Source: a virus
Length of the DNA stretch: 64,000 nt
Strand: one strand, 5' to 3'
Virus record (IMG/VR): IMGVR_UViG_3300027804_000049
Location: 1 to 64,000 of that record
Shown here: positions 1-64,000 of the stretch, one piece after another
How positions within the stretch are numbered: position 1 is the stretch's first letter
How the letters are laid out: every line of letters starts with the position of its first letter
Notes under the pieces: generated by a model
Database searches by the model: none
What the model was told of the DNA's origin: nothing
The model's input: the letters and a program-made list of their open reading frames with translations, nothing else
Translations under genes and position numbers: made by a program

Positions 1-2943
<2,943 letters not shown>

Positions 2944-3012
2944 GACTATCTAAATCATCCTTTTTTCCCTAATATAGAATGGCTCCCGGGAATTCTCCCA
3001 CTCGAGTGATAA

Positions 3013-5265
<2,253 letters not shown>

Positions 5266-5281
5266 CCTAAGCAGTTAAGAG

Positions 5282-5318
5282 ACCGCCCGTCTTCCTTGGA
5301 AGGTGGGCGGTTTTCTTT
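5282..5318 (+). terminator. Rho-independent terminator
   Basis: ACCGCCC..CTTCC/GGAAG..GGGCGGT hairpin followed by TTTCTTT. Confidence 0.75.
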
Positions 5319-5384
5319 GTAGTCAAATCTCGAGACTAATAGTATAGTATGCCCTTAGGATCCTGCCCGAAATGAGAGAGCTAA

Positions 5385-8093
5385 ATGCCAATTGACTTTC
5401 CCAATAGCCCGACGGTAAACGATGAGTTTACGTCCGGCTCTACAACCTGGCGTTGGGACGGAAGCGTCTGGAAAGTAGTTCGCGACTTTGCGCCGACGGG
5501 CGCGACTGGTCCAACTGGAGTAACGGGCGCTCAAGGACAAACTGGTATAACAGGCGCGCAAGGCGTAAATTGGCGTGGCGCTTGGGATCTCGTTGCATAC
5601 GAGGTTGATGACGTTGTTATCTACTCTGGAAACTCATACATTTGCGTCACCGCGATTTCAGCTGGTGACTCTGCATCACACACTCCTGGAGTCTCTGCGC
5701 GATGGGAACTTTTCACCGCAAAGGGTAACACCGGAAACACTGGAGCTATTGGACAAACTGGAGCTACTGGAGTTACAGGGTTAACGGGAGTTACGGGAGC
5801 ACAAGGTGTAACAGGTGCTACCGGCTTAACCGGTGTAACCGGTGCGACTGGCCCAGCTGGCGGATCTGCAAACATCTTTGAGTACAAGGCAGATACAAAC
5901 TCACAGGCGGACTCAAATCCTGCAAACGGATATCTTCGTTGGAACAACTCAACGCAAACGAGCGCAACATTTTTATACATTGACAGTATTACAACTGAAG
6001 GCGTAGAAGTTGGTGTTCTTCTTAATCTTTTGAAGGTTCCAGACAAGATCATCATTCAAAAGAAGGCAGTTGCTACCGACTATCAGACATTTACAGTTTC
6101 AGGAACTCCAACTTTTGCAAATGGAAACGGATACATAAAGGTACCCGTTAACCTTGTCGAGTCAAGCGGAGCTGGCACGACTAACTTCTCCAACAATGAC
6201 ACGCTTGATCTCTTCATCTTTACAAGCGGTATCGCTGGACAAACCGGTGTTACTGGCGCAACGGGAGCAGTTGGTGAGACTGGCGCAACAGGCTTAACCG
6301 GAGTTACGGGCGCAACTGGAGCTCAAGGTGAGACTGGCGCAACGGGAGCGCAAGGCAACACTGGAAACACTGGAGTTACTGGCCCAACAGGACCGCAAGG
6401 AACGTCAATTGAATTTAAGGGAAGCGTAGCAAACACGGGCTCACTTCCAACTGGTGCAAACGATGTGAATGATGCTTACATCGTAGATGCTGACGGAGAT
6501 CTTTACGTATGGGATGGATCTCAGTGGAACAGCGTTGGACAGATCGTTGGACCGCAAGGACCAACCGGTAACGCTGGAAATACTGGAGCAACAGGTGCTA
6601 CCGGTGAAACTGGAGCAATGTCTACAGTTGCGGGAAGCGCACCAACAGGAGCCGCGACCGGTGATCTTTGGTATGACTCCGAGTCCGGAAATATCTACGT
6701 TTACTACGATGGTTTTTGGGTAGAAGCTGCATCCGCAAATGATGGGCCAACAGGAAACACCGGAGCTACTGGAGCAACTGGCGCAACAGGTTTAACTGGT
6801 AACACTGGTCCAACTGGTGATGATGGGCAAATGTCTACTGCAGCAACAACTGCTCCTACAGGTGCAGAGACTGGAGACATGTGGTATGACTCCGAGTCTG
6901 GAAACGTTTATGTTTATTATGACGGATATTGGGTCGAGGCTGCGAGCGCAAACGATGGTCCTACAGGTAACACTGGTCCAACTGGTGCAGCGGGGCAAAC
7001 TGGCGCAACTGGCTCTACTGGAATCACAGGTCCTACTGGCACATCAACTCTTACGCGTTATAAGTACACAGCTGCAACAGGCGCAACTGGCGTATCTGGA
7101 GCAGATGATAACGCCGTAACCCTAGCCTACACCGCAGGTAAGGAACAACTTTATCTCAACGGTGTTCTTCTTGTAAGAGGCTCAGACTACACCGCAAGTA
7201 ACGGAACGTCAGTCACGGACATGACCGCGATGGATGCAAACGACGTTGTTGAGATCTTAACCTTTGAGAACTTTAACATTGCTGATGCAATCATTGACAC
7301 AATCGTTGACGCAAAAGGAGATTTACTTGCGGGAACTGCGGCAGATACGGTGGGGCGCCTTGCGGTAGGAACCAACAATCATCGCTTGGTCGCTGCTTCA
7401 GGCGAGGCTACAGGACTTAAATATGTAGCCGATACCCAAAACACAGTAGCGGATGCTAAAGGTGATTTACTGGTTGGCACTGGTGCTGACACAATAGCCC
7501 GCCTAGCAGTAGGCACAAACACATACATTCTTACAGCGGATTCTGCGGAAAGTACAGGCCTGAAATGGGCTGCTCCTGCTGGTGGTGGTTCAATGACATT
7601 AGAAAGCACAACAGCATTTACAGGAAATACTGTCACAGTAACGCTTCCTTCATCTGCACTTGGATATAAAAAATTAATTTTACATCTTGACAATTGGTCT
7701 ATGACAGGTGGAAATGGTTATCACACATGCAGATTTAATAACGATTCAGGGGCTAACTACAGAATCACAGGTCACATGGCTTACACACACGCATCTGATG
7801 CTGTTTATGGTGATGCTGCTGCAACAAAAATTGCATTTCCATATCCTTCAAATATGAATCAAGGTTCATTTGGTAGTGCATGGATGGAAATAAAAAACCC
7901 ATATACAACAACAGGACATAAACTGATTGATGCAATTTACACAGGAACTGAAGGATTAGGAACACCTGCCAACATGATTACCCATATTGGTATTGCTTAC
8001 ACAGGTGGCGCATTAACAACAATTTCATTTGCAAATGATTCAGGTGGTAAGTCTTACAATAACGGCACACTTTATATTTATGGGGTGAAATAA
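5385..8093 (+). CDS. Collagen-like tail fibre with variable C-terminal tip (902 aa)
   Basis: [10 protein letters not shown]-terminus, G-X-T runs, duplicated [11 protein letters not shown].YVYYDGxW knob, DAKGDLL repeats, AT-richer C-terminal domain. Confidence 0.85.
7509..7540 (+). repeat. 32-bp exact direct repeat, left flank of cassette 1 (second copy 8517-8548)
   Basis: GTAGGCACAAACACATACATTCTTACAGCGGA identical at both sites. Confidence 0.9.
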
Positions 8094-8294
8094 ATGAAAC
8101 CTTTAATAACGATTAATGACAATGGAAATGTTGTAACAAGGGAAATGACAGATGAAGAATTTGAACAAGTCCTTGCAGATGAAGCCTATTACAATGAATT
8201 AAAAGCAACACTTGAAGAAAAAAAGAATCAACGGATTGCACTTCTTGACAAATTAGGGATTACTGAAGATGAGGCTAAACTGCTTCTAGCATAA
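8094..8294 (+). CDS. Small fibre-tip partner / chaperone-like protein
   Basis: Abuts the fibre gene; helical C-terminus LGITEDEAKLLLA parallels 9034..9291. Confidence 0.65.
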   Translation: MKPLITINDNGNVVTREMTDEEFEQVLADEAYYNELKATLEEKKNQRIALLDKLGITEDEAKLLLA

Positions 8295-8305
8295 TCCCTC
8301 AAGAT
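8285..8305 (+). repeat. 21-bp direct repeat, right flank of cassette 1 (second copy 9287-9307, 1 mismatch)
   Basis: TCTAGCATAATCCCTCAAGAT vs TCTAGCACAATCCCTCAAGAT. Confidence 0.9.
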
Positions 8306-8402
8306 AGTTCACAAACAGACAAACAGAAAGGTATGTAGTAACTAATGGCTACAGGTAGAATCGGTACTAGTATTGTCATATACCTTGACAAAGGAGGCAT
8401 AG

Positions 8403-9032
8403 ATGACAAGAGCACGTGATCTTGCGTCAAACTCGACAGGATCAAAACCGACGCTTATTGATGCAAAGGGAGATTTACTTGTTGGAACTGCCGCTGACAC
8501 CGCAGGTCGATTAGTTGTAGGCACAAACACATACATTCTTACAGCGGACTCTGCAGAAACGACAGGATTGAAGTGGGCTGCACCTGCTGCTGGTGGAAAG
8601 GTGTTGCAAGTTGTTAGCGCAACTTATGCAACTGCAACTACTACAACTTCACAAACATACGCGGACACAGGTTTAACTGCAAGTATCACTCCGTCTAGCG
8701 CAAGTAGTAAGGTTTTAGTTTTGACTAATCATCAATTATATGTAGTTAGAGAGTCAGATGAGGCTGGTGCGGCTATTCGTATTATGCGGGGAGCAACTTC
8801 AATCTATGATCCTTTTGGAAATAGAGGAGCGCCATTTTTTAGACAACTTACAGGAAGTCTTACTGAAATATCTGCACAAACAACTTACAGTTATTTAGAT
8901 TCCCCTGCAACAACTTCTGCAACTACATACAAAACACAATTTAGGGTAAAAAATGCCGCTAACAATTGCACGGCGTATGTTCAAGAAAACTCAAGTCCAT
9001 CATCAATTATTTTACTAGAAATAGGTGCATAA
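8403..9032 (+). CDS. Short tail fibre / receptor-binding tip protein (209 aa)
   Basis: AGGAGG SD; [29 protein letters not shown] shared with the 902-aa fibre, then a different beta-rich tip. Confidence 0.75.
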   Translation: MTRARDLASNSTGSKPTLIDAKGDLLVGTAADTAGRLVVGTNTYILTADSAETTGLKWAAPAAGGKVLQVVSATYATATTTTSQTYADTGLTASITPSSASSKVLVLTNHQLYVVRESDEAGAAIRIMRGATSIYDPFGNRGAPFFRQLTGSLTEISAQTTYSYLDSPATTSATTYKTQFRVKNAANNCTAYVQENSSPSSIILLEIGA

Positions 9033-9033
9033 T

Positions 9034-9291
9034 ATGGCAACAGGTGCAGAGGTTTTATCAATGCTACGACCTAACGGCGGTTGGGTAATATCAGCAGATG
9101 ATTTTGATTCTATCCGTTTAGATGAAGGCGTTGCGCCTTTGACTAAAACTGAGTTTGAATCAGGGTTTGCTCAATATGATGCTTGGAAGGCTGAGCAAGA
9201 TGCTGCTAAAGCCCAAGCCAAAGCCTCAGCCGAAACTAAGTTACAGGCTCTAGGTCTAACCACCGATGATTTGAAAGCCCTTGGTCTCTAG
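9034..9291 (+). CDS. Small fibre-tip partner / chaperone-like protein
   Basis: ATG at 9034 just after the tip gene stop; ends LGLTTDDLKALGL. Confidence 0.65.
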   Translation: MATGAEVLSMLRPNGGWVISADDFDSIRLDEGVAPLTKTEFESGFAQYDAWKAEQDAAKAQAKASAETKLQALGLTTDDLKALGL

Positions 9292-9460
9292 CACAATCCC
9301 TCAAGATTATGCAACATGAAGCCGCGTTTATACATTAACCTTTCCTTTAACTAGGAAAAGGATAATCTTATAGAGGTGTTCCTAACCACAGGAAGAACGC
9401 AAAACGATCACCGCAGGCAGTTTCCTGTTATGATGACTCCAAGCTCAAAAGGAGATAGAC

Positions 9461-9718
9461 ATGGCCGCGATTGATTTTCCTAACTCGCCGACGGTGAATG
9501 ACACACACACCGTTGGAGATAGAACCTGGAAGTGGAATGGTTCTGTTTGGGCAGTCGTTCGTGCAACTGATATTTTAGTAGGTCCTACCGGAGCTACTGG
9601 AGCTGTGGGAAATACAGGTGCAACAGGTATGACTGGAAGCACAGGTGCAACAGGCACGACTGGAAGTGTTAATATTCATGATGCAAGCGCCGCGTTTGCT
9701 ATTCAGGTATTTGGATAA
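9461..9718 (+). CDS. Mini collagen-like protein with the shared N-terminal anchor motif
   Basis: [21 protein letters not shown] plus short G-X-T run; AGGAG SD. Confidence 0.75.
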   Translation: MAAIDFPNSPTVNDTHTVGDRTWKWNGSVWAVVRATDILVGPTGATGAVGNTGATGMTGSTGATGTTGSVNIHDASAAFAIQVFG

Positions 9719-9734
9719 GGAGAAATAAACTACT

Positions 9735-10094
9735 ATGGCAACAACTATTACCCGCGTCCCACTTTCAGGCTCTACGCATGGTCGTGGAATCAAGGTTGCC
9801 GCAACTGCATCTGCTGGCGATACTATTCACACCGCAACTTCATCAACAACAGACTGTGATGTTGTAACACTTTATGCTTATAACTCAAGTGGCTCGGCTG
9901 TAAACCTAACTCTACAATGGGGCGGAACAACCGCAGTTGATGATGACATTAAGTTATCAATTCCAGCAACATCTGGTCTTACTCTTTTAGTTCCTGATTT
10001 GGTTCTTCGCAACTCCTTGATTGTAAAAGCTTACGCTGGAACAACAAATGTTGTAACAATTCACGGATTCGTAAACCGCGTCGCTACTACCTGA
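9735..10094 (+). CDS. Small beta-rich putative virion protein
   Basis: Thr/Ser/Val-rich 119 aa with AGGAG SD, inside the fibre operon. Confidence 0.6.
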   Translation: MATTITRVPLSGSTHGRGIKVAATASAGDTIHTATSSTTDCDVVTLYAYNSSGSAVNLTLQWGGTTAVDDDIKLSIPATSGLTLLVPDLVLRNSLIVKAYAGTTNVVTIHGFVNRVATT

Positions 10095-10108
10095 TAGGAG
10101 CCTAGCGC

Positions 10109-11119
10109 GTGTCGCTAATCAACCGCTTGTTGAAGGCTAACCCGTCAGCGCAAGTTTCAGATATGCTGACTGGGTATTTTGTCATTCCTTCTGCCAAGCA
10201 AGATTTTGTTGGAAATGCGAGAGCGTTATGGATTGGTGGAAACACAAGTCATACAAAACAAACTACGATTGATTACATTAACATCAATTCATTAAGCAAT
10301 GCCACAGATTTTGGTGATTTAACAACCGCCTCTAATGCTGCTCTATCAAGCGCCGCATCCAGCACAAGAGCGGTTTTTGGAAGAGATACCGATAATGAAT
10401 TTGAATATGTGACTTTTGATACACTTGGTAACTCAACAGATTTTGGTGACTTTTCAGCGTCACAGCGCAGAAATGCTTCGGCAGGTGTATCTGATAGCAC
10501 TCGCGGTATTTTTGCTGGTGGTTTACACCCTACTACCGAAGCAAGATTTAATACTATTGACTACTTAACGATTGCTACAACTGGTAACTTAACAGATTTT
10601 GGAGATTTAACTTTAGCAAGATATGATTTAATCGGTGCGGCTTCAACAACAAGAGGATTATGGGCTGGCGGAAACTTTAACGCTTCGGGCGCTGGCGTTG
10701 TAAATGAAATAGATTATGTGACTATTGCTTCCACAGGAAATGCTACTGACTTTGGTGATTTGACCGTTGCTAGAGACGGCTCAGGTGGAGGCTCAAATAG
10801 CACCCGCGCCATTTTTTCAGGCGGTAACCTTGCCAGTACCGCTATTACAAACACAATAGACTACATAACAATCGCCTCAACTGGCAACGCCACAGATTTT
10901 GGAGATTTTTCATCAAATCGTAGGTATCAAAGTGGTGTTGCTGGACCTACGCGTCTTGTACTAACTGGTGGTTTAACAACACAAGGCGGCACTTATTCAA
11001 TATCTGTAACTATGGAGTATTTAACAATCGCAACAACTGGAAACTCAACAACATTTGGTGATTTATCTCAAAGTCGTTGGCGTCTTGCTGGCGCAAGTTC
11101 TGTTCACGGAGGAATCTAA
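10109..11119 (+). CDS. Repeat protein, probable beta-propeller (IDYxTIAxTGNATDFGDL repeats)
   Basis: Six ~48-aa repeats. Confidence 0.75.
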   Translation: MSLINRLLKANPSAQVSDMLTGYFVIPSAKQDFVGNARALWIGGNTSHTKQTTIDYININSLSNATDFGDLTTASNAALSSAASSTRAVFGRDTDNEFEYVTFDTLGNSTDFGDFSASQRRNASAGVSDSTRGIFAGGLHPTTEARFNTIDYLTIATTGNLTDFGDLTLARYDLIGAASTTRGLWAGGNFNASGAGVVNEIDYVTIASTGNATDFGDLTVARDGSGGGSNSTRAIFSGGNLASTAITNTIDYITIASTGNATDFGDFSSNRRYQSGVAGPTRLVLTGGLTTQGGTYSISVTMEYLTIATTGNSTTFGDLSQSRWRLAGASSVHGGI

Positions 11120-12097
11120 ATGACCTATTTACCACAAATTAGAATCCTTGTACCCAGCGCACAGGTAAGCAGTTATACAACTGGGTCTTTTAATTTACCT
11201 AGTGCTAGACAGGCGTTTGTTCCCCCTCTTCCTTCTGGCACAGCGGTTTTTGCTGGTGGCACTAGCAACTCAAATGTAATTTCTTATATTGATATAGCCA
11301 CTACTGGCAACGCAGTTGATTTTGGTGATTTAACTCAAGGAAGGGGTGCTGTTAGTGGGCTTGGGTCATCTACTAGAGGTGTATTTTGTGGAGGAAATAA
11401 CGGGTCAAATGTAAATACTATGGACTATATTGCATTTGCCAGCACAGGCAATGCAATAGATTTTGGTGACCTCGCGGATGTTTCTCAACGACCTGCTACA
11501 TGTTCAAATGGTACGCGCGGAATTATTACTCTTGGTCTTTCTTCAGGCGGTTATGGAAATGTCATAAATTACATCACTATCGCTACAACTGGCAATGGCA
11601 CCGACTTTGGCGACTCTACACAGAATCACGGATTTGCTGCTGCTTGTGCTAGTACAACGCGAGGAGTTGTTGGTGCTAGATTCTTAGGAAGTAATACTGA
11701 CTCTAATGTTATTGACTATGTAACTATCGCAACTACAGGAAACGCAACTGATTTTGGCGATGCCTCAGTTACGCGGCACAATAATGCAAGTTGTTCTAGC
11801 AATACGCGTGGTATTTGGGCTGGAGGAACTAATAGTAGCGATACAACTTTTAATGTTATTGACTATGTAACTATCGCAACTACAGGAAACGCAACTGATT
11901 TTGGCGACTTGAGTGTAGGAAGAATCCAACCGTCAGGAACTTCTAATACTACTAGAGGAGTTTTTGCTAATGGCAGCAGTGGTAATGTTATTGACTACAT
12001 AACAATAGCCTCGACTGGAAATGCACTAGATTTTGGTGACTTAACAGCCAACGGTCTAGGTTCTGCCGCCGCATCGGGAAGTCACGGAGGAATCTAA
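11120..12097 (+). CDS. Paralogous beta-propeller repeat protein
   Basis: Same repeat; shares the PSAQVS N-terminal motif and HGGI C-terminus with the previous gene. Confidence 0.75.
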   Translation: MTYLPQIRILVPSAQVSSYTTGSFNLPSARQAFVPPLPSGTAVFAGGTSNSNVISYIDIATTGNAVDFGDLTQGRGAVSGLGSSTRGVFCGGNNGSNVNTMDYIAFASTGNAIDFGDLADVSQRPATCSNGTRGIITLGLSSGGYGNVINYITIATTGNGTDFGDSTQNHGFAAACASTTRGVVGARFLGSNTDSNVIDYVTIATTGNATDFGDASVTRHNNASCSSNTRGIWAGGTNSSDTTFNVIDYVTIATTGNATDFGDLSVGRIQPSGTSNTTRGVFANGSSGNVIDYITIASTGNALDFGDLTANGLGSAAASGSHGGI

Positions 12098-12951
12098 TGA
12101 CAGAAATACAAAAATCAAATGAGAGGCAATTCATGGAAATAGCACTACAAGAGGTAAGCAACGAGTTAGCAATAACTCCTGAGTACAAAGGGATGTTAGA
12201 GCATATAAATGCCAACCTTCCTGCTATTAGTCGTGACTCCGAAAACTTTTACAAGTCCGCTTCTCAGTTTAAGAATGTGACCTTAGATGTAACCGACTTA
12301 ACCCCAATGGGCTCTCTCAAGCATATCTTGGCAGTCATTGACCGCACCCGTATGGCTTTAGAAGAAGCCCACATTGCGGTTCGGCGTAAACAAATTGAAT
12401 TAAAGAAAAAGACACTTGAGTATGACAATGCCGAGGAAGGTTATGATAAAGAACTTCTTTGGGTTGATATTGTTGAAATTAACAATCATCTTAATAACTC
12501 AGAAAACTCAGTTAAAGGCGCTTTGCGTAAATTAAGTTTTTTCACTACCCAATATCAAGCCATAATGGAAAAATTAGGTAAGGAAGAAATTACTGAGGAA
12601 GACTACGAATTAAACGAATCACGTCACCATGTTATGACCGCCATGAAACAAGCCCTATGTGCGGCTAGAACTAGAGGCGGAATCATTGATGAGGGTAATC
12701 AAATCTATTTATTTGATATGGGTATAAATGGAACAGTCGCCCAAGCAGAAATGTTTGCCTACCTACAAGCCGAACAAGAAATGCTCGCTAAAGGTGAAGA
12801 ACCAACCCATGAACTTACAATGAAATGGCTTGAGGCTTGCGCTGATAAGTTTGCTAATTGCGGGGCAAAGTTCGCAGAACTTCGTGGTTTTATCCCACTC
12901 GACAGAAAATCACTAGCAAAGGAGATTTCAAGTGGCAAAGAAAGTAATTAG
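12097..12951 (+). CDS. Hypothetical helical/coiled-coil protein (284 aa)
   Basis: TAATG coupling to the propeller gene; Glu/Lys-rich helical composition. Confidence 0.65.
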   Translation: MTEIQKSNERQFMEIALQEVSNELAITPEYKGMLEHINANLPAISRDSENFYKSASQFKNVTLDVTDLTPMGSLKHILAVIDRTRMALEEAHIAVRRKQIELKKKTLEYDNAEEGYDKELLWVDIVEINNHLNNSENSVKGALRKLSFFTTQYQAIMEKLGKEEITEEDYELNESRHHVMTAMKQALCAARTRGGIIDEGNQIYLFDMGINGTVAQAEMFAYLQAEQEMLAKGEEPTHELTMKWLEACADKFANCGAKFAELRGFIPLDRKSLAKEISSGKESN

Positions 12952-13228
12952 CTATAAATTAAATGAAGATGGCACCATTCCTGATTATGTAGAAGATGGT
13001 GGCTATCTAGCAAAAGAGCCAAATGACACACCTAACATGGTTGTTCTTGGTATCTCAAAAGATGGCGCTGACACTTCAGGAGCGGTGGCTGAGTTCACTA
13101 ACGAGGCAAGCGCAGTTACTTATGTTGAAACATATTTGAGTGATACAACATGGACAGAACCATCAGGCGTAGAGAGAACTTTTGTTGTAACCGATGCGGT
13201 ATCAGACCTTTTTGCTAAACTAGTGTAG
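12932..13228 (+). CDS. Hypothetical protein (98 aa)
   Basis: GTG start with AGGAG SD; overlaps the previous stop. Confidence 0.6.
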   Translation: MAKKVISYKLNEDGTIPDYVEDGGYLAKEPNDTPNMVVLGISKDGADTSGAVAEFTNEASAVTYVETYLSDTTWTEPSGVERTFVVTDAVSDLFAKLV

Positions 13229-13273
13229 TTTTAGTGCACGCGTAAAACAAGCAAGATATGATACAGTGACGCC

Positions 13274-14344
13274 ATGAAAGTTGCCGCCTATTGCGTTGCC
13301 CTTAATGAGGAAAAACATGTCGAAAGGTGGGTTGAAACCACCGCGGGTGCAGATTATCGCCTAGTGTGTGATACAGGATCTACAGACGGCACGGTTGAAA
13401 AGTTACGCTCATTAGGCGTAACCGTATTTGAGATTCGAGTTAGACCTTGGCGTTTTGACGTTGCACGTAACGCGGCGCTTGCACTTTTGCCAGACGATGT
13501 CGTTGTATGTCACGTAATTGATATGGACGAGGCAGTTGACGTAGATTTTTATGACAAGGTACGTGAAAACTGGCAGGAGGGCGCAAATAAAGGTTGGCAC
13601 GAGTTTGATACAGGTCACGTGTGGATGGGAGCCCGTTTACACGCACGACACGGAATTTACTGGCGTTGGCCAGTTCACGAGGCATTTGTTCCATCACTAA
13701 ATACACCGTTGCGCAGCGTAACAATTCCATCAAAGATGTATCACAAGCCGGATAATACAAAATCGCGCAGTCAGTATCTATCAATGTTAATTAACGCAAG
13801 TAAGGAATTTCCAAAGGATCACCGCATCTGGGTGTACCTCTGTCGCGAGTACACGTTTAATAGGATGTGGGAACTTGTAATTCAAGCTGCAGAGCAGGTA
13901 ATAAAGTATAGTGATGATTGGTTTGTTGAGAGAGCTGCAGTGTGTCGTTGGGCAAGCGAGGCTAATCGCATGCTTGGTAACATTGAGGAGGCGCATCGTT
14001 GGGCCGATAAGGCAGTTGAGATTGATCCCTGCGGTGAAAATTACTTTGAAAAAGTTAGATGTTACTACGCGCAATCAGACTGGAGTAACATGTGGGAAAC
14101 TTGTAAGAAGGTTGCTGCATGCGATCCAACAAAACACTATCTATCAAGTGAGGCATTGTGGAAATGGCAACTTGATGATATGCGTGCACTTTCCGCGCAC
14201 TATCTTGGTGATAAGAGAAAAGCTGTTAAGTATGGACAAAGTGCGTATGATAATAACCCTAGTGATACGCGACTTAAAAATAACATTGACTGGTATAACA
14301 AGGGTATTGAAGAGCAGATAAAGGCTAATAACCCGAGTGAGTAA
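13274..14344 (+). CDS. GT2-family glycosyltransferase with C-terminal TPR-like helices
   Basis: NEE, DTGSTDGT, FDVARN, DMDE (DxD), VHE motifs; helical repeats ending ..RLKNN. Confidence 0.85.
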   Translation: MKVAAYCVALNEEKHVERWVETTAGADYRLVCDTGSTDGTVEKLRSLGVTVFEIRVRPWRFDVARNAALALLPDDVVVCHVIDMDEAVDVDFYDKVRENWQEGANKGWHEFDTGHVWMGARLHARHGIYWRWPVHEAFVPSLNTPLRSVTIPSKMYHKPDNTKSRSQYLSMLINASKEFPKDHRIWVYLCREYTFNRMWELVIQAAEQVIKYSDDWFVERAAVCRWASEANRMLGNIEEAHRWADKAVEIDPCGENYFEKVRCYYAQSDWSNMWETCKKVAACDPTKHYLSSEALWKWQLDDMRALSAHYLGDKRKAVKYGQSAYDNNPSDTRLKNNIDWYNKGIEEQIKANNPSE

Positions 14345-15242
14345 TATCTTTATTGCCATATTGGCAAAGCAAAAGGAAGGAGTTTTGCCTTTATTCTTGC
14401 GCTCGCTTTATGAGCTTGACTACCCTAAGGAAAACATATCACTATACGTAAGAACAAATAACAACACGGATAACACGAAGGAAATCTTAGAAAGTTGGCT
14501 AGCTAAACACCGAGCAGAATATCGCTACGTATCCTATGATAGCAGTGATATTGCAGACGCAGTTCAAGAATACAAGGTTCATGAGTGGAACGGCGTACGT
14601 TTTCGCGCACTTGCTAAGATACGTCAGGCAAGTATAGATGCGTGTCTACAAAGTGATTGTGATTACTACTTTGTAATTGACGTTGATAACTTTTTATTTC
14701 CTGAAACGCTAAAGGATCTTATAGAGGCTAACAAACCTATAGTCGCGCCACTGCTACGTTACGCGGTTGCAAATGACGAGTTTCCAGATACACCTGAGGA
14801 CCAGGAGCGTGTGGGAAGTCACAAGTGTCGCTACTACTCGAATTACCACCACATGGTAGACGACTATGGCTCAATATTAAATGAGCCAGTGTATTATCAA
14901 CTTCTTTACCGCGTTCAAGGATATAAGGGAATTTGGGATGTTGATTGCGTGCATTGCACATATCTTATACAACGTAAATACTTAGACAAGCTTACGTATC
15001 TCGAGGATTCTGATCGCTATGAGTACATGGTATTTTCAGAGTCAGCGCGTAAGGCTAAAATTAACCAGTATCTCGATAATCGCAAGATCTACGGAATACT
15101 TACACTCACTGAAAATGCTAAAGTCTGCGAGTGGTTATTTGATAATCTAAAGGATATGGAGACGCGCGACGAGCGCTATCAACAACATAATCCACAGGAT
15201 GTCTTTTACACGCCTTCTAATGCAGTTATACTAGCTGACTAA
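14337..15242 (+). CDS. GT-A glycosyltransferase resembling the COLGALT (GT25) N-terminal / PLOD accessory domain
   Basis: IAILA..LDYPK..I..NTDNT.EIL..W..RF..KIRQA..DY.F.IDVDNFL..TL..LI..NK.IVAPLL..YSN..VHCTYLI mirrors the remembered COLGALT sequence. Confidence 0.75.
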   Translation: MSNIFIAILAKQKEGVLPLFLRSLYELDYPKENISLYVRTNNNTDNTKEILESWLAKHRAEYRYVSYDSSDIADAVQEYKVHEWNGVRFRALAKIRQASIDACLQSDCDYYFVIDVDNFLFPETLKDLIEANKPIVAPLLRYAVANDEFPDTPEDQERVGSHKCRYYSNYHHMVDDYGSILNEPVYYQLLYRVQGYKGIWDVDCVHCTYLIQRKYLDKLTYLEDSDRYEYMVFSESARKAKINQYLDNRKIYGILTLTENAKVCEWLFDNLKDMETRDERYQQHNPQDVFYTPSNAVILAD

Positions 15243-16211
15243 GCTAACTGAATTACCTGTCTTAGAACTTTTTAATATAGCCTCGCAAACCTTAAGAACC
15301 TCTATCCCCGACTCAACGGTTGCAACGTTGCTTGACTTACCGAGTACAAAGTCTCTAAATTCCTCATGCTCCAGTACGAGTGGCTCCTTCTTGTCAAGCT
15401 TGTAATATGTAATATTTCCATCTACAACTCCGCGAAATGTGTCAGAGTCATAAAGATCGTTTGGATAAAAGGCAAGTTTAACATTTAATGTATCCGCGAT
15501 TAGACAACCTTTTTCACCAAGAATGCGTGTTTCACGAATCTTGTTCGGGCTTAGCCAGTCAATTATGTGATTTGTTACAACGCCACCTTGCATCATCGCG
15601 GTGATGGAAACGATGTCCTCGTGTTCCTTACCCGAGTGACTTCCTGTGAATGCGGCAACCTTTTCATATTTGCGTTGCGTGATCCACGCGGTTAAATCAA
15701 TATCATGCGTTGCAAGATCCTTAACTACACCGACGTCCGCAATACGCGTTGGGTGCCAGCCTTGTCTTCTTGTAAACACCTCGTAGATATTTCCAAGTAG
15801 TCCCTGCTCGATAAGTTGACGTGCCTTTACGAGCGCGGGGTTATATCTTTCAATTTGCCCTACTGCTCCAACCAGGTGCGAATTTATCAACGCGGATTGA
15901 ATATTGATGGCCGAGGACACGTTGTGCGCAACAGGCTTTTCAACAAGTACGTGAGCTCCCATGTCAATTATCTCAAGGGCAACGTCCTCATGATAGATCG
16001 TAGGAACAGCAATAACGCAGTAGTCGATATTTTTTGGTATAAATTCAGGTATAGACTCAAGCAGTATCTCCGCCTTGACCGCCTTTGTAGGGTCTCCACC
16101 AGGGTCGTAAGACGCAACGAGTTGAACTCCAGGTAAGTTATTAAGGACGCGTGCGTGGTTACGTCCCATAACTCCAAGCCCAATAAGACCCGCCTTTAAG
16201 GCAGCTGACAT
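15231..16211 (-). CDS. Gfo/Idh/MocA NAD-dependent sugar-nucleotide 3-dehydrogenase (WbpB/WlbA/GnnA-like)
   Basis: GLIGLGVMG, VEKP, ERYNP, DLATHDID. Confidence 0.85.
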   Translation of the reverse strand: MSAALKAGLIGLGVMGRNHARVLNNLPGVQLVASYDPGGDPTKAVKAEILLESIPEFIPKNIDYCVIAVPTIYHEDVALEIIDMGAHVLVEKPVAHNVSSAINIQSALINSHLVGAVGQIERYNPALVKARQLIEQGLLGNIYEVFTRRQGWHPTRIADVGVVKDLATHDIDLTAWITQRKYEKVAAFTGSHSGKEHEDIVSITAMMQGGVVTNHIIDWLSPNKIRETRILGEKGCLIADTLNVKLAFYPNDLYDSDTFRGVVDGNITYYKLDKKEPLVLEHEEFRDFVLGKSSNVATVESGIEVLKVCEAILKSSKTGNSVSLVS

Positions 16212-17302
16212 CAGCTTCCAGCCTTGGCAATTTCGTTTACCGCGATGATGATTCTATGAAGTTGCCCTGGTGCAAGTTTAGGATGAACTGGCAGTGAGAT
16301 AACCTCACGACACGCCTTCTCTGTTTCAGGTAGATCAAGACTTTTATTATATGAAGGAAGTCGGTGTATTGGAGTTGGGTAATACACACCTGAGCCAATG
16401 TTTCGTTTCTCGAGCTCAGATATAAACTTATCTCTATCATGACCAACTACACGAATTGTGTATTGATGATACACGTGCTTATAGCCTTTGGGTGCGGTTG
16501 GCACTACAACTCCGTTTATATTTTCATTTAAGAATTTTCCATTTTCAATTCTATAGTTGTTGTACTTGTCAATTTTTTGTAGTTGAACTCGACCAATTGC
16601 CGCATGAACGTCAGTCATGCGATTATTTAATCCGACTACCTCATTTTGATAGCGTTTTTCCATCCCTTGGTTGCGTAGCATACGTGATAGTCTTTCAATA
16701 TTCTTGTCATATGTGACTATCATTCCACCCTCACCGCTTGTCATATTTTTAGTAGGATAAAATGAAAATGCGGCTCCATCTGCAAACGTCCCAACGTATG
16801 TTCCATCTATCATCGCGCCATGCGCCTGGGCAGCGTCCTCAAGTAAAAGAAGATCATGCTTCTTAGCAATTGCAACTAGTTGAGGCATGTTTGCAGGCAT
16901 GCCGTAAAGATGAACTGCCATGATTGCACGAGTTTTCTTTGTAATTAAAGACTCAACGTGTTTTGGGTCAATACAAAATGTATGAGGATCAATGTCAGCA
17001 AATACCGCCTTGGCTCCTGTAAGCTCAACCGCGTTTGCAGTTGCGGCAAATGAGAATGATGGAACTATGACCTCGTCACCGTGGCCAATCTTGTGCGCAA
17101 GAAGAAGAATGTGAAGAGCTGATGTTCCAGAGTTTACTGCAATTGACATTAAGTTAGAAACTAGTTTTTGTGAAAATTCATTTTCAAAGGAAAGTACCTC
17201 GCCTCCTTGCGCAAGGTTACCTGATTTCATAACCCGCTTAACTGCACGAATTTCCTTTCTTCCAATGTCTGGACTTGCTACGTTTATCATTTTCTTAGAC
17301 AT
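16211..17302 (-). CDS. DegT/DnrJ/EryC1/StrS PLP aminotransferase (WbpE/WlbC/GnnB-like)
   Basis: NSGTSALH, VHLYG, EDAAQAHG, FSFYPTKNMTSGEGG. Confidence 0.92.
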   Translation of the reverse strand: MSKKMINVASPDIGRKEIRAVKRVMKSGNLAQGGEVLSFENEFSQKLVSNLMSIAVNSGTSALHILLLAHKIGHGDEVIVPSFSFAATANAVELTGAKAVFADIDPHTFCIDPKHVESLITKKTRAIMAVHLYGMPANMPQLVAIAKKHDLLLLEDAAQAHGAMIDGTYVGTFADGAAFSFYPTKNMTSGEGGMIVTYDKNIERLSRMLRNQGMEKRYQNEVVGLNNRMTDVHAAIGRVQLQKIDKYNNYRIENGKFLNENINGVVVPTAPKGYKHVYHQYTIRVVGHDRDKFISELEKRNIGSGVYYPTPIHRLPSYNKSLDLPETEKACREVISLPVHPKLAPGQLHRIIIAVNEIAKAGS

Positions 17303-17810
17303 ATATCGGCTTTCCTTTGTAGTCTACCTGCCCAACGACGCGCGCTGGAATTCCCATAACTAAAGCAAATGGCGCAACATCCTTTGTTACAACTGCACCT
17401 GCAGCAACGACTGCCCATCTTCCAATTTTAACTGGTGCCACACAAATTGCTCCTGCTCCAATTGAAGCCCCTTCTTCTATTTCAACTCCAACCGCATTCC
17501 AATCATCTGTGTTTTTTTGCGTCTTGTCTTCGTTAATTGCTCGCGGATAGTGATCATTAGTGAGAATAACTCCAGGACCAATAAACACACCTTCATGTAT
17601 TTTTGCTGGCTCATAAATCATTGCGCCATTTTGTATCTTTGAGTTATCACCAATCTCAACTCCGGATCCAATATATGCGCCCTTTCCGACTATAACATTT
17701 TTTCCAATACGCGCGCTATCTCGTACTTGAGCATGGTGCCATATCTTTGCACCTTGATCAATAAATGCGGTATCGTGAATCTCGGCAGTTGATTCAATGT
17801 GAATTGTCAT
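17295..17810 (-). CDS. Hexapeptide-repeat N-acetyltransferase (WbpD/WlbB-like)
   Basis: KIWH, hexapeptide repeats, TNDHYPRA, GAVVTKDV..GIPAR. Confidence 0.88.
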   Translation of the reverse strand: MTIHIESTAEIHDTAFIDQGAKIWHHAQVRDSARIGKNVIVGKGAYIGSGVEIGDNSKIQNGAMIYEPAKIHEGVFIGPGVILTNDHYPRAINEDKTQKNTDDWNAVGVEIEEGASIGAGAICVAPVKIGRWAVVAAGAVVTKDVAPFALVMGIPARVVGQVDYKGKPIYV

Positions 17811-18313
17811 TCCTTTTCCTTTTTCTTTTTTGCCTTTTTCTTTTTTGGCTTGGAAAGCTTTTCTGTTTTCTGCGCATGGTACGCATCAACCGCATTAGCG
17901 CTCGTTCGCGAGCGCCAGGTAAAGTCACAAGCTTCACACTTAACAAGCTTCATCGTGCTCCAACGTCCTCCGCCAGGAACATCAACTATCAACGTGCGTA
18001 ATTTATTAGGTCGAGCGTTGCAATATGGGCACTGTGGAAAACGTTGACGTCGTGATTCCTGACCATTCCATGAGACTGATAATGTTCTTCTTATCTCACC
18101 TTCGTCTTTTCCTCCCCAGATTCCCCAGATCTGTCTGTGCTCTAACGCCCACTTTAAGCATTCCTGTCTCGCAGGACAAAGAAAACAAAGATTTTTTGCT
18201 TGATATTTTTCAGAAGGTTGCGTTGAGAAAAAATATTCACGTATCTTTTGATTTTCTGACTTAGCACACAGGGCTTCCTTTTGCCAGTCTAAACTTTTAG
18301 GAGTTATACTCAT
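17807..18313 (-). CDS. whiB: WhiB-family transcription factor with an extra C-terminal CxxC..CxxC domain and Lys-rich tail
   Basis: W..ALC, C-x2-C-x5-C, GIWGG. Confidence 0.9.
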   Translation of the reverse strand: MSITPKSLDWQKEALCAKSENQKIREYFFSTQPSEKYQAKNLCFLCPARQECLKWALEHRQIWGIWGGKDEGEIRRTLSVSWNGQESRRQRFPQCPYCNARPNKLRTLIVDVPGGGRWSTMKLVKCEACDFTWRSRTSANAVDAYHAQKTEKLSKPKKKKAKKKKEKE

Positions 18314-18687
18314 ACGAGTAGCACCTCAACCCAGGTAACCGGAGTTACACTATCGACTACGTCTCCGTATGGTGTTTCTCCATTTTCATCGCAAACTGAA
18401 AGATCGATGTCTTCGTCTACCTCTCCAGCGTATCCAATTGAGATTTTTGCATTTTCTAAAGATTGGAAACCATTTCCTAATGAAATTGATATTCCATCAC
18501 GCTGTAGCGCAGAGGCAAGCGCGCGACGTATCAACTCATTTTCGAGGTCAACGTGCTCGTCGGTAAAGAAAACTATGCTTTCATCAAGTTGCGGATCAAA
18601 GCCGTCGCCTGTCCACTCTTTCCATAAAAGTTCGCCTACGCGTGAGTCCTTCACGATATTCCTCATCTGGGGAGATGGATAAATCAT
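18310..18687 (-). CDS. Hypothetical acidic protein
   Basis: ATGA overlap with whiB; start uncertain. Confidence 0.55.
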   Translation of the reverse strand: MIYPSPQMRNIVKDSRVGELLWKEWTGDGFDPQLDESIVFFTDEHVDLENELIRRALASALQRDGISISLGNGFQSLENAKISIGYAGEVDEDIDLSVCDENGETPYGDVVDSVTPVTWVEVLLV

Positions 18688-18792
18688 ATATCGAGTGGAG
18701 TATTCTCGCGTTAAGAATCACCGATTATTTTTTACACGTGAGATTACCCTAGACCTGTAGAGATAGGGTCTTAAAGAGGCAGTGAGTGACTA

Positions 18793-19320
18793 CTAAGCGG
18801 CGTTATAAGTGCCAAGATAGAGTTCGCCTTGGGCATTAGGCCATAGGTATTGATAGTACTCTGGGCGATAGCCTTTATCCTCTGGCCAGCCAAACTGTGA
18901 GTACCAAGTATATTCCTTGCGTAGAAGCGCTATACGGTGAGTTGAGGCAAGCTGTTCATACTTTTCAATATCCTGTATCCAGGATGGAAATTTAAGTTCA
19001 TCTTCTATACGGCCTATCTTTACCGCGTGGTCATAGGTAGAAAATATCTTAGGTAGCATCGTTGAGTTAAAGCCACGACTAACCCACTCGTTGTAGCAGG
19101 CAAGAGTATAAGCGACTAAAGCAGTTTCGTAACCGCGCCACATATTTGCCGCAGGGTGATTTGCCCAGCCCTTTGGGTCACGGTTGTTATTGTTAGGGTC
19201 AAGACGGCTAATGGTTAACAGTAATTGCCATGCCTCAAGTACTTGCTTGTTTAGGCGCTTGTTATCAAGCTCGTGAGCGATGTGCTCAAACGAATCAGTG
19301 TGAGGTAAGAATGTTTGCAT
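18793..19320 (-). CDS. Pyrimidine-dimer glycosylase/endonuclease V-like protein (MSMEG_6728 family)
   Basis: MQTFLP, LDNKRLNKQ.LEA.Q, W.NHPA..MWRGYE.AL. Confidence 0.8.
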   Translation of the reverse strand: MQTFLPHTDSFEHIAHELDNKRLNKQVLEAWQLLLTISRLDPNNNNRDPKGWANHPAANMWRGYETALVAYTLACYNEWVSRGFNSTMLPKIFSTYDHAVKIGRIEDELKFPSWIQDIEKYEQLASTHRIALLRKEYTWYSQFGWPEDKGYRPEYYQYLWPNAQGELYLGTYNAA

Positions 19321-19354
19321 AGTCGTCCTTTGTCATTAGGGGTTTATTATATCA
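19321..19354 (-). promoter_or_regulatory. Extended -10 promoter (TGATATAAT) plus TAATGACAAAGGA leader/SD
   Basis: Similar arrangement at 33586-33620 and 28709-28744. Confidence 0.55.
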
Positions 19355-19627
19355 GGAACCTTGGTCGTAGTCCTCCTGATTTCCTGGGTCCTCGTACTCA
19401 TCAATTTGATCAATTGGCACATATATGCCTACTACCGTCACACGTCCGCAGGCGGTACATTCGCTAACAGCGCCTGGAGATAGTTGAATTGGAACGTTTA
19501 CACTTATTAGCCGCGTGATGATGTTTCCTCTTTCATCAACGCTATCTGCTTCCCAAACTGAGTTTTCGTCAATCCAACAACGCTCACATATTGGGACAAG
19601 TTCCTCCTCGCCACCGCGAATTGTCAT
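19352..19627 (-). CDS. Small CxxC..CxxC putative zinc-binding protein
   Basis: CERC, CTAC; ATGA overlap with the MTase gene. Confidence 0.6.
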   Translation of the reverse strand: MTIRGGEEELVPICERCWIDENSVWEADSVDERGNIITRLISVNVPIQLSPGAVSECTACGRVTVVGIYVPIDQIDEYEDPGNQEDYDQGS

Positions 19628-20862
19628 GTGTACATCTTCTTTGCAGCTTGACGTGAAAAGCCGCGATCTGCATCAACTAAAAATTCTCTATCACCAATTT
19701 TTTGTGCATCACCTTGTTGTGGATTTCCCTCTAGTGATTCCTTAATTGCCTTTGCAATCCACGAGGCTGCTTGCACTGGAACTGCCTTTCCCCATGTTGC
19801 CGCGAGCGCAGAGTAATCCTTTGATCCTTCAATGTCCCAGTCATCAGGAAGTCCTTGCATGCGTGCGCACTCTCTATGAGTTATAAGTCTTGGTTGCGTT
19901 GGGTGAATGACATGCTCTAACGCAGAGCCAGTTAACACGTTACACCAGTGATCTTCCTTCCATCGATAAGGTTGACTAAAGCCTAACTTAAACTCTCTAC
20001 GCTTAACGCGTGGAGCAACATCAGTCCACGTTTGAGGAAATGTATTATCGTTCATTTCCACTGCAAGTTTTATAGCACTTCCAAGATCTCCGTTTCCTGG
20101 CCAGTTTTTGTTTCCTATTATGTCGAATACATCTTTTATTCTTTGAACGTGTATGTTGTTTTTTCCAATGTGCCCGTCTACCTTTTGACTTTTAGATCTA
20201 AGATGTTTAACATGCTTTGATGGCGCAGGCTCAGTGTAAGGCTGCTTATTCCAACTTTGTGGCATTTCTGCGAGGTCGCCAATGATATCCATAATCCTTG
20301 GAAGCTCTTTAGTCTTTGGCATTACAACGTCAAACTTAAGTCCTTTTCTTACCGCAACCCAAAAGTATCTTGGACGATAAGAAAATCCGCCAAGTTGTAG
20401 GTTATTATGTTTAACATGGTAAAGATCGTACTTTTTACCAGAAACTTCCTCGACCATATCGCGATATTTAAGCATTACATCTCTACCTTGAGTATAAGCT
20501 TGTTGAACACACTCAAAGACGACTGCTTGAGGTTTTACACGTCCTGCGTATTTCATAAATGCTCGCGTGTGTTCGTGCACCTTTGCATCAATTCCTCTGT
20601 TACTCGGTCCTGACCATACCGACCATCCTGAGCACGGTGGACAGCCAAGAACTATATCTGTCTTCTTTGTTTCCCACTCGCCTGCATCATCTGAGAAGTT
20701 TGCTACCCAATTGTTTCCCATATGAGTTCTGTTGTTTTCAACCACCTGGTTTCCAAAGTTTAGCGTCCCTGTGCGATGAATCATTTCCATTCCATTTTGC
20801 ACAAAACCAAGACTCATAAAGCCAGCAAGACCGTTGCAGTCAACAAACGTCATTTGCGACAT
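19624..20862 (-). CDS. Atypical C5-cytosine DNA methyltransferase-fold enzyme
   Basis: GCPPCSGWS (IV), FECV (VI), YRPRYF (VIII), RECARMQGLPDDW (IX), GKAVP (X); motif I degenerate. Confidence 0.85.
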   Translation of the reverse strand: MSQMTFVDCNGLAGFMSLGFVQNGMEMIHRTGTLNFGNQVVENNRTHMGNNWVANFSDDAGEWETKKTDIVLGCPPCSGWSVWSGPSNRGIDAKVHEHTRAFMKYAGRVKPQAVVFECVQQAYTQGRDVMLKYRDMVEEVSGKKYDLYHVKHNNLQLGGFSYRPRYFWVAVRKGLKFDVVMPKTKELPRIMDIIGDLAEMPQSWNKQPYTEPAPSKHVKHLRSKSQKVDGHIGKNNIHVQRIKDVFDIIGNKNWPGNGDLGSAIKLAVEMNDNTFPQTWTDVAPRVKRREFKLGFSQPYRWKEDHWCNVLTGSALEHVIHPTQPRLITHRECARMQGLPDDWDIEGSKDYSALAATWGKAVPVQAASWIAKAIKESLEGNPQQGDAQKIGDREFLVDADRGFSRQAAKKMYT

Positions 20863-20939
20863 TTTTTCCTCTCCTAGCGCATTCCTACGGATGGACTGTA
20901 TACTGAGAGGAAAGATGCGACCTGTCTAAATCACTTTAT

Positions 20940-21242
20940 TTAGCTAGTTTTTTCTGCCTGGGTTCTTCCTACCTCGTACCCACAACCAGCGTATCCTGCA
21001 ATATCAATCCAGGTATCAGGTTGAAACCCAGATTTATTTGCGTATCGTGCGATCTTTAATCCAATCATCAACATTCCCACGTCTTCCTGGGTAACATTTA
21101 TCCCAAGAATTACTGACCATATTCTTGCGATGCGATCAAAGTTTTCCTCAGGACCTCCATATTGAATGTCACGATCACCTGCAATGATGCGTGCAGCTTC
21201 GCGCAATGCCTCTACTCGATATAAAGATTTCTCATCACTCAT
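20940..21242 (-). CDS. DUF6378-like phage nucleotide-metabolism-associated protein
   Basis: DR..QYGGPEENF.RIA..WS..KIAR..D.W.DIAGYA. Confidence 0.75.
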   Translation of the reverse strand: MSDEKSLYRVEALREAARIIAGDRDIQYGGPEENFDRIARIWSVILGINVTQEDVGMLMIGLKIARYANKSGFQPDTWIDIAGYAGCGYEVGRTQAEKTS

Positions 21243-21243
21243 A

Positions 21244-21444
21244 TTATTCCTCTATCTTTGTCTTTACAATTACGTATGCCATGTATCTTTTATCATTTTC
21301 TGTAGATGCGAGCATGCGCACCTCAGCGCCTAGCGGAAGTGTTGCGTCTTCATCTTCGTTTATTCTCTTCCACTCAGTTATAACTTTTTCCCTTACCTGT
21401 GAAATGGTTTCACCGGACACATAAAATTCAATAGATGATCTCAT
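21244..21444 (-). CDS. Hypothetical protein
   Basis: Tightly packed in operon. Confidence 0.55.
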   Translation of the reverse strand: MRSSIEFYVSGETISQVREKVITEWKRINEDEDATLPLGAEVRMLASTENDKRYMAYVIVKTKIEE

Positions 21445-21860
21445 TGAATTCGTTTCTGCAGTTGATAAGGAGCGTAGTGAGCGCCGTCAAGAATTGGTTC
21501 CTTGTCATCAGTTGACTTAAACACAATATCTCCGTAGCGCACAGCGACAACACGTCCTCTTCTTCCATTGTGAATAACTCCTGTGCTACCGTCATAGGCA
21601 TCAGCCTTTACACGAACCTCATCACCTACGTTAATTGATCCTGGTTGCGCATCAATCCATTTTTCAGTTGGTGGCTCAGGGATAATTGAGTGTGTAAGCG
21701 CCAGTTGTGGAAACAACGCAATAGCTTCCTTTACTTGTGGACCAGAAAGATCAAGCGTTTCCCACGTCTTTAGCAGCTTTAAGATGGCATTCCCAACACC
21801 AACCTTTACACGTGCACCTTGCATTTGCTGGCGCACCCAGTCATAATTTACCTCAGGCAT
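21441..21860 (-). CDS. Hypothetical protein with SH3/KOW-like C-terminus
   Basis: INVGDEVRV..GRVVAVRYGDI; GGAGG SD. Confidence 0.6.
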   Translation of the reverse strand: MPEVNYDWVRQQMQGARVKVGVGNAILKLLKTWETLDLSGPQVKEAIALFPQLALTHSIIPEPPTEKWIDAQPGSINVGDEVRVKADAYDGSTGVIHNGRRGRVVAVRYGDIVFKSTDDKEPILDGAHYAPYQLQKRIQ

Positions 21861-22338
21861 TTCCGTCTACCTCCTTTGGAAGACATTTTGCACACATATC
21901 TGGTGATGCGCCTCGACCAACGTCGTCAATTGCACGGGCGCAGAGCGCACATTTGACGCCAATCTCTTTAACCTTGTATCCATCTAGTTGTCTTTGTTTG
22001 TTTCGTTCCATCTTTTCAATGTAAAACTTATCAAGCATCTCATCTGTTCCACCAGCTGCAACAATAATATTTGCGACAAAGTGTAAAACGTCAACCGCCT
22101 CCTTGACAATTTCCTCGCGATCTGCATATGGCTTATCGTGTTGCCAAGGCTTCCATGATATTGCCTGACGCATCTCTGCAAGTTCATCGTCAATGGCAAG
22201 CATATTCCAACGCATGTACTCAATGAGACGACGAATATTTGCGTCTTTGTCGCCTGACATGTCATCAAAGTTTATGTAATAAACGTCTGTTTGTAGATCC
22301 TTTGTGCGTTTAATCCAGTTGTTAAACAATATTCCCAT
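21853..22338 (-). CDS. All-alpha dimeric dUTPase/dCTPase (T4 gp56-like) with C-terminal CxxC..CxxC
   Basis: ELAE, WKPW, EAVDVLHF, K..RN..RQ..GY. Confidence 0.8.
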   Translation of the reverse strand: MGILFNNWIKRTKDLQTDVYYINFDDMSGDKDANIRRLIEYMRWNMLAIDDELAEMRQAISWKPWQHDKPYADREEIVKEAVDVLHFVANIIVAAGGTDEMLDKFYIEKMERNKQRQLDGYKVKEIGVKCALCARAIDDVGRGASPDMCAKCLPKEVDGNA

Positions 22339-22343
22339 GACTA

Positions 22344-23369
22344 CTATTTTCCTTTCGTTGCGTATAGGTTTAATGCGTCAGATACAGTCACCGCAGCATC
22401 TCTACGAGACGGAATTGACTTAGCATATTCTTCTCTTTGTGCGTGAGCGACTTCCACGCGTTTGTCAATGGGAAGAGTTTCAATGTGAGATGCAAGATAT
22501 GTCCATGAATCTCCAATGGCTTGACTCTCTCGCCAATCTGTAGCTACGGGAGTAGAGGCGTTAAGCGACTGTATTAGTCGATATGACCACCAAGTACCTC
22601 CTGTTTGATACGGACTAATTAAGGAGCCAATGCCAGAGCTTATTTGTGAGAATACCTGCTCGTCGTTCCAACCTTTATGCCACTTCATTGGAATTGACTG
22701 ATGCACAAGCATTCCAGTTACTTCTTTTATCCAACTCGTGTTGTAGTTTTCAACTACCCATTTATCACGTTTTTCGACTTCAATTGAGTCCTGTGTAGAT
22801 AATATGTATGAGTCCAGGTTTATTGCAAACAGTGACTCAGCCGCACCTGCAGGCAATTGAGAAATTACCTTGCCTGTTCCAGACCAGGGAAGCGCTGGAT
22901 ACAATGTAGTTGGCCACTCATCATTAAGAAGTCGATTTACAACCGCAAGTAAGTTTGATGCCATACCTGGAACTGTTGCATACATAAAACCTTTACGGTA
23001 GGAATAAAAAGGCTTTGTTAAGTTATCTGGAGTTTTTGCTATTGCACGTAAGCTTGCAGTAATGCGTGTTGGCTCTGGCGCATCAATGAAAAAGCGTAGT
23101 TTAGACGACTCTTGTAGAAGATCTATTAAGTTAAGTGCACCGTATACGCGGTTTGCGCTTAAACTTGTTAGTGGGCTAAGTCCAATAAGCACAAGATCGT
23201 ATTGATCAAGGTCATTTATGTTCCATGAAATATCAGGATCATCTTGAACTACCTCGTGCCCCATCTGAGAAAGAACATTACAAATAAGTCCAGCAAAAGA
23301 TAGTGAGCGCTTATTAGCCTCGGCTGATGCATGAGGCGCACTCATTCCTGTAATAAGTATCTTACTCAT
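22344..23369 (-). CDS. GT-B-like transferase paralogue (divergent)
   Basis: ILITG, GHEV, YDLVLI, GAL, GTWWSYR parallel the neighbouring gene. Confidence 0.6.
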   Translation of the reverse strand: MSKILITGMSAPHASAEANKRSLSFAGLICNVLSQMGHEVVQDDPDISWNINDLDQYDLVLIGLSPLTSLSANRVYGALNLIDLLQESSKLRFFIDAPEPTRITASLRAIAKTPDNLTKPFYSYRKGFMYATVPGMASNLLAVVNRLLNDEWPTTLYPALPWSGTGKVISQLPAGAAESLFAINLDSYILSTQDSIEVEKRDKWVVENYNTSWIKEVTGMLVHQSIPMKWHKGWNDEQVFSQISSGIGSLISPYQTGGTWWSYRLIQSLNASTPVATDWRESQAIGDSWTYLASHIETLPIDKRVEVAHAQREEYAKSIPSRRDAAVTVSDALNLYATKGK

Positions 23370-24586
23370 GCAAGTGTACCATCAGCATTTCTTTTTAGTC
23401 CTTTGTCCTCTTGTAGTGCGCGATTTATGATGCGACTGCAGTGTTCTACGAACGACGAGTATTGAGGAACAAACGGAGTAAACGCATCGCGTTGCGCCTG
23501 AGCTGCCTCAATAAGTTGAGCATCACTCATCTTTTCAACGTCTGCAATTTTAAGTTTATACGCGTCACCTAATGGATCGCCTTCACCTTTGTCAGTTACA
23601 AGAATTGATCCTACGTGCGCGGTGTAAAGAAAACGACTGCGCCACCAGCCAGACCCAGCGTGCGGATATGGTGGAGAAAGAATTCCCCAATGTTGATTGT
23701 AAAACTCCAACACGTCCTTCTCTGTATCAAACCTTTGTCCGCCAAGCTTTTTAATAAGCTTACGACTTCCAACAATCTCAACTGGCCATGTCAGGTTTTT
23801 CTTTTCAAGCCAAGTATCATGCGGCATTAACGCACCTAAAACCCATGCGCGTTTCTTAAGTGACTGATTTAGCGGAACTACAGGACTCAGCGTAGGGACT
23901 ATTGTCGATGTTGGGTCTAATGCCTCAATTGGACCAAGTTCCTTTGGCATACGCTTACGCACAATAGATCTGTCGCCAAATGAGTACATAGGACAAACTG
24001 GAACCATACCAGCAGACCAACGCTCAATTAAAAGATCCTCGGCAGCTTGAACAAGTCTTTTCTCCCAGGGTTTAATTGTTTCATCGTTATCCATCATGTA
24101 ATAACGTTCAATGTAACACTTCTTTGCCGCATCTGGACTTACTGCACGCACTCTTTCAAGTGCAGCCTCAATGTCTGCGCGACTAAAATACGTTGCGCCT
24201 TCGTCACCGCGATGTTCAGTTCCAACAAGCAGGTGTTTATACAACATCTCAGGTTTACGAACTAGCGCCTTTGCTCCGTTAAACACAGTGTTAAACTGCC
24301 AATCATCAAAAAATCCAACACAAGGTAGTCCAGATGACAGCGTGTAAAGTGCACCCATTGCGCCTTGTCTACCATTAAGCGAGTTTAATGGTGCAAGATT
24401 GACCCAGGCAACATCATACGAAGACAGGTCCTCGCCAGGAGTTACCTTACGCCAATCAACTTCATGACCTAACTCACGCAACGCCTGTGCAATAGCTGCA
24501 GGCACGTCGATTTTTTGTATCGTCCTTTTTTCAGTGTTTATCTGCAGTGCAGTAAACCCTGTCATTAAGACAGATAACTTTTTCAT
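23366..24586 (-). CDS. GT-B-like putative DNA base glycosyltransferase
   Basis: LGHEVDWR.VT.GEDLS.YD, FFDDWQ, PY.HAGSGWWR.R..GSIL; from memory resembles the RB69-type DNA arabinosyltransferase candidates. Confidence 0.65.
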   Translation of the reverse strand: MKKLSVLMTGFTALQINTEKRTIQKIDVPAAIAQALRELGHEVDWRKVTPGEDLSSYDVAWVNLAPLNSLNGRQGAMGALYTLSSGLPCVGFFDDWQFNTVFNGAKALVRKPEMLYKHLLVGTEHRGDEGATYFSRADIEAALERVRAVSPDAAKKCYIERYYMMDNDETIKPWEKRLVQAAEDLLIERWSAGMVPVCPMYSFGDRSIVRKRMPKELGPIEALDPTSTIVPTLSPVVPLNQSLKKRAWVLGALMPHDTWLEKKNLTWPVEIVGSRKLIKKLGGQRFDTEKDVLEFYNQHWGILSPPYPHAGSGWWRSRFLYTAHVGSILVTDKGEGDPLGDAYKLKIADVEKMSDAQLIEAAQAQRDAFTPFVPQYSSFVEHCSRIINRALQEDKGLKRNADGTLA

Positions 24587-24601
24587 AGTACTCCTCTCGT
24601 G

Positions 24602-24663
24602 CTAAGTGTGTTTAGCGCGTCACCTACGCATAATATACATAGGTGACGACTAAACGCACTTAG
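24602..24663 (-). other. Long intergenic hairpin (~30-bp imperfect stem)
   Basis: CTAAGTGTGTTTAG..CGTCACCTA / TAGGTGACG..CTAAACGCACTTAG. Confidence 0.8.
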
Positions 24664-25199
24664 AACGGAGAGGCAGGTGCCGCCGCTACTGGTGCAGGTG
24701 CAGGTTCAGCTGCTACAGGTGCAGGTGCTGCAGCTGGTGCAGGTGCAGGTGCAGGAGCAGGAGCTGCTGCTGCAGCAGATGCTGCTGCTACAGGTGCAGC
24801 TGCGTAGTACATCTTGATTTCGTTTTTCTTGTTACCTTGCCAGGTACGTGAACCTACCTGTGCACGGAACGAGCGTCCCTTTAATGCTGCTTCGATTTGA
24901 GCATTTGAAGGATTAGATGCAAAGAACTCGCGGCCAAGACCGAGAGCTCCCATCTTGCGGAAGAACATTCCGAGAGCTGCAGAGTTATCTGGTGTAACTA
25001 CTAAGTTATCCCAAATTAGTCTCTTTGCGTGAGCGCCAGTTGTTACCTGTGCCTTAACTGCAAACATAGTCTTGCCTGATTGCGAGACCTTTGCTGTAGC
25101 CTCTACGATGGTTAAATCATAATCGCCATCGGGTAGAGGTTCATAACTTGCTGATTCACCTGCGTCTTTAACGAGGTCGCCCCAGTTGAGAGTACTCAC
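24660..25199 (-). CDS. Single-stranded DNA-binding protein (DUF669-like)
   Basis: PLPDGDY..S.SGK.M..IWDNL; Ala/Pro tail ending PF; follows the Sak4-like gene. Confidence 0.75.
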   Translation of the reverse strand: MSTLNWGDLVKDAGESASYEPLPDGDYDLTIVEATAKVSQSGKTMFAVKAQVTTGAHAKRLIWDNLVVTPDNSAALGMFFRKMGALGLGREFFASNPSNAQIEAALKGRSFRAQVGSRTWQGNKKNEIKMYYAAAPVAAASAAAAAPAPAPAPAPAAAPAPVAAEPAPAPVAAAPASPF

Positions 25200-25202
25200 T
25201 GA

Positions 25203-25973
25203 TTAGCCTTTCTGTTCTGTTGGTTGTGGTTGTGGTGGTGTCTTTGGACCAAACACGACATCGAGCATGCGCTCAATGCCGAGATTCTCTTGTTCTACTA
25301 TTGCGCCAAGACGTCCTTGAACGCGCTCGCCAGCTTCGTACTCGTTAGTACGTTCTACGTACATGCGTCGCACTTTATATGGAGATTGCAGTGGATCTGG
25401 GTTTGGTAAAGATTCGACTGTCAACGCTCCAAGAATATCATAAAAATATGGTGCTTGGATTGCTAACTGTCCTTGTAAGTATGGACGTGAACGTCCATCA
25501 CTTGAGCGTGCCATTGCAGTTAATACAACAGCTTCTAGTGGGTTAGTTGGGTGCATGGTTAAATCACGTAGGTCACGCAGCAGCGCTCCCATGTGACGAA
25601 GTAGTTCACCCCACTGTTGCATTTTCATTTGTTCATTGCCTGCAATTGAGTCCATACATTTAACCTGTAACTCAGATATTGAGTCAATGATTAAGCTTTT
25701 GAACTGATGCTTACCTAGTTGCAGCCATTGATACGTCTTTATAACTGTATCGTAATCACGGACGGTGACAACACATGTATCCCAGGTACCATCTGCGACA
25801 GGTGGTTCTTCGCGCAGCGGGTCCCAATACTTAACTATGATTGGCAGAAATCGATGTCCGCCTTCAACGTCAAGCATTAGTCGGGGATACGGTGCTGTGA
25901 CAGCAAAGGTGGACTTTCCAACCTTAGACTCTCCATACACCATCATCGTGAGGGATCTTTGTACTTGTGACAT
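25203..25973 (-). CDS. AAA_24/Sak4-like ATPase (recombinase)
   Basis: YGESKVGKST, LDVEGG, IIDSISE. Confidence 0.8.
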   Translation of the reverse strand: MSQVQRSLTMMVYGESKVGKSTFAVTAPYPRLMLDVEGGHRFLPIIVKYWDPLREEPPVADGTWDTCVVTVRDYDTVIKTYQWLQLGKHQFKSLIIDSISELQVKCMDSIAGNEQMKMQQWGELLRHMGALLRDLRDLTMHPTNPLEAVVLTAMARSSDGRSRPYLQGQLAIQAPYFYDILGALTVESLPNPDPLQSPYKVRRMYVERTNEYEAGERVQGRLGAIVEQENLGIERMLDVVFGPKTPPQPQPTEQKG

Positions 25974-25976
25974 GCG

Positions 25977-26906
25977 TCACTCACTTCCTTTCTTCTCTTC
26001 TGTTCCGTAGTATCCATATGGATCTCCTACATCGAACATTTCACTGATTGCTTGTTCGGCGGCGCTTCCGTCGTCTAACAAAGGGCATACAGTGAAAAAC
26101 TGGCATTTCCATTTACAGTCGCGACTTGGGCGCGGGTATGCAACGTAGCGATGATCTGCACCTGCGTCAAGGTCATCGCGTGTTTTCATTAGATCAGTTA
26201 AAACTCCGTTTACTCTTTGCCAAAAAGAACGCAAGGCAAAGACATTGTGACGTACTTCAATTTGATCAAAAAATGGCGGACGTGCATTTGTGCTTCTTTT
26301 TACCTTTTTTAACAAGGTAAATATTCCGCCTTCGCTTCTTTCACCGTCTTTATTTTGCGCTGTCTCGAGTAACATATACGTAAGTATCTGCTCATTCATG
26401 TGTGCCATCGCACCAAAGTCTGTAAATGATCCACCGACAGTCTTAAAGTCGCGGAACATACGCACACCATCAGCCTTACGACGAACACGCATATCGATCT
26501 TTCCTTGAAGCTCTACGCGTCCTTCAAGCATTGGCATTGAAATAATTTCCTCGGTAGAGATCATCTCAAGCTCTGAGTCAATTCCATTTTCCTCTACCCA
26601 TTGCAGGTAACCTTCAAGCATGATGCGCCCAAGCTCTGCCTCAGAGTCAAGATCGTAAGTATCACGAAATGAATCCTCTAACGCCTTACGGTCTGTTGCA
26701 ACTAACATAGAGTGCGCCTCTAAAAGTGGAATACTTTTTGAGTAGTAATCATCAAGTGCCTGGTGAATACGACTTCCAAGTGCGAGCGCACCTGTCATCT
26801 GCTGTGTTTTAGGTTGTAAGCGTCTATAGTAACTTAACCACCACTTACGCTTGCAGTCCTTATACGTTTGAACTTCAGAGTTAGAAATCTTTATAGGCTC
26901 TGTCAT
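25977..26906 (-). CDS. PD-(D/E)xK Cas4/RecB-like exonuclease
   Basis: N-terminal C..KW, G..IH, GKID..RDFKT, Q...Y, CKWKCQF...C. Confidence 0.8.
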   Translation of the reverse strand: MTEPIKISNSEVQTYKDCKRKWWLSYYRRLQPKTQQMTGALALGSRIHQALDDYYSKSIPLLEAHSMLVATDRKALEDSFRDTYDLDSEAELGRIMLEGYLQWVEENGIDSELEMISTEEIISMPMLEGRVELQGKIDMRVRRKADGVRMFRDFKTVGGSFTDFGAMAHMNEQILTYMLLETAQNKDGERSEGGIFTLLKKVKRSTNARPPFFDQIEVRHNVFALRSFWQRVNGVLTDLMKTRDDLDAGADHRYVAYPRPSRDCKWKCQFFTVCPLLDDGSAAEQAISEMFDVGDPYGYYGTEEKKGSE

Positions 26907-28708
26907 AGTTTTCCTGCCTTATCGTCTTTAAGTAAGCTAAGTAGCTTGTCTTTGTCACGAACAATTTGTTCGAAGTTGTCTGCCTTGGTTTCAAGAACTT
27001 GAATCACCCGTTCCTCGATAGTTCCTTCAGTAACATAGTCTGTCACAATAATTGAGTCATGAATTTCTGATCCAATACGGTGTACACGATCTAAAGCCTG
27101 TCTGTGATCAACAAGTGACCATGGACGTTGCAACATGATTAGGCGACGTGCGGCAGTGAGTGTAATGCCAACGCCGCCTGCCTGCGCGGTAAAAAGAATC
27201 CACTTAATCTTTCCTGCTTGAAAATCATCTACTGCCTGCTGTCTTTCGTCTTCGTTTTGAGCTCCAGTGATAAGACCGTGTCGTATACCTTCCTTAGTTA
27301 GTGCAGCGCTTAAAAGATAAATTAACTGTCTTGAGACTGCACATACGGCGACCGAGTCATTTCCAAAGTCACCACTTTTTATATCGTCCATCAAGGCATC
27401 AACCTTACACGATGGCTCGGTAAGTACCGCCTTTATCTCACCTGTAGTTTCGTTTACTGCCATCTCTGCGTATGAGCTTGCAAACTGTAAAAGACGAATT
27501 GTTTGTGTAAGTGCTGACGGCGCGGTTATTGCATCTCCATTTTCTAACTCTGCAATCATCATGTCACGCATTTGCTTATAAGCTTTTTCCTGCTTGGTTG
27601 ACATCTCAACGTCGCGACGCTCGAACATCATCTCAGGTAGCCAAGGAAGAACCTTAGCCTTAAGCATACGACGCATGCGTGGGTTTATTGCTGCATAAAA
27701 TTCTTGTTCCATATGAGGCTTTACGCCTAAAACCATCATGCCACCAAAGGCATTAAGCATGGTGTTAATCATTCTGTCAACCCAACGTGTCTTACTTGGC
27801 CACTCATTTGGACTTAGCCAGTGAAGAATTGACCATAGATCTAAAACATCATTTGCAATTGGCGTTCCTGTAAGTGCAAATCTAATATCCGCATCACCTG
27901 TGGCGGCCCAGAGCGCACGAGTTTGCTTTGACTTTGCTTCCTTGGATCTGTGAATTTCATCAGCTATAACTGCCTTAAAATCAATGTTGTTTAATTCACG
28001 CAGATGAACTTCGCAGCGATTTTCCGAAACCTTTTCATCGTGCCCGCCGCAGGACTGACACCTTGCTAGAGCAATTGACCCATAACCTGCCAGGCGGGAA
28101 TGAGTTCTTAAACCTTCCCAGTTAATTACATAAACATCGGCTGGTTCCATAAATTGCTTACGACGTTGACCTGCGCTTCCTTTGATGACTTGCACGTTTA
28201 CGTCTGGCCACCATTTTACAAACTCACGCTTCCAGTTTTTCTTTAGGGTGTTAGGGCAAACTACCAAGGCAGGAAATATATCTTCACCTGAGTCCTTAAA
28301 TGCCTTTAAGGCACGTATTGCCTGGGCAGTCTTACCAAGGCCAGGCTCGTCGGCAAGTAATGCTCTACGGGCAGTCTTTAAAAATGCAACGCCTGCCCTT
28401 TGATGCGGAAATAGGTCCGCATTAGAGAGGTCCTCTAGGGTCTCTAGGTCACGAAGATTATTCGCTGGGGTAATCCGATTGGCAAGCTCACCAGTGGCCC
28501 AGTCGGTCAATTTAGGGCCAATAATTAGGTCATTTCTAAAGGTAGATCTCAACGCGAGACACGTTGCCCAGCTCAATGGGACTGTCCACACGCTTAGCTT
28601 TGTATCCCACTTTGCGCCAGGTAAACTTTTACAAAGTTCCTTAAAGCGCCACTCAGCATTGATTACTACGTGCTTGTTTAAGTCGTCAAGCTCTACGTTC
28701 ACAGACAC
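26903..28708 (-). CDS. SNF2-family helicase
   Basis: LADEPGLGKT, DEIH, LTGTP, QA.DRVHRIG. Confidence 0.9.
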   Translation of the reverse strand: MSVNVELDDLNKHVVINAEWRFKELCKSLPGAKWDTKLSVWTVPLSWATCLALRSTFRNDLIIGPKLTDWATGELANRITPANNLRDLETLEDLSNADLFPHQRAGVAFLKTARRALLADEPGLGKTAQAIRALKAFKDSGEDIFPALVVCPNTLKKNWKREFVKWWPDVNVQVIKGSAGQRRKQFMEPADVYVINWEGLRTHSRLAGYGSIALARCQSCGGHDEKVSENRCEVHLRELNNIDFKAVIADEIHRSKEAKSKQTRALWAATGDADIRFALTGTPIANDVLDLWSILHWLSPNEWPSKTRWVDRMINTMLNAFGGMMVLGVKPHMEQEFYAAINPRMRRMLKAKVLPWLPEMMFERRDVEMSTKQEKAYKQMRDMMIAELENGDAITAPSALTQTIRLLQFASSYAEMAVNETTGEIKAVLTEPSCKVDALMDDIKSGDFGNDSVAVCAVSRQLIYLLSAALTKEGIRHGLITGAQNEDERQQAVDDFQAGKIKWILFTAQAGGVGITLTAARRLIMLQRPWSLVDHRQALDRVHRIGSEIHDSIIVTDYVTEGTIEERVIQVLETKADNFEQIVRDKDKLLSLLKDDKAGKL

Positions 28709-28793
28709 CTAAAAGGTTCCTTTCGTCATTAAGTCGTTATACTAACAGGTTTTGATAAAAAAGTAACTACATTTTGACCTAGTATGTAGATTT

Positions 28794-29246
28794 TTATTGA
28801 AGCAGGCGCAAAGGCTTCCATCCTAGCTTTACACAGCGTAAAAGGCCGTGACGTATGGCATCAAGTGCGTGGCCTTCGCCTCCCTTGTGCCAGTACTCTA
28901 ATTTCTTCAATTTTGAGTTATCAAACATTCCTTTTGCGTCAGAAGGCGATTGAAAATATATGTCATCTGGTTTTCTTCCAACGTCAATAAGACACTGCTT
29001 GAGGACCCCTATTTGTTCTAACGAAAAAGGCGCCTGGCTGTTTCTTACTGTTTGTGCGTTTATGACAAACCGTTCACATATAACCTCGGCCACAGGATTA
29101 TTTTTTAGAACCTCGCGTATCGGCTTGGCGTATTCCTCCTGTTGAACCTCCATTGACCAAACAAGCACAGGCTCCTGTCCGCTTGTGAACTCAAACAACG
29201 CAAGACCTGTTGCCTTCCCTGGATCAACTGCAAGTATCTGCTTCAT
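28794..29246 (-). CDS. RuvC-like Holliday junction resolvase
   Basis: LAVDPGKATG, ERF, HALDA. Confidence 0.7.
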   Translation of the reverse strand: MKQILAVDPGKATGLALFEFTSGQEPVLVWSMEVQQEEYAKPIREVLKNNPVAEVICERFVINAQTVRNSQAPFSLEQIGVLKQCLIDVGRKPDDIYFQSPSDAKGMFDNSKLKKLEYWHKGGEGHALDAIRHGLLRCVKLGWKPLRLLQ

Positions 29247-31069
29247 CGATATTTTTCTCCCCAGTTTTCCATAGGTCCGTCAATTCCTGCAGTAAGAGGA
29301 ACATCCCAACCTTGTGTAGTTGTCATGCACTGTTGAACTATCTTTTTAATTTCCTCTGCGTCCTTGCGCGGTGCGTTAAGCACAATTTCATCGTGCACTG
29401 GAACGATAAGAAGTTCAGTTAAGTCAGCTTGATCTAACTTGACAAGGTTTGCCTTAAATACCTCGGCAGCGCCTCCTTGGATTAAATAATTCACCAAGGT
29501 GTAAACTCTATCCTCGTCACACGGCAGTCTTCTGCCTGTCCATGTATATACGTACCCTTGACCTTCTGCTTTTAAGCGACGCATTCCAGCATCTTCAATT
29601 TGACGTTGAAAGTGCGCCATTCCAGGAAACCTTGTATCAAAAGCGTCTGATACAGATCTCATCTGCCCTTCTTGTACTCTAGCTGTAATTGCTTGTTTTG
29701 CGACTCCAGCTCCGTAAAGACGACCGTATACCGTTCCTTTAATAAGGTTACGACGCTTATCTGAGCGTTGCATATTTGGATCGTTGTAGATTTCTTTACC
29801 AATTTCCGTAAACGGATCTGACCCGGTAGCATCAGCTCTATTGAATAGGTTGATGAGATTTGGATCTTGCGAAAGTGAGGCAAACATTCTGAACTCAACT
29901 TGGTCAAGGTCGCTGGTAACAATGACATGTTCATCGTCCTTTGGTATAAATGCCGTGCGAACAGTGTCATCACCCTTGGGCAATGTTTGCAAGGCTGGAT
30001 TTTGTATGCTCATACGACTTGTGCGAGCACCAAGTGTTTTTACGGAAGGGTGAACTACTCCGTTTACGTTATCGCTTAAGAAGTTTGAAAAATAAGTATT
30101 TGCAAGCTTGTCTGCCTTACGCTGTTTTAACACAATTTCGGCAAGATTTTTTACGTCATCGTTTCCGTTAATGGTAAGTAGATTTAATTGATCCTTTGTT
30201 GCAGATTTTTGTCCTGTAGGTGTAAATTCTGTAATTTCCGCGCCTAGTTTCTCAAAAAGACGCACCAGTTGAATGTTACTTGATATAGAAGTGCCATTGT
30301 AGGCCTGCTTAGCCCAATCTTTTACTGATTGGCTATAGTCATTTAGCTCTTGATACTTTCTCTTAGAGTACTCAAGGTCTACGCGCGCTCCATTTATCTC
30401 CATACGTGTAACAATCTTGCGCGCAGCCATTTCAAGCTCGTAAGCGCGGTTATATGGACCTGTAGGACCGCACTTTTCGTAGAACATCTCCCATAGACGC
30501 ATTGTAAGTACCGTATCAAGTGCACCATACGCCCAGTAAGGTTCAAAGTTTACTGGAACTGTTCCCCACGTCCAACCGTTTTCAATAAGCTTAACGTCTA
30601 AGGTATCTTGCAACGCAACTGCACGTCCGTCAACATATAATGCGGCAAGTTGCTTTAATGCACCAGATCCTAAAGGATCAATTATATGTGCCATAATCAT
30701 AGTGTCGTGTGACCTATGCCATGGAATGTCCCAACGAGATTGAACTGCAAACCAGCGAGCCTCAAACGCAATGTTGTGACAAACTAACTGGCCATCAAAC
30801 TTATCCATTGCCTCATAAAATACACCTGCCCACTCCTGCCACGGAATTGCCCAACCTTGCTGTCCATCTCCAACTTGAACAAGGCGTAGTTGGCCATGCC
30901 AGGGAGACAACGCGTCTTTTCTTTCTCCACCAGGCTTTTCACCAGTTTCAGTGTCAACTGCAATTGCGTTGTGTGGGCGTCTTTCACCGAGCCAACGTAT
31001 AAAAGCCTCTGCCTTTTCTACGTTGTCTACGAGGTGAAGTTTAACGTCACCTAGTCCACTATCTGTCAT
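29243..31069 (-). CDS. polA: Family A DNA polymerase (3'-5' exonuclease + polymerase)
   Basis: DTET, HNIAFE, YGALD; DLDQVEFR (A), KGTVYGRLYG (B), VHDE (C). Confidence 0.93.
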   Translation of the reverse strand: MTDSGLGDVKLHLVDNVEKAEAFIRWLGERRPHNAIAVDTETGEKPGGERKDALSPWHGQLRLVQVGDGQQGWAIPWQEWAGVFYEAMDKFDGQLVCHNIAFEARWFAVQSRWDIPWHRSHDTMIMAHIIDPLGSGALKQLAALYVDGRAVALQDTLDVKLIENGWTWGTVPVNFEPYWAYGALDTVLTMRLWEMFYEKCGPTGPYNRAYELEMAARKIVTRMEINGARVDLEYSKRKYQELNDYSQSVKDWAKQAYNGTSISSNIQLVRLFEKLGAEITEFTPTGQKSATKDQLNLLTINGNDDVKNLAEIVLKQRKADKLANTYFSNFLSDNVNGVVHPSVKTLGARTSRMSIQNPALQTLPKGDDTVRTAFIPKDDEHVIVTSDLDQVEFRMFASLSQDPNLINLFNRADATGSDPFTEIGKEIYNDPNMQRSDKRRNLIKGTVYGRLYGAGVAKQAITARVQEGQMRSVSDAFDTRFPGMAHFQRQIEDAGMRRLKAEGQGYVYTWTGRRLPCDEDRVYTLVNYLIQGGAAEVFKANLVKLDQADLTELLIVPVHDEIVLNAPRKDAEEIKKIVQQCMTTTQGWDVPLTAGIDGPMENWGEKYR

Positions 31070-31559
31070 TTACATCCTTTGTTATTGTTACTTCTATATT
31101 ACACTGTAAAAAGTACTCTACGGTCTCATCAGGAAGACGATGAGATGCGCGAGTGCCAATTCTCATAACAACACGACGTATTCCAGCGTTTGATATTAGC
31201 TTTGCACACTGATAACATGCTGCATCAGTTATGTATATGGTTCCACCTTCAACCCGTGAGCGGTCTACGTATAAAAGCGCATTTGCCTCCGCATGTATTG
31301 ATGGGCAAGAGTCATACGTATTTGTCAAAGGAACTACTCCTTGCGCGCGTGGGCACCATTCAATGCAGTCACCTTCAACCGAAAGAGTTGACGCAGGGCC
31401 GTTGTATCCTGTTGCACTTACGCGTTGGTCCTTTGAGATAACAACTGCGCCTATTTGCGCACGACTACAGCGTGAACGTTTGGCAATTGAGTCTGCCACC
31501 GACATCCACGTTTCGTCCCAGGAGGGTCTAGTCAGATGATTCAGGTGGTCCTCCAACAA
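31059..31559 (-). CDS. dCMP deaminase
   Basis: RPSWDE..RS.C.R..GAV, TGYNG, HAEANA, CYQC. Confidence 0.88.
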   Translation of the reverse strand: MLEDHLNHLTRPSWDETWMSVADSIAKRSRCSRAQIGAVVISKDQRVSATGYNGPASTLSVEGDCIEWCPRAQGVVPLTNTYDSCPSIHAEANALLYVDRSRVEGGTIYITDAACYQCAKLISNAGIRRVVMRIGTRASHRLPDETVEYFLQCNIEVTITKDVNDR

Positions 31560-31728
31560 TCATGCTGTTAAAAAGCTTGCTAACTAAAAACATAGCTTCT
31601 TTACGAGTAAACCCAGCCGCCTGTAATTGAGTATACATCTCATGAAGTTGAACCATGGCAGCCTTCATTGGGCTTTCATACATGTCTTCAATTTCACGTT
31701 TTAATTTTTTCATTTTCTCTTCATCCAT
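31528..31728 (-). CDS. Hypothetical small protein
   Basis: LHEMY..L..AGFT..EA; operon packing. Confidence 0.55.
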   Translation of the reverse strand: MDEEKMKKLKREIEDMYESPMKAAMVQLHEMYTQLQAAGFTRKEAMFLVSKLFNSMIVGGPPESSD

Positions 31729-32587
31729 TTAATTTTTCCTTATTCTTCTCAATGGCGCGTATCATTGCACTAGCGTACCATCCTTCAAACGGGTGAAGTC
31801 TATAACGTAACATTGTCTCGTCTCTATGCTGAGCAGCGGTTAGCGCACTTAAGGCGTATGATGAAACTTGTTGCCAAGTTAATCCAGTGATGGCTGGAAC
31901 ATCCTCGTATTTGTCTGCGTACTTTAACTTATCAGCCATATCATAGTGTTGCTCGTAGATATGAAGAGATCCAACATGGTGCGTGTAGTTGCCAGGCTCA
32001 ATACCTAAGACAGATGCAATTGCAAGTTGAACACGTGTAAATTGAAAGAAGTCATACGCAGCTCCAAGCCACACGTCGTTCGAGCGCATGAACACAGTCA
32101 TATTTAACTTATTGTCACGTATTCTAAATTGGTGAAGTATCGTGCAAGGGTAATCACGTTTCTTTGGAAGTAGATCAAGCTCAGGATTCCATATCGTAAC
32201 AACTGCCTGTCTTGTGTCTGGATCCTGCCTTAGTCTTTCAATAATCTTTTCATATTGCCCTTGAGTTCTAAGACCATATGCGCCATGGAATAGTCCGTTG
32301 TCCTCAGCGTAGTTCTTAAATTGTGGACCAACTGCAATGACAAGTTTTGGCGTTGATATTCCAGCGAGAAGTTGACATGCCTCAACCGCACCAATACCTG
32401 GAACAGTTCCGCGTCCTACACCTAATGGTAGGGTGTTCTTTACATCATCAATACGAATTACCGCGTCCTCGATCTCACGGGTCTTCATTCCGCGCGGAGC
32501 GGTTTCTCGACCGTGCTCTAAGACGTGTTTAACAAGATCAACGTACCCGTTAACTCCGTCTGGTATGTTTATTATCGCAGTATCCAC
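31721..32587 (-). CDS. Thymidylate synthase homologue, dCMP-specific type (T4 gp42-like dCMP hydroxymethylase/modifier)
   Basis: PRG, AYG, DTRQA, DYPCT, MRSNDVWLGAAYD (Asp at the dUMP-selecting Asn site), SLHIY. Confidence 0.82.
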   Translation of the reverse strand: MDTAIINIPDGVNGYVDLVKHVLEHGRETAPRGMKTREIEDAVIRIDDVKNTLPLGVGRGTVPGIGAVEACQLLAGISTPKLVIAVGPQFKNYAEDNGLFHGAYGLRTQGQYEKIIERLRQDPDTRQAVVTIWNPELDLLPKKRDYPCTILHQFRIRDNKLNMTVFMRSNDVWLGAAYDFFQFTRVQLAIASVLGIEPGNYTHHVGSLHIYEQHYDMADKLKYADKYEDVPAITGLTWQQVSSYALSALTAAQHRDETMLRYRLHPFEGWYASAMIRAIEKNKEKLNG

Positions 32588-33585
32588 TGGCTCTCCCTGT
32601 TATATCGTAGTGATTGCTTAAATATCTCGTGCCCGTAATCTAGCTTGCGCGCGTTAGAGAAACGTCGTACATATTGCGGATGAGGAAGAACAACGTATTG
32701 GTGTTCCTTAAATCCATGAGCCTTTAGTCCTTTTTCTGCTAGGGTCCCAAGCGCAATTATTCTTGGTCTTTTTAATACCTGCCACAACTCGTCAACCTGT
32801 GTAACGTGCTCATCATTTACATTTATAATTCCTACAGTCTTCCAAGAGTTGCCTGGAAGAGATGATAACAAGAAATCACCAGAGTTTCCATCAACAGGCA
32901 TAAAGGGTAATATTGTCTCCTTGCCATAAGCTTCCTTTATATTTTGTCTATCTCCAACGAGTAGTACCTGCGCGTCATAACGTCCAATATACCAAGGAAA
33001 TTGTTTAAGACTATCTGCCTTAGTTGCCGCGTAGTGTGAATTACTTATTATTCTTTCCGCGAGCATGGGAATATCCTGTAGAGATTCGCTTGATGGGTTT
33101 AACATCTCGAACTCTGTGGCAACCTCGTCTGCCGCAAGTCGATATTGACCAAGGATCTTGTAAAGCTCATCGACAGTTACGTAATCGTCACCGCGAGATG
33201 AAAGACGACGTTGAATCACGTCTAAAGGTTGATAAAGCCAAAATTGATGAACACCGCGAGAGGCAAGAAAGAGTTCAACCCAACGCCAACCTGCAACGCC
33301 AAGTAAACCATAGCCGTCAGAGTCTGACTCAGGACGTTTTAATGGCGCATATGTGATTTCGCCCCAGTGCCAGCGATCTGCAACCGCAAGTCGTTTTGTC
33401 CAGTCAATATCCTGTATTGAGTTTACGTAATCATTTAATACCCAACGACGAGTCATCATATCTGGCTTTGATTTATGAAAAAATTCTACGTTATTGTTAG
33501 GAAACATTGACTTTAGTTGATGCTCGATCTCGGACACAAGAGTAGACTTACCAGAGGCGTCTGTACCTTCAACTACTATAAACAT
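32572..33585 (-). CDS. Nucleotide monophosphate kinase fused to a UDG-superfamily domain
   Basis: EGTDASGKST, DRWHWGE..Y; C-terminal VLLVGD, PF..NSG..L, IIALG..A, PHPQY. Confidence 0.75.
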   Translation of the reverse strand: MFIVVEGTDASGKSTLVSEIEHQLKSMFPNNNVEFFHKSKPDMMTRRWVLNDYVNSIQDIDWTKRLAVADRWHWGEITYAPLKRPESDSDGYGLLGVAGWRWVELFLASRGVHQFWLYQPLDVIQRRLSSRGDDYVTVDELYKILGQYRLAADEVATEFEMLNPSSESLQDIPMLAERIISNSHYAATKADSLKQFPWYIGRYDAQVLLVGDRQNIKEAYGKETILPFMPVDGNSGDFLLSSLPGNSWKTVGIINVNDEHVTQVDELWQVLKRPRIIALGTLAEKGLKAHGFKEHQYVVLPHPQYVRRFSNARKLDYGHEIFKQSLRYNRESQWILR

Positions 33586-33632
33586 TATGCGTCCTTTTGT
33601 CGTGAGTTAATATTATATCACTAATTTTGCGT

Positions 33633-34103
33633 TTAAGGAATAAGCTCTACCCTATAAATAGACTCGATTCCTTTATCAATATCTGAGGCGTCCTCTAGTA
33701 ATCTTTGAGCCACATTGGTTAGGTAACGGGCTCCACCTTGGTCATATTTGTATAAGGCATCTAAGACTGGAGTAGGCTCCTCAGATACCTGTGCCCAGTA
33801 GCGATGCTTTTCAGGAAATATCATAGCCACATTGCGAGTTGGAAAGCACTGCTCGCAAGGAACTGCGTCACTATCTAAGTTTAAGGAAGGCATCTCATTT
33901 AATCCATATCTTTTGACCAGTGGACACGCTGCTCCGTGGAATATTAGTGAAACTCCAACACGAGAAAGAATGTAAGATCCATTGTCAGTTTTATACAGCT
34001 TAAACTCAATCCAGCGATACGAACCTTGTCTCCATGAAGAAGACTCAGCAAGAAGCTTGCCGCTAAATTGAAGGGTGCGTGATCCGTCCTTGACCTCATG
34101 CAT
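33633..34103 (-). CDS. Hypothetical protein (156 aa)
   Basis: ORF with H..C and CxxC; TAATG coupling to the upstream ORF. Confidence 0.65.
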   Translation of the reverse strand: MHEVKDGSRTLQFSGKLLAESSSWRQGSYRWIEFKLYKTDNGSYILSRVGVSLIFHGAACPLVKRYGLNEMPSLNLDSDAVPCEQCFPTRNVAMIFPEKHRYWAQVSEEPTPVLDALYKYDQGGARYLTNVAQRLLEDASDIDKGIESIYRVELIP

Positions 34104-34276
34104 TATTTTTTATCCGCCAAGTCTACACTGCCATTCGCAATGTCATTTACACGAGATAAAAGTGTGATGTCGGCGCGCAATGAAGCAATTTGAGCCTCAT
34201 ACATCATCACAAGTTCGCCAATGCGCTGTTGTAGCGCTATAGCCATCAGTTCGTATTTGTCCTTTGGCTGGTCCAT
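34103..34276 (-). CDS. Small coiled-coil protein, not in the ORF track (57 aa, MDQPKDKYELMAIALQQRIGEL...)
   Basis: Read by hand; fills the gap between neighbouring ORFs. Confidence 0.6.
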   Translation of the reverse strand: MDQPKDKYELMAIALQQRIGELVMMYEAQIASLRADITLLSRVNDIANGSVDLADKK

Positions 34277-34278
34277 AG

Positions 34279-34500
34279 TTACGCGCCTAAGGCGCTAATC
34301 TCCGCCTGTAAGGCAGCGAGTTGTAAGTCGGCCTTTGCAATTACCTCGCTTGCAGACGCAACGTTAGCAGCGTCTGGAGTCTCAAGTGCATTTTCTGCAA
34401 CTAAAGATATCTGGGCATTGTACTTTGAGTACTCTACATTTTTAATGTGCGAATTTATAACCGCGATCTTTTCCTCAGTCGTTAACTCTACGGTTGACAC
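34279..34500 (-). CDS. Hypothetical helical protein
   Basis: GTG start, AGGAG SD. Confidence 0.6.
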   Translation of the reverse strand: MSTVELTTEEKIAVINSHIKNVEYSKYNAQISLVAENALETPDAANVASASEVIAKADLQLAALQAEISALGA

Positions 34501-34563
34501 CGTTTGTCTCCTTTGTCAATTTAACGTCCCTGTGACGTTAAAATCCTATACTGTTTTTACTTT

Positions 34564-34773
34564 TTATGTCTCTTCTTGAACACTTTGCTTAAGCTGTAAA
34601 AGAGCGTTTCTTTGAGACATGCGTTCGCTAAGCTTATTTTCAAACGAGGGGCTACCTTCCTTAGGCAAGTAACCTTCATCTACGTTTTTTTGTAGACTTG
34701 CAATTGCCGAGTCAAGAACATTTATTTGCTCGTCTATCATAGAAATTTTTATACTATTATCTAAATTTATCAT
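34564..34773 (-). CDS. Hypothetical helical protein
   Basis: ATG at 34773 just after the Fn3 gene stop. Confidence 0.55.
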   Translation of the reverse strand: MINLDNSIKISMIDEQINVLDSAIASLQKNVDEGYLPKEGSPSFENKLSERMSQRNALLQLKQSVQEET

Positions 34774-34775
34774 TT

Positions 34776-36461
34776 TTACGCCCAATTCGAGTAGCTAGAG
34801 TAACTTGACCAGCTGCTTCCACCATTGTTACTTGCACGTGCTCTTACCCTCCAAAACAGGTTGCTAACTCCTCCAGTTACCTTAGGTACCTTGAAGTTTT
34901 GCGCGTCTGACGTTGGGAGCGTTCCGCTCGAAGGGCGCGTTACGTTTGGCTGTCCGTTTGGAGTTGACCCGTTACTGCTTGGTTGACAGTCTAGTTGATA
35001 CACTATTGTTCCTGATCCTGAGGAGTCAGACCAGTCCGCGTCGTAATTGTAGTTGTCTAAAGTATTACCACCTGGATCATAGGTTAAAGTCGGTGTTCCT
35101 GGAGTTGAAGGCGCTGCAAGGCTTGAAAGAATAACGTTTGATCCTACCTCACTGGACGTTCCTGCCGCATTTGTTGCTGTAGCAAATGCCTTAAAATAGT
35201 AAGGAGGCGGAGACGCATCAACCGGTGTTACAGTGTACGAGACAGAGGAAGACGACGAGCTTACCTTAAGAACGTTAGATGTTGTTGGAGGATTAGACGT
35301 AGAGGCATATATTCTTAAATTGAATGACGTTGGAGAGTTTGACCAACCTGATGTTGTTGCAGTAATAGACGTATCCGCAACACCTGTTCCAGTTAAGGTA
35401 ACTGATCCGCCAGACGGAGGTGATAGTGGAGCAGCAACAGTTGCAGGATTAGAAAACGCTTGATTTGATCCTCCTGCGTTTGAGGCAGTTACACGACAAC
35501 GAATTGGGCTGTTGTAGAAAAGAGCAGAGAAAAAATTAGAAGGAGGAGAATAAGTAGAACTTGTTGCCCCTGATATACTTAGATACGTTGATCCTCCGTC
35601 GTTATACTGCCACTGATACGCAAAAGAAGTTGGTGAATTTGCCCATGTTCCAGTTGTGCACGAATACGTCGTAGTTCCGGCAGTTCCTGAAGAAGGCGTA
35701 ACAACTGGAGCATTTGCTCCACCCGTATTTACAGGTGCAGATACAGCATTAGGAGTCACAGAGTTAGAGGCAGCAGACGTGCCAGATGTGCCGTTGGCAT
35801 TTGTAGCAGACATTGTGAAAGTGTATGCTTGATTTACAACGTATGAGCCTGTAACTGTGATAGGACTTGACGTTCCACTGTAGCTAAGAGATATCGAAGG
35901 ACTCGACGTTATTGTAAGTGAAGACAGCGCTTTTCCACCAGTTGCACCTGAAAAACTTAGTGACACCTGAGTAGAGCTTGAAACGCTAGCACTTACAGTT
36001 GGAGTCTGAGGAACAGTGGTAGCAGTTGCACTAGCAGCAGACGAGGCAGTTCCTGTCCCTATTGCGTTTATTGCCGACACGCGATAATAATAAGTTTGAG
36101 CGCTTGTAAGACCTGTGTCAGTGTAAGTTGTAGATGTTGTAAAAGTATTTGCCACAAGGGTAGAGTACGTGACGCCGTTTGTCGAGCGCTCAATGAAGTA
36201 TCCTGTAATTGCAGAGCCGCCGTCACTTGGCGCAGTCCATGAAAGATCTATGCGACCGCTGTTATACGAGCGAGATGCTCCAACGTCTGTCGCGGTAAGA
36301 CCAGTAACTTGGCCTGGAGCAGTTAGTCCGCCAAAAAATGTTCTCCAGGTGCCAGACACCTTTACGTATCCGTCAGCTACATTTCTCCATGTTCCAGAAA
36401 CTTTTACATACAAATTTGTAAGAGTGTTCCATGACCCACTTGACTTAACATGCGCAGTCAT
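34776..36461 (-). CDS. Fibronectin type III / Ig-like tail-associated protein
   Basis: [28 protein letters not shown]; N-terminal YVKVSGTW repeats. Confidence 0.8.
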
Positions 36462-36462
36462 C

Positions 36463-37617
36463 TTATGACCACCTTAACCAGACGTCTCCGTTAACTCCGT
36501 CGCCAGAGACAGGCGCTGCAGAGGACGCAAATGTGTTTCTTAATGAGCCAGACCCACCTGAAGTGTTACCTCCACTTGATTCAAGATACGGCGCGTTAGC
36601 AAGAGTTATTGAGTTGAAGGCGCCATCTAGAATTACAGCACCTGCATAAGACATTGTTAGTGACGAGTCACCTGATGTGATAACAACGCCGCCAGCTACG
36701 GCTGCTATGCTTCCGATCTGTGATCCGCTTACGTTAAATAAAATTGAATTACCAGTACCTGTTGGAGCTAGCGCGAGCCCTGTGCCGCCTGTATAGTTAG
36801 TAGACGTAAATGAAGAACCAGTAATAGCAGCACCAGTAATAGTACTTCCGCTTTGGATGCTGCCCTTAAATATAGCAGCGCCAGAAGATGCGCTAATTGA
36901 AAATGTAGAGCCGTTATCAGAACCAGTGCTTGTTGCATCAAAACCAGCGATACCTGCAGAGTTCATAACGATACGCGCGCCGGTTGTTGCCGAGCCGCCT
37001 GAGAAAACAGTTATACCGTTTGTATTTACCGCAGTTATCTGGTTGCTAGCATTTACAATTGTGCTTGCACTTGGTTGAAGTGAGGCTATAGCTGCGTTAT
37101 ACGCTGTTGTCGCGGCAGATGACGCAGCGGCCGAGTCTTGCGCTAGCTCCCAACTGTCGCCATCCCACGAGTACAGCTTATCGTTATCATTTGTGTCAAT
37201 CCAAAGATCGCCAATTTCATGAGCAGTGCCTGCTGGCGCATCGTTTTGATAGTAGCTAGCATTTTTAGAATCTGCCGTTGCCTGTGCAGTAGGGTCTGTT
37301 ACAGGAATGTAGTCTTCAAGGTTTTCGCTGTATACTTTTTGAGCGCCTGTAGTAGGGTCAACAACAGTTGTACCTTCTTTTTCGATGTCTGGGTCTGTAG
37401 CGGAAACTACCGTAACACCAAAGGCAGCCTCGTTTGCAGTTACCGCGTCTTCTTGAATTACCTTTGTTGTTACCGCACGAAAGCCAAGCTTCTCGGTTGT
37501 TACAACGTTGGTCTTAAGACGTTTTGCACCAGGTCGTTTTTCAATACGACGAACTTTACGCTCAACGCTTGTAAGAACCTTTCCTATGCCTTTACGACGT
37601 CTTCTTCTACTCGCCAA
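36463..37617 (-). CDS. Minor tail protein
   Basis: GDLWIDT..Y.WDG.W knob; C-terminal GDVWL; position after the baseplate hub gene. Confidence 0.65.
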
Positions 37618-39574
37618 TCTTGTCCACCTCCGGCTCTGTCACTAGGGTAAGCTCAACTTCCTCGCCAAAACTTGGAGAGTCAGGAACAGAAACTTTATAT
37701 CCATCTATCTTTCTTATAATTACGGTGTCACGTGGTTCAAGATCTGTCTCAAGACGCATACGAACAAACTCGTCATTTACAATTATTGAGCACCAGTCTC
37801 CAGGAAGGTACTCTCCTATTCTTGGACTAAGCGAGCCATTTACACGCACACGTATATCTGAAATTGGTGGACGAGACTCGGCTAAGTATCTTTCCGCGTG
37901 CGCGTATAAGGCGTCTTCCTCAGATACCTCATTACGTGTTTCCTCCGCGTCTAAAAGTGGCCAACCATCTTGTAATAAATCAGTTGCAGTTGCAACTGCG
38001 TAAGGCTGAGATGCGTCATCTCCAAGATCTGGAATGTTTCCAACAACAAAGAAGCGTGTTGCTGCGTCCTCTGCGTTTTCGTCCATAGTTACATCAATGA
38101 TGTTTCCAGGATACTCAAAAACAATCTCGTCTGCGCCGTATCTGCTTGGAGGCGCCGCCTGTCCTTCAGCAGGAGGATTTGGGTAGTCGATAGCTATAAG
38201 AACAAATGTGCGAGTAAACACAGGAATGCCTCCTACGTACTCGAGATCACAGTCTACGCGAAACTCAAAGCCGTCTACCGTGTCTGAGTACTCGTCAAGC
38301 TCTTCTCCAACTGAACGCAACTCATATCCGCGATATGTAGTATTAGGAACATTTCTTCCACTGTAAGACTCCGTCGAGTACTCTATATCTAAATCAGAGT
38401 TTCCAGGATACGGTCCGTATGTTCCAATACTTACAGTAGGTTGAACTACAGCAGTCCCGCCTGCAACTGCTGTTTGCTCTAAATCGCTATCAGCAACATC
38501 AATGGTAAAAGTTGTAGAAGTAGGAGTTGAAAAAATGTCAAAGTATCCATCAAATGTAGAAATAAAGTCAGTAGAGGTATCTACTCCGGATAATCTAACA
38601 GTCTGCCCTACGCTAAATCCATGAGCTGCAGACGTAGTTATAGTTCCTATAAAGTCTTCTATCTTCTTAAAGGTTACAGTTCTTGTTATCGTAGATACGG
38701 ATGTAAATGATGATGAATCAATTGTAAATGTAGTAGCAGTAGGAGTAGCTACTACGTCCCATACTCCATTGAAAGTAGAGTTAACATTATAGATCTCTAC
38801 AGACTGAGTAGGAATTAGCTCGTGAGCGGAAGCTGTAGTTATAGTTGTAACTCCACCTGGAGCAGTGATAGACGTAATTTGCAGATCGTTAGTTTGTGCA
38901 GGCTCAATATCTGTGTTAGGAAACGAGATACCGCTAAAGTCAACAAGAATTTCGTCAAGAAGCTGGCGCACGTAGTCATACGTATCTACACGAACATTGA
39001 CTGTTACACCTTCATAAGTTCCATTTGGTATCGATGTTCCAGTTATCGTAAATGAGTCAGCGGTAGGAGCGCTTGCCACAGTGTAGTATCCACTATATTG
39101 AAAATCTCCAATCTCTGGAAAGGACAGGCGAACACTCGAGCCAACAGGGAACCCGTACTCAAATGCATCTAGCGTTGCAGTAACTGTTCCACTAGATACA
39201 ACAAGAGTGGCTCCAAAATCGTGAGTCCAGGTCTTCCAAATATTTCTATGATACAGATAGCTGGTAAACTCAGATGCATTAACGCTTAATATTCTGTCTA
39301 CAACGTTATATGAGCGACTCCATATGATTCCGCCCCAAATGCAAACTCCGTCACGCACTACATATAGTCCTGTCTTACCAGGCATTGTGCTGTTGTACAA
39401 GTCCATTCCAGTGTTACTTGGTAAAACTGGAATCGTGCCTGAAAAACTACCTGCTGAATTTAGCACTCGCTCAAAGGATACACCTTTGAAGGGAATCTCT
39501 GCTAGTATATCATTAGATAGAAGATTGGTTGTAAAATAGCGATAGTCAGCTGAAATCGTGTCGGTAGCTACCAT
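37607..39574 (-). CDS. Minor tail / baseplate hub protein (Gp37-like) with three inserted beta domains
   Basis: LNSAGSFSG..WGGIIW..R; follows the distal tail gene. Confidence 0.72.
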   Translation of the reverse strand: MVATDTISADYRYFTTNLLSNDILAEIPFKGVSFERVLNSAGSFSGTIPVLPSNTGMDLYNSTMPGKTGLYVVRDGVCIWGGIIWSRSYNVVDRILSVNASEFTSYLYHRNIWKTWTHDFGATLVVSSGTVTATLDAFEYGFPVGSSVRLSFPEIGDFQYSGYYTVASAPTADSFTITGTSIPNGTYEGVTVNVRVDTYDYVRQLLDEILVDFSGISFPNTDIEPAQTNDLQITSITAPGGVTTITTASAHELIPTQSVEIYNVNSTFNGVWDVVATPTATTFTIDSSSFTSVSTITRTVTFKKIEDFIGTITTSAAHGFSVGQTVRLSGVDTSTDFISTFDGYFDIFSTPTSTTFTIDVADSDLEQTAVAGGTAVVQPTVSIGTYGPYPGNSDLDIEYSTESYSGRNVPNTTYRGYELRSVGEELDEYSDTVDGFEFRVDCDLEYVGGIPVFTRTFVLIAIDYPNPPAEGQAAPPSRYGADEIVFEYPGNIIDVTMDENAEDAATRFFVVGNIPDLGDDASQPYAVATATDLLQDGWPLLDAEETRNEVSEEDALYAHAERYLAESRPPISDIRVRVNGSLSPRIGEYLPGDWCSIIVNDEFVRMRLETDLEPRDTVIIRKIDGYKVSVPDSPSFGEEVELTLVTEPEVDKIGE

Positions 39575-39619
39575 GTTACACCTCGCTGAGTAAATTCGTC
39601 ATTACAAAACATTTAGTAT

Positions 39620-41032
39620 CTATCCTAGCCAAGCTGAGCGATAATACACCGTAAGTACCGCCTCGCTTGTCGCATCTCCATCATCTTCAAACGATATTAC
39701 GTTATCTCCAGGCGCAAGAAGAATCCACTCTGCAAGAACATCAATTAGGTTGCGCTTACCTACCGCATCACCGTCAAGTGCTACCTCATGCTCTAAGGTA
39801 TCAATCTCTAAAATTTCACCTGCACCAATTGACTCGATGATAGTTATAGACTCATTTGTTGTCTCGTTAATTATTTCAGCAGGGCCAGTAACAGGTCCCG
39901 CAATTGAAAGAACAACTGGAGCATAGGCATTACCGGTGTTTGTTATTGTAGCCTTTCCAGTAGCTGAAGTAGATGTATTCTTTCCTGGAATTACCGTTGA
40001 GCGATAGCCAAGCTCGTTACCTGCAAACCACTCGTACTTTAAGGGGTCTGGTGCCCTTAATCCGATAGAGAACTCTGTGCGACCGCGTTCGTTTACCGTG
40101 TTTATCTCTGGGCGCCCTGAGAGTCGAACGTAGGACGCCTTAGTGGGCTCCTCATTTGTCTTTAACCAGTCACCTACGTAAACAAGATCGGTGTTTGTAA
40201 TTAACTTGTCACGCGCTATCTTTACGTAACTTGGACTTGGTGGTAAAAAGACTCCATTAAGTGTAATTTGTCTTGCCGTGTATCTTCCGCGTACATCGTA
40301 TGATCCGTCTCCCCAGCCGCGAGGAATATCCTCAATATCTGGCTCAGGATGATTCCACCAACCTTCTATATCGGTGCAGATCCAAACTACGCCGTCCTCA
40401 TCAATTGTATTAAGAACTAGTGAGCCAATACTTACATCCGCATTTAACTTTAGCCCCGTGATCTTTGGATACGGAACTGGGCGAAACGCTTGATTTACCT
40501 TTTGATTTTCCTGAGCTTGATTTGGCTCGTCTACATACTCGTTTAGATAGGTTGCCTGCTCAAAAAGAACGGCATCAACTAAAAATTTCTGCGCTGCAGT
40601 TCCAGCAACTGGTTGAACTACGCGAACTAACGCACTTAATGCGCCTACAGGCGCGGTAAATACTCCAGTAAGTCTTACCCAGTCGTCTCCTCCAATAACC
40701 TCAAGTTGAATAGAGTTTGAGGTCGATATTACTGATCCTGCAGTTGCAGAGTTATACCAAATAACGTCAGCTGATAAAGTTCCTGTTTGAGCTGCAGCAG
40801 GTATCTTTACATACGCTCCTAATGCGTAGGAAAGACCTGCTGTAACAAGAATACGGTCTGCGGTAACAACACCAGAGTTAGACGCTGCTGCCTTTGTAAC
40901 CTCAAGAGATGATGAACCGTAGAAGTACTCGTTTGTAATACGTGCGATGGCGCTTGAGCCAGTGGCGGACCAGCCTGTGGTGTTGGTCTTAAATGACGGG
41001 TTAACTATAAGGTTATTACGGTCTGCCATCAT
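39620..41032 (-). CDS. Distal tail protein with N-terminal carbohydrate-binding-like domain
   Basis: NLIVNPSF..GW; RQITL.G, APDP.KY, LAPGDN, YRSAW; directly after tape measure. Confidence 0.78.
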   Translation of the reverse strand: MMADRNNLIVNPSFKTNTTGWSATGSSAIARITNEYFYGSSSLEVTKAAASNSGVVTADRILVTAGLSYALGAYVKIPAAAQTGTLSADVIWYNSATAGSVISTSNSIQLEVIGGDDWVRLTGVFTAPVGALSALVRVVQPVAGTAAQKFLVDAVLFEQATYLNEYVDEPNQAQENQKVNQAFRPVPYPKITGLKLNADVSIGSLVLNTIDEDGVVWICTDIEGWWNHPEPDIEDIPRGWGDGSYDVRGRYTARQITLNGVFLPPSPSYVKIARDKLITNTDLVYVGDWLKTNEEPTKASYVRLSGRPEINTVNERGRTEFSIGLRAPDPLKYEWFAGNELGYRSTVIPGKNTSTSATGKATITNTGNAYAPVVLSIAGPVTGPAEIINETTNESITIIESIGAGEILEIDTLEHEVALDGDAVGKRNLIDVLAEWILLAPGDNVISFEDDGDATSEAVLTVYYRSAWLG

Positions 41033-44000
41033 GCGCCTCCGCGTCGTAGTCTAAATGCAAGGGTTCTGTCAATCATCGCCGCGAGTTCTGACTCATTCAT
41101 ACCAGCTGATGGATATACGTTTATGATGTTTGAAGGGCCGCCTCTTCCAGCAAGTTGTGCAACAATTGCTCTATCTCTACGAGATAGACCTTGCTCGTCA
41201 AGTGGCTCAATACGCTCAGGGCGACCAGCCTCGGCAACACGAACTATTGCTCCGCCTGGTTGAGGCTGAATGACTCCGCCTTCTGCGAAGCCAGGAATTG
41301 GTGGAATGGCAAAACCTTTACCGCCAAGACCTGGAACCCAGTTAGGAACTGTAAACTTTATCTTTGCAAATGTGTTATTCCACAAACGAGCAATCCATGA
41401 AAATGCTCTTTCAGCTGCGTTCATTATGGAGTTAAATATTGGAATATTACTAAGTGCTTCCTTCGCGTTGTTCCAAATTGCCTTTAAGCCATTAACAATG
41501 AACTTGCCTAACGCGCCAAAAATTGTCTTTAGCCCTTCAATAGGGTTTCCAGTGATGATCTCCCAAAGGCCTTTTACAATACGTATTGCTAGAGCTATTG
41601 CCTCTGCAAAAATATCTATCGCGTTAGTCAACACGAACTGGAATATTGGAACAATATATTTTCCTATAAAGTCACCAATTTTCTTAAAAATTTCTCCAAA
41701 TCCTTCAAATACTGGCGCTAACTCGCTTAATGCTTCTTTTACAGTATCAAAAGCTCCTTTAAGCGCACTCCCAACTGCATCAATAAGCTTTGCAACAGCT
41801 TCCCTAAATATCTCGCTTTTATTGTAGGCAATAACTATCACCGCAACGACCGCGGCTATAGCCGCTGCTATAAGGACAAGCGGTCCAACTGCAACTCCTG
41901 TTACCACGCTTAAAAATCCAAAACCGGCTTTTATAAGCGTAATCGCGCCACTTAACTTACTAAACACTCCAACAACATTTAGTATTGTTCCACTAATTAC
42001 GAAGAATCCAAATTTTACTACAGCAATTATTAGGCCTAAAGCGGAGAAGAACGCAAGAATGCGAGCTCCAGTGTCAAATAACTTCTTGATGGCAGGATCA
42101 GATAGTATGTTAACTACTACGCTAAGAGCGGTGTTAAGAGTATTAAAGAACGTCTGTATCGCACCAGAAGATAACGTCACCTCTATGAACTTCGTTAACG
42201 TGACAAGAAATTCTGCAAAGGCAGGACCTGCTGAGTTTAGTCCAGTAAGAATATTGCCAAATGAAGGAGCTGCCTGCTTTAAGGTGTCCCAGAACTTACC
42301 TACGTTTGGATCTGCTCCTGCTTTTAGAATCTCCTTGATAAAGGCGCCTATTGATGAAAGTGCCTTTGTTGCATTTATCGTAGTCTCTCTTAGCCAGTCA
42401 GCTCCCGCTGGCTTTTCAAAGAATTTCTCAAATCCAGCGGTAACTTCAGTTAGCCAATCGATTATTACGTATCCTCCGCCACCTGGAGTAAACGCTGATT
42501 TGATAACATTAACTATTCCACTTACAGCGTTTCCAAATATTCCACCAATACTCGCAGCTATATCACCGTACTTCTTAAAGAATGCATCGAGCTCGCCAGA
42601 TGCCTGCTTAGTGTCTAAAAACTTAGCAAACTCGCCTGTCTTCTTCTCGAGGAAGTCAACAAAGCGCCTTGTTTGTGAGTCTGCTCCAACAAGAAGTGAA
42701 AGAATAGAGTCGTATGTGTTTCCAAAAACCTTACCGAATCCTCTGACCACATACTCTGAGGTCTTAAATACCTTAGCCAGGTCTAGCTTATTTTCAACAT
42801 CAACTATTGAGTCAACGATACTATTAAACGCATCTGCAACAGCTTCTGCAAGTCCTTTAAACAGTGGTTCTAACTCTGGAAAAAGTTCATCTTTTAGTCT
42901 TCTTAATCCATCTTCTAATCCTGGAAAAAGCCCTGCCGCGGCTGCGTCTCGCAATTTCTTTAACGCTGGTGCAAATTCATTTACTATAAACTTTACAAAG
43001 TCCTGTGCTTCCTTAGAGAGACCGCTAAGAGAATCAGCAAAAGCGTCTGCGCCAGCTGCACCAGACCCTGCGTCCTTAGCTTCCTCTTGGGCACGTAAGG
43101 CGTCTCGCTCTGCGCGTGCCTTTGCCTTTGCTGCCTGTTGAACACTCTTAAACGCGTCTTGCGCAGTGTCTGTTGCTGAGATAAGACGGAGAAGACCTTC
43201 GTCTTGCACGTCTGGAAAAGTTGCCTTTGCTACATTAAGAAGCTCGTCACTAACGCCTTTACTTTTTTCTACAAGGTTAGTCTGCTGCTGCTGCAAGTCT
43301 TTGTTGCGATCCTTAGACTTTCTATAGTTTAGCTCTGCCTCAGCAAATGCAAGTTGCGCTTCTCTACGAGCACGAGAGTTAGGTGGTAGGTCCTGAACAC
43401 GAGCTAAAGTTTCACGTGCCTTTTCAAGCTCGATTGCTGCTTTCTTTTCACTGATTGCTGCGTCCTCTGCATCAAATCCAAGTTGCTGCAGCTCTTCGCG
43501 ACCGTCTTTAAGAGCTTCATTAAGATCTTCTTGTGCCTCAGTAAGTCTTTCATCTGCGTCTACTAGATTCTCTTGAGCAGATTCAATTCTACGTAATGCT
43601 GCAATCTTAGCGCTGGCATCCGCTTTTGCACCGGCGGATGATTTTTTAAGTCCTGCTGATATGGCATTACTTACACCTGAAAACGCAGAAGCAGTTACAA
43701 GTGCAGCCAACCCTAAGGAGGTGAATATGCCAAGAAGAGAAGTTAATGAAGGTATTAGTGCTCCCGCTGCTGCGACTAAAGATAAGAATCCGCCAGCTAA
43801 TGAACCAACAGATGACACAAGTACAGACAGGGCTGGTCCTAACGTGTATCCAGTTCTAATAAGACTTTGAAAACTTCTTCTCGCTGCTAGTGCCCTTGCA
43901 GAAAAATCAGAAAAAGATCTTATTAAATTTTTTCCCATGCCATCAGAGAAGCCATTAGAAAAATTTTGTCCGATTCTGCGTCCGTCACCATCTAAGTTTA

Positions 44001-44085
44001 TATTTTTAGCTGCGTTACGAACTTCTTTTTCAAATCCTGTTGTAATTGCACGAACAACGATGTAAGCATCACCTACTATTGCCAT
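41029..44085 (-). CDS. Tape measure protein (1018 aa)
   Basis: Ala/Gly/Leu-rich, periodic F/W, hydrophobic segments, position after the chaperones. Confidence 0.9.
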   Translation of the reverse strand: MAIVGDAYIVVRAITTGFEKEVRNAAKNINLDGDGRRIGQNFSNGFSDGMGKNLIRSFSDFSARALAARRSFQSLIRTGYTLGPALSVLVSSVGSLAGGFLSLVAAAGALIPSLTSLLGIFTSLGLAALVTASAFSGVSNAISAGLKKSSAGAKADASAKIAALRRIESAQENLVDADERLTEAQEDLNEALKDGREELQQLGFDAEDAAISEKKAAIELEKARETLARVQDLPPNSRARREAQLAFAEAELNYRKSKDRNKDLQQQQTNLVEKSKGVSDELLNVAKATFPDVQDEGLLRLISATDTAQDAFKSVQQAAKAKARAERDALRAQEEAKDAGSGAAGADAFADSLSGLSKEAQDFVKFIVNEFAPALKKLRDAAAAGLFPGLEDGLRRLKDELFPELEPLFKGLAEAVADAFNSIVDSIVDVENKLDLAKVFKTSEYVVRGFGKVFGNTYDSILSLLVGADSQTRRFVDFLEKKTGEFAKFLDTKQASGELDAFFKKYGDIAASIGGIFGNAVSGIVNVIKSAFTPGGGGYVIIDWLTEVTAGFEKFFEKPAGADWLRETTINATKALSSIGAFIKEILKAGADPNVGKFWDTLKQAAPSFGNILTGLNSAGPAFAEFLVTLTKFIEVTLSSGAIQTFFNTLNTALSVVVNILSDPAIKKLFDTGARILAFFSALGLIIAVVKFGFFVISGTILNVVGVFSKLSGAITLIKAGFGFLSVVTGVAVGPLVLIAAAIAAVVAVIVIAYNKSEIFREAVAKLIDAVGSALKGAFDTVKEALSELAPVFEGFGEIFKKIGDFIGKYIVPIFQFVLTNAIDIFAEAIALAIRIVKGLWEIITGNPIEGLKTIFGALGKFIVNGLKAIWNNAKEALSNIPIFNSIMNAAERAFSWIARLWNNTFAKIKFTVPNWVPGLGGKGFAIPPIPGFAEGGVIQPQPGGAIVRVAEAGRPERIEPLDEQGLSRRDRAIVAQLAGRGGPSNIINVYPSAGMNESELAAMIDRTLAFRLRRGGA

Positions 44086-44119
44086 ATATTCACCTCCCTT
44101 CTTTTAATTTTCATTGCTG

Positions 44120-44548
44120 TTAGCCTAACGGTCCTTCTAATGCAGAGCCAAATGGTAAAGGTGATCTAGCATTAACTGGTGTTGGCGGTACGAAAGGCTT
44201 GGTTGGTTTGTTCTTTTGAAGTGGATCAAAAGGAACAATCCCCTCTTCAGCTATATCAAAATTCTTTGATGTTACTCCAGACGAGCTAGCAGAATTTGCA
44301 GTTGCAACTGCATACGCGTATTCTGACTCATAGAACTCTTGATATATCTGTTGACGTGCACGGTCACGTCCTTCCGCCTGCTCTGCAGACGAATAGAACA
44401 TGTCCTCTTCAAAGAAGTAATGAATCACATCAAGCATGTCGCGTGATTCCATCTCTGCGAGTCTGATTCCGTTCACGATAGCCTTTCCATTAACATAGGG
44501 CCAGAGATCTACGCACCAGTGGAGGAGACTTCTGGCCCCTCGGTAGGG
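44120..44548 (-). CDS. Tail assembly chaperone, -1 frame extension (GT-like)
   Basis: The -1 frame is open across the 3' end of the chaperone gene (PYRGARSLLHWCVDLWPYVNG...) into ORF 44120..44476. Confidence 0.6.
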   Translation of the reverse strand, partial: PYRGARSLLHWCVDLWPYVNGKAIVNGIRLAEMESRDMLDVIHYFFEEDMFYSSAEQAEGRDRARQQIYQEFYESEYAYAVATANSASSSGVTSKNFDIAEEGIVPFDPLQKNKPTKPFVPPTPVNARSPLPFGSALEGPLG

Positions 44549-44859
44549 CGCGATGTATACACCTCGACAAGCCAGGCGCTAATTTGCCCAAGAGTATCAA
44601 CTGAAACGATCTTGTCTTCGTCTGTTAAAAGAGAGTCAAAGCGTGAGTAGCTTTCATCAACGAGAACATTTTTAAAGAAGTCGCTAATTGTTTTTGCTGC
44701 GTCTGCTGGATCATCTCCGCTTGAACGAGCAACTAAGTTTAAAAGTACCTTACCTTGCAACTCTGGACGACAATTAAATGTCTCTCCATAGATCATAAAC
44801 GTTACTGGTTCTTTTTCTCCAGCTTGCGTTCCCGAACCGAAGTCCTTGAACTTTGCCAT
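44509..44859 (-). CDS. Tail assembly chaperone (G-like)
   Basis: Position before tape measure; ends ..WL.E.YT.RPT.. Confidence 0.75.
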   Translation of the reverse strand: MAKFKDFGSGTQAGEKEPVTFMIYGETFNCRPELQGKVLLNLVARSSGDDPADAAKTISDFFKNVLVDESYSRFDSLLTDEDKIVSVDTLGQISAWLVEVYTSRPTEGPEVSSTGA

Positions 44860-44917
44860 ATCTTTCTTCCTCCGTATTGTGTTAGTGTCTTTATTAAGAC
44901 GGTTGTCTCAACTCTAG

Positions 44918-45448
44918 TTATCTTATCAAGTAAAGGTTGTCTGTTAGATACTTATTAGGCTTAGTTCCAGGGTGTCTCACTACGCGAGTATAGACGATTC
45001 TACCTCTAGAAGAAAAGCGCAGTGTCTCTGCTCTTTTAGGAACAATTATGTGTGGACGTGCTCCTTCGTGATGTACTAAAGCGTACTTTAGAGGTGATCC
45101 AACTTTTACCTGCTGTCCAGGACCTCTACGACTATGCTCTATTTCAAGTGAAGCTTTTAGTTTTCCAGTTTTTACGCCTACTTGAGATCTTGCAGCTATA
45201 AGAACTCGTAATCCACGTCCGTATAGATACCTTCCTACAGGTCCAGAAGGACTATTTAAGAATTTGTCTAAGACCGGGCGACGAAAAACTATTCCTGAAA
45301 AAGATAAGCTGATACGCGTTGATCCACGGCCGCCACCGCCAAAGGCAGAGCGAAATTGCCTTGGACTATTTAATCTTCTTGCTCGACGAGCATACCTTTG
45401 TCCAAAATAGATTATAGGACTGTCATTTATTAGACCAAATAAAGGCAT
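44918..45448 (-). CDS. HK97 gp10-like tail completion/neck protein
   Basis: V.TG.L..S, YA..HHEG.RPH.I.P, V.HPGT.PN.YL. Confidence 0.7.
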   Translation of the reverse strand: MPLFGLINDSPIIYFGQRYARRARRLNSPRQFRSAFGGGGRGSTRISLSFSGIVFRRPVLDKFLNSPSGPVGRYLYGRGLRVLIAARSQVGVKTGKLKASLEIEHSRRGPGQQVKVGSPLKYALVHHEGARPHIIVPKRAETLRFSSRGRIVYTRVVRHPGTKPNKYLTDNLYLIR

Positions 45449-45960
45449 TATGGCACCGCTATCGTAAGTTGCATGGCAGTTGTTTGAAAACCTCCATCAA
45501 AACCTGTAGAGTCAGCTGTTGCAATTACACCAAGGCCAAAGTCTCCCTCTTCTTCCTTCCATTGATCTAGCTTGTTAATAAGTTCCATAAACATCCATGC
45601 ATCAACCGCTGCGATCTCAGATGCTTCTTGAATCTTTTCCCCAGTAGGAGCTTTTCCATTTACTCCAACAACGGGAATCTCTCTTGAGATAGATATAGTT
45701 AAAACTGCAGAGCGTGGCATCTGGCATCTTTGAGGCTCACTTGCCTCGTCTCCGGGACGGCCTAGATAGACCTGAATAAACGAAACTACAAGTTGCTCGC
45801 AGTCAATTGCAGGTTCACCCATTGTCCAAAATTGTCTACTTGGCAAAGGTACGTTATACTCCTCGTAAACCTCTACAACCTTTTCAAGAACTTTATCAAG
45901 AAGTGTTTTTAGATTTAATGCCCTTAAGTCTACTGTCGATATGTCTATTAGTCTTCCCAC
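45448..45960 (-). CDS. Putative tail terminator/neck protein
   Basis: Position between adaptor and gp10-like gene; DCEQL.V. Confidence 0.55.
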   Translation of the reverse strand: MGRLIDISTVDLRALNLKTLLDKVLEKVVEVYEEYNVPLPSRQFWTMGEPAIDCEQLVVSFIQVYLGRPGDEASEPQRCQMPRSAVLTISISREIPVVGVNGKAPTGEKIQEASEIAAVDAWMFMELINKLDQWKEEEGDFGLGVIATADSTGFDGGFQTTAMQLTIAVP

Positions 45961-45962
45961 GT

Positions 45963-47357
45963 TTATCCTCCGATATCGTAGGTAGGAGTTACTTCATTGC
46001 CGAGACGAAGCGCAAGGTTTCCTGAGGCAATATATACTGTCTCTATCTCTCCTGCGTTTAATGGATCTGGTCGTGATGCATACAGATCCCATGTCCCTGG
46101 ATCCACGAATCCTACGTGTGCATAGGCATCATCGTACGAGACAGTTAAGGTGATGCTGTCACGAGTTTCATTAGTAACTGTAGCAGTTCCAGTGTCAGCT
46201 CCGTATGCAACGTCATCATACCCTTGACGCGCATAGGTAAATGCCGTAGACGAAGGAACGCTAACTATGTAGTAGTCACCGTTAAACGTAGAGTTAATGC
46301 CTGCAACTGTAACAAAATCACCTTCTACAAATCCATGAGTGGCCGTAGTTGTTATTGTAACAATACCATCGGTAAGTTGCTTATAAGCTACGTTTCTTGT
46401 AACGTCATTAACTATCGGGTCGTTTAGTTGAACCGCTCCAGTAGAAAGTTCCTTTGTCTTTGTTCCTGTGTAATTTGCAATCTTAAGCATTGGAACCCAT
46501 GTATCATCACTTACAAGGAATCCCGCGTTGATGTAGTCAAGGTTAACGTCTAATACGCCACCATCTGATCCTGTGACATACATGTCTAAAACACTTTGTC
46601 CAAGCGGTAAAGGCTTTGGTACCATACGACGAGCACGTGGTACGTCTGGGCTAAATACACGTGCCTTAGCGCGAGCGCGATCTGGGTTTACGGACTTAAG
46701 AAATAGATCAACGACATAGAGACCAGTTCTCATCTCTTCAATGAAGTCCTGGTTATCTAATATTGTATAGTTAACACCTTGTCGTGAAACTGACGTTACA
46801 CGTTGAGGAAGAGCGCAGTCGTCATCTCCAGACCACAGCTTTATAAACTCTGTAGCTAAAACACGAGCTGCTGCCTTGCCTGACGCAGGAGGTGGAGCTC
46901 CATACGTATACGTAACCTCAATGTTGCAAGGAGCCCAGGAGGTTCCAGCCTTTGCTTGAAGTGTAGAGTGATCAACTAGGTAATAATTTGCAGGGTCAAC
47001 TATGCTTCCTTCACGATTTCTTACTGAGTGAATGCGAACAACAGGTCTGCCACGAAGGCGAAGACGCGTCGACGGAGACATGCCATCTGTAGTTATTTCT
47101 GCATAATCGTCAAACTCATCAAAGGGAATGTTATATACGTCTCCACCAACGAGCTCAGGCGTGTAATTTCGTGAAGATGCCCCGAGACGATATGCGCGAG
47201 ATGCGCAGATATAGCGCTCTGTTACAGTAGTTATTCCATTAAACTTACGACCTGACATAGACCAGAGAAGCTGAGATGCAACCTTAACGGCATCATACGC
47301 ATATTCATCGTCAGCGTAGCTATCGAGCTCATCTACTGTTACCCAAAGATTTGACAC
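45963..47357 (-). CDS. Head-to-tail adaptor with C-terminal accessory domain
   Basis: LW..SGR.F, V.YTYG..PP, C.LP.RVTSVSRQGV, TG...VD.F...NP. Confidence 0.75.
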   Translation of the reverse strand: MSNLWVTVDELDSYADDEYAYDAVKVASQLLWSMSGRKFNGITTVTERYICASRAYRLGASSRNYTPELVGGDVYNIPFDEFDDYAEITTDGMSPSTRLRLRGRPVVRIHSVRNREGSIVDPANYYLVDHSTLQAKAGTSWAPCNIEVTYTYGAPPPASGKAAARVLATEFIKLWSGDDDCALPQRVTSVSRQGVNYTILDNQDFIEEMRTGLYVVDLFLKSVNPDRARAKARVFSPDVPRARRMVPKPLPLGQSVLDMYVTGSDGGVLDVNLDYINAGFLVSDDTWVPMLKIANYTGTKTKELSTGAVQLNDPIVNDVTRNVAYKQLTDGIVTITTTATHGFVEGDFVTVAGINSTFNGDYYIVSVPSSTAFTYARQGYDDVAYGADTGTATVTNETRDSITLTVSYDDAYAHVGFVDPGTWDLYASRPDPLNAGEIETVYIASGNLALRLGNEVTPTYDIGG

Positions 47358-47392
47358 TCGTTATCCCGTCTACTCGTCATTATTATGAAGAC

Positions 47393-47436
47393 GAGCGACA
47401 TGCCTGTGTAGGTGGTTACACGTTGGCATGTCGCTC
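47393..47436 (-). terminator. Strong hairpin downstream of the major tail gene
   Basis: Perfect 12-bp inverted repeat GAGCGACATGCC/GGCATGTCGCTC; only a weak U-tract. Confidence 0.55.
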
Positions 47437-47447
47437 TCTTATTCTTA

Positions 47448-48494
47448 TTAGGAGGTTGGATCCTCTGTTGACGCAATGATGAAGTCAGTTGCGTTATCAG
47501 CGTTGTAGTTCTCGTTACCAGGAACGTTGTAAGCTGTTGTTGAGCCTTCGCTTGCAAAGTCTGAAACTTGACGGCCATCAGCTTCGACAACTGCAGTACC
47601 GGAGTCTGCCGTTGAGGAAATGGTTCCGCTTGTCGTGGTTGTGTAGGTAAATGTTGTTGTTGTTGGAACAGACGCAATGGTGTATGTACCATTAAGCGCT
47701 GTGCTTGTAAGGCTTGCCACAACGACAGTGTCTCCTGCCTCAAAGTTATGAGCTGCTGAGGTAGTAATTGTAGCAGTTGAGCTTGTGCGAGCAACGTTGT
47801 TAATAGATGCTGAAAGATCTCCATGCCATACTAAGAAGCCCTTACGACCTGTTGGCGCCCAATAAGAGCGAGCATATGAGTATGGACGCTCTGTAGCTAC
47901 TGGGAACTCCCAGCGCTCATCTAGTCCATCGCCAAAGTTAGTGTTTCCAAGGCCGTAACCTTCGAATGTAGTTGCAAGCATTCCATTTTCAATTACGCGA
48001 TCTCCGCTTTGGCGAAGCTTTGCATATGGGAATACCCAGTGGAAGTAAGGAAGTGTTGCTGCCTTCTTTCCATCAATGATTGCGAATGACCAGCACTCGA
48101 TAGCAACACCGTTACCAGCTGGGTCATCGCCAGTTGCAGGAGAAGACCAACCGATTGACTTGCGATCTGGTGAAGCATATGTTCCGAGGTTCTTGCGAAG
48201 TAGTAAACCGCCAGAAATTAGCTGAGTAAGTTCTGGATCTGGCTCACAGATTGCAAGCTCCATTGTGATACGCTTTAGCGTATCAGGTGACTTGTAAGTA
48301 ACGCAGACTGTTCCATCTGCGCCTTTTTCTGTCATTTCATCGCCTTCTTCGTACTCAGGCGTGAATGAAAGGCGTAAAAAGCCTGATGTGGTGTAGCTGT
48401 CACCGGCCTCGTTCAGGAGGTTACCAGACGCATCAAGACGAGTTACTCGAATTGACACGCCCTGAATGCTGGCGGCGTATTCTTGAGTTGCCAT
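47448..48494 (-). CDS. Major tail (tube) protein with C-terminal accessory domain
   Basis: RVTRLD..G, EEG.E..K.A.G..CV, cluster-B-like actinophage tail tube pattern; AGGAG SD. Confidence 0.8.
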   Translation of the reverse strand: MATQEYAASIQGVSIRVTRLDASGNLLNEAGDSYTTSGFLRLSFTPEYEEGDEMTEKGADGTVCVTYKSPDTLKRITMELAICEPDPELTQLISGGLLLRKNLGTYASPDRKSIGWSSPATGDDPAGNGVAIECWSFAIIDGKKAATLPYFHWVFPYAKLRQSGDRVIENGMLATTFEGYGLGNTNFGDGLDERWEFPVATERPYSYARSYWAPTGRKGFLVWHGDLSASINNVARTSSTATITTSAAHNFEAGDTVVVASLTSTALNGTYTIASVPTTTTFTYTTTTSGTISSTADSGTAVVEADGRQVSDFASEGSTTAYNVPGNENYNADNATDFIIASTEDPTS

Positions 48495-48539
48495 GTTTTT
48501 TATTTTCTCCTTGTTTAGAAGCGGCTATCTAGAGCTATT

Positions 48540-49406
48540 CTATGCCGTTAGATCAACTCTGACTGCGAGATGAATAGACGGATCAAAGTATACCGCAGCT
48601 GGGCGGATAGCCTTGAGACGTATATTATTCGCATTATTCGACACGTCATAGCCCTGTGCTAGATTGTCGTTTACGACATCTGGCTTGCCAAGTAGTACCT
48701 TGACAGTTCCAGTGGCGTACATCCATTTGTTTGTACCTGAGGCTGTTGCTCCTGTAGCTTCAGTTGGCCCATTTCCTGAGTAGCCGGAACCAATAATAAT
48801 TGGAGTACCTCCTACAGTCTGCAGGTGATCTGACTTTACAGTATGGTAGAAAAGACTACCGTCAGAAGCCAGAAGAGCGGCAATATCACGAGTCATGTGA
48901 ATAACGCCTTGCTCACCAGCAGGAGATACCAGCGCAATTTGATGCTCTAGAAGCGCGATAGCTCTTCTTGGAGAGAGTGCTGTTCCTGAGTTTAATGTAG
49001 TCACCGTTGAAGATACTAATGCTTTATTTTCATGAGACTCTCCAATGCGGATAGCTCCGTCCCATAGCTCAACTTCAAGTGCTTTTTGAGTAACACCTTC
49101 TAGTTGGCGAGTAATGCGAGCAATGCGATCAATTCCAGAAAAACCTAATGTTGAACGGGTTTCATCTACCTCAATAAAAAATGGTTTAATCTCGTCAAAA
49201 TAGTTGACGGTAGGAGCAGAAATCTGCTCGCTTGTGGTATCTGTATCATCATAATTTGTAATAAATTGAGGTGTAGTTTCCCATTCCTGCGAGAAACCTC
49301 GTACCCATTTGTCCTCATCAACTGAGGTATCTGGCCTTACTACTGTGAGTAGGCCAAACATCGAAGGGATAATCTTCGGCGCCTCAAAAACTCCTGTGTA
49401 AGCCAT
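48540..49406 (-). CDS. Major capsid pentamer-type protein
   Basis: W..G, PF..E..LW.G, GVIH, TP...G.GY, W.YATG.V; directly after the major capsid gene. Confidence 0.65.
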   Translation of the reverse strand: MAYTGVFEAPKIIPSMFGLLTVVRPDTSVDEDKWVRGFSQEWETTPQFITNYDDTDTTSEQISAPTVNYFDEIKPFFIEVDETRSTLGFSGIDRIARITRQLEGVTQKALEVELWDGAIRIGESHENKALVSSTVTTLNSGTALSPRRAIALLEHQIALVSPAGEQGVIHMTRDIAALLASDGSLFYHTVKSDHLQTVGGTPIIIGSGYSGNGPTEATGATASGTNKWMYATGTVKVLLGKPDVVNDNLAQGYDVSNNANNIRLKAIRPAAVYFDPSIHLAVRVDLTA

Positions 49407-49458
49407 TATTGCTTTCCTAATCCTAATTTAACTCTCGTTTTGATTACCTTTTCGTATC

Positions 49459-49484
49459 GGAGGCGCCCGCAAGCGAGCGCCTCC
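49459..49484 (-). promoter_or_regulatory. GC-rich hairpin with G(CUUG)C tetraloop after the major capsid gene
   Basis: Minus-strand RNA GGAGGCGCUCG-CUUG-CGGGCGCCUCC. Confidence 0.65.
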
Positions 49485-49502
49485 TCAACGAAGTATCGAA
49501 TT

Positions 49503-51500
49503 TTAGTATTCGATTGTAGCTGCTGATGCGCCACCGTTGGTGTCGCGTAGAGCTGCTGCTGTACCGTTGACTGCAATTGTTGATGCGACCTTGAGAGACT
49601 CAACGCCGACCTTTGCAACACCTTCGAAGGTTTCAACGAACATCTTGTAATCGTTGGTTCCAACAAGGGTGGAGTCACGGATAATTCCGAGATCCAAGGT
49701 ACCGCCATCGAGGAACAAGAACGTTCCTTCTGAGAACATGTACCAGGTCAAGGTGTCTCCGAACTCATTCATTGCACCTGAACCTTGTGCGCCTGTTGGC
49801 TCTTCAAGGTGGTAGCAGATGTTTACGCCGCGTGCTGCGAGGTATCCATCGATTTCACCGTATGCGTTAAGCATGTTATCGCCAGGAGCTGCAAGTACTA
49901 GATCTGCTGCCATTGCGTCCTTGATCCAATATGGAGCAATTACGCGAAGTGGAGCGTCTGCCTCTAGACGATGACGACCGCGGTAAGCGGAAGCGGCGCG
50001 TCCAACCTGAACTAAGAAGTCACGAGCAACACCAATGATTGATGATGATGTGACTGCAGTTGAAAGTGCAGTTAGACGAGTAAGGATTTGTCCTTCAGCC
50101 TCGCGAGCATGCTGAATAAGACCGAGCTCGTTGTGACGAGCGATCAATTCAGGATATGCACGAGTTAGAAGGTTACCAAACTGTAGCTGTAGTGTTACAG
50201 CGTCAGTCGCAACAGTGTTCTCAGTTGCAGCGGTAACAGTCAAGCTTAGCTTTGCAGCTGGGTCTGGTGTTTCTGCTGAATCGTTTGCAGCAGTCCAGAT
50301 ACCTACAGCGTTGCCGTAGCTAGATAGAACTGGTGGAACGATGTAGCGAATACCGCCACGATCAGCTTGGAAGCGAGGTAGGCAGTCACGTACTGGACGT
50401 GCTGTTGTTCCGATTCCGAAGATGTCGTACTTGACTTCGAATGGAGCCTGATGGCCACCAGCAGCAACAAGTGCCTCTGGGCCGACTACATTCTGGACTT
50501 TCTTCCAGTTAGATTCTGCATCTGTTGAAAGAGTGCGCTCTTCTGGGTATTGAGTTGTAATAGATGCAACGATGTGCTGTTCACCGTCTCCACCGTTTAC
50601 ACGGCGTAGACCATGAAGACGCTTGGACATTGCCTCTGCGACTTCAGACATGTTGTTGATTGTGCTGCCCGCTGTGTATCCAGGAATGTCAGCGCCAGCC
50701 GTAATAGCTACGGTAGCCGCTGAAGTCTGGAGTGATGGGCGGCGATCCGCTGGAGCTTCAATTACTTCAGTAACTGTAGCTTCAGTCTCGTTTGCGGCGG
50801 CGGTCACTGGTGCCTCCTGCTCCTTCTGCTCATTTTGAGCAACTTGGGTTGTTTCTGGGGTAGCTGAAACTTCGATTTCAGCTGATGCTGCAACAGGTTC
50901 TGTCGCAACTTCTGCAGCTGGTGCCTCTACGTTTTCAGTTGGTTCTGCTGAAAGTTCGGCTTCTGGAGTTACCTCGGCCACTGCTTCCGCAGGAGTTTCT
51001 TCTGCAACAGCAGCTTCTGCAGCTGGTGTTACTTCAGTAGCAGCAACTTCTTGAGTTGCTACAGGTGTTTCTGCTGGGGTTGAAAACTCAGATGCCTCTT
51101 CCACAGTAGTTGACGCTTCGGCCATTGGCTTATCCTCTTCTTTTTCTTCTTTCATAACTGGAGCAGCAGGAGCCTCTTCAGGCATTTCCTTCTCCTCTTT
51201 ATTACTGTCAGAATCGGTTTCGCCTTCAGGCATTTCTTCCTTCATTTCGTCACCCTTAACACGCATTGCGGCTTCAGCGGCGCGTGCAGCAAGCTCTTGA
51301 GCTTGTGCCTCACGACGAGAAATTTCACCACGTACTGTGTCAAGCATGTCTGCCAATGAGGTCATGGCGTCTACTGTCTGCGGAGATGGATCCTCCTTTT
51401 CAACCGTTTCAAATTCGCTGACGATAGCACTCTGTAACTCAACAAGCTTTTCAGCGTCGAGTTCAGAAAGCTGGTCTAGCATTTCTTTTATACGGTCCAC
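49503..51500 (-). CDS. Major capsid (hexamer-type) protein with N-terminal scaffold-like region
   Basis: Acidic Ala/Glu/Pro N-terminal half; LVAAGG..AP, LP.F...RGG, LDLG.IRDSTL..TND...F.E.FE. Confidence 0.85.
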   Translation of the reverse strand: MDRIKEMLDQLSELDAEKLVELQSAIVSEFETVEKEDPSPQTVDAMTSLADMLDTVRGEISRREAQAQELAARAAEAAMRVKGDEMKEEMPEGETDSDSNKEEKEMPEEAPAAPVMKEEKEEDKPMAEASTTVEEASEFSTPAETPVATQEVAATEVTPAAEAAVAEETPAEAVAEVTPEAELSAEPTENVEAPAAEVATEPVAASAEIEVSATPETTQVAQNEQKEQEAPVTAAANETEATVTEVIEAPADRRPSLQTSAATVAITAGADIPGYTAGSTINNMSEVAEAMSKRLHGLRRVNGGDGEQHIVASITTQYPEERTLSTDAESNWKKVQNVVGPEALVAAGGHQAPFEVKYDIFGIGTTARPVRDCLPRFQADRGGIRYIVPPVLSSYGNAVGIWTAANDSAETPDPAAKLSLTVTAATENTVATDAVTLQLQFGNLLTRAYPELIARHNELGLIQHAREAEGQILTRLTALSTAVTSSSIIGVARDFLVQVGRAASAYRGRHRLEADAPLRVIAPYWIKDAMAADLVLAAPGDNMLNAYGEIDGYLAARGVNICYHLEEPTGAQGSGAMNEFGDTLTWYMFSEGTFLFLDGGTLDLGIIRDSTLVGTNDYKMFVETFEGVAKVGVESLKVASTIAVNGTAAALRDTNGGASAATIEY

Positions 51501-51628
51501 TGTCCCTCCTCCGGGCCAGTCATGATGAACAAGATTTGTTAGTTCATCTCGCTAATCAGTCCAAGGCCGAGGGACTCTACGCGGGTTGCGTGGAGGCACT
51601 CTACCTGGATTGAATAATACATTATATT

Positions 51629-54600
51629 TTAAGTTAAGAGTCGGAGAAGCTTGCTCAATTCTGAGGAAATCTCAGCTTGAGAGAAATAATCTCCACCTGA
51701 CATAAACGACTTGAGTCCTGTAGTCGCCTCATCAGCCTCGTCCTTTCCTATCTTTTCTTCTACCCTTGGGATCATATCTTCGATAAGACCTTTTAAGGCC
51801 GGAGGAAGATCGCTGTAGCGGATCTTCTCCGTGTCGCTTCCAAACGGCAATGGGAGATTTGCAATGGTCTCTCCCAAGGCTCTTGCCGAGGTGCGAATAT
51901 TTTCTATTGAGTCTGGGTTAAGTGCACGGGTATCAATTCTGTCAACTATGGAGATAACGTCGCCTGCGGCTCTCGCTGCCTCCATGTAGTTTCCAGCGTT
52001 GTCAAGGTTTTCGGCCTTTTCAATTTTGTCGACTACCTTGTCAAGTCCAACGTCGCCAAGGTCCTGCTTTATACGAGCTAGAACTTGACGAAACTTACCT
52101 TTTGCATCACGCGGCTGAGTCTTGCCAGGCACGTACTTACCTGCCTGAACGTCTGTTACTTCTGCGAACTCAGCCGCTGATGCTTTTCCCAAATCGTTTT
52201 GCTCCTCGTTTGAATAAGCCATTCCAGCGGTCTCAAGAGACGCTATCATTGCGATGCGCTCGCGTAGATAGGCCACCTCTTCACCAAGTTCTTGGCTTGA
52301 TAACGATTTCCATTTATCTGGAATTAAGTCTGGACGGTCAAGTTGACGAGCGCGCTTCATGATGTGGCGTCTAACAGCCGCACGCTTGCCTGGCTTTGAT
52401 CTTCCGTAAGCTTGAATTGAATCCTTCAAGGAGTCGATGTTTGTAATGGGGTATGAACCGTCTTTAAGAGCGTAACCTTTCTTAGCAAGTTTCTGACGTC
52501 TCTCTCGGGAGATGTAGCCAAACTCGTCATCAAACTTTTGTACTCCAAAAACTCTAGAATACAAGGCATCTGCACGAGCGGAAAGCTCTGCGGCATGTGC
52601 CTCCTTAAGAGCTGTGAAGCGCTCACGAGCAACGTCCGCTTTTGATGAAAGTTCAGCTTGTTCTAACTGCTCCAGTTTTTGTATACGAGAGGTCAAATCT
52701 GCGATTGGATCTGCCTTCATGCGTGCAAGAACTCCTGCGCCAGCCGCAACAAGTGCCATAACCGCACCTGAGGCAACGCGAGCACGGGCAATAGGGAACC
52801 CTGGAACGTTTACCTGGCAAACCGCTACAAGCTCAAGTTTACCGTTAATTGGACGCCAATCACCAGAAGGTGCAGACGCACGAACTGCGCGAACCTGCTC
52901 CGGTGTAGTTCCTGGACGTAAAGCTCCTGATACCCAGATACCAAAGGCATCTTCTCCAGTATGAACGTCCGCAAAGGCAGACGCGGTGTCATCGTAGTGA
53001 CGCACCGCCTCATGAGCGGAAGCCTCAAGTGAGGCATGTCCGCCTGCTAGAGTTAGTTGTCCAACAGGAACGTCTGTTCCGTCGTCTGTGCGAACTACAC
53101 CTGTATGAAAATACGCGTAGTTGCTTCTTGAACGTGGTGGCTTTGTGCCAAATGACATTCCGATATGATCTACATGCCACGCTGCAATATGACCAAATAC
53201 ACGACCTTCGTCGTCAACGGTCAATGGAGTTGGCTTGTCGAGTTGCGGATTGTCAAACCACGAACGCGGTGGTACGACTGGGATTGATCCTGCCACTAAG
53301 CCACAAGCGACAAGCGCTGAAGCCTCTACAGGATCCATCTCGTCGACATATACGCCGTCCGGGATCACTGTTTCCTCCTGATTCTCGTCTTCGACGAGGT
53401 AGATTTGGCACTCTTGGAATGCCGGTTTTGGTACGAGTGTCACTGCCATAACTCGCGCATGCGTAATCACAAGTTTGTCAGCTCCAATCTTACCACTGTC
53501 TTTTTCAGCCAGTTCAGGCACTTCTTGACTTGCCTCGAACTGGTCGAGATCCGCAGAAACTCCACGGATAAAACCATTACTTATTAAACGCTCTGCTTCC
53601 TTACCATATTCTCCAGAGTCAAATACGCCGTGCGCGTTTCCAATTCCACCTTCTACACGTTCCATGTGATCAATACGTCCAATTACAACTGATCCATTGT
53701 GTCCTTCGCCAGTTTCAATTTGCCACATCAATGGCAAAGGTAATTCACGAATTTCTATTGCACCTTTCTTAAAGGTACGTCCATCGCCAGTTTCAATCTC
53801 CTCTGGAATTACAAGAGGAATCTTAAACTTTGCACCTTCTGCTGTTGTCGTCTCTTCTTCAAGATGCCCTGCTGCAGTAAGAACTCGTCTACGAGCATCT
53901 GCCGCTCGAGCAGAAAGAATAGATGATTGAAGAATCTCATCTACAGAAAGTAGTCCGCGCTTCTTTTTACCAATGTTGTTTTTGCTTCCTGGCCAGGTAC
54001 CTGTCATCTCCTTGTGACGAAGAGCGCAGTAGCCTTTCGCGCGAGGACCCATGTACTTCTTAAGGTTGCGATAACAACGCGTCCAATCACCTGGAGTATT
54101 CCAACGAATCTTTATAACTCCGCCTTTACCGATTGTCCAGTAGCGACGTAAGTTTTCTGCATTTCCTCTATTGCGATCTAAGCCACCAGCTGCGGTTAGG
54201 AACATTCCATTTTTACCATTCCAAAGGACTGTAATAAACTCAAAATCCTTTACAGATGCAGTTACTGGAGCTATTCCATCAACTTGCTCAATGACTGTTT
54301 TAAGAGATGCACCATCAAGAGGAACTACAGGAGGCGGAGTTGCAGACTTCATATCAGCAAGTATTCGCTCGTCACGCACCCATTTTTTATCCTTGCGAAT
54401 ATAAGTCATCGCATCAGTTGAGGTAGAGCTAGCTGGGACTAATGACACTAGCTCATAAACAGCGCTAGGGTCCGTATCTGAAACAACTGCAAAAAACACA
54501 GGTTGTACGTCAGATGTTTCAGGTGATATCTCCTTAGACTCACCTGGAGAAACGGCGCTTGTGATGGGTTGATAATACATTTTGTTTGGGTAGTAATATT

Positions 54601-56254
54601 CGCCGTCTGAACCTTTAACCTTCTTGTTTAAGAAACTTGCAAGAGCTGGGTGTTTATATGGATCAAGCTTAAGCTTAACTCCAGTTAATTTCTCTAGCTC
54701 TTTAAGATAAGGACTCTTTGAAACTTTTTCTATCTGATTTTTTCCAGTAATAACCTTTGGGCCAGATCCGTCCGAGCGAGACTCAAACCCTTCTGTCTTA
54801 TTTGCATCAAATGCGTCACGTTGAGATTTTACCCAGCCTGGCCAATCACCAAGTACTTTTCCCATATCTTCAGAAGTCATTGCTGGAAGAGTTCCAGGAA
54901 TCTTAGCTCCGGGACGATCGATAGGAACGCGAGGTTCACCAAGAATACCTGACGTGTTAAGGGGAGTTATATCTACAGGCGCAGTTTTTTGAGCGCTAAC
55001 TGAAGACTCTGGTTCTGTTGCAGTCGCAGGAACATCTACTACATCTCCTGAATCAAGTTGTACTCTAACACTTTGCTTTTCAGGATCAATTGCTACTATG
55101 TTACCAGATCCGCGTTCGGCGTCTCCACCAACAACTACACGTGATCCTTGCTTTGAAAATCTTCCGGTTTTATCGCGTACTTGTTTTGCAGCTTTTTCAG
55201 ACCTTTCCTCGGGAGTGTAGTCTCCGTCTCCTTCGGTTTCGCCTTCAGCGGCAGCTATAAGCGAGTCAATAAATTCTAAGTCTAACTCGTTAGCTGCAGC
55301 TGCAAATAACTCGGCTTCCTCTTCATCAATGTCAAAAACTGAAACTGGTCTAAATGGATCTTCTTGGAAGCAGGCGCTTAAAAAGAACGCAGACTCTGCA
55401 TCAATTTCAATGTGAACCTTTTCTACTGAAAGACTCTCTTCGTCGTCTAGCGCCATGTCATAGCTAGCAAGGTCTTGGTTTACATCATCTAATGTGTTCC
55501 AAGTTCCTCCGTCCCAGACTTTAACGTCGTAGTTCTCATCAATCTTGTATAGGCGATCAATTCCAGAGCCGTCCATACGCATACGAGCAATAAACTCAAC
55601 TGCTTCTAAATTATGCTCAAACGCGCCTAAGTCCGTAGGGTATCGGGTGTTAACTGCATAATCAAACTCGTCCTCTTGGTATGAGCTGTCTGCGTATCCA
55701 TCTGCGCTTAATGACTTTTTGTTTTCTCTTTCAACGATGGCACGCGCCCATCTCCACGCGGTGTCGCCACCCCAGAGAGCCCACGCAATACGCCCATTTG
55801 ACGGAAAACCGTCTTCTCCTGGCGAGTAACCTTTTGCCTTCTTATCAATCTCATGACGAGGGAAATACTTTGCAATATGACGGACCTTTTCAATTCCAAT
55901 TTGTCCTCCTCTTGAAAGAGTGCGGGCTGTGTTAAGACCTACTGGAGTTCCTCCGCGCTTGTGCTCCTTGCGCCACTCAAGAGCTTTATTTGCCTCCTCT
56001 TGAGCGCCTTTAGGAATTGTGTATAAACGACGAGCGCCACCCAATATACTTACGTCTAATGTAGTAAGTGCGGCACTAGCTAATTCAAGTTGGGAGTCAG
56101 TAATATCTAGATCTTCATCGCTCCATGTAGCAGAGGCAGTTAATGAAGATAAAGCTCCTTGATTAACAACTAAGTTTTCCTCAGAGTTAATCACAACACC
56201 TTGGGTGTCGTTTGAAAAAAGAACAAGAGGTCCGCTTTTTCCTACTACATTCAT
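51629..56254 (-). CDS. Large multidomain capsid maturation protease fusion (1541 aa)
   Basis: ETGDGR..PLMW..GH..GRID..GVSAD..TLV..PAF protease domain, second GH.A.W..SGDWR..VN.PGFP domain, extra domains. Confidence 0.78.
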   Translation of the reverse strand: MNVVGKSGPLVLFSNDTQGVVINSEENLVVNQGALSSLTASATWSDEDLDITDSQLELASAALTTLDVSILGGARRLYTIPKGAQEEANKALEWRKEHKRGGTPVGLNTARTLSRGGQIGIEKVRHIAKYFPRHEIDKKAKGYSPGEDGFPSNGRIAWALWGGDTAWRWARAIVERENKKSLSADGYADSSYQEDEFDYAVNTRYPTDLGAFEHNLEAVEFIARMRMDGSGIDRLYKIDENYDVKVWDGGTWNTLDDVNQDLASYDMALDDEESLSVEKVHIEIDAESAFFLSACFQEDPFRPVSVFDIDEEEAELFAAAANELDLEFIDSLIAAAEGETEGDGDYTPEERSEKAAKQVRDKTGRFSKQGSRVVVGGDAERGSGNIVAIDPEKQSVRVQLDSGDVVDVPATATEPESSVSAQKTAPVDITPLNTSGILGEPRVPIDRPGAKIPGTLPAMTSEDMGKVLGDWPGWVKSQRDAFDANKTEGFESRSDGSGPKVITGKNQIEKVSKSPYLKELEKLTGVKLKLDPYKHPALASFLNKKVKGSDGEYYYPNKMYYQPITSAVSPGESKEISPETSDVQPVFFAVVSDTDPSAVYELVSLVPASSTSTDAMTYIRKDKKWVRDERILADMKSATPPPVVPLDGASLKTVIEQVDGIAPVTASVKDFEFITVLWNGKNGMFLTAAGGLDRNRGNAENLRRYWTIGKGGVIKIRWNTPGDWTRCYRNLKKYMGPRAKGYCALRHKEMTGTWPGSKNNIGKKKRGLLSVDEILQSSILSARAADARRRVLTAAGHLEEETTTAEGAKFKIPLVIPEEIETGDGRTFKKGAIEIRELPLPLMWQIETGEGHNGSVVIGRIDHMERVEGGIGNAHGVFDSGEYGKEAERLISNGFIRGVSADLDQFEASQEVPELAEKDSGKIGADKLVITHARVMAVTLVPKPAFQECQIYLVEDENQEETVIPDGVYVDEMDPVEASALVACGLVAGSIPVVPPRSWFDNPQLDKPTPLTVDDEGRVFGHIAAWHVDHIGMSFGTKPPRSRSNYAYFHTGVVRTDDGTDVPVGQLTLAGGHASLEASAHEAVRHYDDTASAFADVHTGEDAFGIWVSGALRPGTTPEQVRAVRASAPSGDWRPINGKLELVAVCQVNVPGFPIARARVASGAVMALVAAGAGVLARMKADPIADLTSRIQKLEQLEQAELSSKADVARERFTALKEAHAAELSARADALYSRVFGVQKFDDEFGYISRERRQKLAKKGYALKDGSYPITNIDSLKDSIQAYGRSKPGKRAAVRRHIMKRARQLDRPDLIPDKWKSLSSQELGEEVAYLRERIAMIASLETAGMAYSNEEQNDLGKASAAEFAEVTDVQAGKYVPGKTQPRDAKGKFRQVLARIKQDLGDVGLDKVVDKIEKAENLDNAGNYMEAARAAGDVISIVDRIDTRALNPDSIENIRTSARALGETIANLPLPFGSDTEKIRYSDLPPALKGLIEDMIPRVEEKIGKDEADEATTGLKSFMSGGDYFSQAEISSELSKLLRLLT

Positions 56255-57201
56255 GCCTGCTCTTTTCCTGTCTCATCAGTGACTGGTCCGCCCGCAATCC
56301 ATGCATCGCATGTGCGCGAGGCGGCACACTTAAAGTCAAGGGCCTCGCAATATCCTAATTCGCCTTGAACCACCACGTCATAGGAATCTTCAACGTTTCC
56401 GCCGCCTTGCTGTAGGCCTTGGGCAATACAGTCCTTCATCTTAGAGGTAATAATAAACGCAGCACAGTTACCACATCTGCTTGTTTTAGCATCTTCAATA
56501 GAAACGCTCCAACGAGTTGCCTTTTTCTGCCAAAACTCGTCGTTAGGCTCCTGTGGATTTAATGGGCCATAACCAATGTTGTCAATTGCGTTTTGGCGGT
56601 TTTTAAGATTTAGTTGAATATCCTGAGTTGCAGGAGGGCAGGCGTCTCCCTCTGCTGCCGCAACAACTGGCTCTTCAGACTTTTCTCCATCGAGGTACTT
56701 AACAAGATAATCATAAGGTCCGTTTGGATCAACTGACCCTAGCGTTGCAAACATGAGCTCAGTCATGCCATCAGCTGTAATTTTTTGGTCAGGGTCCTCG
56801 CTTGAAAGTTGATCATACAAATCTGGATAATCTGCAAACACCTGATCAATTTCATCGTAGGTTTTAACGTCCATTTGTTGGCGACTATCACTATAACTTG
56901 CCTCTCGTACTCTTTTAAGTTGTACCTTTTCAGAGTCTGTGGCAAGTTTTAAGCTCGACTCTTCAAAGGGTTTTGAGAATCTAAAATTTCTTAAGTTGAA
57001 TGTGGCAATGTCAAGAAGATACTCAATGTCTAGATCTTGTCCTTCCTTGACCTTACTCATAACAAGGTTTACTCTTTTTACTGGGTCAAAGATTTGACGT
57101 TCCTTATCTTCAAAGACATAGACAAATTTTTTGCTATCTGCAGCTATAGAAAACACATGAGTGCCATCACTCAAATCGTAAGCTCTAATTACCTTTACCA
57201 T
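56251..57201 (-). CDS. Head-region protein with Cys-rich C-terminal domain
   Basis: CPPATQD..YGP.NP..CGNC..GYC..FKC...RTCDAW. Confidence 0.65.
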   Translation of the reverse strand: MVKVIRAYDLSDGTHVFSIAADSKKFVYVFEDKERQIFDPVKRVNLVMSKVKEGQDLDIEYLLDIATFNLRNFRFSKPFEESSLKLATDSEKVQLKRVREASYSDSRQQMDVKTYDEIDQVFADYPDLYDQLSSEDPDQKITADGMTELMFATLGSVDPNGPYDYLVKYLDGEKSEEPVVAAAEGDACPPATQDIQLNLKNRQNAIDNIGYGPLNPQEPNDEFWQKKATRWSVSIEDAKTSRCGNCAAFIITSKMKDCIAQGLQQGGGNVEDSYDVVVQGELGYCEALDFKCAASRTCDAWIAGGPVTDETGKEQA

Positions 57202-57212
57202 AGTGTCTCTCC

Positions 57213-60200
57213 TTAGTCCCAGTACTCTAGATCCATTACGTTTTCAAGTGCCTTGTATTCGTTGGTGCCTTTAGTTGTAAGAGATTTTAAGCGCGCAGTC
57301 ATAGCGTCCTTAAAGGCATCATAAGTTCCCCACTTTTCAATGATCTTATCCATTTCAAAACCTTTAGGTTGATATAAGGGGTTATTAAGATTTCTTACAA
57401 TCTTGTCTGTTTCATTCTTATAAATCTTTATCATACCTTCTTGCCCAATGCGACGTAGCATCACTGGAATGTGCTCAAGGTACACATCTGCTTCTTGTAT
57501 TGTTCCACCTTGGAAATATTCCTCTATAGAAGTAGTGTCTTTCTTAAGCTCACCAACTGTGTTATCAACTGGGAATATGCGAAGCTTATTGGTTACTTGA
57601 TCAAATGCTACCATCCAGTTTCCATCATGTCTATCTTGGTTGTTTCCAAGCATATCAAGTATTGACATTCTAATTAAGTCTTCCGGTGCATCAAGAGAAG
57701 TTACAAACGTAACTGGATTAGAAACGTTTACATCTTCACCTCTTGCGTTTTTTACTCCCTTACGAAACGCTGTTGATGCGTTGACTGCTTCATTTACTAA
57801 TGGAATCACAGATCCTGCACGGCTCATCACAACCATGTTGCGGTCATTTCTTCCTACTCGCACATCGTGGATACCTTGCATCCCTGCTGCCTTTAGTAGT
57901 ATTGATGCCTCAAGCTCAGTTACTCCTGCATCTGTGTCTGAAAAATTAGAAACAAAGTTATCATTTTTCACGTAAAAGACTTGCCCGCTTGCGATATGTG
58001 TTACTTCAAATGTAGCATTTACTCCAGACTCGACACCACTGAGCTGGCGAGCGCTAAATCCAGAGTCTTTTAGCTTTGTGCCACTGCCGCCTACGTCATC
58101 AAAAAAGTCTTGTACTCTCAGTTGAGAAAGCACCTCTGCAGAGTTAAACGGATCTGAGTATCCATGGTCAGCTATGTATTCGTTCGTAAGACCTTCACGT
58201 AAGCGAAAAACATCATCTAATGGCATACTTCTGTCTTTGTCTAAAATCTGTTGACTTATATAGTCATTAAGAGCATTTTTTGCACTTGGAGACAAAGTAG
58301 CAAGTGATCTATTGTTTCTTATAACGTCGCGTATTTGGCTGTAGTAAGGGGAAACTTGTGGGCTATTTCTAAAGGCGTCTGACTCAATTACAGCAATGCC
58401 ATCTGAGGAAACATTGGGTATGTTTTGCTTAGACTTAACACGTTTTTCAGCATTTCCTATTTGACTATTGTTTGCTGCTTGAACTTGTTCTTTAGCAGTA
58501 GGCTCTAGGTTTTTAGTTCCGTTCCAGCTTTCACTTATCAGTACTCTTTTACCTAGCCAGTCATTAGCGCCTGGACGCCAACCTACGCGTGCAAATTCCA
58601 TAGGAGTTGGCACCCTAGACATATCATATTCACCATTTGGCAATTTAGCTGCTTTAAGTTTTTCAACTAAAATTTCAACGTCACTTTCTTCTTCTTTATT
58701 TCTTACTTGTCTTCTAAAGTCTGACATGTTTATAATTTCTGCACTATTTTTCCAGTTAAATCCACTTAGTGCCCAGACAAATCCGCCTTGGTATTCTCTT
58801 CCACCTGCAGCGTAGACTTCTACTTTTTTAATCCCGTTTGCAATGTACCAATTTTCTGTGTAACGATTAAACGCAGTTGCAAATCCTGTCTTTTTACGAC
58901 CAACTCTGAGATACTGATTTTTAGCGTATGAGTCTGCTATTACAACGTTTCCATTTTCATCTACCTTTTTCTTTACTACCAGGTAGCGCTGTATCTCACC
59001 TACGGCTGTACCAGACACATCTCTTACTACCATACTTGTATTTATTGTGTAATCAAATCTTCCATTTGCTATCTCTTCTTCAGTAGCTCCTGAAAGTGGC
59101 GTAACATTAGTACTTAAATTGTTAATTGATAATGAAAATAATTCTCCGCCAAATGTGACACCTTCGCGAACTCCGTATATGTCGCCAACTATCTCTGTTA
59201 GACGATCTTTTGCCTCACGAGATGCAGCAGCGTCACCTTCATTAAGTATACGTGAAAAAGTGGAGACTTGTTCTTCCAAACTTTTTAGTGATATGCGCTC
59301 ATTAGCAGCTTTTGCAATTTCTGCATCCCGTGAGCCCCAGGCTGAAAAATCAGATTGAACTGCATCTTTATTTGTGCGGTCTTTGATGTAGTCAGGAATG
59401 GTGCTATCATCATTAACTCCAGCAGTCTCGCCTGAGCGAGCTATGCGCGGAGGCGCTGCTACAGGCGCATCAAGGCGTTCTTGAACATCTCTTGCAGACG
59501 GCTGTGATTCTGCTTCTACTACTGTAGGAGCTTTTCCACTTGCATCTGAAATTGCAAGCACCTTTGACGCAGAACGCACCGCGGTGCTTCCATCATCAAA
59601 TCTAATACGTAAGTACTCTGGATCGTTTTGTACTGCTACAACAGTTCCAACTTGTCCGTCCTTTAATGCTTTAACGCGCGCGCCTTTACCAACCACAGCA
59701 CCATCGCGATCTCTAGTGGTGTTGTTTGGAGAGTACCCTGGTTCTTTAGGTCCTGGGTACACGTACTGTGGAGCTGCAGGAGCTGCAGGAGCTGCAGGAG
59801 CTTCAGGTTCAGGAGTTGCAGGAGTTTCTTCTTCTTTTTCTTCCGCATCAACGTTTGTTTGATAGATGCTTTCACGCTCTTGAGGAGTAAGATCTCTCCA
59901 GCCAGCTTGGCCAGCTCCTCTTGGATCTGAGAACCAGTCTTGTGAAACTGTAAGCTTTGTAATCGAACCATCGCGTGCAATATAAAGGTCTTCCCATGGA
60001 TCAACGTATGCAAGTGATCCGTCAGAAGGTAGATACGAAATTACGTTAATTCCGCTTGGAAATAAGTCGTTTCCAATGTCATAAAAATCTTTTATTGCAT
60101 CAATGTTATCATTAAACATATTTGCTACTTGAGGTGACTCAGGTACTTGAGCTGGCTCGGGTGCTTCTTCAAAGTCATTTGATTCTCTGCTAATTCGCTC

Positions 60201-62402
60201 TAATACATCATTTGTATTGATGCCTTGTAATTGAAGTGCGTCACGAATTCCTTCGACTGGAACTTCGTATGTTCCTGTGTCGAGATTATCTGGATTATAG
60301 ATTAAAAATACAGATCCTGATCCGTCTGTAATTGCAATCTCAAATTGCTCAAGCAAATCTGCTGTAATAAACTCTCGCGCGATGTACTCTGGATTGTCAG
60401 AGTATCCATTTTCATCCAAGTCCGCAACGCTTGGCTCATACGGATTAGGATCAATAGCATAGTAGTCAGTGTTACCACCAAAATCATTTGGAATATTGTA
60501 AATTAACTCACCTGGAAGAGGGCTTTGCTCGCCTGCGCTGTCATCTCTCTCTAGAGGGTTTGCTGCCTTTTGCTCTATCTCTTCTGGTGTTGATGATTCC
60601 TTAATTTGAGAGATTTCTTCAAATATGTCATCAATTAACGCTTGTTCATCTGGGTCTGGTTTTCCGCCCGCTGCGTCATGTAACTTGTTTAGGTTGTTGC
60701 GATTCCCATTAACTGCGTCATAAGCATTTGCAATAACGCGATTAGGATCTCCACCTGCTAAAAATATTGCGTTATATAAAGCTTCAGCTGGAACAAATTC
60801 GTCACCTTTATTAAATTCTAGCTGTCCTGCCCCGCTACCATTTGCGCGTCCTGCAGCAGGGGCAGGAGAGTCGACAACATCATCAACTTCTTCAAGTTCT
60901 AGTAACTCACCGTCATCGCCAATGCTTGACTCAATAATTTCGTTAAAAATCGCATCGTCTCTGTCGCCAATTAACGCTTGAGTAAGCGCGACACTGAGTT
61001 GAGGAAGTGTGTACTTCACCGCTAGACGGTCTGGGTCGTCTGTAAAGTCTGTTGATTCTTCGTCAACGCGACCATCAGGCTCAAAGTCAACTGTGCGTAA
61101 TTGAAATGCGCCGCTAGGAACATCAAACTCATTGAAAAGTGCAGGAGCATTAGGTGCGCTAAGATTTTGTGGAATTACAGCTTTAGGCTCTCCATCTTGA
61201 GCTTTAACACTTTCCTTAAACTTGTCATAGTCAGGCGAGTCCTTCTCTGCAAGAGATTGTGCCTCTGCCCATGATTCAACATCTCCAACCTTGTCACCAG
61301 TATTTCCGTCCTTATCAAGACGATGAAGTGCAAAGCCAGACTCATTTGGAATTAGCTTATAATCATCATCAGATGTGAAAGACCCATCGTCCTGTTTTGT
61401 CCATCCTGTAGGCGCATCAACCTTTGTCTTAAGTAGGTCGTCAAGAGTTGGAATATCTTTAGAGGAAGCTTCCTTTGCGGTTGGCTTACGGGTTGATGGC
61501 TCTCTACTTATCTTTTCTCTCTTTAAAGTTTCTTTTGATATACGCGCCTTAACTGGAGTGGCATTAGCGCTTTCAATCGAGTAAATTCCGTCTGGTATCG
61601 TGTTATCTCCACGAACTTCAATATAACCTGCATTAACTATTTCCTTACCTTCAAATATTGAATATCCACTATTAGCATTTATACCAACAAAATTTCCTGC
61701 CGCATTTCCAATATCTCCATTAGGAAGTCTAAAGTTAAAGTTAAGTCCTCGACCCATTTCGACCCAACGTCCATAACGGTCACGCCACTGCAATGCAACA
61801 CGCGCACGACGGGCCACACTTGAGTTTCCACTTGAAAAACCAAATGCAGCTACTAAAGTTTTAATTGGACTATCATCAATCTTAAAGAATGAAGAAACCG
61901 CTCCTGCCAGTGTAACGCGTAAGCGAGCAAATGCGTGGCGACGTTGAATTGATCCTGGCTCAAGCGAGTGAGCGGTTGCAATTAAAGGACGAACTGAGTT
62001 ATCAATAGACGGATCTGACGAAAGCCATTGAGCGTATCTTTCTTGAGCAATATCACTTGATGCAGTTACATTTAATAAGGACCTAGGGTGGCCAATTGGT
62101 AGTAGGTCAATATTAGATGAATACTCGTATGCCTTAAACGTATCTTGATGTGCTGTAATAAACTTTGCAACCTCGCGAAGTACGCCAAGCTCGCGTGACT
62201 TATCTGACAACGATGAAAGACTGGCATTTGCGCGATTCATAACTGTAAGCGCATTGCGAGGAATAACTCGACGCTCAATTGGAGTGTTCTTATTTGCCTC
62301 TGCTACAAGAGATAAAACCTTTTTACGAAGAGATAAAGGTTTATATCCCTTTGGGTAGATTGCCTTACGATCTACCATCTTACTTATTAACTCTTCGTAC
62401 AT
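57213..62402 (-). CDS. Polyvalent protein (1729 aa): SH3-like, GNAT-like and PI3K/HipA-like kinase domains
   Basis: FYVK, E.EAS, DRHDGNW, PVDN; G.A..F..GI..V.V.A..GG.VWA..GF.W. Confidence 0.7.
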   Translation of the reverse strand: MYEELISKMVDRKAIYPKGYKPLSLRKKVLSLVAEANKNTPIERRVIPRNALTVMNRANASLSSLSDKSRELGVLREVAKFITAHQDTFKAYEYSSNIDLLPIGHPRSLLNVTASSDIAQERYAQWLSSDPSIDNSVRPLIATAHSLEPGSIQRRHAFARLRVTLAGAVSSFFKIDDSPIKTLVAAFGFSSGNSSVARRARVALQWRDRYGRWVEMGRGLNFNFRLPNGDIGNAAGNFVGINANSGYSIFEGKEIVNAGYIEVRGDNTIPDGIYSIESANATPVKARISKETLKREKISREPSTRKPTAKEASSKDIPTLDDLLKTKVDAPTGWTKQDDGSFTSDDDYKLIPNESGFALHRLDKDGNTGDKVGDVESWAEAQSLAEKDSPDYDKFKESVKAQDGEPKAVIPQNLSAPNAPALFNEFDVPSGAFQLRTVDFEPDGRVDEESTDFTDDPDRLAVKYTLPQLSVALTQALIGDRDDAIFNEIIESSIGDDGELLELEEVDDVVDSPAPAAGRANGSGAGQLEFNKGDEFVPAEALYNAIFLAGGDPNRVIANAYDAVNGNRNNLNKLHDAAGGKPDPDEQALIDDIFEEISQIKESSTPEEIEQKAANPLERDDSAGEQSPLPGELIYNIPNDFGGNTDYYAIDPNPYEPSVADLDENGYSDNPEYIAREFITADLLEQFEIAITDGSGSVFLIYNPDNLDTGTYEVPVEGIRDALQLQGINTNDVLERISRESNDFEEAPEPAQVPESPQVANMFNDNIDAIKDFYDIGNDLFPSGINVISYLPSDGSLAYVDPWEDLYIARDGSITKLTVSQDWFSDPRGAGQAGWRDLTPQERESIYQTNVDAEEKEEETPATPEPEAPAAPAAPAAPQYVYPGPKEPGYSPNNTTRDRDGAVVGKGARVKALKDGQVGTVVAVQNDPEYLRIRFDDGSTAVRSASKVLAISDASGKAPTVVEAESQPSARDVQERLDAPVAAPPRIARSGETAGVNDDSTIPDYIKDRTNKDAVQSDFSAWGSRDAEIAKAANERISLKSLEEQVSTFSRILNEGDAAASREAKDRLTEIVGDIYGVREGVTFGGELFSLSINNLSTNVTPLSGATEEEIANGRFDYTINTSMVVRDVSGTAVGEIQRYLVVKKKVDENGNVVIADSYAKNQYLRVGRKKTGFATAFNRYTENWYIANGIKKVEVYAAGGREYQGGFVWALSGFNWKNSAEIINMSDFRRQVRNKEEESDVEILVEKLKAAKLPNGEYDMSRVPTPMEFARVGWRPGANDWLGKRVLISESWNGTKNLEPTAKEQVQAANNSQIGNAEKRVKSKQNIPNVSSDGIAVIESDAFRNSPQVSPYYSQIRDVIRNNRSLATLSPSAKNALNDYISQQILDKDRSMPLDDVFRLREGLTNEYIADHGYSDPFNSAEVLSQLRVQDFFDDVGGSGTKLKDSGFSARQLSGVESGVNATFEVTHIASGQVFYVKNDNFVSNFSDTDAGVTELEASILLKAAGMQGIHDVRVGRNDRNMVVMSRAGSVIPLVNEAVNASTAFRKGVKNARGEDVNVSNPVTFVTSLDAPEDLIRMSILDMLGNNQDRHDGNWMVAFDQVTNKLRIFPVDNTVGELKKDTTSIEEYFQGGTIQEADVYLEHIPVMLRRIGQEGMIKIYKNETDKIVRNLNNPLYQPKGFEMDKIIEKWGTYDAFKDAMTARLKSLTTKGTNEYKALENVMDLEYWD

Positions 62403-63796
62403 TAGCTATATTTTTTCTTTGGAAGCAGATCTGCATCTTGCGAGTCATAAAGATCTGTTGCAAGTTCATATGCTCTACTAAATGGAACGTCTCCGTCACG
62501 AACACCGCGTAGCCATGCACCGCGCAACGCAGGAATTATCTCGTAGCCAAGACCGGAGTACTCTGCCATCGAGTAAATTGCATGCTCTGGAGAACCGTAT
62601 TCATCAAGTGACTTTAATGCAACCTGCATAAGCTCATGCTGCATCATTGAAGCCTCTGCCCTTGAGGACTTTGGATGTGCCTTTGGTAAAAGATCATTGT
62701 CCTGCTTGTAATTTGGATTTGCAGGAGACCCTGAGCGTAAAAGTTTTAGAAACGCGTTAACGCGAGCCATGGCCCAGCCGTCGCGAGTCATGCCTGGTCT
62801 ATGGCTAGATGAAAATGCGCCTGACCCTCTGCGATACACTGCCTTTAACATTGGTAACGTTGCCTTACGTCCTGGCTTTGCGTTCTTGTTGTGCTCTACT
62901 ATCTTTTTACGAAGTGAATTTTCTGTTTTTTGTGAGAATACAATTTTCTTTCCACCTGAGGCTGATCCCTTTGGATTTTTCTTTGATCCGTAGATGCGGT
63001 CTTTTTTAGGAGCGCGGCGCGATGCTGCAAGTGAGCTGTCCGCTGCATCAACAGGAACACAGTTTGGAACCATGTTTCCGTTCTTGCCCTTCTTCATTCC
63101 GACTTGCTTGTATCCGTCCCAACAAGGGCTCTTTCCAGCTGCAATTAAGGCGTTGTACTCTTCGTATGAGCTTAGATCATCAAATGCCTCATTAAAGGCA
63201 TCAACGCTTGCCGTATCTTTACTGCCTGCGGTAACAACTCCGTCAGGAATCAACGCGAAGCGGCAGTAGCCTTCTGGCTCAACCTCGGCGGCAATAATCT
63301 TACACTCGCTGCCGCCAACATATAAAATACAGTTGGCGCACTTAACGCCAATCTCCTTGTTTTCATTATTAGCGGCAGATTCATATCCTGCCCAAACACC
63401 TGTGTCATCAGAGTTAAACTTTCCATATTTTTGAGTAATTTCAATAAGCGCGTCGGCAAGATCTTGCTCCTCAGGAACAACAATTCCTGCAGCTAATAAA
63501 GCGTCCTCCTGCTCAATCTTAAATGTTTCATACATCTCGTCGCGAGCGTGATCGTCGTAGTCTTCGCTATACACGTTTATCGACTTCATACGCATTGGAC
63601 ACATACATGTAATTGGGCAAGGGCATTGACCTGACGGACAATTTTCGCATGAACAGTCGTTTTCATCGCAGTAAAGGCAGTCATCAACAGCTGCCTGTTC
63701 GTCCATATCAGACGAGTCTTCATTTATCTTTGAATAAAGATCTGCCATACGTAGCAAAAGCTCAGCTGCTTCTTGCTTGGTGTTATCGTCATGCAT
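62402..63796 (-). CDS. Multidomain Cys-rich head-region protein
   Basis: Likely ATG at 63796 (GAGG upstream); 9-Cys cluster, CANC..C..GYC, CWDGY..VPNCVP, basic C-terminal domain. Confidence 0.65.
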   Translation of the reverse strand: MHDDNTKQEAAELLLRMADLYSKINEDSSDMDEQAAVDDCLYCDENDCSCENCPSGQCPCPITCMCPMRMKSINVYSEDYDDHARDEMYETFKIEQEDALLAAGIVVPEEQDLADALIEITQKYGKFNSDDTGVWAGYESAANNENKEIGVKCANCILYVGGSECKIIAAEVEPEGYCRFALIPDGVVTAGSKDTASVDAFNEAFDDLSSYEEYNALIAAGKSPCWDGYKQVGMKKGKNGNMVPNCVPVDAADSSLAASRRAPKKDRIYGSKKNPKGSASGGKKIVFSQKTENSLRKKIVEHNKNAKPGRKATLPMLKAVYRRGSGAFSSSHRPGMTRDGWAMARVNAFLKLLRSGSPANPNYKQDNDLLPKAHPKSSRAEASMMQHELMQVALKSLDEYGSPEHAIYSMAEYSGLGYEIIPALRGAWLRGVRDGDVPFSRAYELATDLYDSQDADLLPKKKYS

Positions 63797-64000
63797 TTGG
63801 AGGTACCTCATTTGGGGGAGTTGCTTGCTCTGGTGTTGCTGGTGTTGCTGGTGTTTGTTGTGCTGCCTGCTCTAAGATTTGTTCAATCTCTGGTGGAACT
63901 GGCGCTATGGATTGTGCCTGTTGAACTTCGCGAAGCTTATTCATAAGTTCAGGTGATACTGCACTTATCATCTGCTCGGTAAGCTCTGGTGATATTGAAC
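63789..64000 (-). CDS. C-terminal end of an upstream gene (probably portal), truncated
   Basis: Frame is open to the window edge; Pro/Gln/Ala tail; portal call rests on gene order only. Confidence 0.45.
   Translation of the reverse strand, partial: SISPELTEQMISAVSPELMNKLREVQQAQSIAPVPPEIEQILEQAAQQTPATPATPEQATPPNEVPPNA

Follow-up and report, generated by a model that had tools for sequence, protein, structure and literature searches.

In phage ecology and phage use alike, host range is both the chief barrier and the chief lever. To our knowledge, shufflons in which a tyrosine recombinase rearranges tail-fibre tips have been described only since 2018, mainly in gut prophages. The closest described system is the Rin shufflon of the Bifidobacterium prophages Bb423phi1, Bl157phi1 and Bl30698phi1 (Mavrich et al. 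2018, PMC6109161). Here we analyse a fibre locus from a 64,000-nt stretch of viral DNA (the window; positions 1 to 64,000 of IMG/VR record IMGVR_UViG_3300027804_000049) together with its relatives in IMG/VR. The unit repeated at this locus would run from a junction site, J, placed within a conserved peptide of the fibre, through a tip and the gene of a small partner to P, a palindrome of 20-26 bp (arms CACAATC/GATTGTG, with a 6-bp spacer). Relatives of the locus resemble Rin in having a phage-encoded armless Xer-like recombinase that adjoins it, a constant receptor-binding N-terminal part with several start-less C-terminal cassettes, and a short in-frame crossover site at the junction. They differ in fibre family, in their freshwater host group and in the site itself (ACACTYGTAGCGGAT versus the 11-bp rix, TTCCCTAACCC); furthermore, each cassette here adds a partner gene and a terminal palindrome of 7-6-7 layout, palindromes with other spacers stand before the silent junctions and the recombinase gene, and the window genome, in which no recombinase was found, carries its copies in direct orientation and separately expressed.

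Other systems share parts of this design. The G (Mu, Gin), C (P1, Cin) and Min (p15B) segments carry tail-to-tail pairs of tip and assembly-partner genes in an invertible segment, with crossover at the constant/variable junction of the fibre and a host-range switch as the outcome (PMC6109161). Those segments use serine invertases and an enhancer, in contrast to the tyrosine recombinase of the relatives described here. The R64 shufflon is likewise a multiple-inversion system driven by a tyrosine recombinase, Rci, whose sfx sites are asymmetric in that conservation covers the spacer and a single arm, the second arm being free to vary; the silent J sites of our relatives keep only the spacer and right arm. 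Its target, however, is the plasmid pilus adhesin PilV, and its cassettes lack partner genes and terminal palindromes. Integrons (IntI/attC) also hold standard-format units with an imperfect 3' palindrome and place the same cassette in unrelated backbones, but the loci described here are not known to have an IntI-type integrase, an attI site or a cassette promoter, their 5' boundary lies within coding sequence, such that insertion must be in frame, and the relatives' recombinase matches Xer types and the Brujita integrase better than IntI4. Finally, modules of tail fibre and chaperone are shared by unrelated Alteromonas phages (PMC10579305); fibre tip and cognate small partner travel together there between distant phage families as well, although the abstract of that study names neither a recombinase nor defined DNA boundary sites.

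On balance, we think it rather probable that the window holds two cassettes of a widespread standard-format module, which forms a shufflon in relatives and has become, through cassette import, a fixed two-tip locus in this genome. The new aspect would be the shufflon principle in abundant freshwater phages with a fixed-format unit (junction, tip, partner, palindrome). The window itself is more modest, being a two-tip phage whose fibre locus appears to record past cassette imports.

Two tip-and-partner cassettes at one fibre locus

The features of the locus are as follows.

5385-8093, + strand: main tail-fibre gene (ORF), 902 aa, with a collagen-like shaft, two junction repeats and tip 1
7311-7442, + strand: first junction-motif copy, GLKYV type, 5' of the exchange point (HMM E 2.7e-27)
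7455-7586, + strand: junction motif J1, the constant/variable boundary of the main fibre (HMM E 2.6e-28)
7509-7540, + strand: exact 32-mer, copy 1 (from the sequence)
7526-7545, + strand: J1 site, CATTCTT-ACAGCG-GATTCTG, crossover register borrowed from relatives
7590-8093, + strand: tip 1 domain, ending ..LYIYGVK, 34-39% GC (homology to contig L120 stops at 7590)
8094-8294, + strand: partner 1 (ORF), 66 aa, ending ..LLDKLGITEDEAKLLLA, its stop TAA inside a palindrome arm
8287-8310, + strand: palindrome Pc1, TAGCATAATC-CCTCAA-GATAGTTC, left arm and spacer intact, right arm decayed
8346-8420, + strand: short ORF MATGRIGTS.., start remnant of another fibre gene type
8403-9032, + strand: second fibre gene (ORF), 209 aa, N-terminus MTRARDLA.. 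like the second fibre of L120
8463-8594, + strand: junction motif J2 (HMM E 9e-29)
8517-8548, + strand: exact 32-mer, copy 2, a J1-identical patch between an L120-like N-terminus and an L058-like cassette
8534-8553, + strand: J2 site, CATTCTT-ACAGCG-GACTCTG (from the sequence, register from relatives)
8541-9312, + strand: cassette 2 as transferred block (89% over 775 nt to L058/L067, flanks unrelated on both sides)
9034-9291, + strand: partner 2 (ORF), 85 aa, ending ..KLQALGLTTDDLKALGL, its stop TAG ending on the first base of the palindrome core
9289-9314, + strand: palindrome Pc2, TAGCACAATC-CCTCAA-GATTATGC, canonical, one mismatch to the 26-mer consensus

A preliminary description of this DNA had proposed two cassettes bounded by conserved sites and enclosing dissimilar, AT-richer cargo, and the sequence confirms this layout. 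The exact 32-mer, for which a shuffled sequence gives an expectation of 0 matches, forms the core of a direct repeat 137 nt long and 82% identical (7452-7588 versus 8460-8596), and a 21-mer recurs at 8285-8305 and 9287-9307 with one mismatch, its 17-nt core having only these two copies both in the window and across the whole 114.6-kb genome. Both site pairs are in direct orientation, the J sites 1008 bp apart and the P sites 1002 bp apart. The right motif falls in different registers relative to the stop codons, as had been claimed: TAA (8292-8294) lies within it, and TAG (9289-9291) ends at its first base. Cargo GC is 34-42% against ~50% in the flanks, and neither the tips (BLASTP E 0.36) nor the partners (E 0.22) resemble each other. 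A diversity-generating retroelement was considered and set aside, as no template-like repeat links the two cargos (judged from repeats and BLASTP).

The main fibre matches Pfam Collagen (1.4e-25) and PHROG tail-fibre families. Its tandem pair of junction motifs is likewise present in contigs L053, L070 and L120, the last of which is identical to J1 over 97 nt of its main fibre and carries the same fibre adapter with a different tip; the ..YGVK tip class itself is shared by L048, L055 and L120. The second fibre gene begins with an ATG at 8403 and has a ribosome-binding site of its own (AAGGAGG); its tail-fibre relatives belong to Methylophilales phages, pelagiphages and P-SSP7, and it matches PDB 9efk orf22 (E 1.2e-5). 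Partner 1 belongs to a family whose members end at the palindrome in many loci. Neither partner protein found a match in Pfam and PHROG searches; an atlas search gave only weak XkdW leads, one for partner 1 and one, at 27% of one cluster, for partner 2. A DNA search of isolated phage genomes with positions 7000-9500 returned no match.

Adjacent, direct and equal-sized units could have arisen by a simple old tandem duplication within this genome, with the cargo diverging and chance or gene conversion preserving the ends; the 32-mer could be a conversion tract. We consider such an origin very improbable: tips and partners are without detectable similarity, the 89% relative of cassette 2 sits in an unrelated backbone, cassette 1 is of a different tip and partner class, and the right motif is common to more than 119 contigs.

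The preliminary description further proposed that the 32-mer is constrained as DNA, a view that finds no support. About 40% of the conserved codons outside the 32-mer differ synonymously (a by-hand estimate from the sequence); synonymous identity over 11 codons comes to ~0.003 per placement before correction for ~30 placements, and this perfect synonymous identity is only borderline significant. The T-A-D junction class, to which the window's 32-mer belongs, uses varied synonymous codons in other loci. Three pieces meet around the second copy: an N-terminal part resembling that of the second L120 fibre, then 32 nt that match copy 1 exactly, then an L058-like cassette. A mosaic patch explains the 32-mer better than a constraint on the DNA does, and we assume that gene conversion produced it. 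In IMG/VR, the 26-nt core of the left site was found in one contig only, L120, indicating that the left site is not a family-wide DNA motif. A core proposed to be shared by the left and right sites, GCA(C/T)AAnCnC (GCACAAAC versus GCAYAATC), fared no better, since the VGTN codons show synonymous variation in loci that carry the recombinase, and the likeness is probably a coincidence; the 7-6-7 layout that J and P do share lies in another register.

The cassette family and the recombinase of relatives

The right site forms one half of a near-palindrome of 26 bp, P (arms CACAATC/GATTRTG, 6-bp spacer CCTCAA), whose core occurs in more than 119 IMG/VR viral contigs with diverse flanks, always at the 3' end of a tip-and-partner unit. 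Confinement of the motif to this genome, named beforehand as grounds for rejecting an exchange system, can thus be dismissed for the right motif, and the expected bracketing of diverse tip and partner pairs of standard length is likewise borne out. The junction motif is present in 90 of the 119 P loci, always reading toward P, and lies at a median distance of 741 nt from it (5-95%, 648-817 nt; 98 cassettes); the near-equal size of the window's two cassettes is a property of the whole family. Stop codons overlap P in different registers across contigs. The spacing within P is fixed at 6 bp with a variable spacer sequence, and lone half-sites exist.

In ~100 related contigs, the cassette modules adjoin a divergently transcribed, 262-aa Xer-like tyrosine recombinase (19 of the 119 P loci, plus 80 loci found by searching with the recombinase). 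This protein scores 53 bits against PF00589 (cut-off 27), has the Brujita armless integrase and XerA/C/D as its nearest solved structures, and matches Xer-type and Brujita integrases at E 1e-15 versus 4e-9 for IntI4. Its loci follow the map J> .. Pc .. J< Pt< .. J< Po< rec>, with one full-length fibre gene and one or two start-less cassettes, inverted or in tandem, that start, behind a stop codon, at positions 25-27 of the motif. Palindromes with other spacers precede every silent junction and the recombinase gene, and lone half-sites cluster beside the recombinase start. A crossover core, ACACTYGTAGCGGAT, is invariant in these relatives and positioned inside the stretch that the window's 32-mer spans; GTAGCG occupies the V-A codons in 28 of 28 start-less cassettes and in 41 full-length copies, while other junction copies vary synonymously. 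The family consensus for the J crossover site is CACACTY-GTAGCG-GATWSTG, in which the right arm varies with a Ser codon; relative to it, the J1 site has diverged in the left arm and two spacer bases.

We infer that the relatives' locus is a Rin-type shufflon, given its architecture and the presence of one cassette in two contexts. The recombinase would exchange strands at the GTAGCG spacer of J, with inversion fusing another tip and partner to the constant part of the fibre. Both arrangements predicted by such inversion are found among relatives (L079 versus L028), and among assembled contigs no inversion isomers of one same phage were seen. The suggestion that tips are swapped by Sak4/Cas4-like genes or by an unknown recombinase is thus partly upheld: the relatives do have a dedicated recombinase, but the enzyme is the 262-aa tyrosine recombinase rather than Sak4/Cas4.

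Cassette exchange between genomes and the possible role of the palindrome

One cassette, 99.9% identical over 736 nt, is present both in contig L048, where it is inverted and silent, and in contig L124, where it is active. The identity of the two copies opens with the G of GTAGCG, where the spacer begins, and ends with the final base of P, and the homology shared in this recent exchange is limited to the 26-bp P. Conversely, contigs with 94-98% identical backbones carry unrelated cassettes. Cargo accordingly does not track the backbone; had it done so, this would have spoken against exchange. Going by these alignments, the cassettes are transferred as units between backbones. In the window, cassette 2 probably came from an L058-like donor and was joined to a J1-type left flank; its BLAST match begins at the J spacer, with the true left limit anywhere in 8541-8598, and its right limit is the last palindrome base. 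The same unit is hence seen nearly unchanged in unrelated genomes and cut at the same two sites, exactly at both ends in one pair and with a left limit within ~60 nt in the window. P would mark where cassettes recombine between genomes.

It is possible, if on the whole unlikely, that all of this is ordinary mosaicism by homologous recombination. J would then be kept for peptide structure, P would be a regulatory or insulating element at gene ends (an operator, an RNA 3' end or a weak terminator), general recombination would shuffle the cassettes, and the relatives' recombinase would act at J only and be irrelevant to P and to this genome. Homology does tend to break off around the edges of the junction motif and not at one fixed base; in 51 of the 119 loci the genes on either side of P converge, a sensible setting for an insulator, and P contributes stop codons and, at some loci, the start codon region of an endolysin gene; and the genome presumably carries general recombination genes, as first read from its sequence. 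Such shuffling sits poorly, however, with 99.9% cassette exchanges whose only shared homology is the 26-bp P, with a 6-bp spacing that stays fixed despite a variable spacer sequence, and with the occurrence of lone half-sites.

P is also unlike a terminator. No hairpin folds for Pc1, and Pc2 folds at -8 kcal/mol (z-score -0.3), with no T run in either; a terminator scan called neither, but did call the phage's own, dissimilar terminator at 5279-5314. Across 100 unique variants, the P arms show 232 one-sided versus 7 compensatory changes, a count biased against compensatory changes in that the variant search favoured near-consensus sequences. We accordingly rejected an intrinsic terminator or RNA hairpin (weak AT-rich stem, no T run, arms without covariation). 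Because one-sided changes dominate, lone half-sites cluster beside the recombinase start and a T run is lacking, P resembles a site for protein binding more than a hairpin. Two further candidates were discarded: a tRNA-like or attP reading of the motif (its loop is of 6 nt rather than 7 and the stem does not fit, by eye), and a promoter of a single-subunit RNA polymerase or an N4-type hairpin promoter (in 114.6 kb there are just two copies of the motif, each at the end of a gene).

J and P sites share the 7-6-7 layout, and it is on the ground of this resemblance that P sites may bind the same recombinase in relatives. A bolder extension makes P a second, heterospecific class of sites (with different 6-bp spacers) for this tyrosine recombinase, which together with J would form a two-site cassette-exchange device, moving tip and partner units between unrelated phages during co-infection, with recombinase-less phages as recipients. 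Functionally this would be akin to an integron or to recombinase-mediated cassette exchange. We regard it as speculative and rather doubtful; if P sites are indeed recombinase sites, they would provide a natural plug-in system for receptor-binding modules, with defined sites and an enzyme.

The state of the locus in this genome

Nothing at this locus points to active exchange of the kind that the preliminary description inferred. Searches of the 114.6-kb genome (a record 89% complete) gave no match for tyrosine recombinases (tblastn with the relatives' enzyme, and PF00589) or for serine recombinases (PF00239). The inverted crossover sites and start-less cassettes of the relatives are absent, cassette 2 being part of a gene with its own start. 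The cassettes might nonetheless still be mobile in this phage through a recombinase acting in trans, encoded by a co-infecting relative, by the host or in the 11% of the genome left unsequenced; recombination between direct J or P sites would excise a circle of ~1 kb, and new units would be captured in an integron-like manner. Direct repeats of both site types do bracket one unit, Pc2 is a near-perfect consensus site, and P stands at the 3' end of every cassette, like attC. Moreover, Pc1 is a hybrid of a reverse-type arm and a forward spacer, and in another lake sample (run X3) the same partner end as that of partner 1 is followed by the palindrome in reverse orientation. We nevertheless judge continuing mobility quite improbable, considering that no recombinase was found in the genome, that the J spacer is ACAGCG as against GTAGCG wherever the recombinase is present, that the right arm of Pc1 has decayed, and that L120 has the same two-fibre layout, which points to an inherited arrangement rather than a fresh insertion. 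Logan contigs, neutral on this point, break at J and P, stretches common to many phages, and none bridges the sites; the joints listed include no 1.0-kb deletion, and have sides of <40 nt and 88% likeness that come from other phages.

With no recombinase found, direct sites, separate fibre starts, a diverged spacer, a decayed Pc1 arm and the same layout in L120, this phage probably carries both tips as fixed genes, and its virion probably displays two receptor-binding specificities at once. The repeated boundaries of the locus would then be scars of cassette import rather than working switch sites. Between the two cassettes, the short MATGRIGTS.. ORF sits within a ~60-nt insertion relative to the intergenic region of L120; in contig L034, a full gene beginning MATGRIGVTPV.. 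follows the palindrome.

Fibre genes and repeated boundaries in the window

Both repeats lie in the tail-fibre region of a 114.6-kb IMG/VR virus record estimated to be 89% complete, in which the following genes are found:

5385-8093, + strand: main fibre gene, 902 aa, collagen-like (ORF, Pfam and PHROG matches)
8094-8294, + strand: partner 1 gene, 66 aa, directly after the main fibre gene
8403-9032, + strand: second fibre gene, 209 aa, with its own ribosome-binding site
9034-9291, + strand: partner 2 gene, 85 aa

The preliminary description had read this region as two fibre-tip cassettes bounded by sites conserved at the DNA level, forming a standardised exchange system. Its sequence observations are borne out: the window carries an exact 32-mer at 7509 and 8517 and a 21-mer with one mismatch at 8285 and 9287, the register of the right motif differs between the two stop codons, and the enclosed cargo is AT-richer than its flanks and dissimilar, the tips being unrelated in sequence and the partners likewise. 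A 137-nt repeat (82% identity), with the 32-mer at its centre, codes for a conserved junction peptide, which a profile search places in three copies in the 114.6-kb genome and nowhere else in it. The partner proteins show a weak XkdW match.

Upstream, at 5279-5348, a strong intrinsic terminator (a 16-bp stem, then a T run) is directly followed by the region's sole sigma-70-like promoter match, just ahead of the 902-aa fibre gene. The two large collagen-like fibre genes thus belong to different transcription units.

Palindromes, junctions and a recombinase in related loci

The two boundaries fared differently in a motif search of viral metagenomes. The right site passes the check proposed in the preliminary description and recurs widely: the 17-mer GCAYAATCCCTCAAGAT matches more than 119 IMG/VR contigs (at least, among the matches listed), where it bounds diverse tip-plus-partner units of standard length. 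The left 32-mer did not hold up as a family motif, its core being found in one other IMG/VR contig only (L120). Extended, the right-site consensus is a 26-bp near-palindrome, TAGCACAATC-CCTCAA-GATTATGCTA, whose flanks are highly varied among the 119 loci listed; in this set, small partner genes of at least six families, on one strand or the other, terminate at it, the starts of endolysin-like genes are also found there, and convergent gene pairs flank it in 51 loci. The junction peptide, sought by profile, is present in 90 of the 119 and reads towards the palindrome in every case, at a median distance of 741 nt (5-95% range, 648-817). Because this distance is standard across loci, the near-equal size of both window units (756 and 750 nt from junction to palindrome) is a property of the family.

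A 262-aa ORF lies 0.8-2.4 kb from the palindrome in 19 of the 119 listed loci and scores 53 bits against the Pfam phage integrase family (cut-off 27); among solved structures, it comes closest to gp33, the armless integrase of mycobacteriophage Brujita, and to XerA/XerC/XerD. Adjoining this recombinase are start-less cassettes, inverted or in tandem relative to a single full-length fibre gene, each of which opens midway through the junction peptide, behind a stop codon (..|VADSAE.TGLKW). A set of 80 loci collected through the recombinase (73-100% identity) shows identical map types, exemplified by J> .. Pc .. J< Pt< .. J< Po< rec>, where J is the junction, Pc, Pt and Po are the central, between-cassette and recombinase-side palindromes, and rec is the recombinase. 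These loci hold two or three cassettes, with the central palindrome in both orientations. Both arrangements predicted by inversion between the active and the outermost silent junction are present, as a comparison of contigs L079 and L028 shows; the assembled contigs compared did not include two arrangements of one and the same phage.

Palindromes and junction share one layout. A palindrome stands 8-55 nt ahead of every silent junction and an additional one 25-80 nt ahead of the recombinase start, and extra lone half-sites (e.g., GGCATAATCC and GAACAATCC) are also present. Their arms read CACAATC/GATTGTG around a spacer that is 6 bp long in all cases and whose sequence depends on position: CCTCAA, and also CCCCAA, TATAAA or CCCTAA, in central palindromes, CTCTGA in those separating tandem cassettes, and GCACAC or GTTAGC in those adjoining the recombinase. 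The junction site, CACACTY-GTAGCG-GATWSTG, matches this 7-6-7 layout. Across 100 unique palindrome variants, departures from the arm consensus were one-sided in 232 cells (205 pairing-breaking) and compensatory in 7. The window palindromes do not resemble a terminator; the phage's own (5279-5314) is a G+C-rich hairpin with a T run. On these grounds, we infer that the palindromes are putative protein-binding sites, with the recombinase as the simplest candidate to bind them.

GTAGCG occurs at the Val-Ala codons of the junction in all 28 start-less cassettes and in 41 full-length copies. In recombinase-bearing loci the core ACA CTY GTA GCG GAT is invariant, with a variable Ser codon on its 3' side and variable VGTN codons on its 5' side. 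The remaining full-length copies, including those of the window (ACAGCG, Thr-Ala), vary in synonymous codons. Constraint at the DNA level, which had been proposed for the window, is thus demonstrated only in junctions of the GTAGCG class.

Three further features of these loci were observed. In L058, L067, L004, L030 and about 20 other contigs, an endolysin-like gene (MPKLCAAGIQLREQIDDDYPDRDRK..) starts at an ATG in the palindrome right arm (GATAATG), with no obvious ribosome-binding site, and the partner-gene stop lies in or at the left arm, so that the 26-bp element carries both stop and start. In L001-L119, the N-terminal region of the partner protein correlates with tip class (for example, MA.S.EVLSMLIPNGG.. 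with ..LLEIGA tips; ..ERE M.D.EF.. with ..YGVK tips) and its final ~15 residues (..LGITEDEAKLLLA or ..LGLTADDLKALGL) are distributed independently, as would be expected if the 3' end adjoining the palindrome were exchanged in its own right. Finally, the stretch of contig L034 from +54 to +3020 relative to its palindrome encodes one more full fibre and, after it, three tandem paralogues of ~165-190 aa resembling YGIK/YGVK-type tips, a stand-alone tip-gene array unlike the start-less cassettes.

Cassette transfer and known shufflons

Cassettes move between backgrounds as units. Contigs L048 and L124, whose backbones are 97.5% identical, have one cassette in common (99.9% over 736 nt), which is silent, inverted and beside the recombinase in the former and joined to a full-length fibre in the latter; identity runs from the first base of GTAGCG through the far arm of the palindrome to its final base, and the neighbours beyond are unrelated. 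Similarly, L058 and L067 contain a cassette with 89% identity over 775 nt to cassette 2 of the window (8541-9312); it is attached there to a different fibre and directly followed by an endolysin gene with its ATG in the palindrome arm. Here the right end of identity is the palindrome's last base, and the left limit may fall anywhere from the spacer (8541) to 8598. Among the 119 listed loci, 645 alignments end at palindrome edges versus 206 that span the palindrome, and contigs 94-98% identical on their recombinase and fibre-constant sides enclose unrelated cassettes.

The Mu, P1 and p15B systems work similarly with serine invertases, and Rci of plasmid R64 follows an asymmetric-site logic common to the recombinase-bearing relatives described here. 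Among described systems, the nearest is the Rin shufflon of Bifidobacterium prophages; its enzyme was reported to be the first tyrosine invertase encoded by a phage that acts on a receptor-binding protein (PMC6109161). The recombinase-bearing relatives differ from Rin and the other known systems in fibre family and habitat, in having partner genes within the cassettes, and in their 7-6-7 palindrome set with position-specific spacers.

State of the locus in this phage

The window locus itself is not classed as a shufflon; three defining features are absent from it. No tyrosine or serine recombinase was found in the 114.6-kb record (estimated 89% complete), both site pairs are in direct orientation, and cassette 2 is part of a fibre gene with its own start instead of being start-less. 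The palindrome ending cassette 1 (Pc1, 8287-8310) retains its left arm and spacer and has lost its right arm. Contig L120, from another phage, encodes a 986-aa collagen-like fibre with an adapter 91% identical to window 7235-7590, including 97 identical nt through J1, the main-fibre junction. Beyond the adapter come a tip unlike that of the window, a partner belonging to the same family, a reversed palindrome and a second fibre gene (MTKARDLA..). Since L120 has the same two-fibre layout, that layout is inherited and not a fresh insertion. In a different lake sample, partner 1 is followed by a reversed palindrome. The second-fibre junction, J2, is a mosaic of three parts: an N-terminus similar to that of the L120 second fibre, a 32-nt stretch identical to J1, and a remainder similar to the L058 cassette. 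Most likely, the locus is a fixed two-tip arrangement built from shufflon-family cassettes, its repeated boundaries recording joins.

Within a ~60-nt insertion relative to L120, a short ORF (MATGRIGTSIVIYLDKGGIDDKST, 8346-8420) matches the N-terminus of the full-length fibre (MATGRIGVTPV..) located after the palindrome in L034; it looks like the scar of a lost third fibre gene. Downstream of cassette 2, an 85-aa ORF (9461-9718) has an N-terminus resembling a tail collar (PHROG 3449), contains a short collagen stretch and ends abruptly; it is perhaps a fibre stub, either truncated or minimal. Immediately beyond the fibre genes, two adjoining ORFs of 336 and 325 aa (10109-12097) contain ~10 repeats of about 147-156 nt with a common 57-nt core (..IDYVTIATTGNATDFGDL..), the copies at 11704 and 11851 being 100% identical; they have weak PHROG matches only, to families of unknown function, and look like a beta-propeller or repeat protein.

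Follow-up and report, generated by a model that had tools for sequence, protein, structure and literature searches.

The glucosylated 5-hydroxymethylcytosine (hmC) of T-even phages is the product of a pathway comprising, in T4, the dCMP hydroxymethylase gp42, the gp1 kinase, the gp56 dCTPase/dUTPase, the cd deaminase and the alpha- and beta-glucosyltransferases (AGT and BGT). Phages RB69, DLP3 and RL38JI carry pathways for glycosylated 5-hydroxycytosine (Lee et al., NAR 2026, PMC13326640), and a phage NDP-sugar mutase of RL38JI has been proposed to serve DNA glycosylation (PMC13326640). In thymidylate synthase (TS) homologues, N177D has been linked to a dCMP substrate, L143D/E to a hydroxymethyl product and D169N to 5-hydroxycytosine synthases (Lee et al. 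2026, PMC13326640). We analysed a 64,000-nucleotide stretch (the window) of the record of a phage of lake actinobacteria, in which an earlier note had described a T4-like cytosine replacement pathway paired with an amino-sugar pathway as a candidate new DNA hypermodification. Our literature search found no paper on this actinophage module. We read the interval as two separate sugar systems, a conserved T4-like DNA module and a clade-specific cassette that probably serves fibre glycosylation, a division in which we place about even confidence.

Open reading frames and Pfam matches recovered every gene named in the earlier note, in a minus-strand row at 15231-33585; WhiB, a pyrimidine-dimer glycosylase and a recombination block are further members of the row. 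It begins with a dNMP (thymidylate-type) kinase (32572..33585), the proposed hm-dCMP kinase, followed by the TS homologue (31721..32587; PF00303, 5.6e-29), a dCMP deaminase (31059..31559; PF00383, 7.5e-19) and a replication/recombination block (24660..31069; Pfam) of PolA (29243-31069), a RuvC-like protein, an SNF2 helicase, a PD-(D/E)XK nuclease, an AAA_24 RecA-like protein and DUF669, which has identical gene order and annotation in phage DSL-LC01. Then come two putative glycosyltransferases without Pfam matches, GT406 (23366..24586) and GT341 (22344..23369), an all-alpha NTP pyrophosphatase (21853..22338), a DUF6378 protein kept in the module (20940..21242; PF19905, 1.2e-27), a C5-cytosine methyltransferase (MTase)-family enzyme (19624..20862; PF00145, 1.5e-24) and a segment with the WhiB-like regulator, a small conserved ORF and the pyrimidine-dimer DNA glycosylase (17807..19320; PF02467, PF03013). 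The row ends in a trio of a hexapeptide acetyltransferase (17295-17810), a DegT aminotransferase (16211-17302) and a GFO/IDH/MocA dehydrogenase (15231-16211). The DNA module is kept in about 100 metagenomic relatives, in DSL-LC01 and in the cultured Gordonia phages GodonK, GMA2 and Forza, and the order GT-GT...MazG-x-MTase-x-WhiB is retained in GodonK; a single phage lineage underlies all the co-occurrence data.

The TS homologue contains the motifs RDYPC and RSNDVWLGAAYD, and alignment in E. coli ThyA numbering confirmed the Asp at the N177 site (N177D) that the earlier note had singled out, together with L143D and retained C146 and D169. The same diagnostic residues occur in 70 of 70 relatives examined, whereas the aligned references of the dUMP hydroxymethylase type (from an Ackermannviridae phage and CP-51) retain N177. 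From these residues we predict a 5-hydroxymethyl-dCMP synthase (dCMP hydroxymethylase), neither a 5-hydroxycytosine synthase nor a methylase, hmC being favoured over hydroxycytosine because L143D is combined with a retained D169. The 5-hydroxycytosine synthase was rejected as a candidate, since the D169N change is missing from the homologue and from all 70 relatives; of the two replacement bases originally suggested, hmC stands and hydroxycytosine does not.

The companion genes fit the same pathway. The pyrophosphatase, a proposed dCTPase/dUTPase, was rightly recognized as gp56-like: it matches PF08761 (dUTPase_2) at 45 bits, T4 gp56 matches the same family, and BLASTP aligns the two proteins directly (E 8e-10). 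The kinase is TMPK-like and its C-terminal UDG-superfamily domain has a UDG fold. In the proposed scheme, the TS homologue would hydroxymethylate dCMP, the kinase would phosphorylate hm-dCMP to its diphosphate form, leaving the last step to hm-dCTP to host NDP kinase; the pyrophosphatase would degrade dCTP and dUTP, so that PolA would incorporate hmC, and the deaminase would supply the dUMP needed by host thymidylate synthase. Once the DNA is replicated, both BGT-like enzymes would glycosylate its hmC, probably with host UDP-hexose, GT406 as the proposed adder of a conserved sugar and GT341 as a second or alternative, fast-evolving enzyme that would change specificity. The C5-MTase-family enzyme has variant motifs (PPCS, ECV and GKAVP) and an intact catalytic Cys; GCPPCSG is present in 81/81 relatives and WGKAVP in 63/81, and GodonK carries a homologue at the equivalent position. 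Such a conserved enzyme would have no substrate if every cytosine were already C5-substituted, which argues against complete replacement, unless its role differs.

The prediction of GT-B-like transferases was upheld. GT341 has a predicted GT-B fold (pLDDT 96), for which T4 BGT is the top solved-structure match by two methods, with a narrow lead of about 1.5 Z units over other GT-B folds. GT406 is a full-length homologue of GT341 (hhalign E 3e-35, 329 columns), from which we assign it the same fold. GT406 is 68-100% conserved among relatives and GT341 34-98% identical. At about 70 loci the pair fills an interval between the DUF669 and pyrophosphatase genes whose length stays at 2.45 kb; in DSL-LC01 a UDP-galactopyranose mutase (UGM) lies between the two GT genes. 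The family is present in exactly 14 of 50,697 phage records, namely those topping a search for D-type TS, and Atlas clusters resembling GT406 are 99-100% viral, with PF13524 in 37% of the members of one. Taken together, N177D, L143D, the gp56-related pyrophosphatase and the BGT-like fold sustain the T4-like cytosine replacement pathway, and glycosylated hmC in the phage DNA is likely, a reading in which we infer both the activities and the DNA acceptor.

Two other readings of the DNA module bear on this conclusion. It is very improbable that the TS homologue is a dCMP methylase yielding 5-methyl-dC or an ordinary dTMP synthase. In all deposited relatives the homologue is annotated as thymidylate synthase, and the phage, which retains a dCMP deaminase, has no other dTMP synthase: its record contains neither ThyX nor a second TS-family gene; yet N177D disfavours dUMP, L143D fits hydroxymethylases and not methylases, the closest solved relative by sequence is the CMP hydroxymethylase MilA, and a gp56-like dCTPase and a GT-B pair are hard to explain with dTMP or 5-methylcytosine. 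We also consider it unlikely that hmC is made but the GT-B pair glycosylates a protein, cell-wall polymer or small molecule, leaving hmC bare, or partial beside C5-methylation. Neither GT-B protein has detectable sequence similarity to BGT or AGT, GT341 is acidic (pI 5.7 vs 9.05 for BGT), and conservation of the C5-MTase-family enzyme points to a supply of unmodified cytosine. Against this, the top structural match is a DNA enzyme, AGT is likewise near-neutral (pI 6.1), and the pair is fixed beside the gp56-like gene in a nucleotide/DNA-metabolism operon even in distant relatives, in a family that is virus-only in the Atlas and limited to phages with D-type TS.

The trio is predicted from its matches to convert UDP-GlcNAc to UDP-GlcNAc3NAc, and the proposal of a 3-acetamido sugar nucleotide as its product is reasonable. 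The dehydrogenase matches the NCBIfam UDP-GlcNAc 3-dehydrogenase (1.8e-60, below the cut-off, as all trio scores are with respect to equivalog cut-offs) and 7bvj in the PDB, which we take to be GnnA; the aminotransferase matches QdtB, 2oga (presumably DesV) and WbpE; the acetyltransferase matches 3mqg (3e-30; presumably WlbB) and QdtC. The scanned ORFs include no UDP-GlcNAc 6-dehydrogenase, which makes a uronic-acid branch unlikely. The trio closes the row on its 3' side, is linked to WhiB by overlapping start and stop codons, and shares 12 bp with the terminus of a convergent gene for an Anp1-like GT-A (14337-15242, plus strand; Pfam). The latter, with a GT2 carrying TPR repeats (13274-14344, plus strand; Pfam), forms a pair of probable protein (fibre) glycosyltransferases at the end of an operon of Thr-rich collagen-like genes for three collagen-repeat proteins, probably fibres (1096..8093, plus strand; PF01391, 3e-24 to 3e-47), with Thr at Y in 169/240 G-X-Y triplets (70%). 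The collagen-repeat proteins are likely acceptors of the pair.

Among distinct relatives with at least 3 kb of sequence past WhiB, 8/46 contigs carry the trio, in every case flanked by WhiB and the GT2 pair, and 38/46 do not; the eight and the window form a single clade. Neither DSL-LC01 nor the examined GodonK module has the trio, and no close phage homologue was found outside the clade. Trio-less contigs retain the TS and GT-B genes wherever sequence reaches them, so that the suggested pairing of the trio with the DNA pathway is not borne out. Instead, trio carriers have a distinct allele of the GT2-TPR/GT-A pair: the lowest identity within carriers exceeds the highest between groups for GT2a (87 vs 74) and GT2b (76 vs 63). 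The MTase (78 vs 80), GT406 (86 vs 88) and MazG have no such split, and that of GT341 is small (73 vs 67). In the trio-less relative L118, the GT2 pair is an island of 59-66% identity between flanks of 80% and 77-90%. Since the trio adjoins the pair and its presence represents a single evolutionary event, this co-segregation could be mere linkage.

Most likely, the trio product goes to the GT2-TPR/GT-A pair rather than to DNA: host UDP-GlcNAc would become UDP-2,3-diacetamido-2,3-dideoxyglucose, with which the pair, the transferase that we infer, would O-glycosylate the Thr-rich collagen-like fibres. A smaller but appreciable chance remains with transfer of this 3-acetamido UDP-sugar to hmC by a GT-B enzyme, most plausibly GT341, in which case the DNA of the trio clade would bear a new amino-sugar hypermodification. 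In orientation and translational coupling, the trio goes with the operon containing the TS, pyrophosphatase and GT-B genes, not with the GT2 operon; its enzymes match those of 3-amino and 3-N-acetyl sugars; GT341 is modestly split while its neighbours are not; and sugar-nucleotide enzymes proposed for DNA glycosyltransferases have precedents in RL38JI and the DSL-LC01 UGM. However, 4.5 kb and unrelated genes separate the trio from the GT-B pair, whereas the GT2 pair directly abuts it and shows the strongest co-segregating change; GT406 identity across the two groups is about the same as that among carriers; the DNA module of most relatives does without the trio; and the neighbouring fibres are a natural acceptor. 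We give little credence to a role in neither DNA nor virion, such as host-envelope remodelling or a UDP-GlcNAc drain, for instance in superinfection exclusion or cell-wall interference. Expression from an early or middle-type operon beside WhiB would suit it, as would a cellular origin, evident because close phage homologues are confined to the clade; but a transferase would be required, for which the phage glycosyltransferases are the only candidates, and co-segregation ties the trio to the GT2 allele.

The DNA module thus resembles the T-even pathway in its TS-family enzyme with C146, L143D and N177D, its dCMP deaminase, a pyrophosphatase of the gp56 family with detectable pairwise similarity, and two GT-B transferases, of which the folded one best matches BGT. 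It differs in its actinobacterial host, in a PolA/SNF2/RecA-like module in place of the T4 replisome, in transferases that are mutual paralogues, in a TMPK-like kinase fused to a UDG-fold domain and in the conserved C5-MTase-family enzyme, and it is known here from its genes. As in the 5-hydroxycytosine pathways, a TS-superfamily enzyme would act on dCMP first and DNA glycosyltransferases afterwards, and some phages supply NDP-sugar enzymes as well; the UGM of DSL-LC01 parallels the RL38JI mutase. Unlike in RB69, DLP3 and RL38JI, D169N is absent, so that the product should be hydroxymethyl- and not hydroxycytosine, and the lack of arabinose genes noted for the window extends to the whole 114.6-kb record, where neither the epimerase family (PF01370) nor NTP-transferase (PF00483) is matched. 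The trio has the three enzyme classes of GnnA/GnnB, WbpB-WbpE-WbpD, WlbA-WlbC-WlbB and the archaeal UDP-GlcNAc 3-dehydrogenase route in one overlapping row, its best named matches being UDP-GlcNAc 3-dehydrogenase, the 3-aminotransferases QdtB and WbpE and a WlbB-type 3-N-acetyltransferase; unlike these UDP-2,3-diacetamido sugar pathways, it is phage-borne and scores below the equivalog cut-offs. For the neighbouring collagen/GT2 module, as distinct from the DNA module, the parallels are Bacillus BclA, an O-glycosylated collagen-like protein whose glycans contain anthrose, and mycobacteriophages with glycosylated virions, among them Che8 and Corndog. As judged from gene content, Gly-X-Thr collagen repeats here likewise adjoin glycosyltransferases and an amino-sugar pathway, with the difference that the phage homologues of GT2-TPR reside in jumbo phages rather than in mycobacteriophages.

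The DNA analysed here belongs to an actinobacteriophage, which carries a WhiB gene; the window takes up the opening 64 kb of one IMG/VR virus record, which is 114,610 bp long and has an estimated completeness of 89% (CheckV). Among deposited phages its nearest relative is Actinomycetia phage DSL-LC01 (Dishui Lake), with the Gordonia phages GodonK, Phendrix, GMA2, Sixama and Forza next in line, and a Megablast search of 50,697 phage records produced no nucleotide-level match to the interval. ORF and Pfam analyses recovered all the genes named in the earlier note in a minus-strand row running from 33585 down to 15231. The row opens with the kinase (32572-33585, -) and the thymidylate synthase (TS) homologue (31721-32587, -), continues with dCMP deaminase, PolA and a recombination block (RuvC-like protein, SNF2 helicase, PD-(D/E)XK nuclease, AAA_24 and DUF669), and then reaches two genes without Pfam matches, GT406 (23366-24586, -) and GT341 (22344-23369, -). 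Next on this strand come a pyrophosphatase of the dUTPase_2 family, a pair of small ORFs, DUF6378, a C5-MTase-family gene (19624-20862, -), a pyrimidine-dimer glycosylase (PDG) and WhiB, and the last genes of the row are the acetyltransferase, aminotransferase and dehydrogenase that make up the sugar trio. Elsewhere the record holds unusual phage cargo, namely a histone-deacetylase-family protein (PF00850, 3e-54) adjoining a dual-specificity phosphatase-like protein (genome 71866-73426, -; L158:7866-9426). Also encoded beyond the window are a class II (B12-type) ribonucleotide reductase (genome 106151-108187, -), a 1452-aa PA14-domain protein (genome 93257-97615, +), a third Anp1-like GT-A gene (genome 108946-109776, +) and several proteins with fn3 and glycine-rich domains.

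The key enzyme, annotated as ‘thymidylate synthase’ in the deposited relatives, has the TS fold (PF00303 at 5.6e-29), and among solved structures the CMP hydroxymethylase MilA is closest to it in sequence. The set used for its alignment comprised E. coli ThyA, T4 gp42, two dUMP hydroxymethylase-type enzymes (one from CP-51, the other from an Ackermannviridae phage) and relatives from actinophages. The catalytic Cys146 (ThyA numbering) is invariant throughout the alignment. In the window enzyme, Asp replaces both ThyA N177 (AAYD opposite FRND in T4 and LPFN in E. coli) and ThyA L143 (RDYPC opposite ALAPC in E. coli and SDFMC in T4), and D169 is unchanged (motif RSND); the combination of D143, D169 and D177 recurs in 70/70 homologues from the loci fetched. 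According to an experimentally grounded rule, N177D specifies dCMP as the substrate; an acidic residue at L143 is associated with a product carrying a hydroxymethyl instead of a methyl group, and D169N is the mark of flavin-dependent 5-hydroxy-dCMP synthases (Lee et al., 2026; PMC13326640). By these residue rules the TS homologue is a predicted 5hm-dCMP synthase, so that hmC, not hydroxy-C, is its predicted product. Of the two products proposed earlier, ‘hmC or hydroxy-C’, the former is thus favoured by D143 together with the unchanged D169, and the latter falls: a 5-hydroxy-dCMP synthase of the RB69 gp48 type is rejected, since the window enzyme, like 70/70 relatives, has Asp and not Asn at site 169. 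The 114,610-bp record contains neither a second TS-family gene nor ThyX, and dTMP must therefore be made by the host enzyme, for which the dCMP deaminase of the phage provides substrate. An enzyme with Asp at the N177 site (hereafter D-type TS) is also found in the 56-kb Manatee Spring siphovirus (MW202621), where it is annotated ‘pyrimidine hmase’ and occurs alongside genes for a dCMP deaminase and an NTP-PPase-like protein; the 16.7 kb examined contain no annotated glycosyltransferase, and this phage may carry bare hmC in its DNA.

The companion enzymes include a pyrophosphatase of the all-alpha NTP pyrophosphatase family PF08761 (45.2 bits; family cut-off, 22.9). T4 gp56 matches the same family at 25.4 bits and aligns with the window protein at an E value of 8e-10 (BLASTP); the latter is, at the family level, a gp56-type dCTPase/dUTPase, which may hydrolyse dCTP and dCDP. 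The kinase has the P-loop, LID region and kinase fold of a dNMP/thymidylate kinase, and a fold search revealed a UDG-superfamily fold in its C-terminal domain (residues 190-337). Fold comparison was the only route to UDG: a profile search of PDB sequences gave no UDG match for the domain, and PF03167 reached just E 0.06, in 3/18 members. Its members carry VGDxRN and PHPQ in the alignment and share no conserved Cys, so that, by comparison with the canonical family-4 UDG motifs, the domain lacks both the catalytic signatures and the cysteines of the Fe-S cluster. A UDG-family gene also stands alone in an unrelated contig that encodes PolB (L069:9207-9920), immediately upstream of a further D-type TS, which suggests that the pairing may be functional. 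UDG-fold domains may repeatedly accompany the dCMP hydroxymethylases of phages, and might tell host DNA containing C or U from the modified DNA of the phage. In the C5-MTase-family enzyme the motifs read PPCS, ECV and GKAVP, with Lys where Asn is usual; among its relatives, GCPPCSG (an intact PPC) is present in 81/81 and WGKAVP (motif X) in 63/81, and a homologue occupies the equivalent module position in GodonK. Were C wholly replaced before polymerization, this enzyme would have no phage substrate; its conservation hence implies either incomplete replacement of C, another DNA as the target, or a different chemistry.

The candidates for glycosylation of hmC are GT341 and GT406. A profile-free search of 1.8 billion representatives retrieved relatives of GT341 in 316 clusters, and an alignment of 59 of these yielded a predicted GT-B fold (pLDDT 96), a two-Rossmann architecture with T4 BGT as its best structural match. 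The lead of BGT over other GT-B enzymes is small, so that GT341 resembles BGT rather than being a member of its family; by sequence it belongs to neither GT63 (T4 BGT) nor GT72 (AGT), with a probability of 0.7% for its family profile against BGT (hhalign). Neither protein of the pair has a match in Pfam, NCBIfam or among PHROG functions, and comparison of GT406 with the PDB (phmmer) found nothing linking it to known DNA glycosyltransferases. GT406 and GT341 are paralogous over their full length (hhalign E 3e-35), and the fold assignment of GT406 rests on that homology. Asp96, invariant in the GT341 family, lies just past strand 91-95 and is at most a candidate counterpart of the catalytic base Asp100 of BGT. 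Protein charge was uninformative as an indicator of DNA binding, and a distant GT341 homologue, P0266, had no match in IMG/VR.

Genomic context ties the pair to the TS homologue: the GT341/GT406 family occurs in 14/50,697 phage records, the same 14 that top the search with the D-type TS, and in ~70 loci the space from DUF669 to the pyrophosphatase is a constant 2.45 kb, filled by the two genes. Identity across relatives is 68-100% for the conserved GT406 and 34-98% for the fast-diverging GT341. In three loci (L058:18056-19363, L070 and L071), GT341 is kept and the position of GT406 is held by an unrelated 435-aa ORF without a Pfam match, a gene-level swap in the glycosyltransferase slot. In DSL-LC01, a UDP-galactopyranose mutase (UGM) gene lies between the two GT-B genes (L001:28945-30042), and in GodonK, which has two further annotated glycosyltransferases, four consecutive GT or GT-like genes precede the gp56-like gene (L161:5736-9938), yet the order GT...MazG-x-MTase-x-WhiB is retained. 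The accessory sugar genes of the module thus differ between lineages. Taken together, the data on GT341 and GT406, all from one lineage, fit candidate DNA glycosyltransferases under diversifying pressure; in the deposited relatives most of the transferases are annotated as ‘hypothetical’.

The trio (15231-17810, -) comprises a GFO-family 3-dehydrogenase, a DegT 3-aminotransferase and an LbH N-acetyltransferase (Pfam), encoded in one operon of overlapping genes. The best match of the dehydrogenase is UDP-GlcNAc 3-dehydrogenase (1.8e-60; 205 bits against an equivalog cut-off of 450), with 7bvj as its PDB match; the aminotransferase matches the 3-aminotransferases QdtB and WbpE as well as 2oga, and the acetyltransferase matches QdtC and 3mqg (WlbB; 3e-30). 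None of the three reaches a curated equivalog cut-off, and the 114,610-bp record encodes no epimerase or nucleotidyltransferase. On these named matches, the straightforward reading is a predicted route from host UDP-GlcNAc to UDP-GlcNAc3NAc, in keeping with the 3-acetamido sugar nucleotide suggested in the earlier note. The pairing of the trio with the TS and GT-B genes, also suggested there, fared less well, because the trio is present in just 8/46 distinct relative contigs with at least 3 kb of sequence past WhiB. The carriers form one clade and represent one evolutionary event. Searches of the phage database found the dehydrogenase elsewhere only at <31% identity, many of the matches lying in unannotated fragments, and the aminotransferase matched in IMG/VR only within the same clade; other lineages consequently offer no independent gain or loss for a co-occurrence test.

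Wherever present, the trio is flanked by WhiB on one side and, on the other, by two convergent genes encoding GT2-TPR (GT2a) and an Anp1-like GT-A protein (GT2b; the pair at 13274-15242, +), its 3' stop overlapping the end of the GT-A gene by 12 bp. This pair closes a plus-strand operon, the first three large genes of which encode collagen-repeat proteins (1096-8093, +) with Thr at 169/240 Y positions (70%), a composition resembling that of the O-glycosylated BclA of Bacillus; together, the two stretches probably form a fibre O-glycosylation module. When loci with and without the trio were compared all against all, GT2a and GT2b were cleanly split by its presence (lowest identity within carriers 87% and 76%, highest between groups 74% and 63%, respectively). 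GT341 was split weakly (73% versus 67%), and the MTase, PDG, MazG and GT406 showed no split. In one trio-less locus (L118), the GT2 pair forms an island of 59-66% identity between flanks of 80% and 77-90%. The split and the island indicate that the trio travels with a particular allele of the GT2 pair as a cassette. The junction between the two operons has been repeatedly rearranged, the GT-A gene lying on the strand of WhiB, rather than convergent, in the trio-less loci L080, L082 (~13170-14033) and L094 (6933-7796).

Use of the trio product for fibre or virion glycosylation is accordingly the destination that we favour, at roughly even confidence. Its use as a DNA donor is rather improbable, and other uses take up what is left. 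The most specific form of the DNA reading, in which the hmC of this clade is decorated with trio-made 2,3-diacetamido-2,3-dideoxyglucose by the fast-evolving, BGT-like GT341, appears unlikely to us. Against the fibre reading stand the co-orientation and translational coupling of the trio with the DNA-metabolism operon, the small GT341 split, and the consideration that adjacency alone could make the trio and the GT2 pair co-segregate; the clean split, however, lies in GT2a and GT2b, and GT406 is unsplit. Amino-sugar DNA hypermodification, which to our knowledge is known from no virus, is thus the less likely reading, and the case is a caution for annotation: sugar genes near a DNA-modification cluster are not necessarily part of it.

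The prediction of a glycosylated-hmC module in an abundant freshwater phage lineage is, by contrast, well supported. The module is conserved across a large group of lake phages (>100 IMG/VR contigs fetched) and recurs in the cultured Gordonia phages GodonK, Phendrix, GMA2, Forza and Sixama, which makes the prediction directly testable. If it is true, actinobacteriophages would be a new host range for the pathway, and the GT-B family would represent new DNA glycosyltransferases with variable partners (UGM and extra GTs). Modified DNA could also bias the recovery of lake phages in sequencing and shape escape from restriction and CRISPR in freshwater Actinobacteria. Glycosylation of hmC is a textbook example of counter-defence by phages, familiar from the T-even phages of enterobacteria; the literature searched held no relevant report of hmC in actinobacteriophages, GodonK included, and in the DSL-LC01 paper the UGM and methyltransferase genes are classed as auxiliary metabolic, with the thymidylate synthase unmentioned. 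Collectively, the module is predicted to work like the T-even glucosyl-hmC pathway, with a TS homologue that corresponds to T4 gp42 at the residue level and a pyrophosphatase that corresponds to T4 gp56 at the family level. It differs from 5hoC systems in keeping ThyA D169, and from the T-even pathway in its GT-B pair, which lies outside both GT63 (BGT) and GT72 (AGT) by sequence.

Follow-up and report, generated by a model that had tools for sequence, protein, structure and literature searches.

A phage cytosine-C5 methyltransferase homologue with a lysine at motif X may serve 5-hydroxymethylcytosine modification of DNA

DNA cytosine-C5 methyltransferases (C5-MTases) reportedly do more than methylate: Liutkeviciute et al., in 2009 and 2011, are said to have found that without SAM these enzymes add formaldehyde to cytosine, remove it from 5-hydroxymethylcytosine (5hmC) and couple 5hmC to thiols. 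The reactions that Liutkeviciute, Klimasauskas and colleagues reportedly described between 2009 and 2014 were slow, promiscuous in vitro cofactor-free reactions of true methyltransferases.

A natural C5-carboxymethyltransferase, SpCmoX, has been described from Synechococcus phage S-B43 (PDB 8YF3; Yang et al., Nat Commun 2025; PMC12783734), where the non-methyl handle it adds to DNA undergoes further elaboration. Its motif X residue R350 is the determinant of carboxy-SAM use; natural CmoX retains the SAM adenosine contacts F25, E47, F48 and D69, and an "SPPC" motif is used in defining CmoX (PMC12783734). The engineered Asn-to-Lys variants M.MpeI N374K and M.MedI N377K use carboxy-SAM without having lost SAM-dependent methylation; in M.MpeI, the motif II Glu has been called crucial for carboxy-SAM binding (PMC12015181).

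Here, we describe a 412-aa open reading frame of an uncultured actinobacterial phage, located in a window of 64,000 nucleotides (the whole stretch of DNA analysed) from a full record of 114.6 kb (Table 1). The protein matches the PF00145 profile with 87.5 bits (cut-off 22, E 1.5e-24), and its AF2 model reaches a pLDDT of 93.8 and a pTM of 0.92. The best Foldseek matches of this model are DNMT1, MET1, HaeIII and 3G7U, with a probability of 1.00 against DNMT1, HaeIII and HhaI. The protein is, with confidence, of the C5-MTase fold. We refer to it and its relatives as the Lys-type family, after the residue at motif X.

Table 1. Positions of the Lys-type gene, its motifs and functionally related genes in the window.
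Feature	Position	Strand	Basis
Lys-type C5-MTase-fold enzyme	19624..20862	minus	412 aa; PF00145 E 1.5e-24; AF2 model
Motif X WGKAVPV, Lys359 (codon 19786-19788) in place of the conserved Asn	19774..19794	minus	translation and alignments
Motif VIII RPRYF, Arg163 and Arg165	20362..20376	minus	translation
Motif VI FECV, Glu117	20506..20517	minus	translation
Motif IV GCPPCSGWS, catalytic Cys77 (codon 20632-20634)	20620..20646	minus	translation
Motif II region IHRTGTLNF, Gly32 in place of the ribose-binding Glu	20755..20781	minus	translation; alignments
Motif I DCNGLAGF, against DLFxGxGG	20818..20841	minus	translation; Dcm and HaeIII alignment
MazG-like / dimeric dUTPase-type all-alpha NTP pyrophosphatase, candidate dCTPase	21853..22338	minus	PF08761 E 1.6e-11
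GT-B glycosyltransferase, 341 aa	22344..23369	minus	AF2 pLDDT 84.4; Foldseek
Paralogue of the 341-aa GT-B protein, 406 aa	23366..24586	minus	phmmer E 1e-10 to 1e-14
dCMP deaminase	31059..31559	minus	PF00383 E 7.5e-19
Thymidylate-synthase homologue, dCMP-hydroxymethylase signature	31721..32587	minus	PF00303 E 5.6e-29
P-loop (d)NMP-kinase-like protein, 337 aa, candidate hm-dCMP kinase	32572..33585	minus	phrog_761 "thymidylate kinase" E 7e-13

Homology searches recovered 262 relatives at E<=1e-10, and grouping the family at 50% identity gives over 130 clusters; all conservation counts given below refer to 124 representatives with mutual identity below 50%. Cultured phages with a Lys-type relative are Sixama, GMA2, Phendrix, GodonK and Kurnik, and the gene is carried by Gordonia and Micrococcus phages as well as by abundant freshwater actinophages. 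Public records label the homologues as methyltransferases. A scan of genome contigs with a Lys-type query yielded, among the matches listed, canonical C5-MTases only, at 22-30% identity. In what was searched, the family is virus-only; it is derived from DNA cytosine-C5 methyltransferases; no paper describing it was found in the literature searched.

The position of Lys359 over the conserved motif X Asn was recovered in four independent alignments. These were a phmmer alignment to M.HaeIII, with GKAVPV on GNAVPV, an alignment of the family profile to HaeIII and MET1, an alignment of a 90-aa fragment to MET1, and a MAFFT alignment with E. coli Dcm, in which the query and four phage homologues all have Lys in the column of Dcm N436. 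Of the 124 representatives, 118 have Lys at this position and 3 have Arg, and Asn is never seen. A divergent sub-family also carries Arg there.

The residues that activate cytosine are retained. The motif IV Cys is kept in 121/124 representatives and the motif VI Glu in 123/124; in motif VIII, R163 is present in 121/124 and R165 in all 124. The Asn of the motif VI ENV sequence is replaced by Cys in the 412-aa protein and by Ser in 116 of the 124.

The cofactor side is remodelled. When Dcm DLFAGIGG is aligned over DCNGLAGF, the Phe is replaced by Asn, the first Gly by Leu and the last Gly by Phe. The FxGxG SAM loop of C5-MTases thus reads N-G-L-A-G, and this departure is family-wide: the motif I consensus is D-C/V-Q-G-F/L-A-G-G/A, with Gln, Asn or His in place of Phe and Phe or Leu in place of the first Gly. 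The adenine-stacking position varies among N, Q, H, M, L, E and Y, and the representatives also differ from one another at the motif III Asp position. Gly32 takes the column of the motif II Glu in Dcm and HaeIII; this Glu is missing in the query clade and in the cultured-phage homologues and present in 81/124 representatives, in which Gly14 is invariant. A GGFG loop is conserved in the main clade, and a C-terminal extension (residues 375-412) is specific to the family.

These alignments bear on a preliminary description of the locus, which had reported the altered motifs I and X beside intact cytosine-activating residues. Its reading of GKAVP and of the Lys codon is exact, and alignment to HaeIII, MET1 and Dcm does place the lysine on the motif X Asn. 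Translation and alignment to Dcm and HaeIII likewise confirm DCNGLAGF in place of DLFxGxGG, and PPC, the Glu of ECV and RxR are all intact and near-invariant in the family. The acidic motif II residue, which it had noted as seemingly absent, is indeed lost from the 412-aa protein but not from the family as a whole. The SAM pocket of this protein therefore appears eroded; because 81 of the 124 representatives keep the motif II Glu together with Gly14, many other members may still bind an adenosine-type cofactor.

The genomic setting of the gene points to 5hmC. The best PDB match of the thymidylate-synthase (TS) homologue in the window is the CMP hydroxymethylase MilA. At EcThyA positions it carries D143, D169 and D177, retains C146 and has Thr at 147; the published criteria for a dCMP hydroxymethylase are N177D and L143D/E with D169 kept (PMC13326640, PMC8670742). 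The three aspartates are found in the window protein and in the 32 other TS homologues that were aligned, with one exception that has N143. A 5hodCMP synthase was considered for the window protein and rejected, D169 being kept (criterion of PMC13326640). The 337-aa kinase-like protein has weak matches to dTMP kinase; compared with the 5-hmdU-DNA-kinase (HMUDK) type, it is not HMUDK-like. A search for a TET/JBP dioxygenase, the enzyme of the 5mC-to-5hmC route, found none.

The D143/D169/D177/T147 homologue occurs in the window and in 5/5 large relatives of its clade. A TS of the dCMP-hydroxymethylase type is present in 14/17 main-clade Lys-type records, including all six that are at least 90% complete. 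In four records (L097, L134, L136 and L105) at most a few genes separate the Lys-type gene from those for the TS, the kinase and the deaminase. From these sequences, carriers of the family are predicted to replace cytosine with 5hmC; a literature search found no paper on the DNA of the cultured relatives. Five complete hmC-type records (G003, G005, G009, G010 and G017) have no Lys-type gene, and the family therefore depends on the pathway and not vice versa. All carriers have one syntenic replication module (PolA, SNF2 helicase, PD-(D/E)XK nuclease, AAA_24 and WhiB), so that the co-occurrence of the Lys-type and TS genes could partly mirror shared ancestry instead of functional coupling.

Genes near the Lys-type gene encode a candidate dCTPase and putative decorating transferases. 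Counted by annotation or by membership of the same BLAST cluster, the MazG-like NTPase is directly upstream of the Lys-type gene, or one small ORF away from it, in Sixama, Phendrix and Kurnik and in records L128, L132, L137, L138, L140 and L141; in the window, DSL-LC01 and L129 the distance is three to five ORFs. The best Foldseek matches of the 341-aa GT-B protein include SenB and T4 BGT (1qkj, TM 0.58; 1nzd, TM 0.56) at E about 1e-6, and its 406-aa paralogue clusters with a DSL-LC01 protein annotated "glycosyltransferase". The transferases, the MazG-like NTPase and the Lys-type gene form a module conserved across phages of 56 to 136 kb, whose Lys-type proteins share only 30-36% identity. The window and DSL-LC01 encode a T4 endonuclease V-like glycosylase/AP lyase (PF03013) one or two ORFs downstream of the Lys-type gene; it is missing from Sixama, Phendrix and Kurnik. 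In L133 and L138, matches below the Pfam cut-offs adjoin the Lys-type gene, one to ADDT at 22.6 bits and one to HMUDK at 17.9 bits, and we treat them as leads.

Domain fusions were drawn from the best 150 Lys-type representatives. An FkbM-type methyltransferase domain is fused to the Lys-type enzyme in six representative clusters and a UbiG-like Methyltransf_23 domain in three, and the helical domain of a 5-hydroxymethylpyrimidine (5-hmdU) DNA kinase is fused once, in P0239, which has no relative among the viral contigs searched. A search for longer Lys-type homologues returned only the intein-bearing P0230. PPC, the Glu, RxR and the Lys are retained in all fusions except P0266. The fusions are independent, and the partner domains belong to enzymes with hydroxyl groups as their targets. 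We rejected the idea that a deaminase converting 5hmC to 5hmU after replication supplies the fused kinase, since the mispairs so created would make it genetically untenable.

Collectively, these features suggest that the Lys-type enzyme probably performs covalent chemistry, probably without SAM, on a group of the hydroxymethyl level attached to C5 of cytosine or 5hmC in DNA. We put at roughly 0.5 the probability that the family has lost the use of SAM as a methyl donor and is an accessory of the phage pathway that replaces cytosine with 5hmC and decorates it. The enzyme would flip a C or 5hmC out of the helix and attack its C6 with Cys77, the Cys of PPC, aided by the motif VI Glu and RxR. The near-invariant motif X Lys would then occupy the place of the group bonded to C5, where Lys359 could be the acid/base or hydrogen-bond partner of a one-carbon group, -CH2-OH or -CH2-O-X. 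The role we favour is a cofactor-free, aldol-type hydroxymethylation of cytosines left unmodified in phage DNA, whose product the adjacent or fused O-transferases (a glycosyltransferase, an O-methyltransferase or a kinase) would then capture. Almost as good a fit would be either of two variants, namely covalent activation of 5hmC with exchange of its hydroxyl for another nucleophile, and site-specific removal of the hydroxymethyl group. A dedicated natural cofactor-free "DNA cytosine hydroxymethyl enzyme", with Lys359 instead of SAM over C5 and with aldol-type or substitution chemistry of a covalent kind on C or 5hmC in double-stranded DNA, is a possibility that we hold only tentatively.

Further considerations count against this proposal. 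Engineered Asn-to-Lys methyltransferases retain SAM-dependent methylation (PMC12015181). T4-type phages handle hmC DNA without a C5-MTase-like enzyme, and glycosyl, methyl or phosphoryl transfer onto 5hmC requires no prior activation. In addition, free formaldehyde is scarce in cells, and the aldol equilibrium lies towards hydroxymethyl loss unless the product is trapped.

The alternative closest to public annotation is an ordinary SAM-dependent 5mC methyltransferase with odd motifs, acting site-specifically on phage or host DNA against restriction. The PF00145 score far above the cut-off, the label methyltransferase in public records, the motif II Glu and Gly14 of the main clade, and the residual SAM-dependent methylation of engineered Asn-to-Lys variants (PMC12015181) would all agree with it. 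However, not one of the 124 representatives has the motif X Asn, the Phe and first Gly of motif I are changed throughout the family, the motif III acid is unconserved, and the query clade is without the motif II Glu. The family is moreover found only in genomes predicted to be 5hmC-replaced, which would offer scant substrate to a C5 methylase. A second methyltransferase domain with intact fold in nine representative clusters would also be odd if the first domain still worked. Ordinary methylation is thus an unlikely function.

An anti-host weapon is a second alternative: the enzyme would deaminate C to U, or form adducts, on unmodified host cytosine, with the phage's own hmC DNA immune, and Lys359 would give C5 the proton in place of the SAM methyl group. 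SAM-starved C5-MTases deaminate cytosine, and hmC phages commonly target C-containing DNA selectively, both of which speak for it, as does the PF03013 gene downstream in the window and DSL-LC01. The lack of that gene in Sixama, Phendrix and Kurnik speaks against it, and neither the fusions to O-methyltransferases and to a hydroxymethylpyrimidine kinase nor the constant place beside decorating transferases would be explained. We regard this function as improbable.

A similarly low probability attaches to the transfer of some other group to C5, be it the aminocarboxypropyl group of SAM, a group from another SAM-derived donor or the one-carbon unit of methylene-tetrahydrofolate. The motif II Glu and GGFG loop of the main clade do suggest a ribose-containing ligand, and the Lys could pair with a carboxylate of the transferred group or cofactor. 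Nevertheless, the variable adenine-stacking position resembles relaxed selection and not a retooled site, the query clade has no motif II Glu, and no gene for synthesis of a special donor is conserved beside the Lys-type gene.

Finally, the preliminary description had offered a carboxymethyltransferase or a non-SAM cytosine modifier, possibly an editor of hmC, as its two options. For 5-carboxymethylcytosine (5cxmC) it had named engineered enzymes only, which is outdated by the natural 5cxmC of CmoX published in December 2025 (PMC12783734). In SpCmoX (R350), as in the N374K and N377K variants, the use of carboxy-SAM is set by a basic residue at motif X, with which Lys359 aligns. The absence of CmoA that had been noted for the window nevertheless holds and extends to the whole 114.6-kb record. 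CmoA (TIGR00740) was found in 0/23 phage records, comprising the window genome, 5 clade relatives and 17 main-clade records, and including 7 listed as 100% complete (G001, G022, G027-G031) and four deposited phage genomes. It was above the family cut-off in 0/201 sampled genomes of the Actinomycetes, the class containing Corynebacterium and the presumed host of the phage. The methyltransferase domains of the fusions do not resemble CmoA either, and the ORFs between 8.4 and 34.1 kb gave no Pfam match to a CmoY-type AMP-forming amide ligase. The columns of the CmoX contacts F25, E47/F48 and D69 hold N10, G32 and V53, and SPPC reads CPPC in the 412-aa protein and NPPC in the family. The family profile matches HaeIII at E 1.5e-25 and 8YF3 at E 7.5e-13, which places it nearer to HaeIII. 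With 5hmC predicted to stand in for cytosine in these phages, most C5 positions would carry a hydroxymethyl group beforehand. A carboxy-SAM-dependent CmoX analogue that makes 5cxmC as a modification handle is accordingly very improbable. The other option of the preliminary description, the non-SAM modifier or hmC editor, gains from the TS co-occurrence, the MazG-like and BGT-like neighbours and the hydroxyl-acting fusion partners.

If a dedicated cofactor-free hydroxymethyl enzyme of this kind is confirmed, it would provide a new route to write, rewrite or erase 5hmC-level marks after replication. This 5hmC route would need neither TET-type oxidation nor replacement of the nucleotide pool, and capping by glycosyl, methyl or phosphoryl groups would be linked to it. 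DNA hypermodification pathways would gain a new enzyme class, and a conserved gene of Gordonia and Micrococcus phages and of abundant freshwater actinophages would be accounted for. Epigenomics could also gain a sequence-specific tool for reading or rewriting 5hmC that dispenses with SAM analogues.

Compared with M.HaeIII, M.HhaI, Dcm, 3G7U (prophage CP-933R) and the catalytic domains of DNMT1/MET1, the Lys-type protein has a common fold and domain order and the same PPC, Glu, RxR and motif IX, and its target-recognition region resembles those of DNMT1 and MET1. It differs from canonical C5-MTases in the motif X Lys, the altered motif I Phe and first Gly, the change of ENV to ECV (ESV in the family), the unconserved motif III Asp, the lack of the motif II Glu in its clade and the extra C-terminal extension. 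Unlike them, the family is virus-only as searched and confined to genomes with a TS of the dCMP-hydroxymethylase type.

SpCmoX and the Lys-type protein are both C5-MTase homologues from phages, and both have a basic residue at motif X. SpCmoX, however, has Arg where Lys359 stands, CmoX retains all adenosine contacts, and it needs CmoA and usually adjoins CmoA and an amide ligase; no CmoA was found in the record of the Lys-type phage, and no amide ligase among its ORFs between 8.4 and 34.1 kb. M.MpeI N374K and M.MedI N377K carry the same Asn-to-Lys change at the same position as Lys359 (PMC12015181). Their SAM site is otherwise intact, whereas the Lys-type family has remodelled motifs I to III too.

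The cofactor-free side reactions of C5-MTases rely on the same Cys-C6 activation, but what is a side reaction there would be the evolved main activity of the Lys-type enzyme. The context of the Lys-type phage matches the glucosyl-hmC pathway of T4 (gp42, gp56, gp1, and the alpha- and beta-glucosyltransferases), through the dCMP-hydroxymethylase-type TS, the all-alpha NTPase, the NMP-kinase-like protein, the dCMP deaminase and the BGT-like GT-B protein of the window. T4 has no C5-MTase-like component, which is the conserved extra member in these actinophages. To our knowledge, C5-MTases have shown cofactor-free hydroxymethyl chemistry only as a side reaction in the laboratory, and the Asn-to-Lys change at motif X has been known only as an engineered one. 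The fixed lysine, the dismantled SAM site and the hmC-only setting suggest that phages have already evolved such chemistry.

The protein carrying lysine (Lys359) at the motif X Asn position derives from a 114.6-kb IMG/VR virus record estimated to be 89% complete; the window covers its first 64 kb. The window looks like actinophage DNA, encoding WhiB, PolA, an SNF2 helicase, a PD-(D/E)XK nuclease and an AAA_24 protein. The closest deposited relative of this phage is the freshwater Actinomycetia phage DSL-LC01, whose homologue is 62.6% identical to the Lys359 protein; homologues from Gordonia phages Sixama, GMA2, Forza, Phendrix and GodonK are ~35% identical, and that of Micrococcus phage Kurnik 32%.

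Features of the window discussed in the text
Feature	Positions	Strand	Remarks
GT2-like transferase with TPR region	13274-14344		
Second GT2-like transferase	14337-15242		
Gfo/Idh/MocA oxidoreductase	15231-16211		
DegT/DnrJ/EryC1 aminotransferase	16211-17302		
Hexapeptide acetyltransferase	17295-17810		
T4 endonuclease V-like pyrimidine-dimer glycosylase (PF03013)	18793-19320		two ORFs downstream of Lys359 gene
91-aa ORF	19352-19627		between Lys359 and PF03013 genes
Lys359 protein ORF, 412 aa	19624-20862	-	PF00145, 87.5 bits
DUF6378 protein, 100 aa	20940-21242		immediately upstream of Lys359 gene
MazG/dUTPase_2-type NTPase	21853-22338		a few genes upstream of Lys359 gene
DUF669 protein	24660-25199		long Ala/Pro-rich C-terminal tail (…APAPAPAPAPAAAPAPVAAEPAPAPVAAAPASPF); gene between transferases and AAA_24 ATPase
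Thymidylate synthase (TS) homologue	31721-32587		best solved relative: CMP hydroxymethylase MilA

Direct translation of the ORF recovered DCNGLAGF, IHRTGTLNF, GCPPCSGWS, FECV, RPRYF and WGKAVPV in their stated places, with the Lys359 codon at 19786-19788 as in the preliminary description. The latter's assignment of Lys359 to the motif X Asn position held in every alignment made: with HaeIII, with HaeIII and MET1 using the family profile, with MET1 using a 90-aa fragment, and with E. coli Dcm, whose N436 column is K in the Lys359 protein and four phage homologues. The Dcm alignment also sets motif I (DLFAGIGG) over DCNGLAGF and the motif II Glu over Gly32. The predicted model, built from a 42-sequence alignment, is confident (pLDDT 93.8, pTM 0.92), with the DNMT1 and MET1 catalytic domains, 3G7U, HaeIII and HhaI as top structural matches.

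Exhaustive searching of 1.84 billion representatives placed 136 clusters in a Lys-type family at E<=1e-30; relaxing the threshold to E<=1e-10 raised this to 258. Across 124 aligned representatives, each pair sharing <50% identity, the catalytic residues are near-invariant (Cys in 121, Glu117 in 123, Arg163 in 121, Arg165 in all 124), and motif X carries Lys in 118, Arg in three and Asn in none. Such conservation marks the lysine as a trait of the family, not an accident. At the same time, Q, H, N, E or Y occupies the motif I Phe position and F, L or Y that of the first motif I Gly; Ser replaces the Asn of ENV in 116/124, and the motif III Asp position is unconserved. The acidic motif II residue, initially described as seemingly absent, is indeed lost in the clade comprising the window and all cultured phages (RTG[TS]LN), but Glu is kept in 81/124 representatives family-wide. 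From these sequences, hydrophobic residues appear to occupy part of the cofactor side, whose adenine-stacking position varies.

The family looks virus-only: when 185,579 prokaryotic species genomes were scanned with a sequence pattern, the matches listed were all canonical methylases (22-30% identity), and viral sequences make up 98-100% of the closest ESM-Atlas clusters. In a divergent sister group the Lys is replaced by Arg (LSRGVCP). Its members at loci L185 (G008), L187 (G011) and L105 (G012) also carry AHPPCAAFS and IESV and likewise occur in records with D177-type TS; at L105, sister-group ORFs lie on both sides of the kinase and TS genes. A weaker homologue, G015:C1:22522-23616 (L186/L188; GNPPCGGLS), comprises two matched stretches, of which 23290-23616 is interrupted by an in-frame TGA; this may reflect gene decay, an error in sequencing or stop-codon recoding. 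In the metagenomic representative P0230, an intein bearing a LAGLIDADG homing-endonuclease domain interrupts the protein just ahead of the catalytic Cys of PPC.

Aligned to E. coli ThyA, the window's TS homologue has Asp at positions 177 and 143 and retains Asp169. Under published residue criteria (PMC13326640, PMC8670742), Asp177 would specify cytosine rather than uracil and Asp143 a hydroxymethyl rather than a methyl product; a 5-hydroxy-dCMP synthase is ruled out because Asp169 is retained. The gene adjoins those for PolA, a dCMP deaminase and a P-loop NMP-kinase-like protein. Two paralogues of 341 and 406 aa are encoded a few genes upstream of the Lys359 gene; the model of the former is a GT-B glycosyltransferase, and its best matches include T4 beta-glucosyltransferase (TM 0.56-0.58).

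A TS homologue with D143, D169, D177 and T147 is present in 5/5 large relatives of the window's clade, and one occurs in 14/17 main-clade records, including 6/6 of those at least 90% complete. At loci L097, L134, L136 and L105 the Lys-type gene lies a few genes from TS, kinase and deaminase genes, and most loci show the order transferase(s), MazG-like NTPase, Lys-type gene. The reverse does not apply, as the family is missing from five complete records that have this TS signature: the family depends on the 5-hydroxymethylcytosine (hmC) pathway, whereas the pathway can do without it. A single syntenic replication module is common to all carriers, so shared descent makes this co-occurrence look stronger than it is.

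DSL-LC01 has a PF03013 homologue directly downstream of its Lys-type gene; Sixama, Phendrix and Kurnik have none at that position. The label 'phosphofructokinase' that PHROGs gives to the families of the DUF6378 protein looks like a propagated misnomer.

The family also forms fusions: with an FkbM-type methyltransferase domain in six representatives (P0162, P0166, P0172, P0266, P0147, P0265), a UbiG-like Methyltransf_23 domain in P0167, P0189 and P0213, a winged-helix domain in P0142 and, in P0239, the helical domain known from 5-hydroxymethyl-dU DNA kinases. None of the fused domains resembles the carboxy-SAM synthase CmoA. Fused forms retain PPC, E and RxR, and all but P0266 the Lys. In DSL-LC01 a small class I methyltransferase is encoded separately, directly upstream of the Lys-type gene, and neighbours at L133, L138 and L141 match families of amino-acid:DNA transferases and 5-hmdU DNA kinases weakly, below threshold. 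The constant core consists of the Lys-type enzyme and the MazG-like NTPase, in a module whose partners vary by clade (glycosyl, methyl and phosphoryl transferases, perhaps aminoacyl); all except the P0142 winged helix are of hydroxyl-acting kinds.

A sugar-nucleotide tailoring set (13274-17810) adjoins the hmC genes, and from its gene content the sugar placed on DNA or virion may be an acetamido sugar. In a main-clade phage, a sugar-nucleotidyltransferase gene (L137:8479-9201; NTP_transferase, E 1e-12) directly upstream of the MazG-like and Lys-type genes again points to sugar decoration.

Because the covalent residues are intact, the cofactor side is altered, the hmC context is obligate and the partners are hydroxyl-directed, our analysis suggests, with a probability of about 0.5, that Lys359-type enzymes handle -CH2-OH or -CH2-O-X at C5 via Cys-C6 covalent catalysis, predicted to be probably SAM-independent. 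By analogy, the residue at the motif X Lys position would contact the atom one bond past the carbon attached to C5: a carboxylate atom in CmoX and M.MpeI N374K, the hydroxyl oxygen in 5hmC. In vitro, C5-MTases reportedly can slowly join formaldehyde to C or release it from 5hmC, and can couple nucleophiles to 5hmC (Klimasauskas laboratory). That the family consists of dedicated cofactor-free hydroxymethyl enzymes is a narrower and less probable reading. In the physiological role we favour, the enzyme would patch residual cytosines after replication, and an O-transferase, adjacent or fused, would capture the product. Such a role would explain the fusions and pairs with the MazG-like NTPase, because both would keep C out of phage DNA. 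Activation of 5hmC for substitution, or its site-specific erasure, is nearly as likely.

Engineered N->K enzymes continue to methylate with SAM (PMC12015181), and public records label Lys-type proteins simply 'methyltransferase'; given the family's cofactor side, an ordinary 5mC methylase is nonetheless improbable. An anti-host enzyme that deaminates cytosine or forms adducts, and an enzyme using another nucleoside-type or folate donor, are each quite unlikely.

The carboxymethyltransferase first proposed was a genuine lead, because SpCmoX of Synechococcus phage S-B43, by now published as a maker of natural 5-carboxymethylcytosine though absent from the preliminary description, has Arg350 replacing the motif X Asn (PMC12783734). 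SpCmoX, however, requires phage or host CmoA and usually lies beside CmoA and an amide ligase (PMC12783734). The absence of CmoA noted for the window extends to the whole 114.6-kb record, and a TIGR00740 search, which placed E. coli CmoA above cut-off in control genomes, found none in DSL-LC01, Sixama, Kurnik, Phendrix, a complete 129.5-kb IMG/VR relative or 17 main-clade records. The hosts are probably Actinobacteria; none of 201 genomes sampled across the Corynebacterium-containing class exceeded the 193-bit cut-off (best, 163 bits). The unpublished genome G041, on which no conclusion here depends, gave a weak match only. CmoX also retains F25, E47, F48 and D69 round the adenosine (PMC12783734), and the motif II Glu of M.MpeI is described as crucial for carboxy-SAM binding (PMC12015181), whereas the matching positions of the Lys359 protein are Asn, Gly and Val. 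Only the basic residue of that proposal stands, and carboxymethylation is very unlikely.

Our literature search found no description of the Lys-type family, turning up papers on CmoX, TET-MT-GT, 5hoC and MetaGPA instead, and no account of hmC pathways in actinophages. As far as we can tell, the fusion catalogue, the variable hydroxyl-directed partner set, the Arg-type sister group, the CmoA test of the host class and the finding that the family depends on the hmC pathway, but not the reverse, are new. At the level of genes, the window's kit of TS homologue, deaminase, kinase-like protein, NTPase and GT-B protein resembles that of the T4 glycosyl-hmC system.
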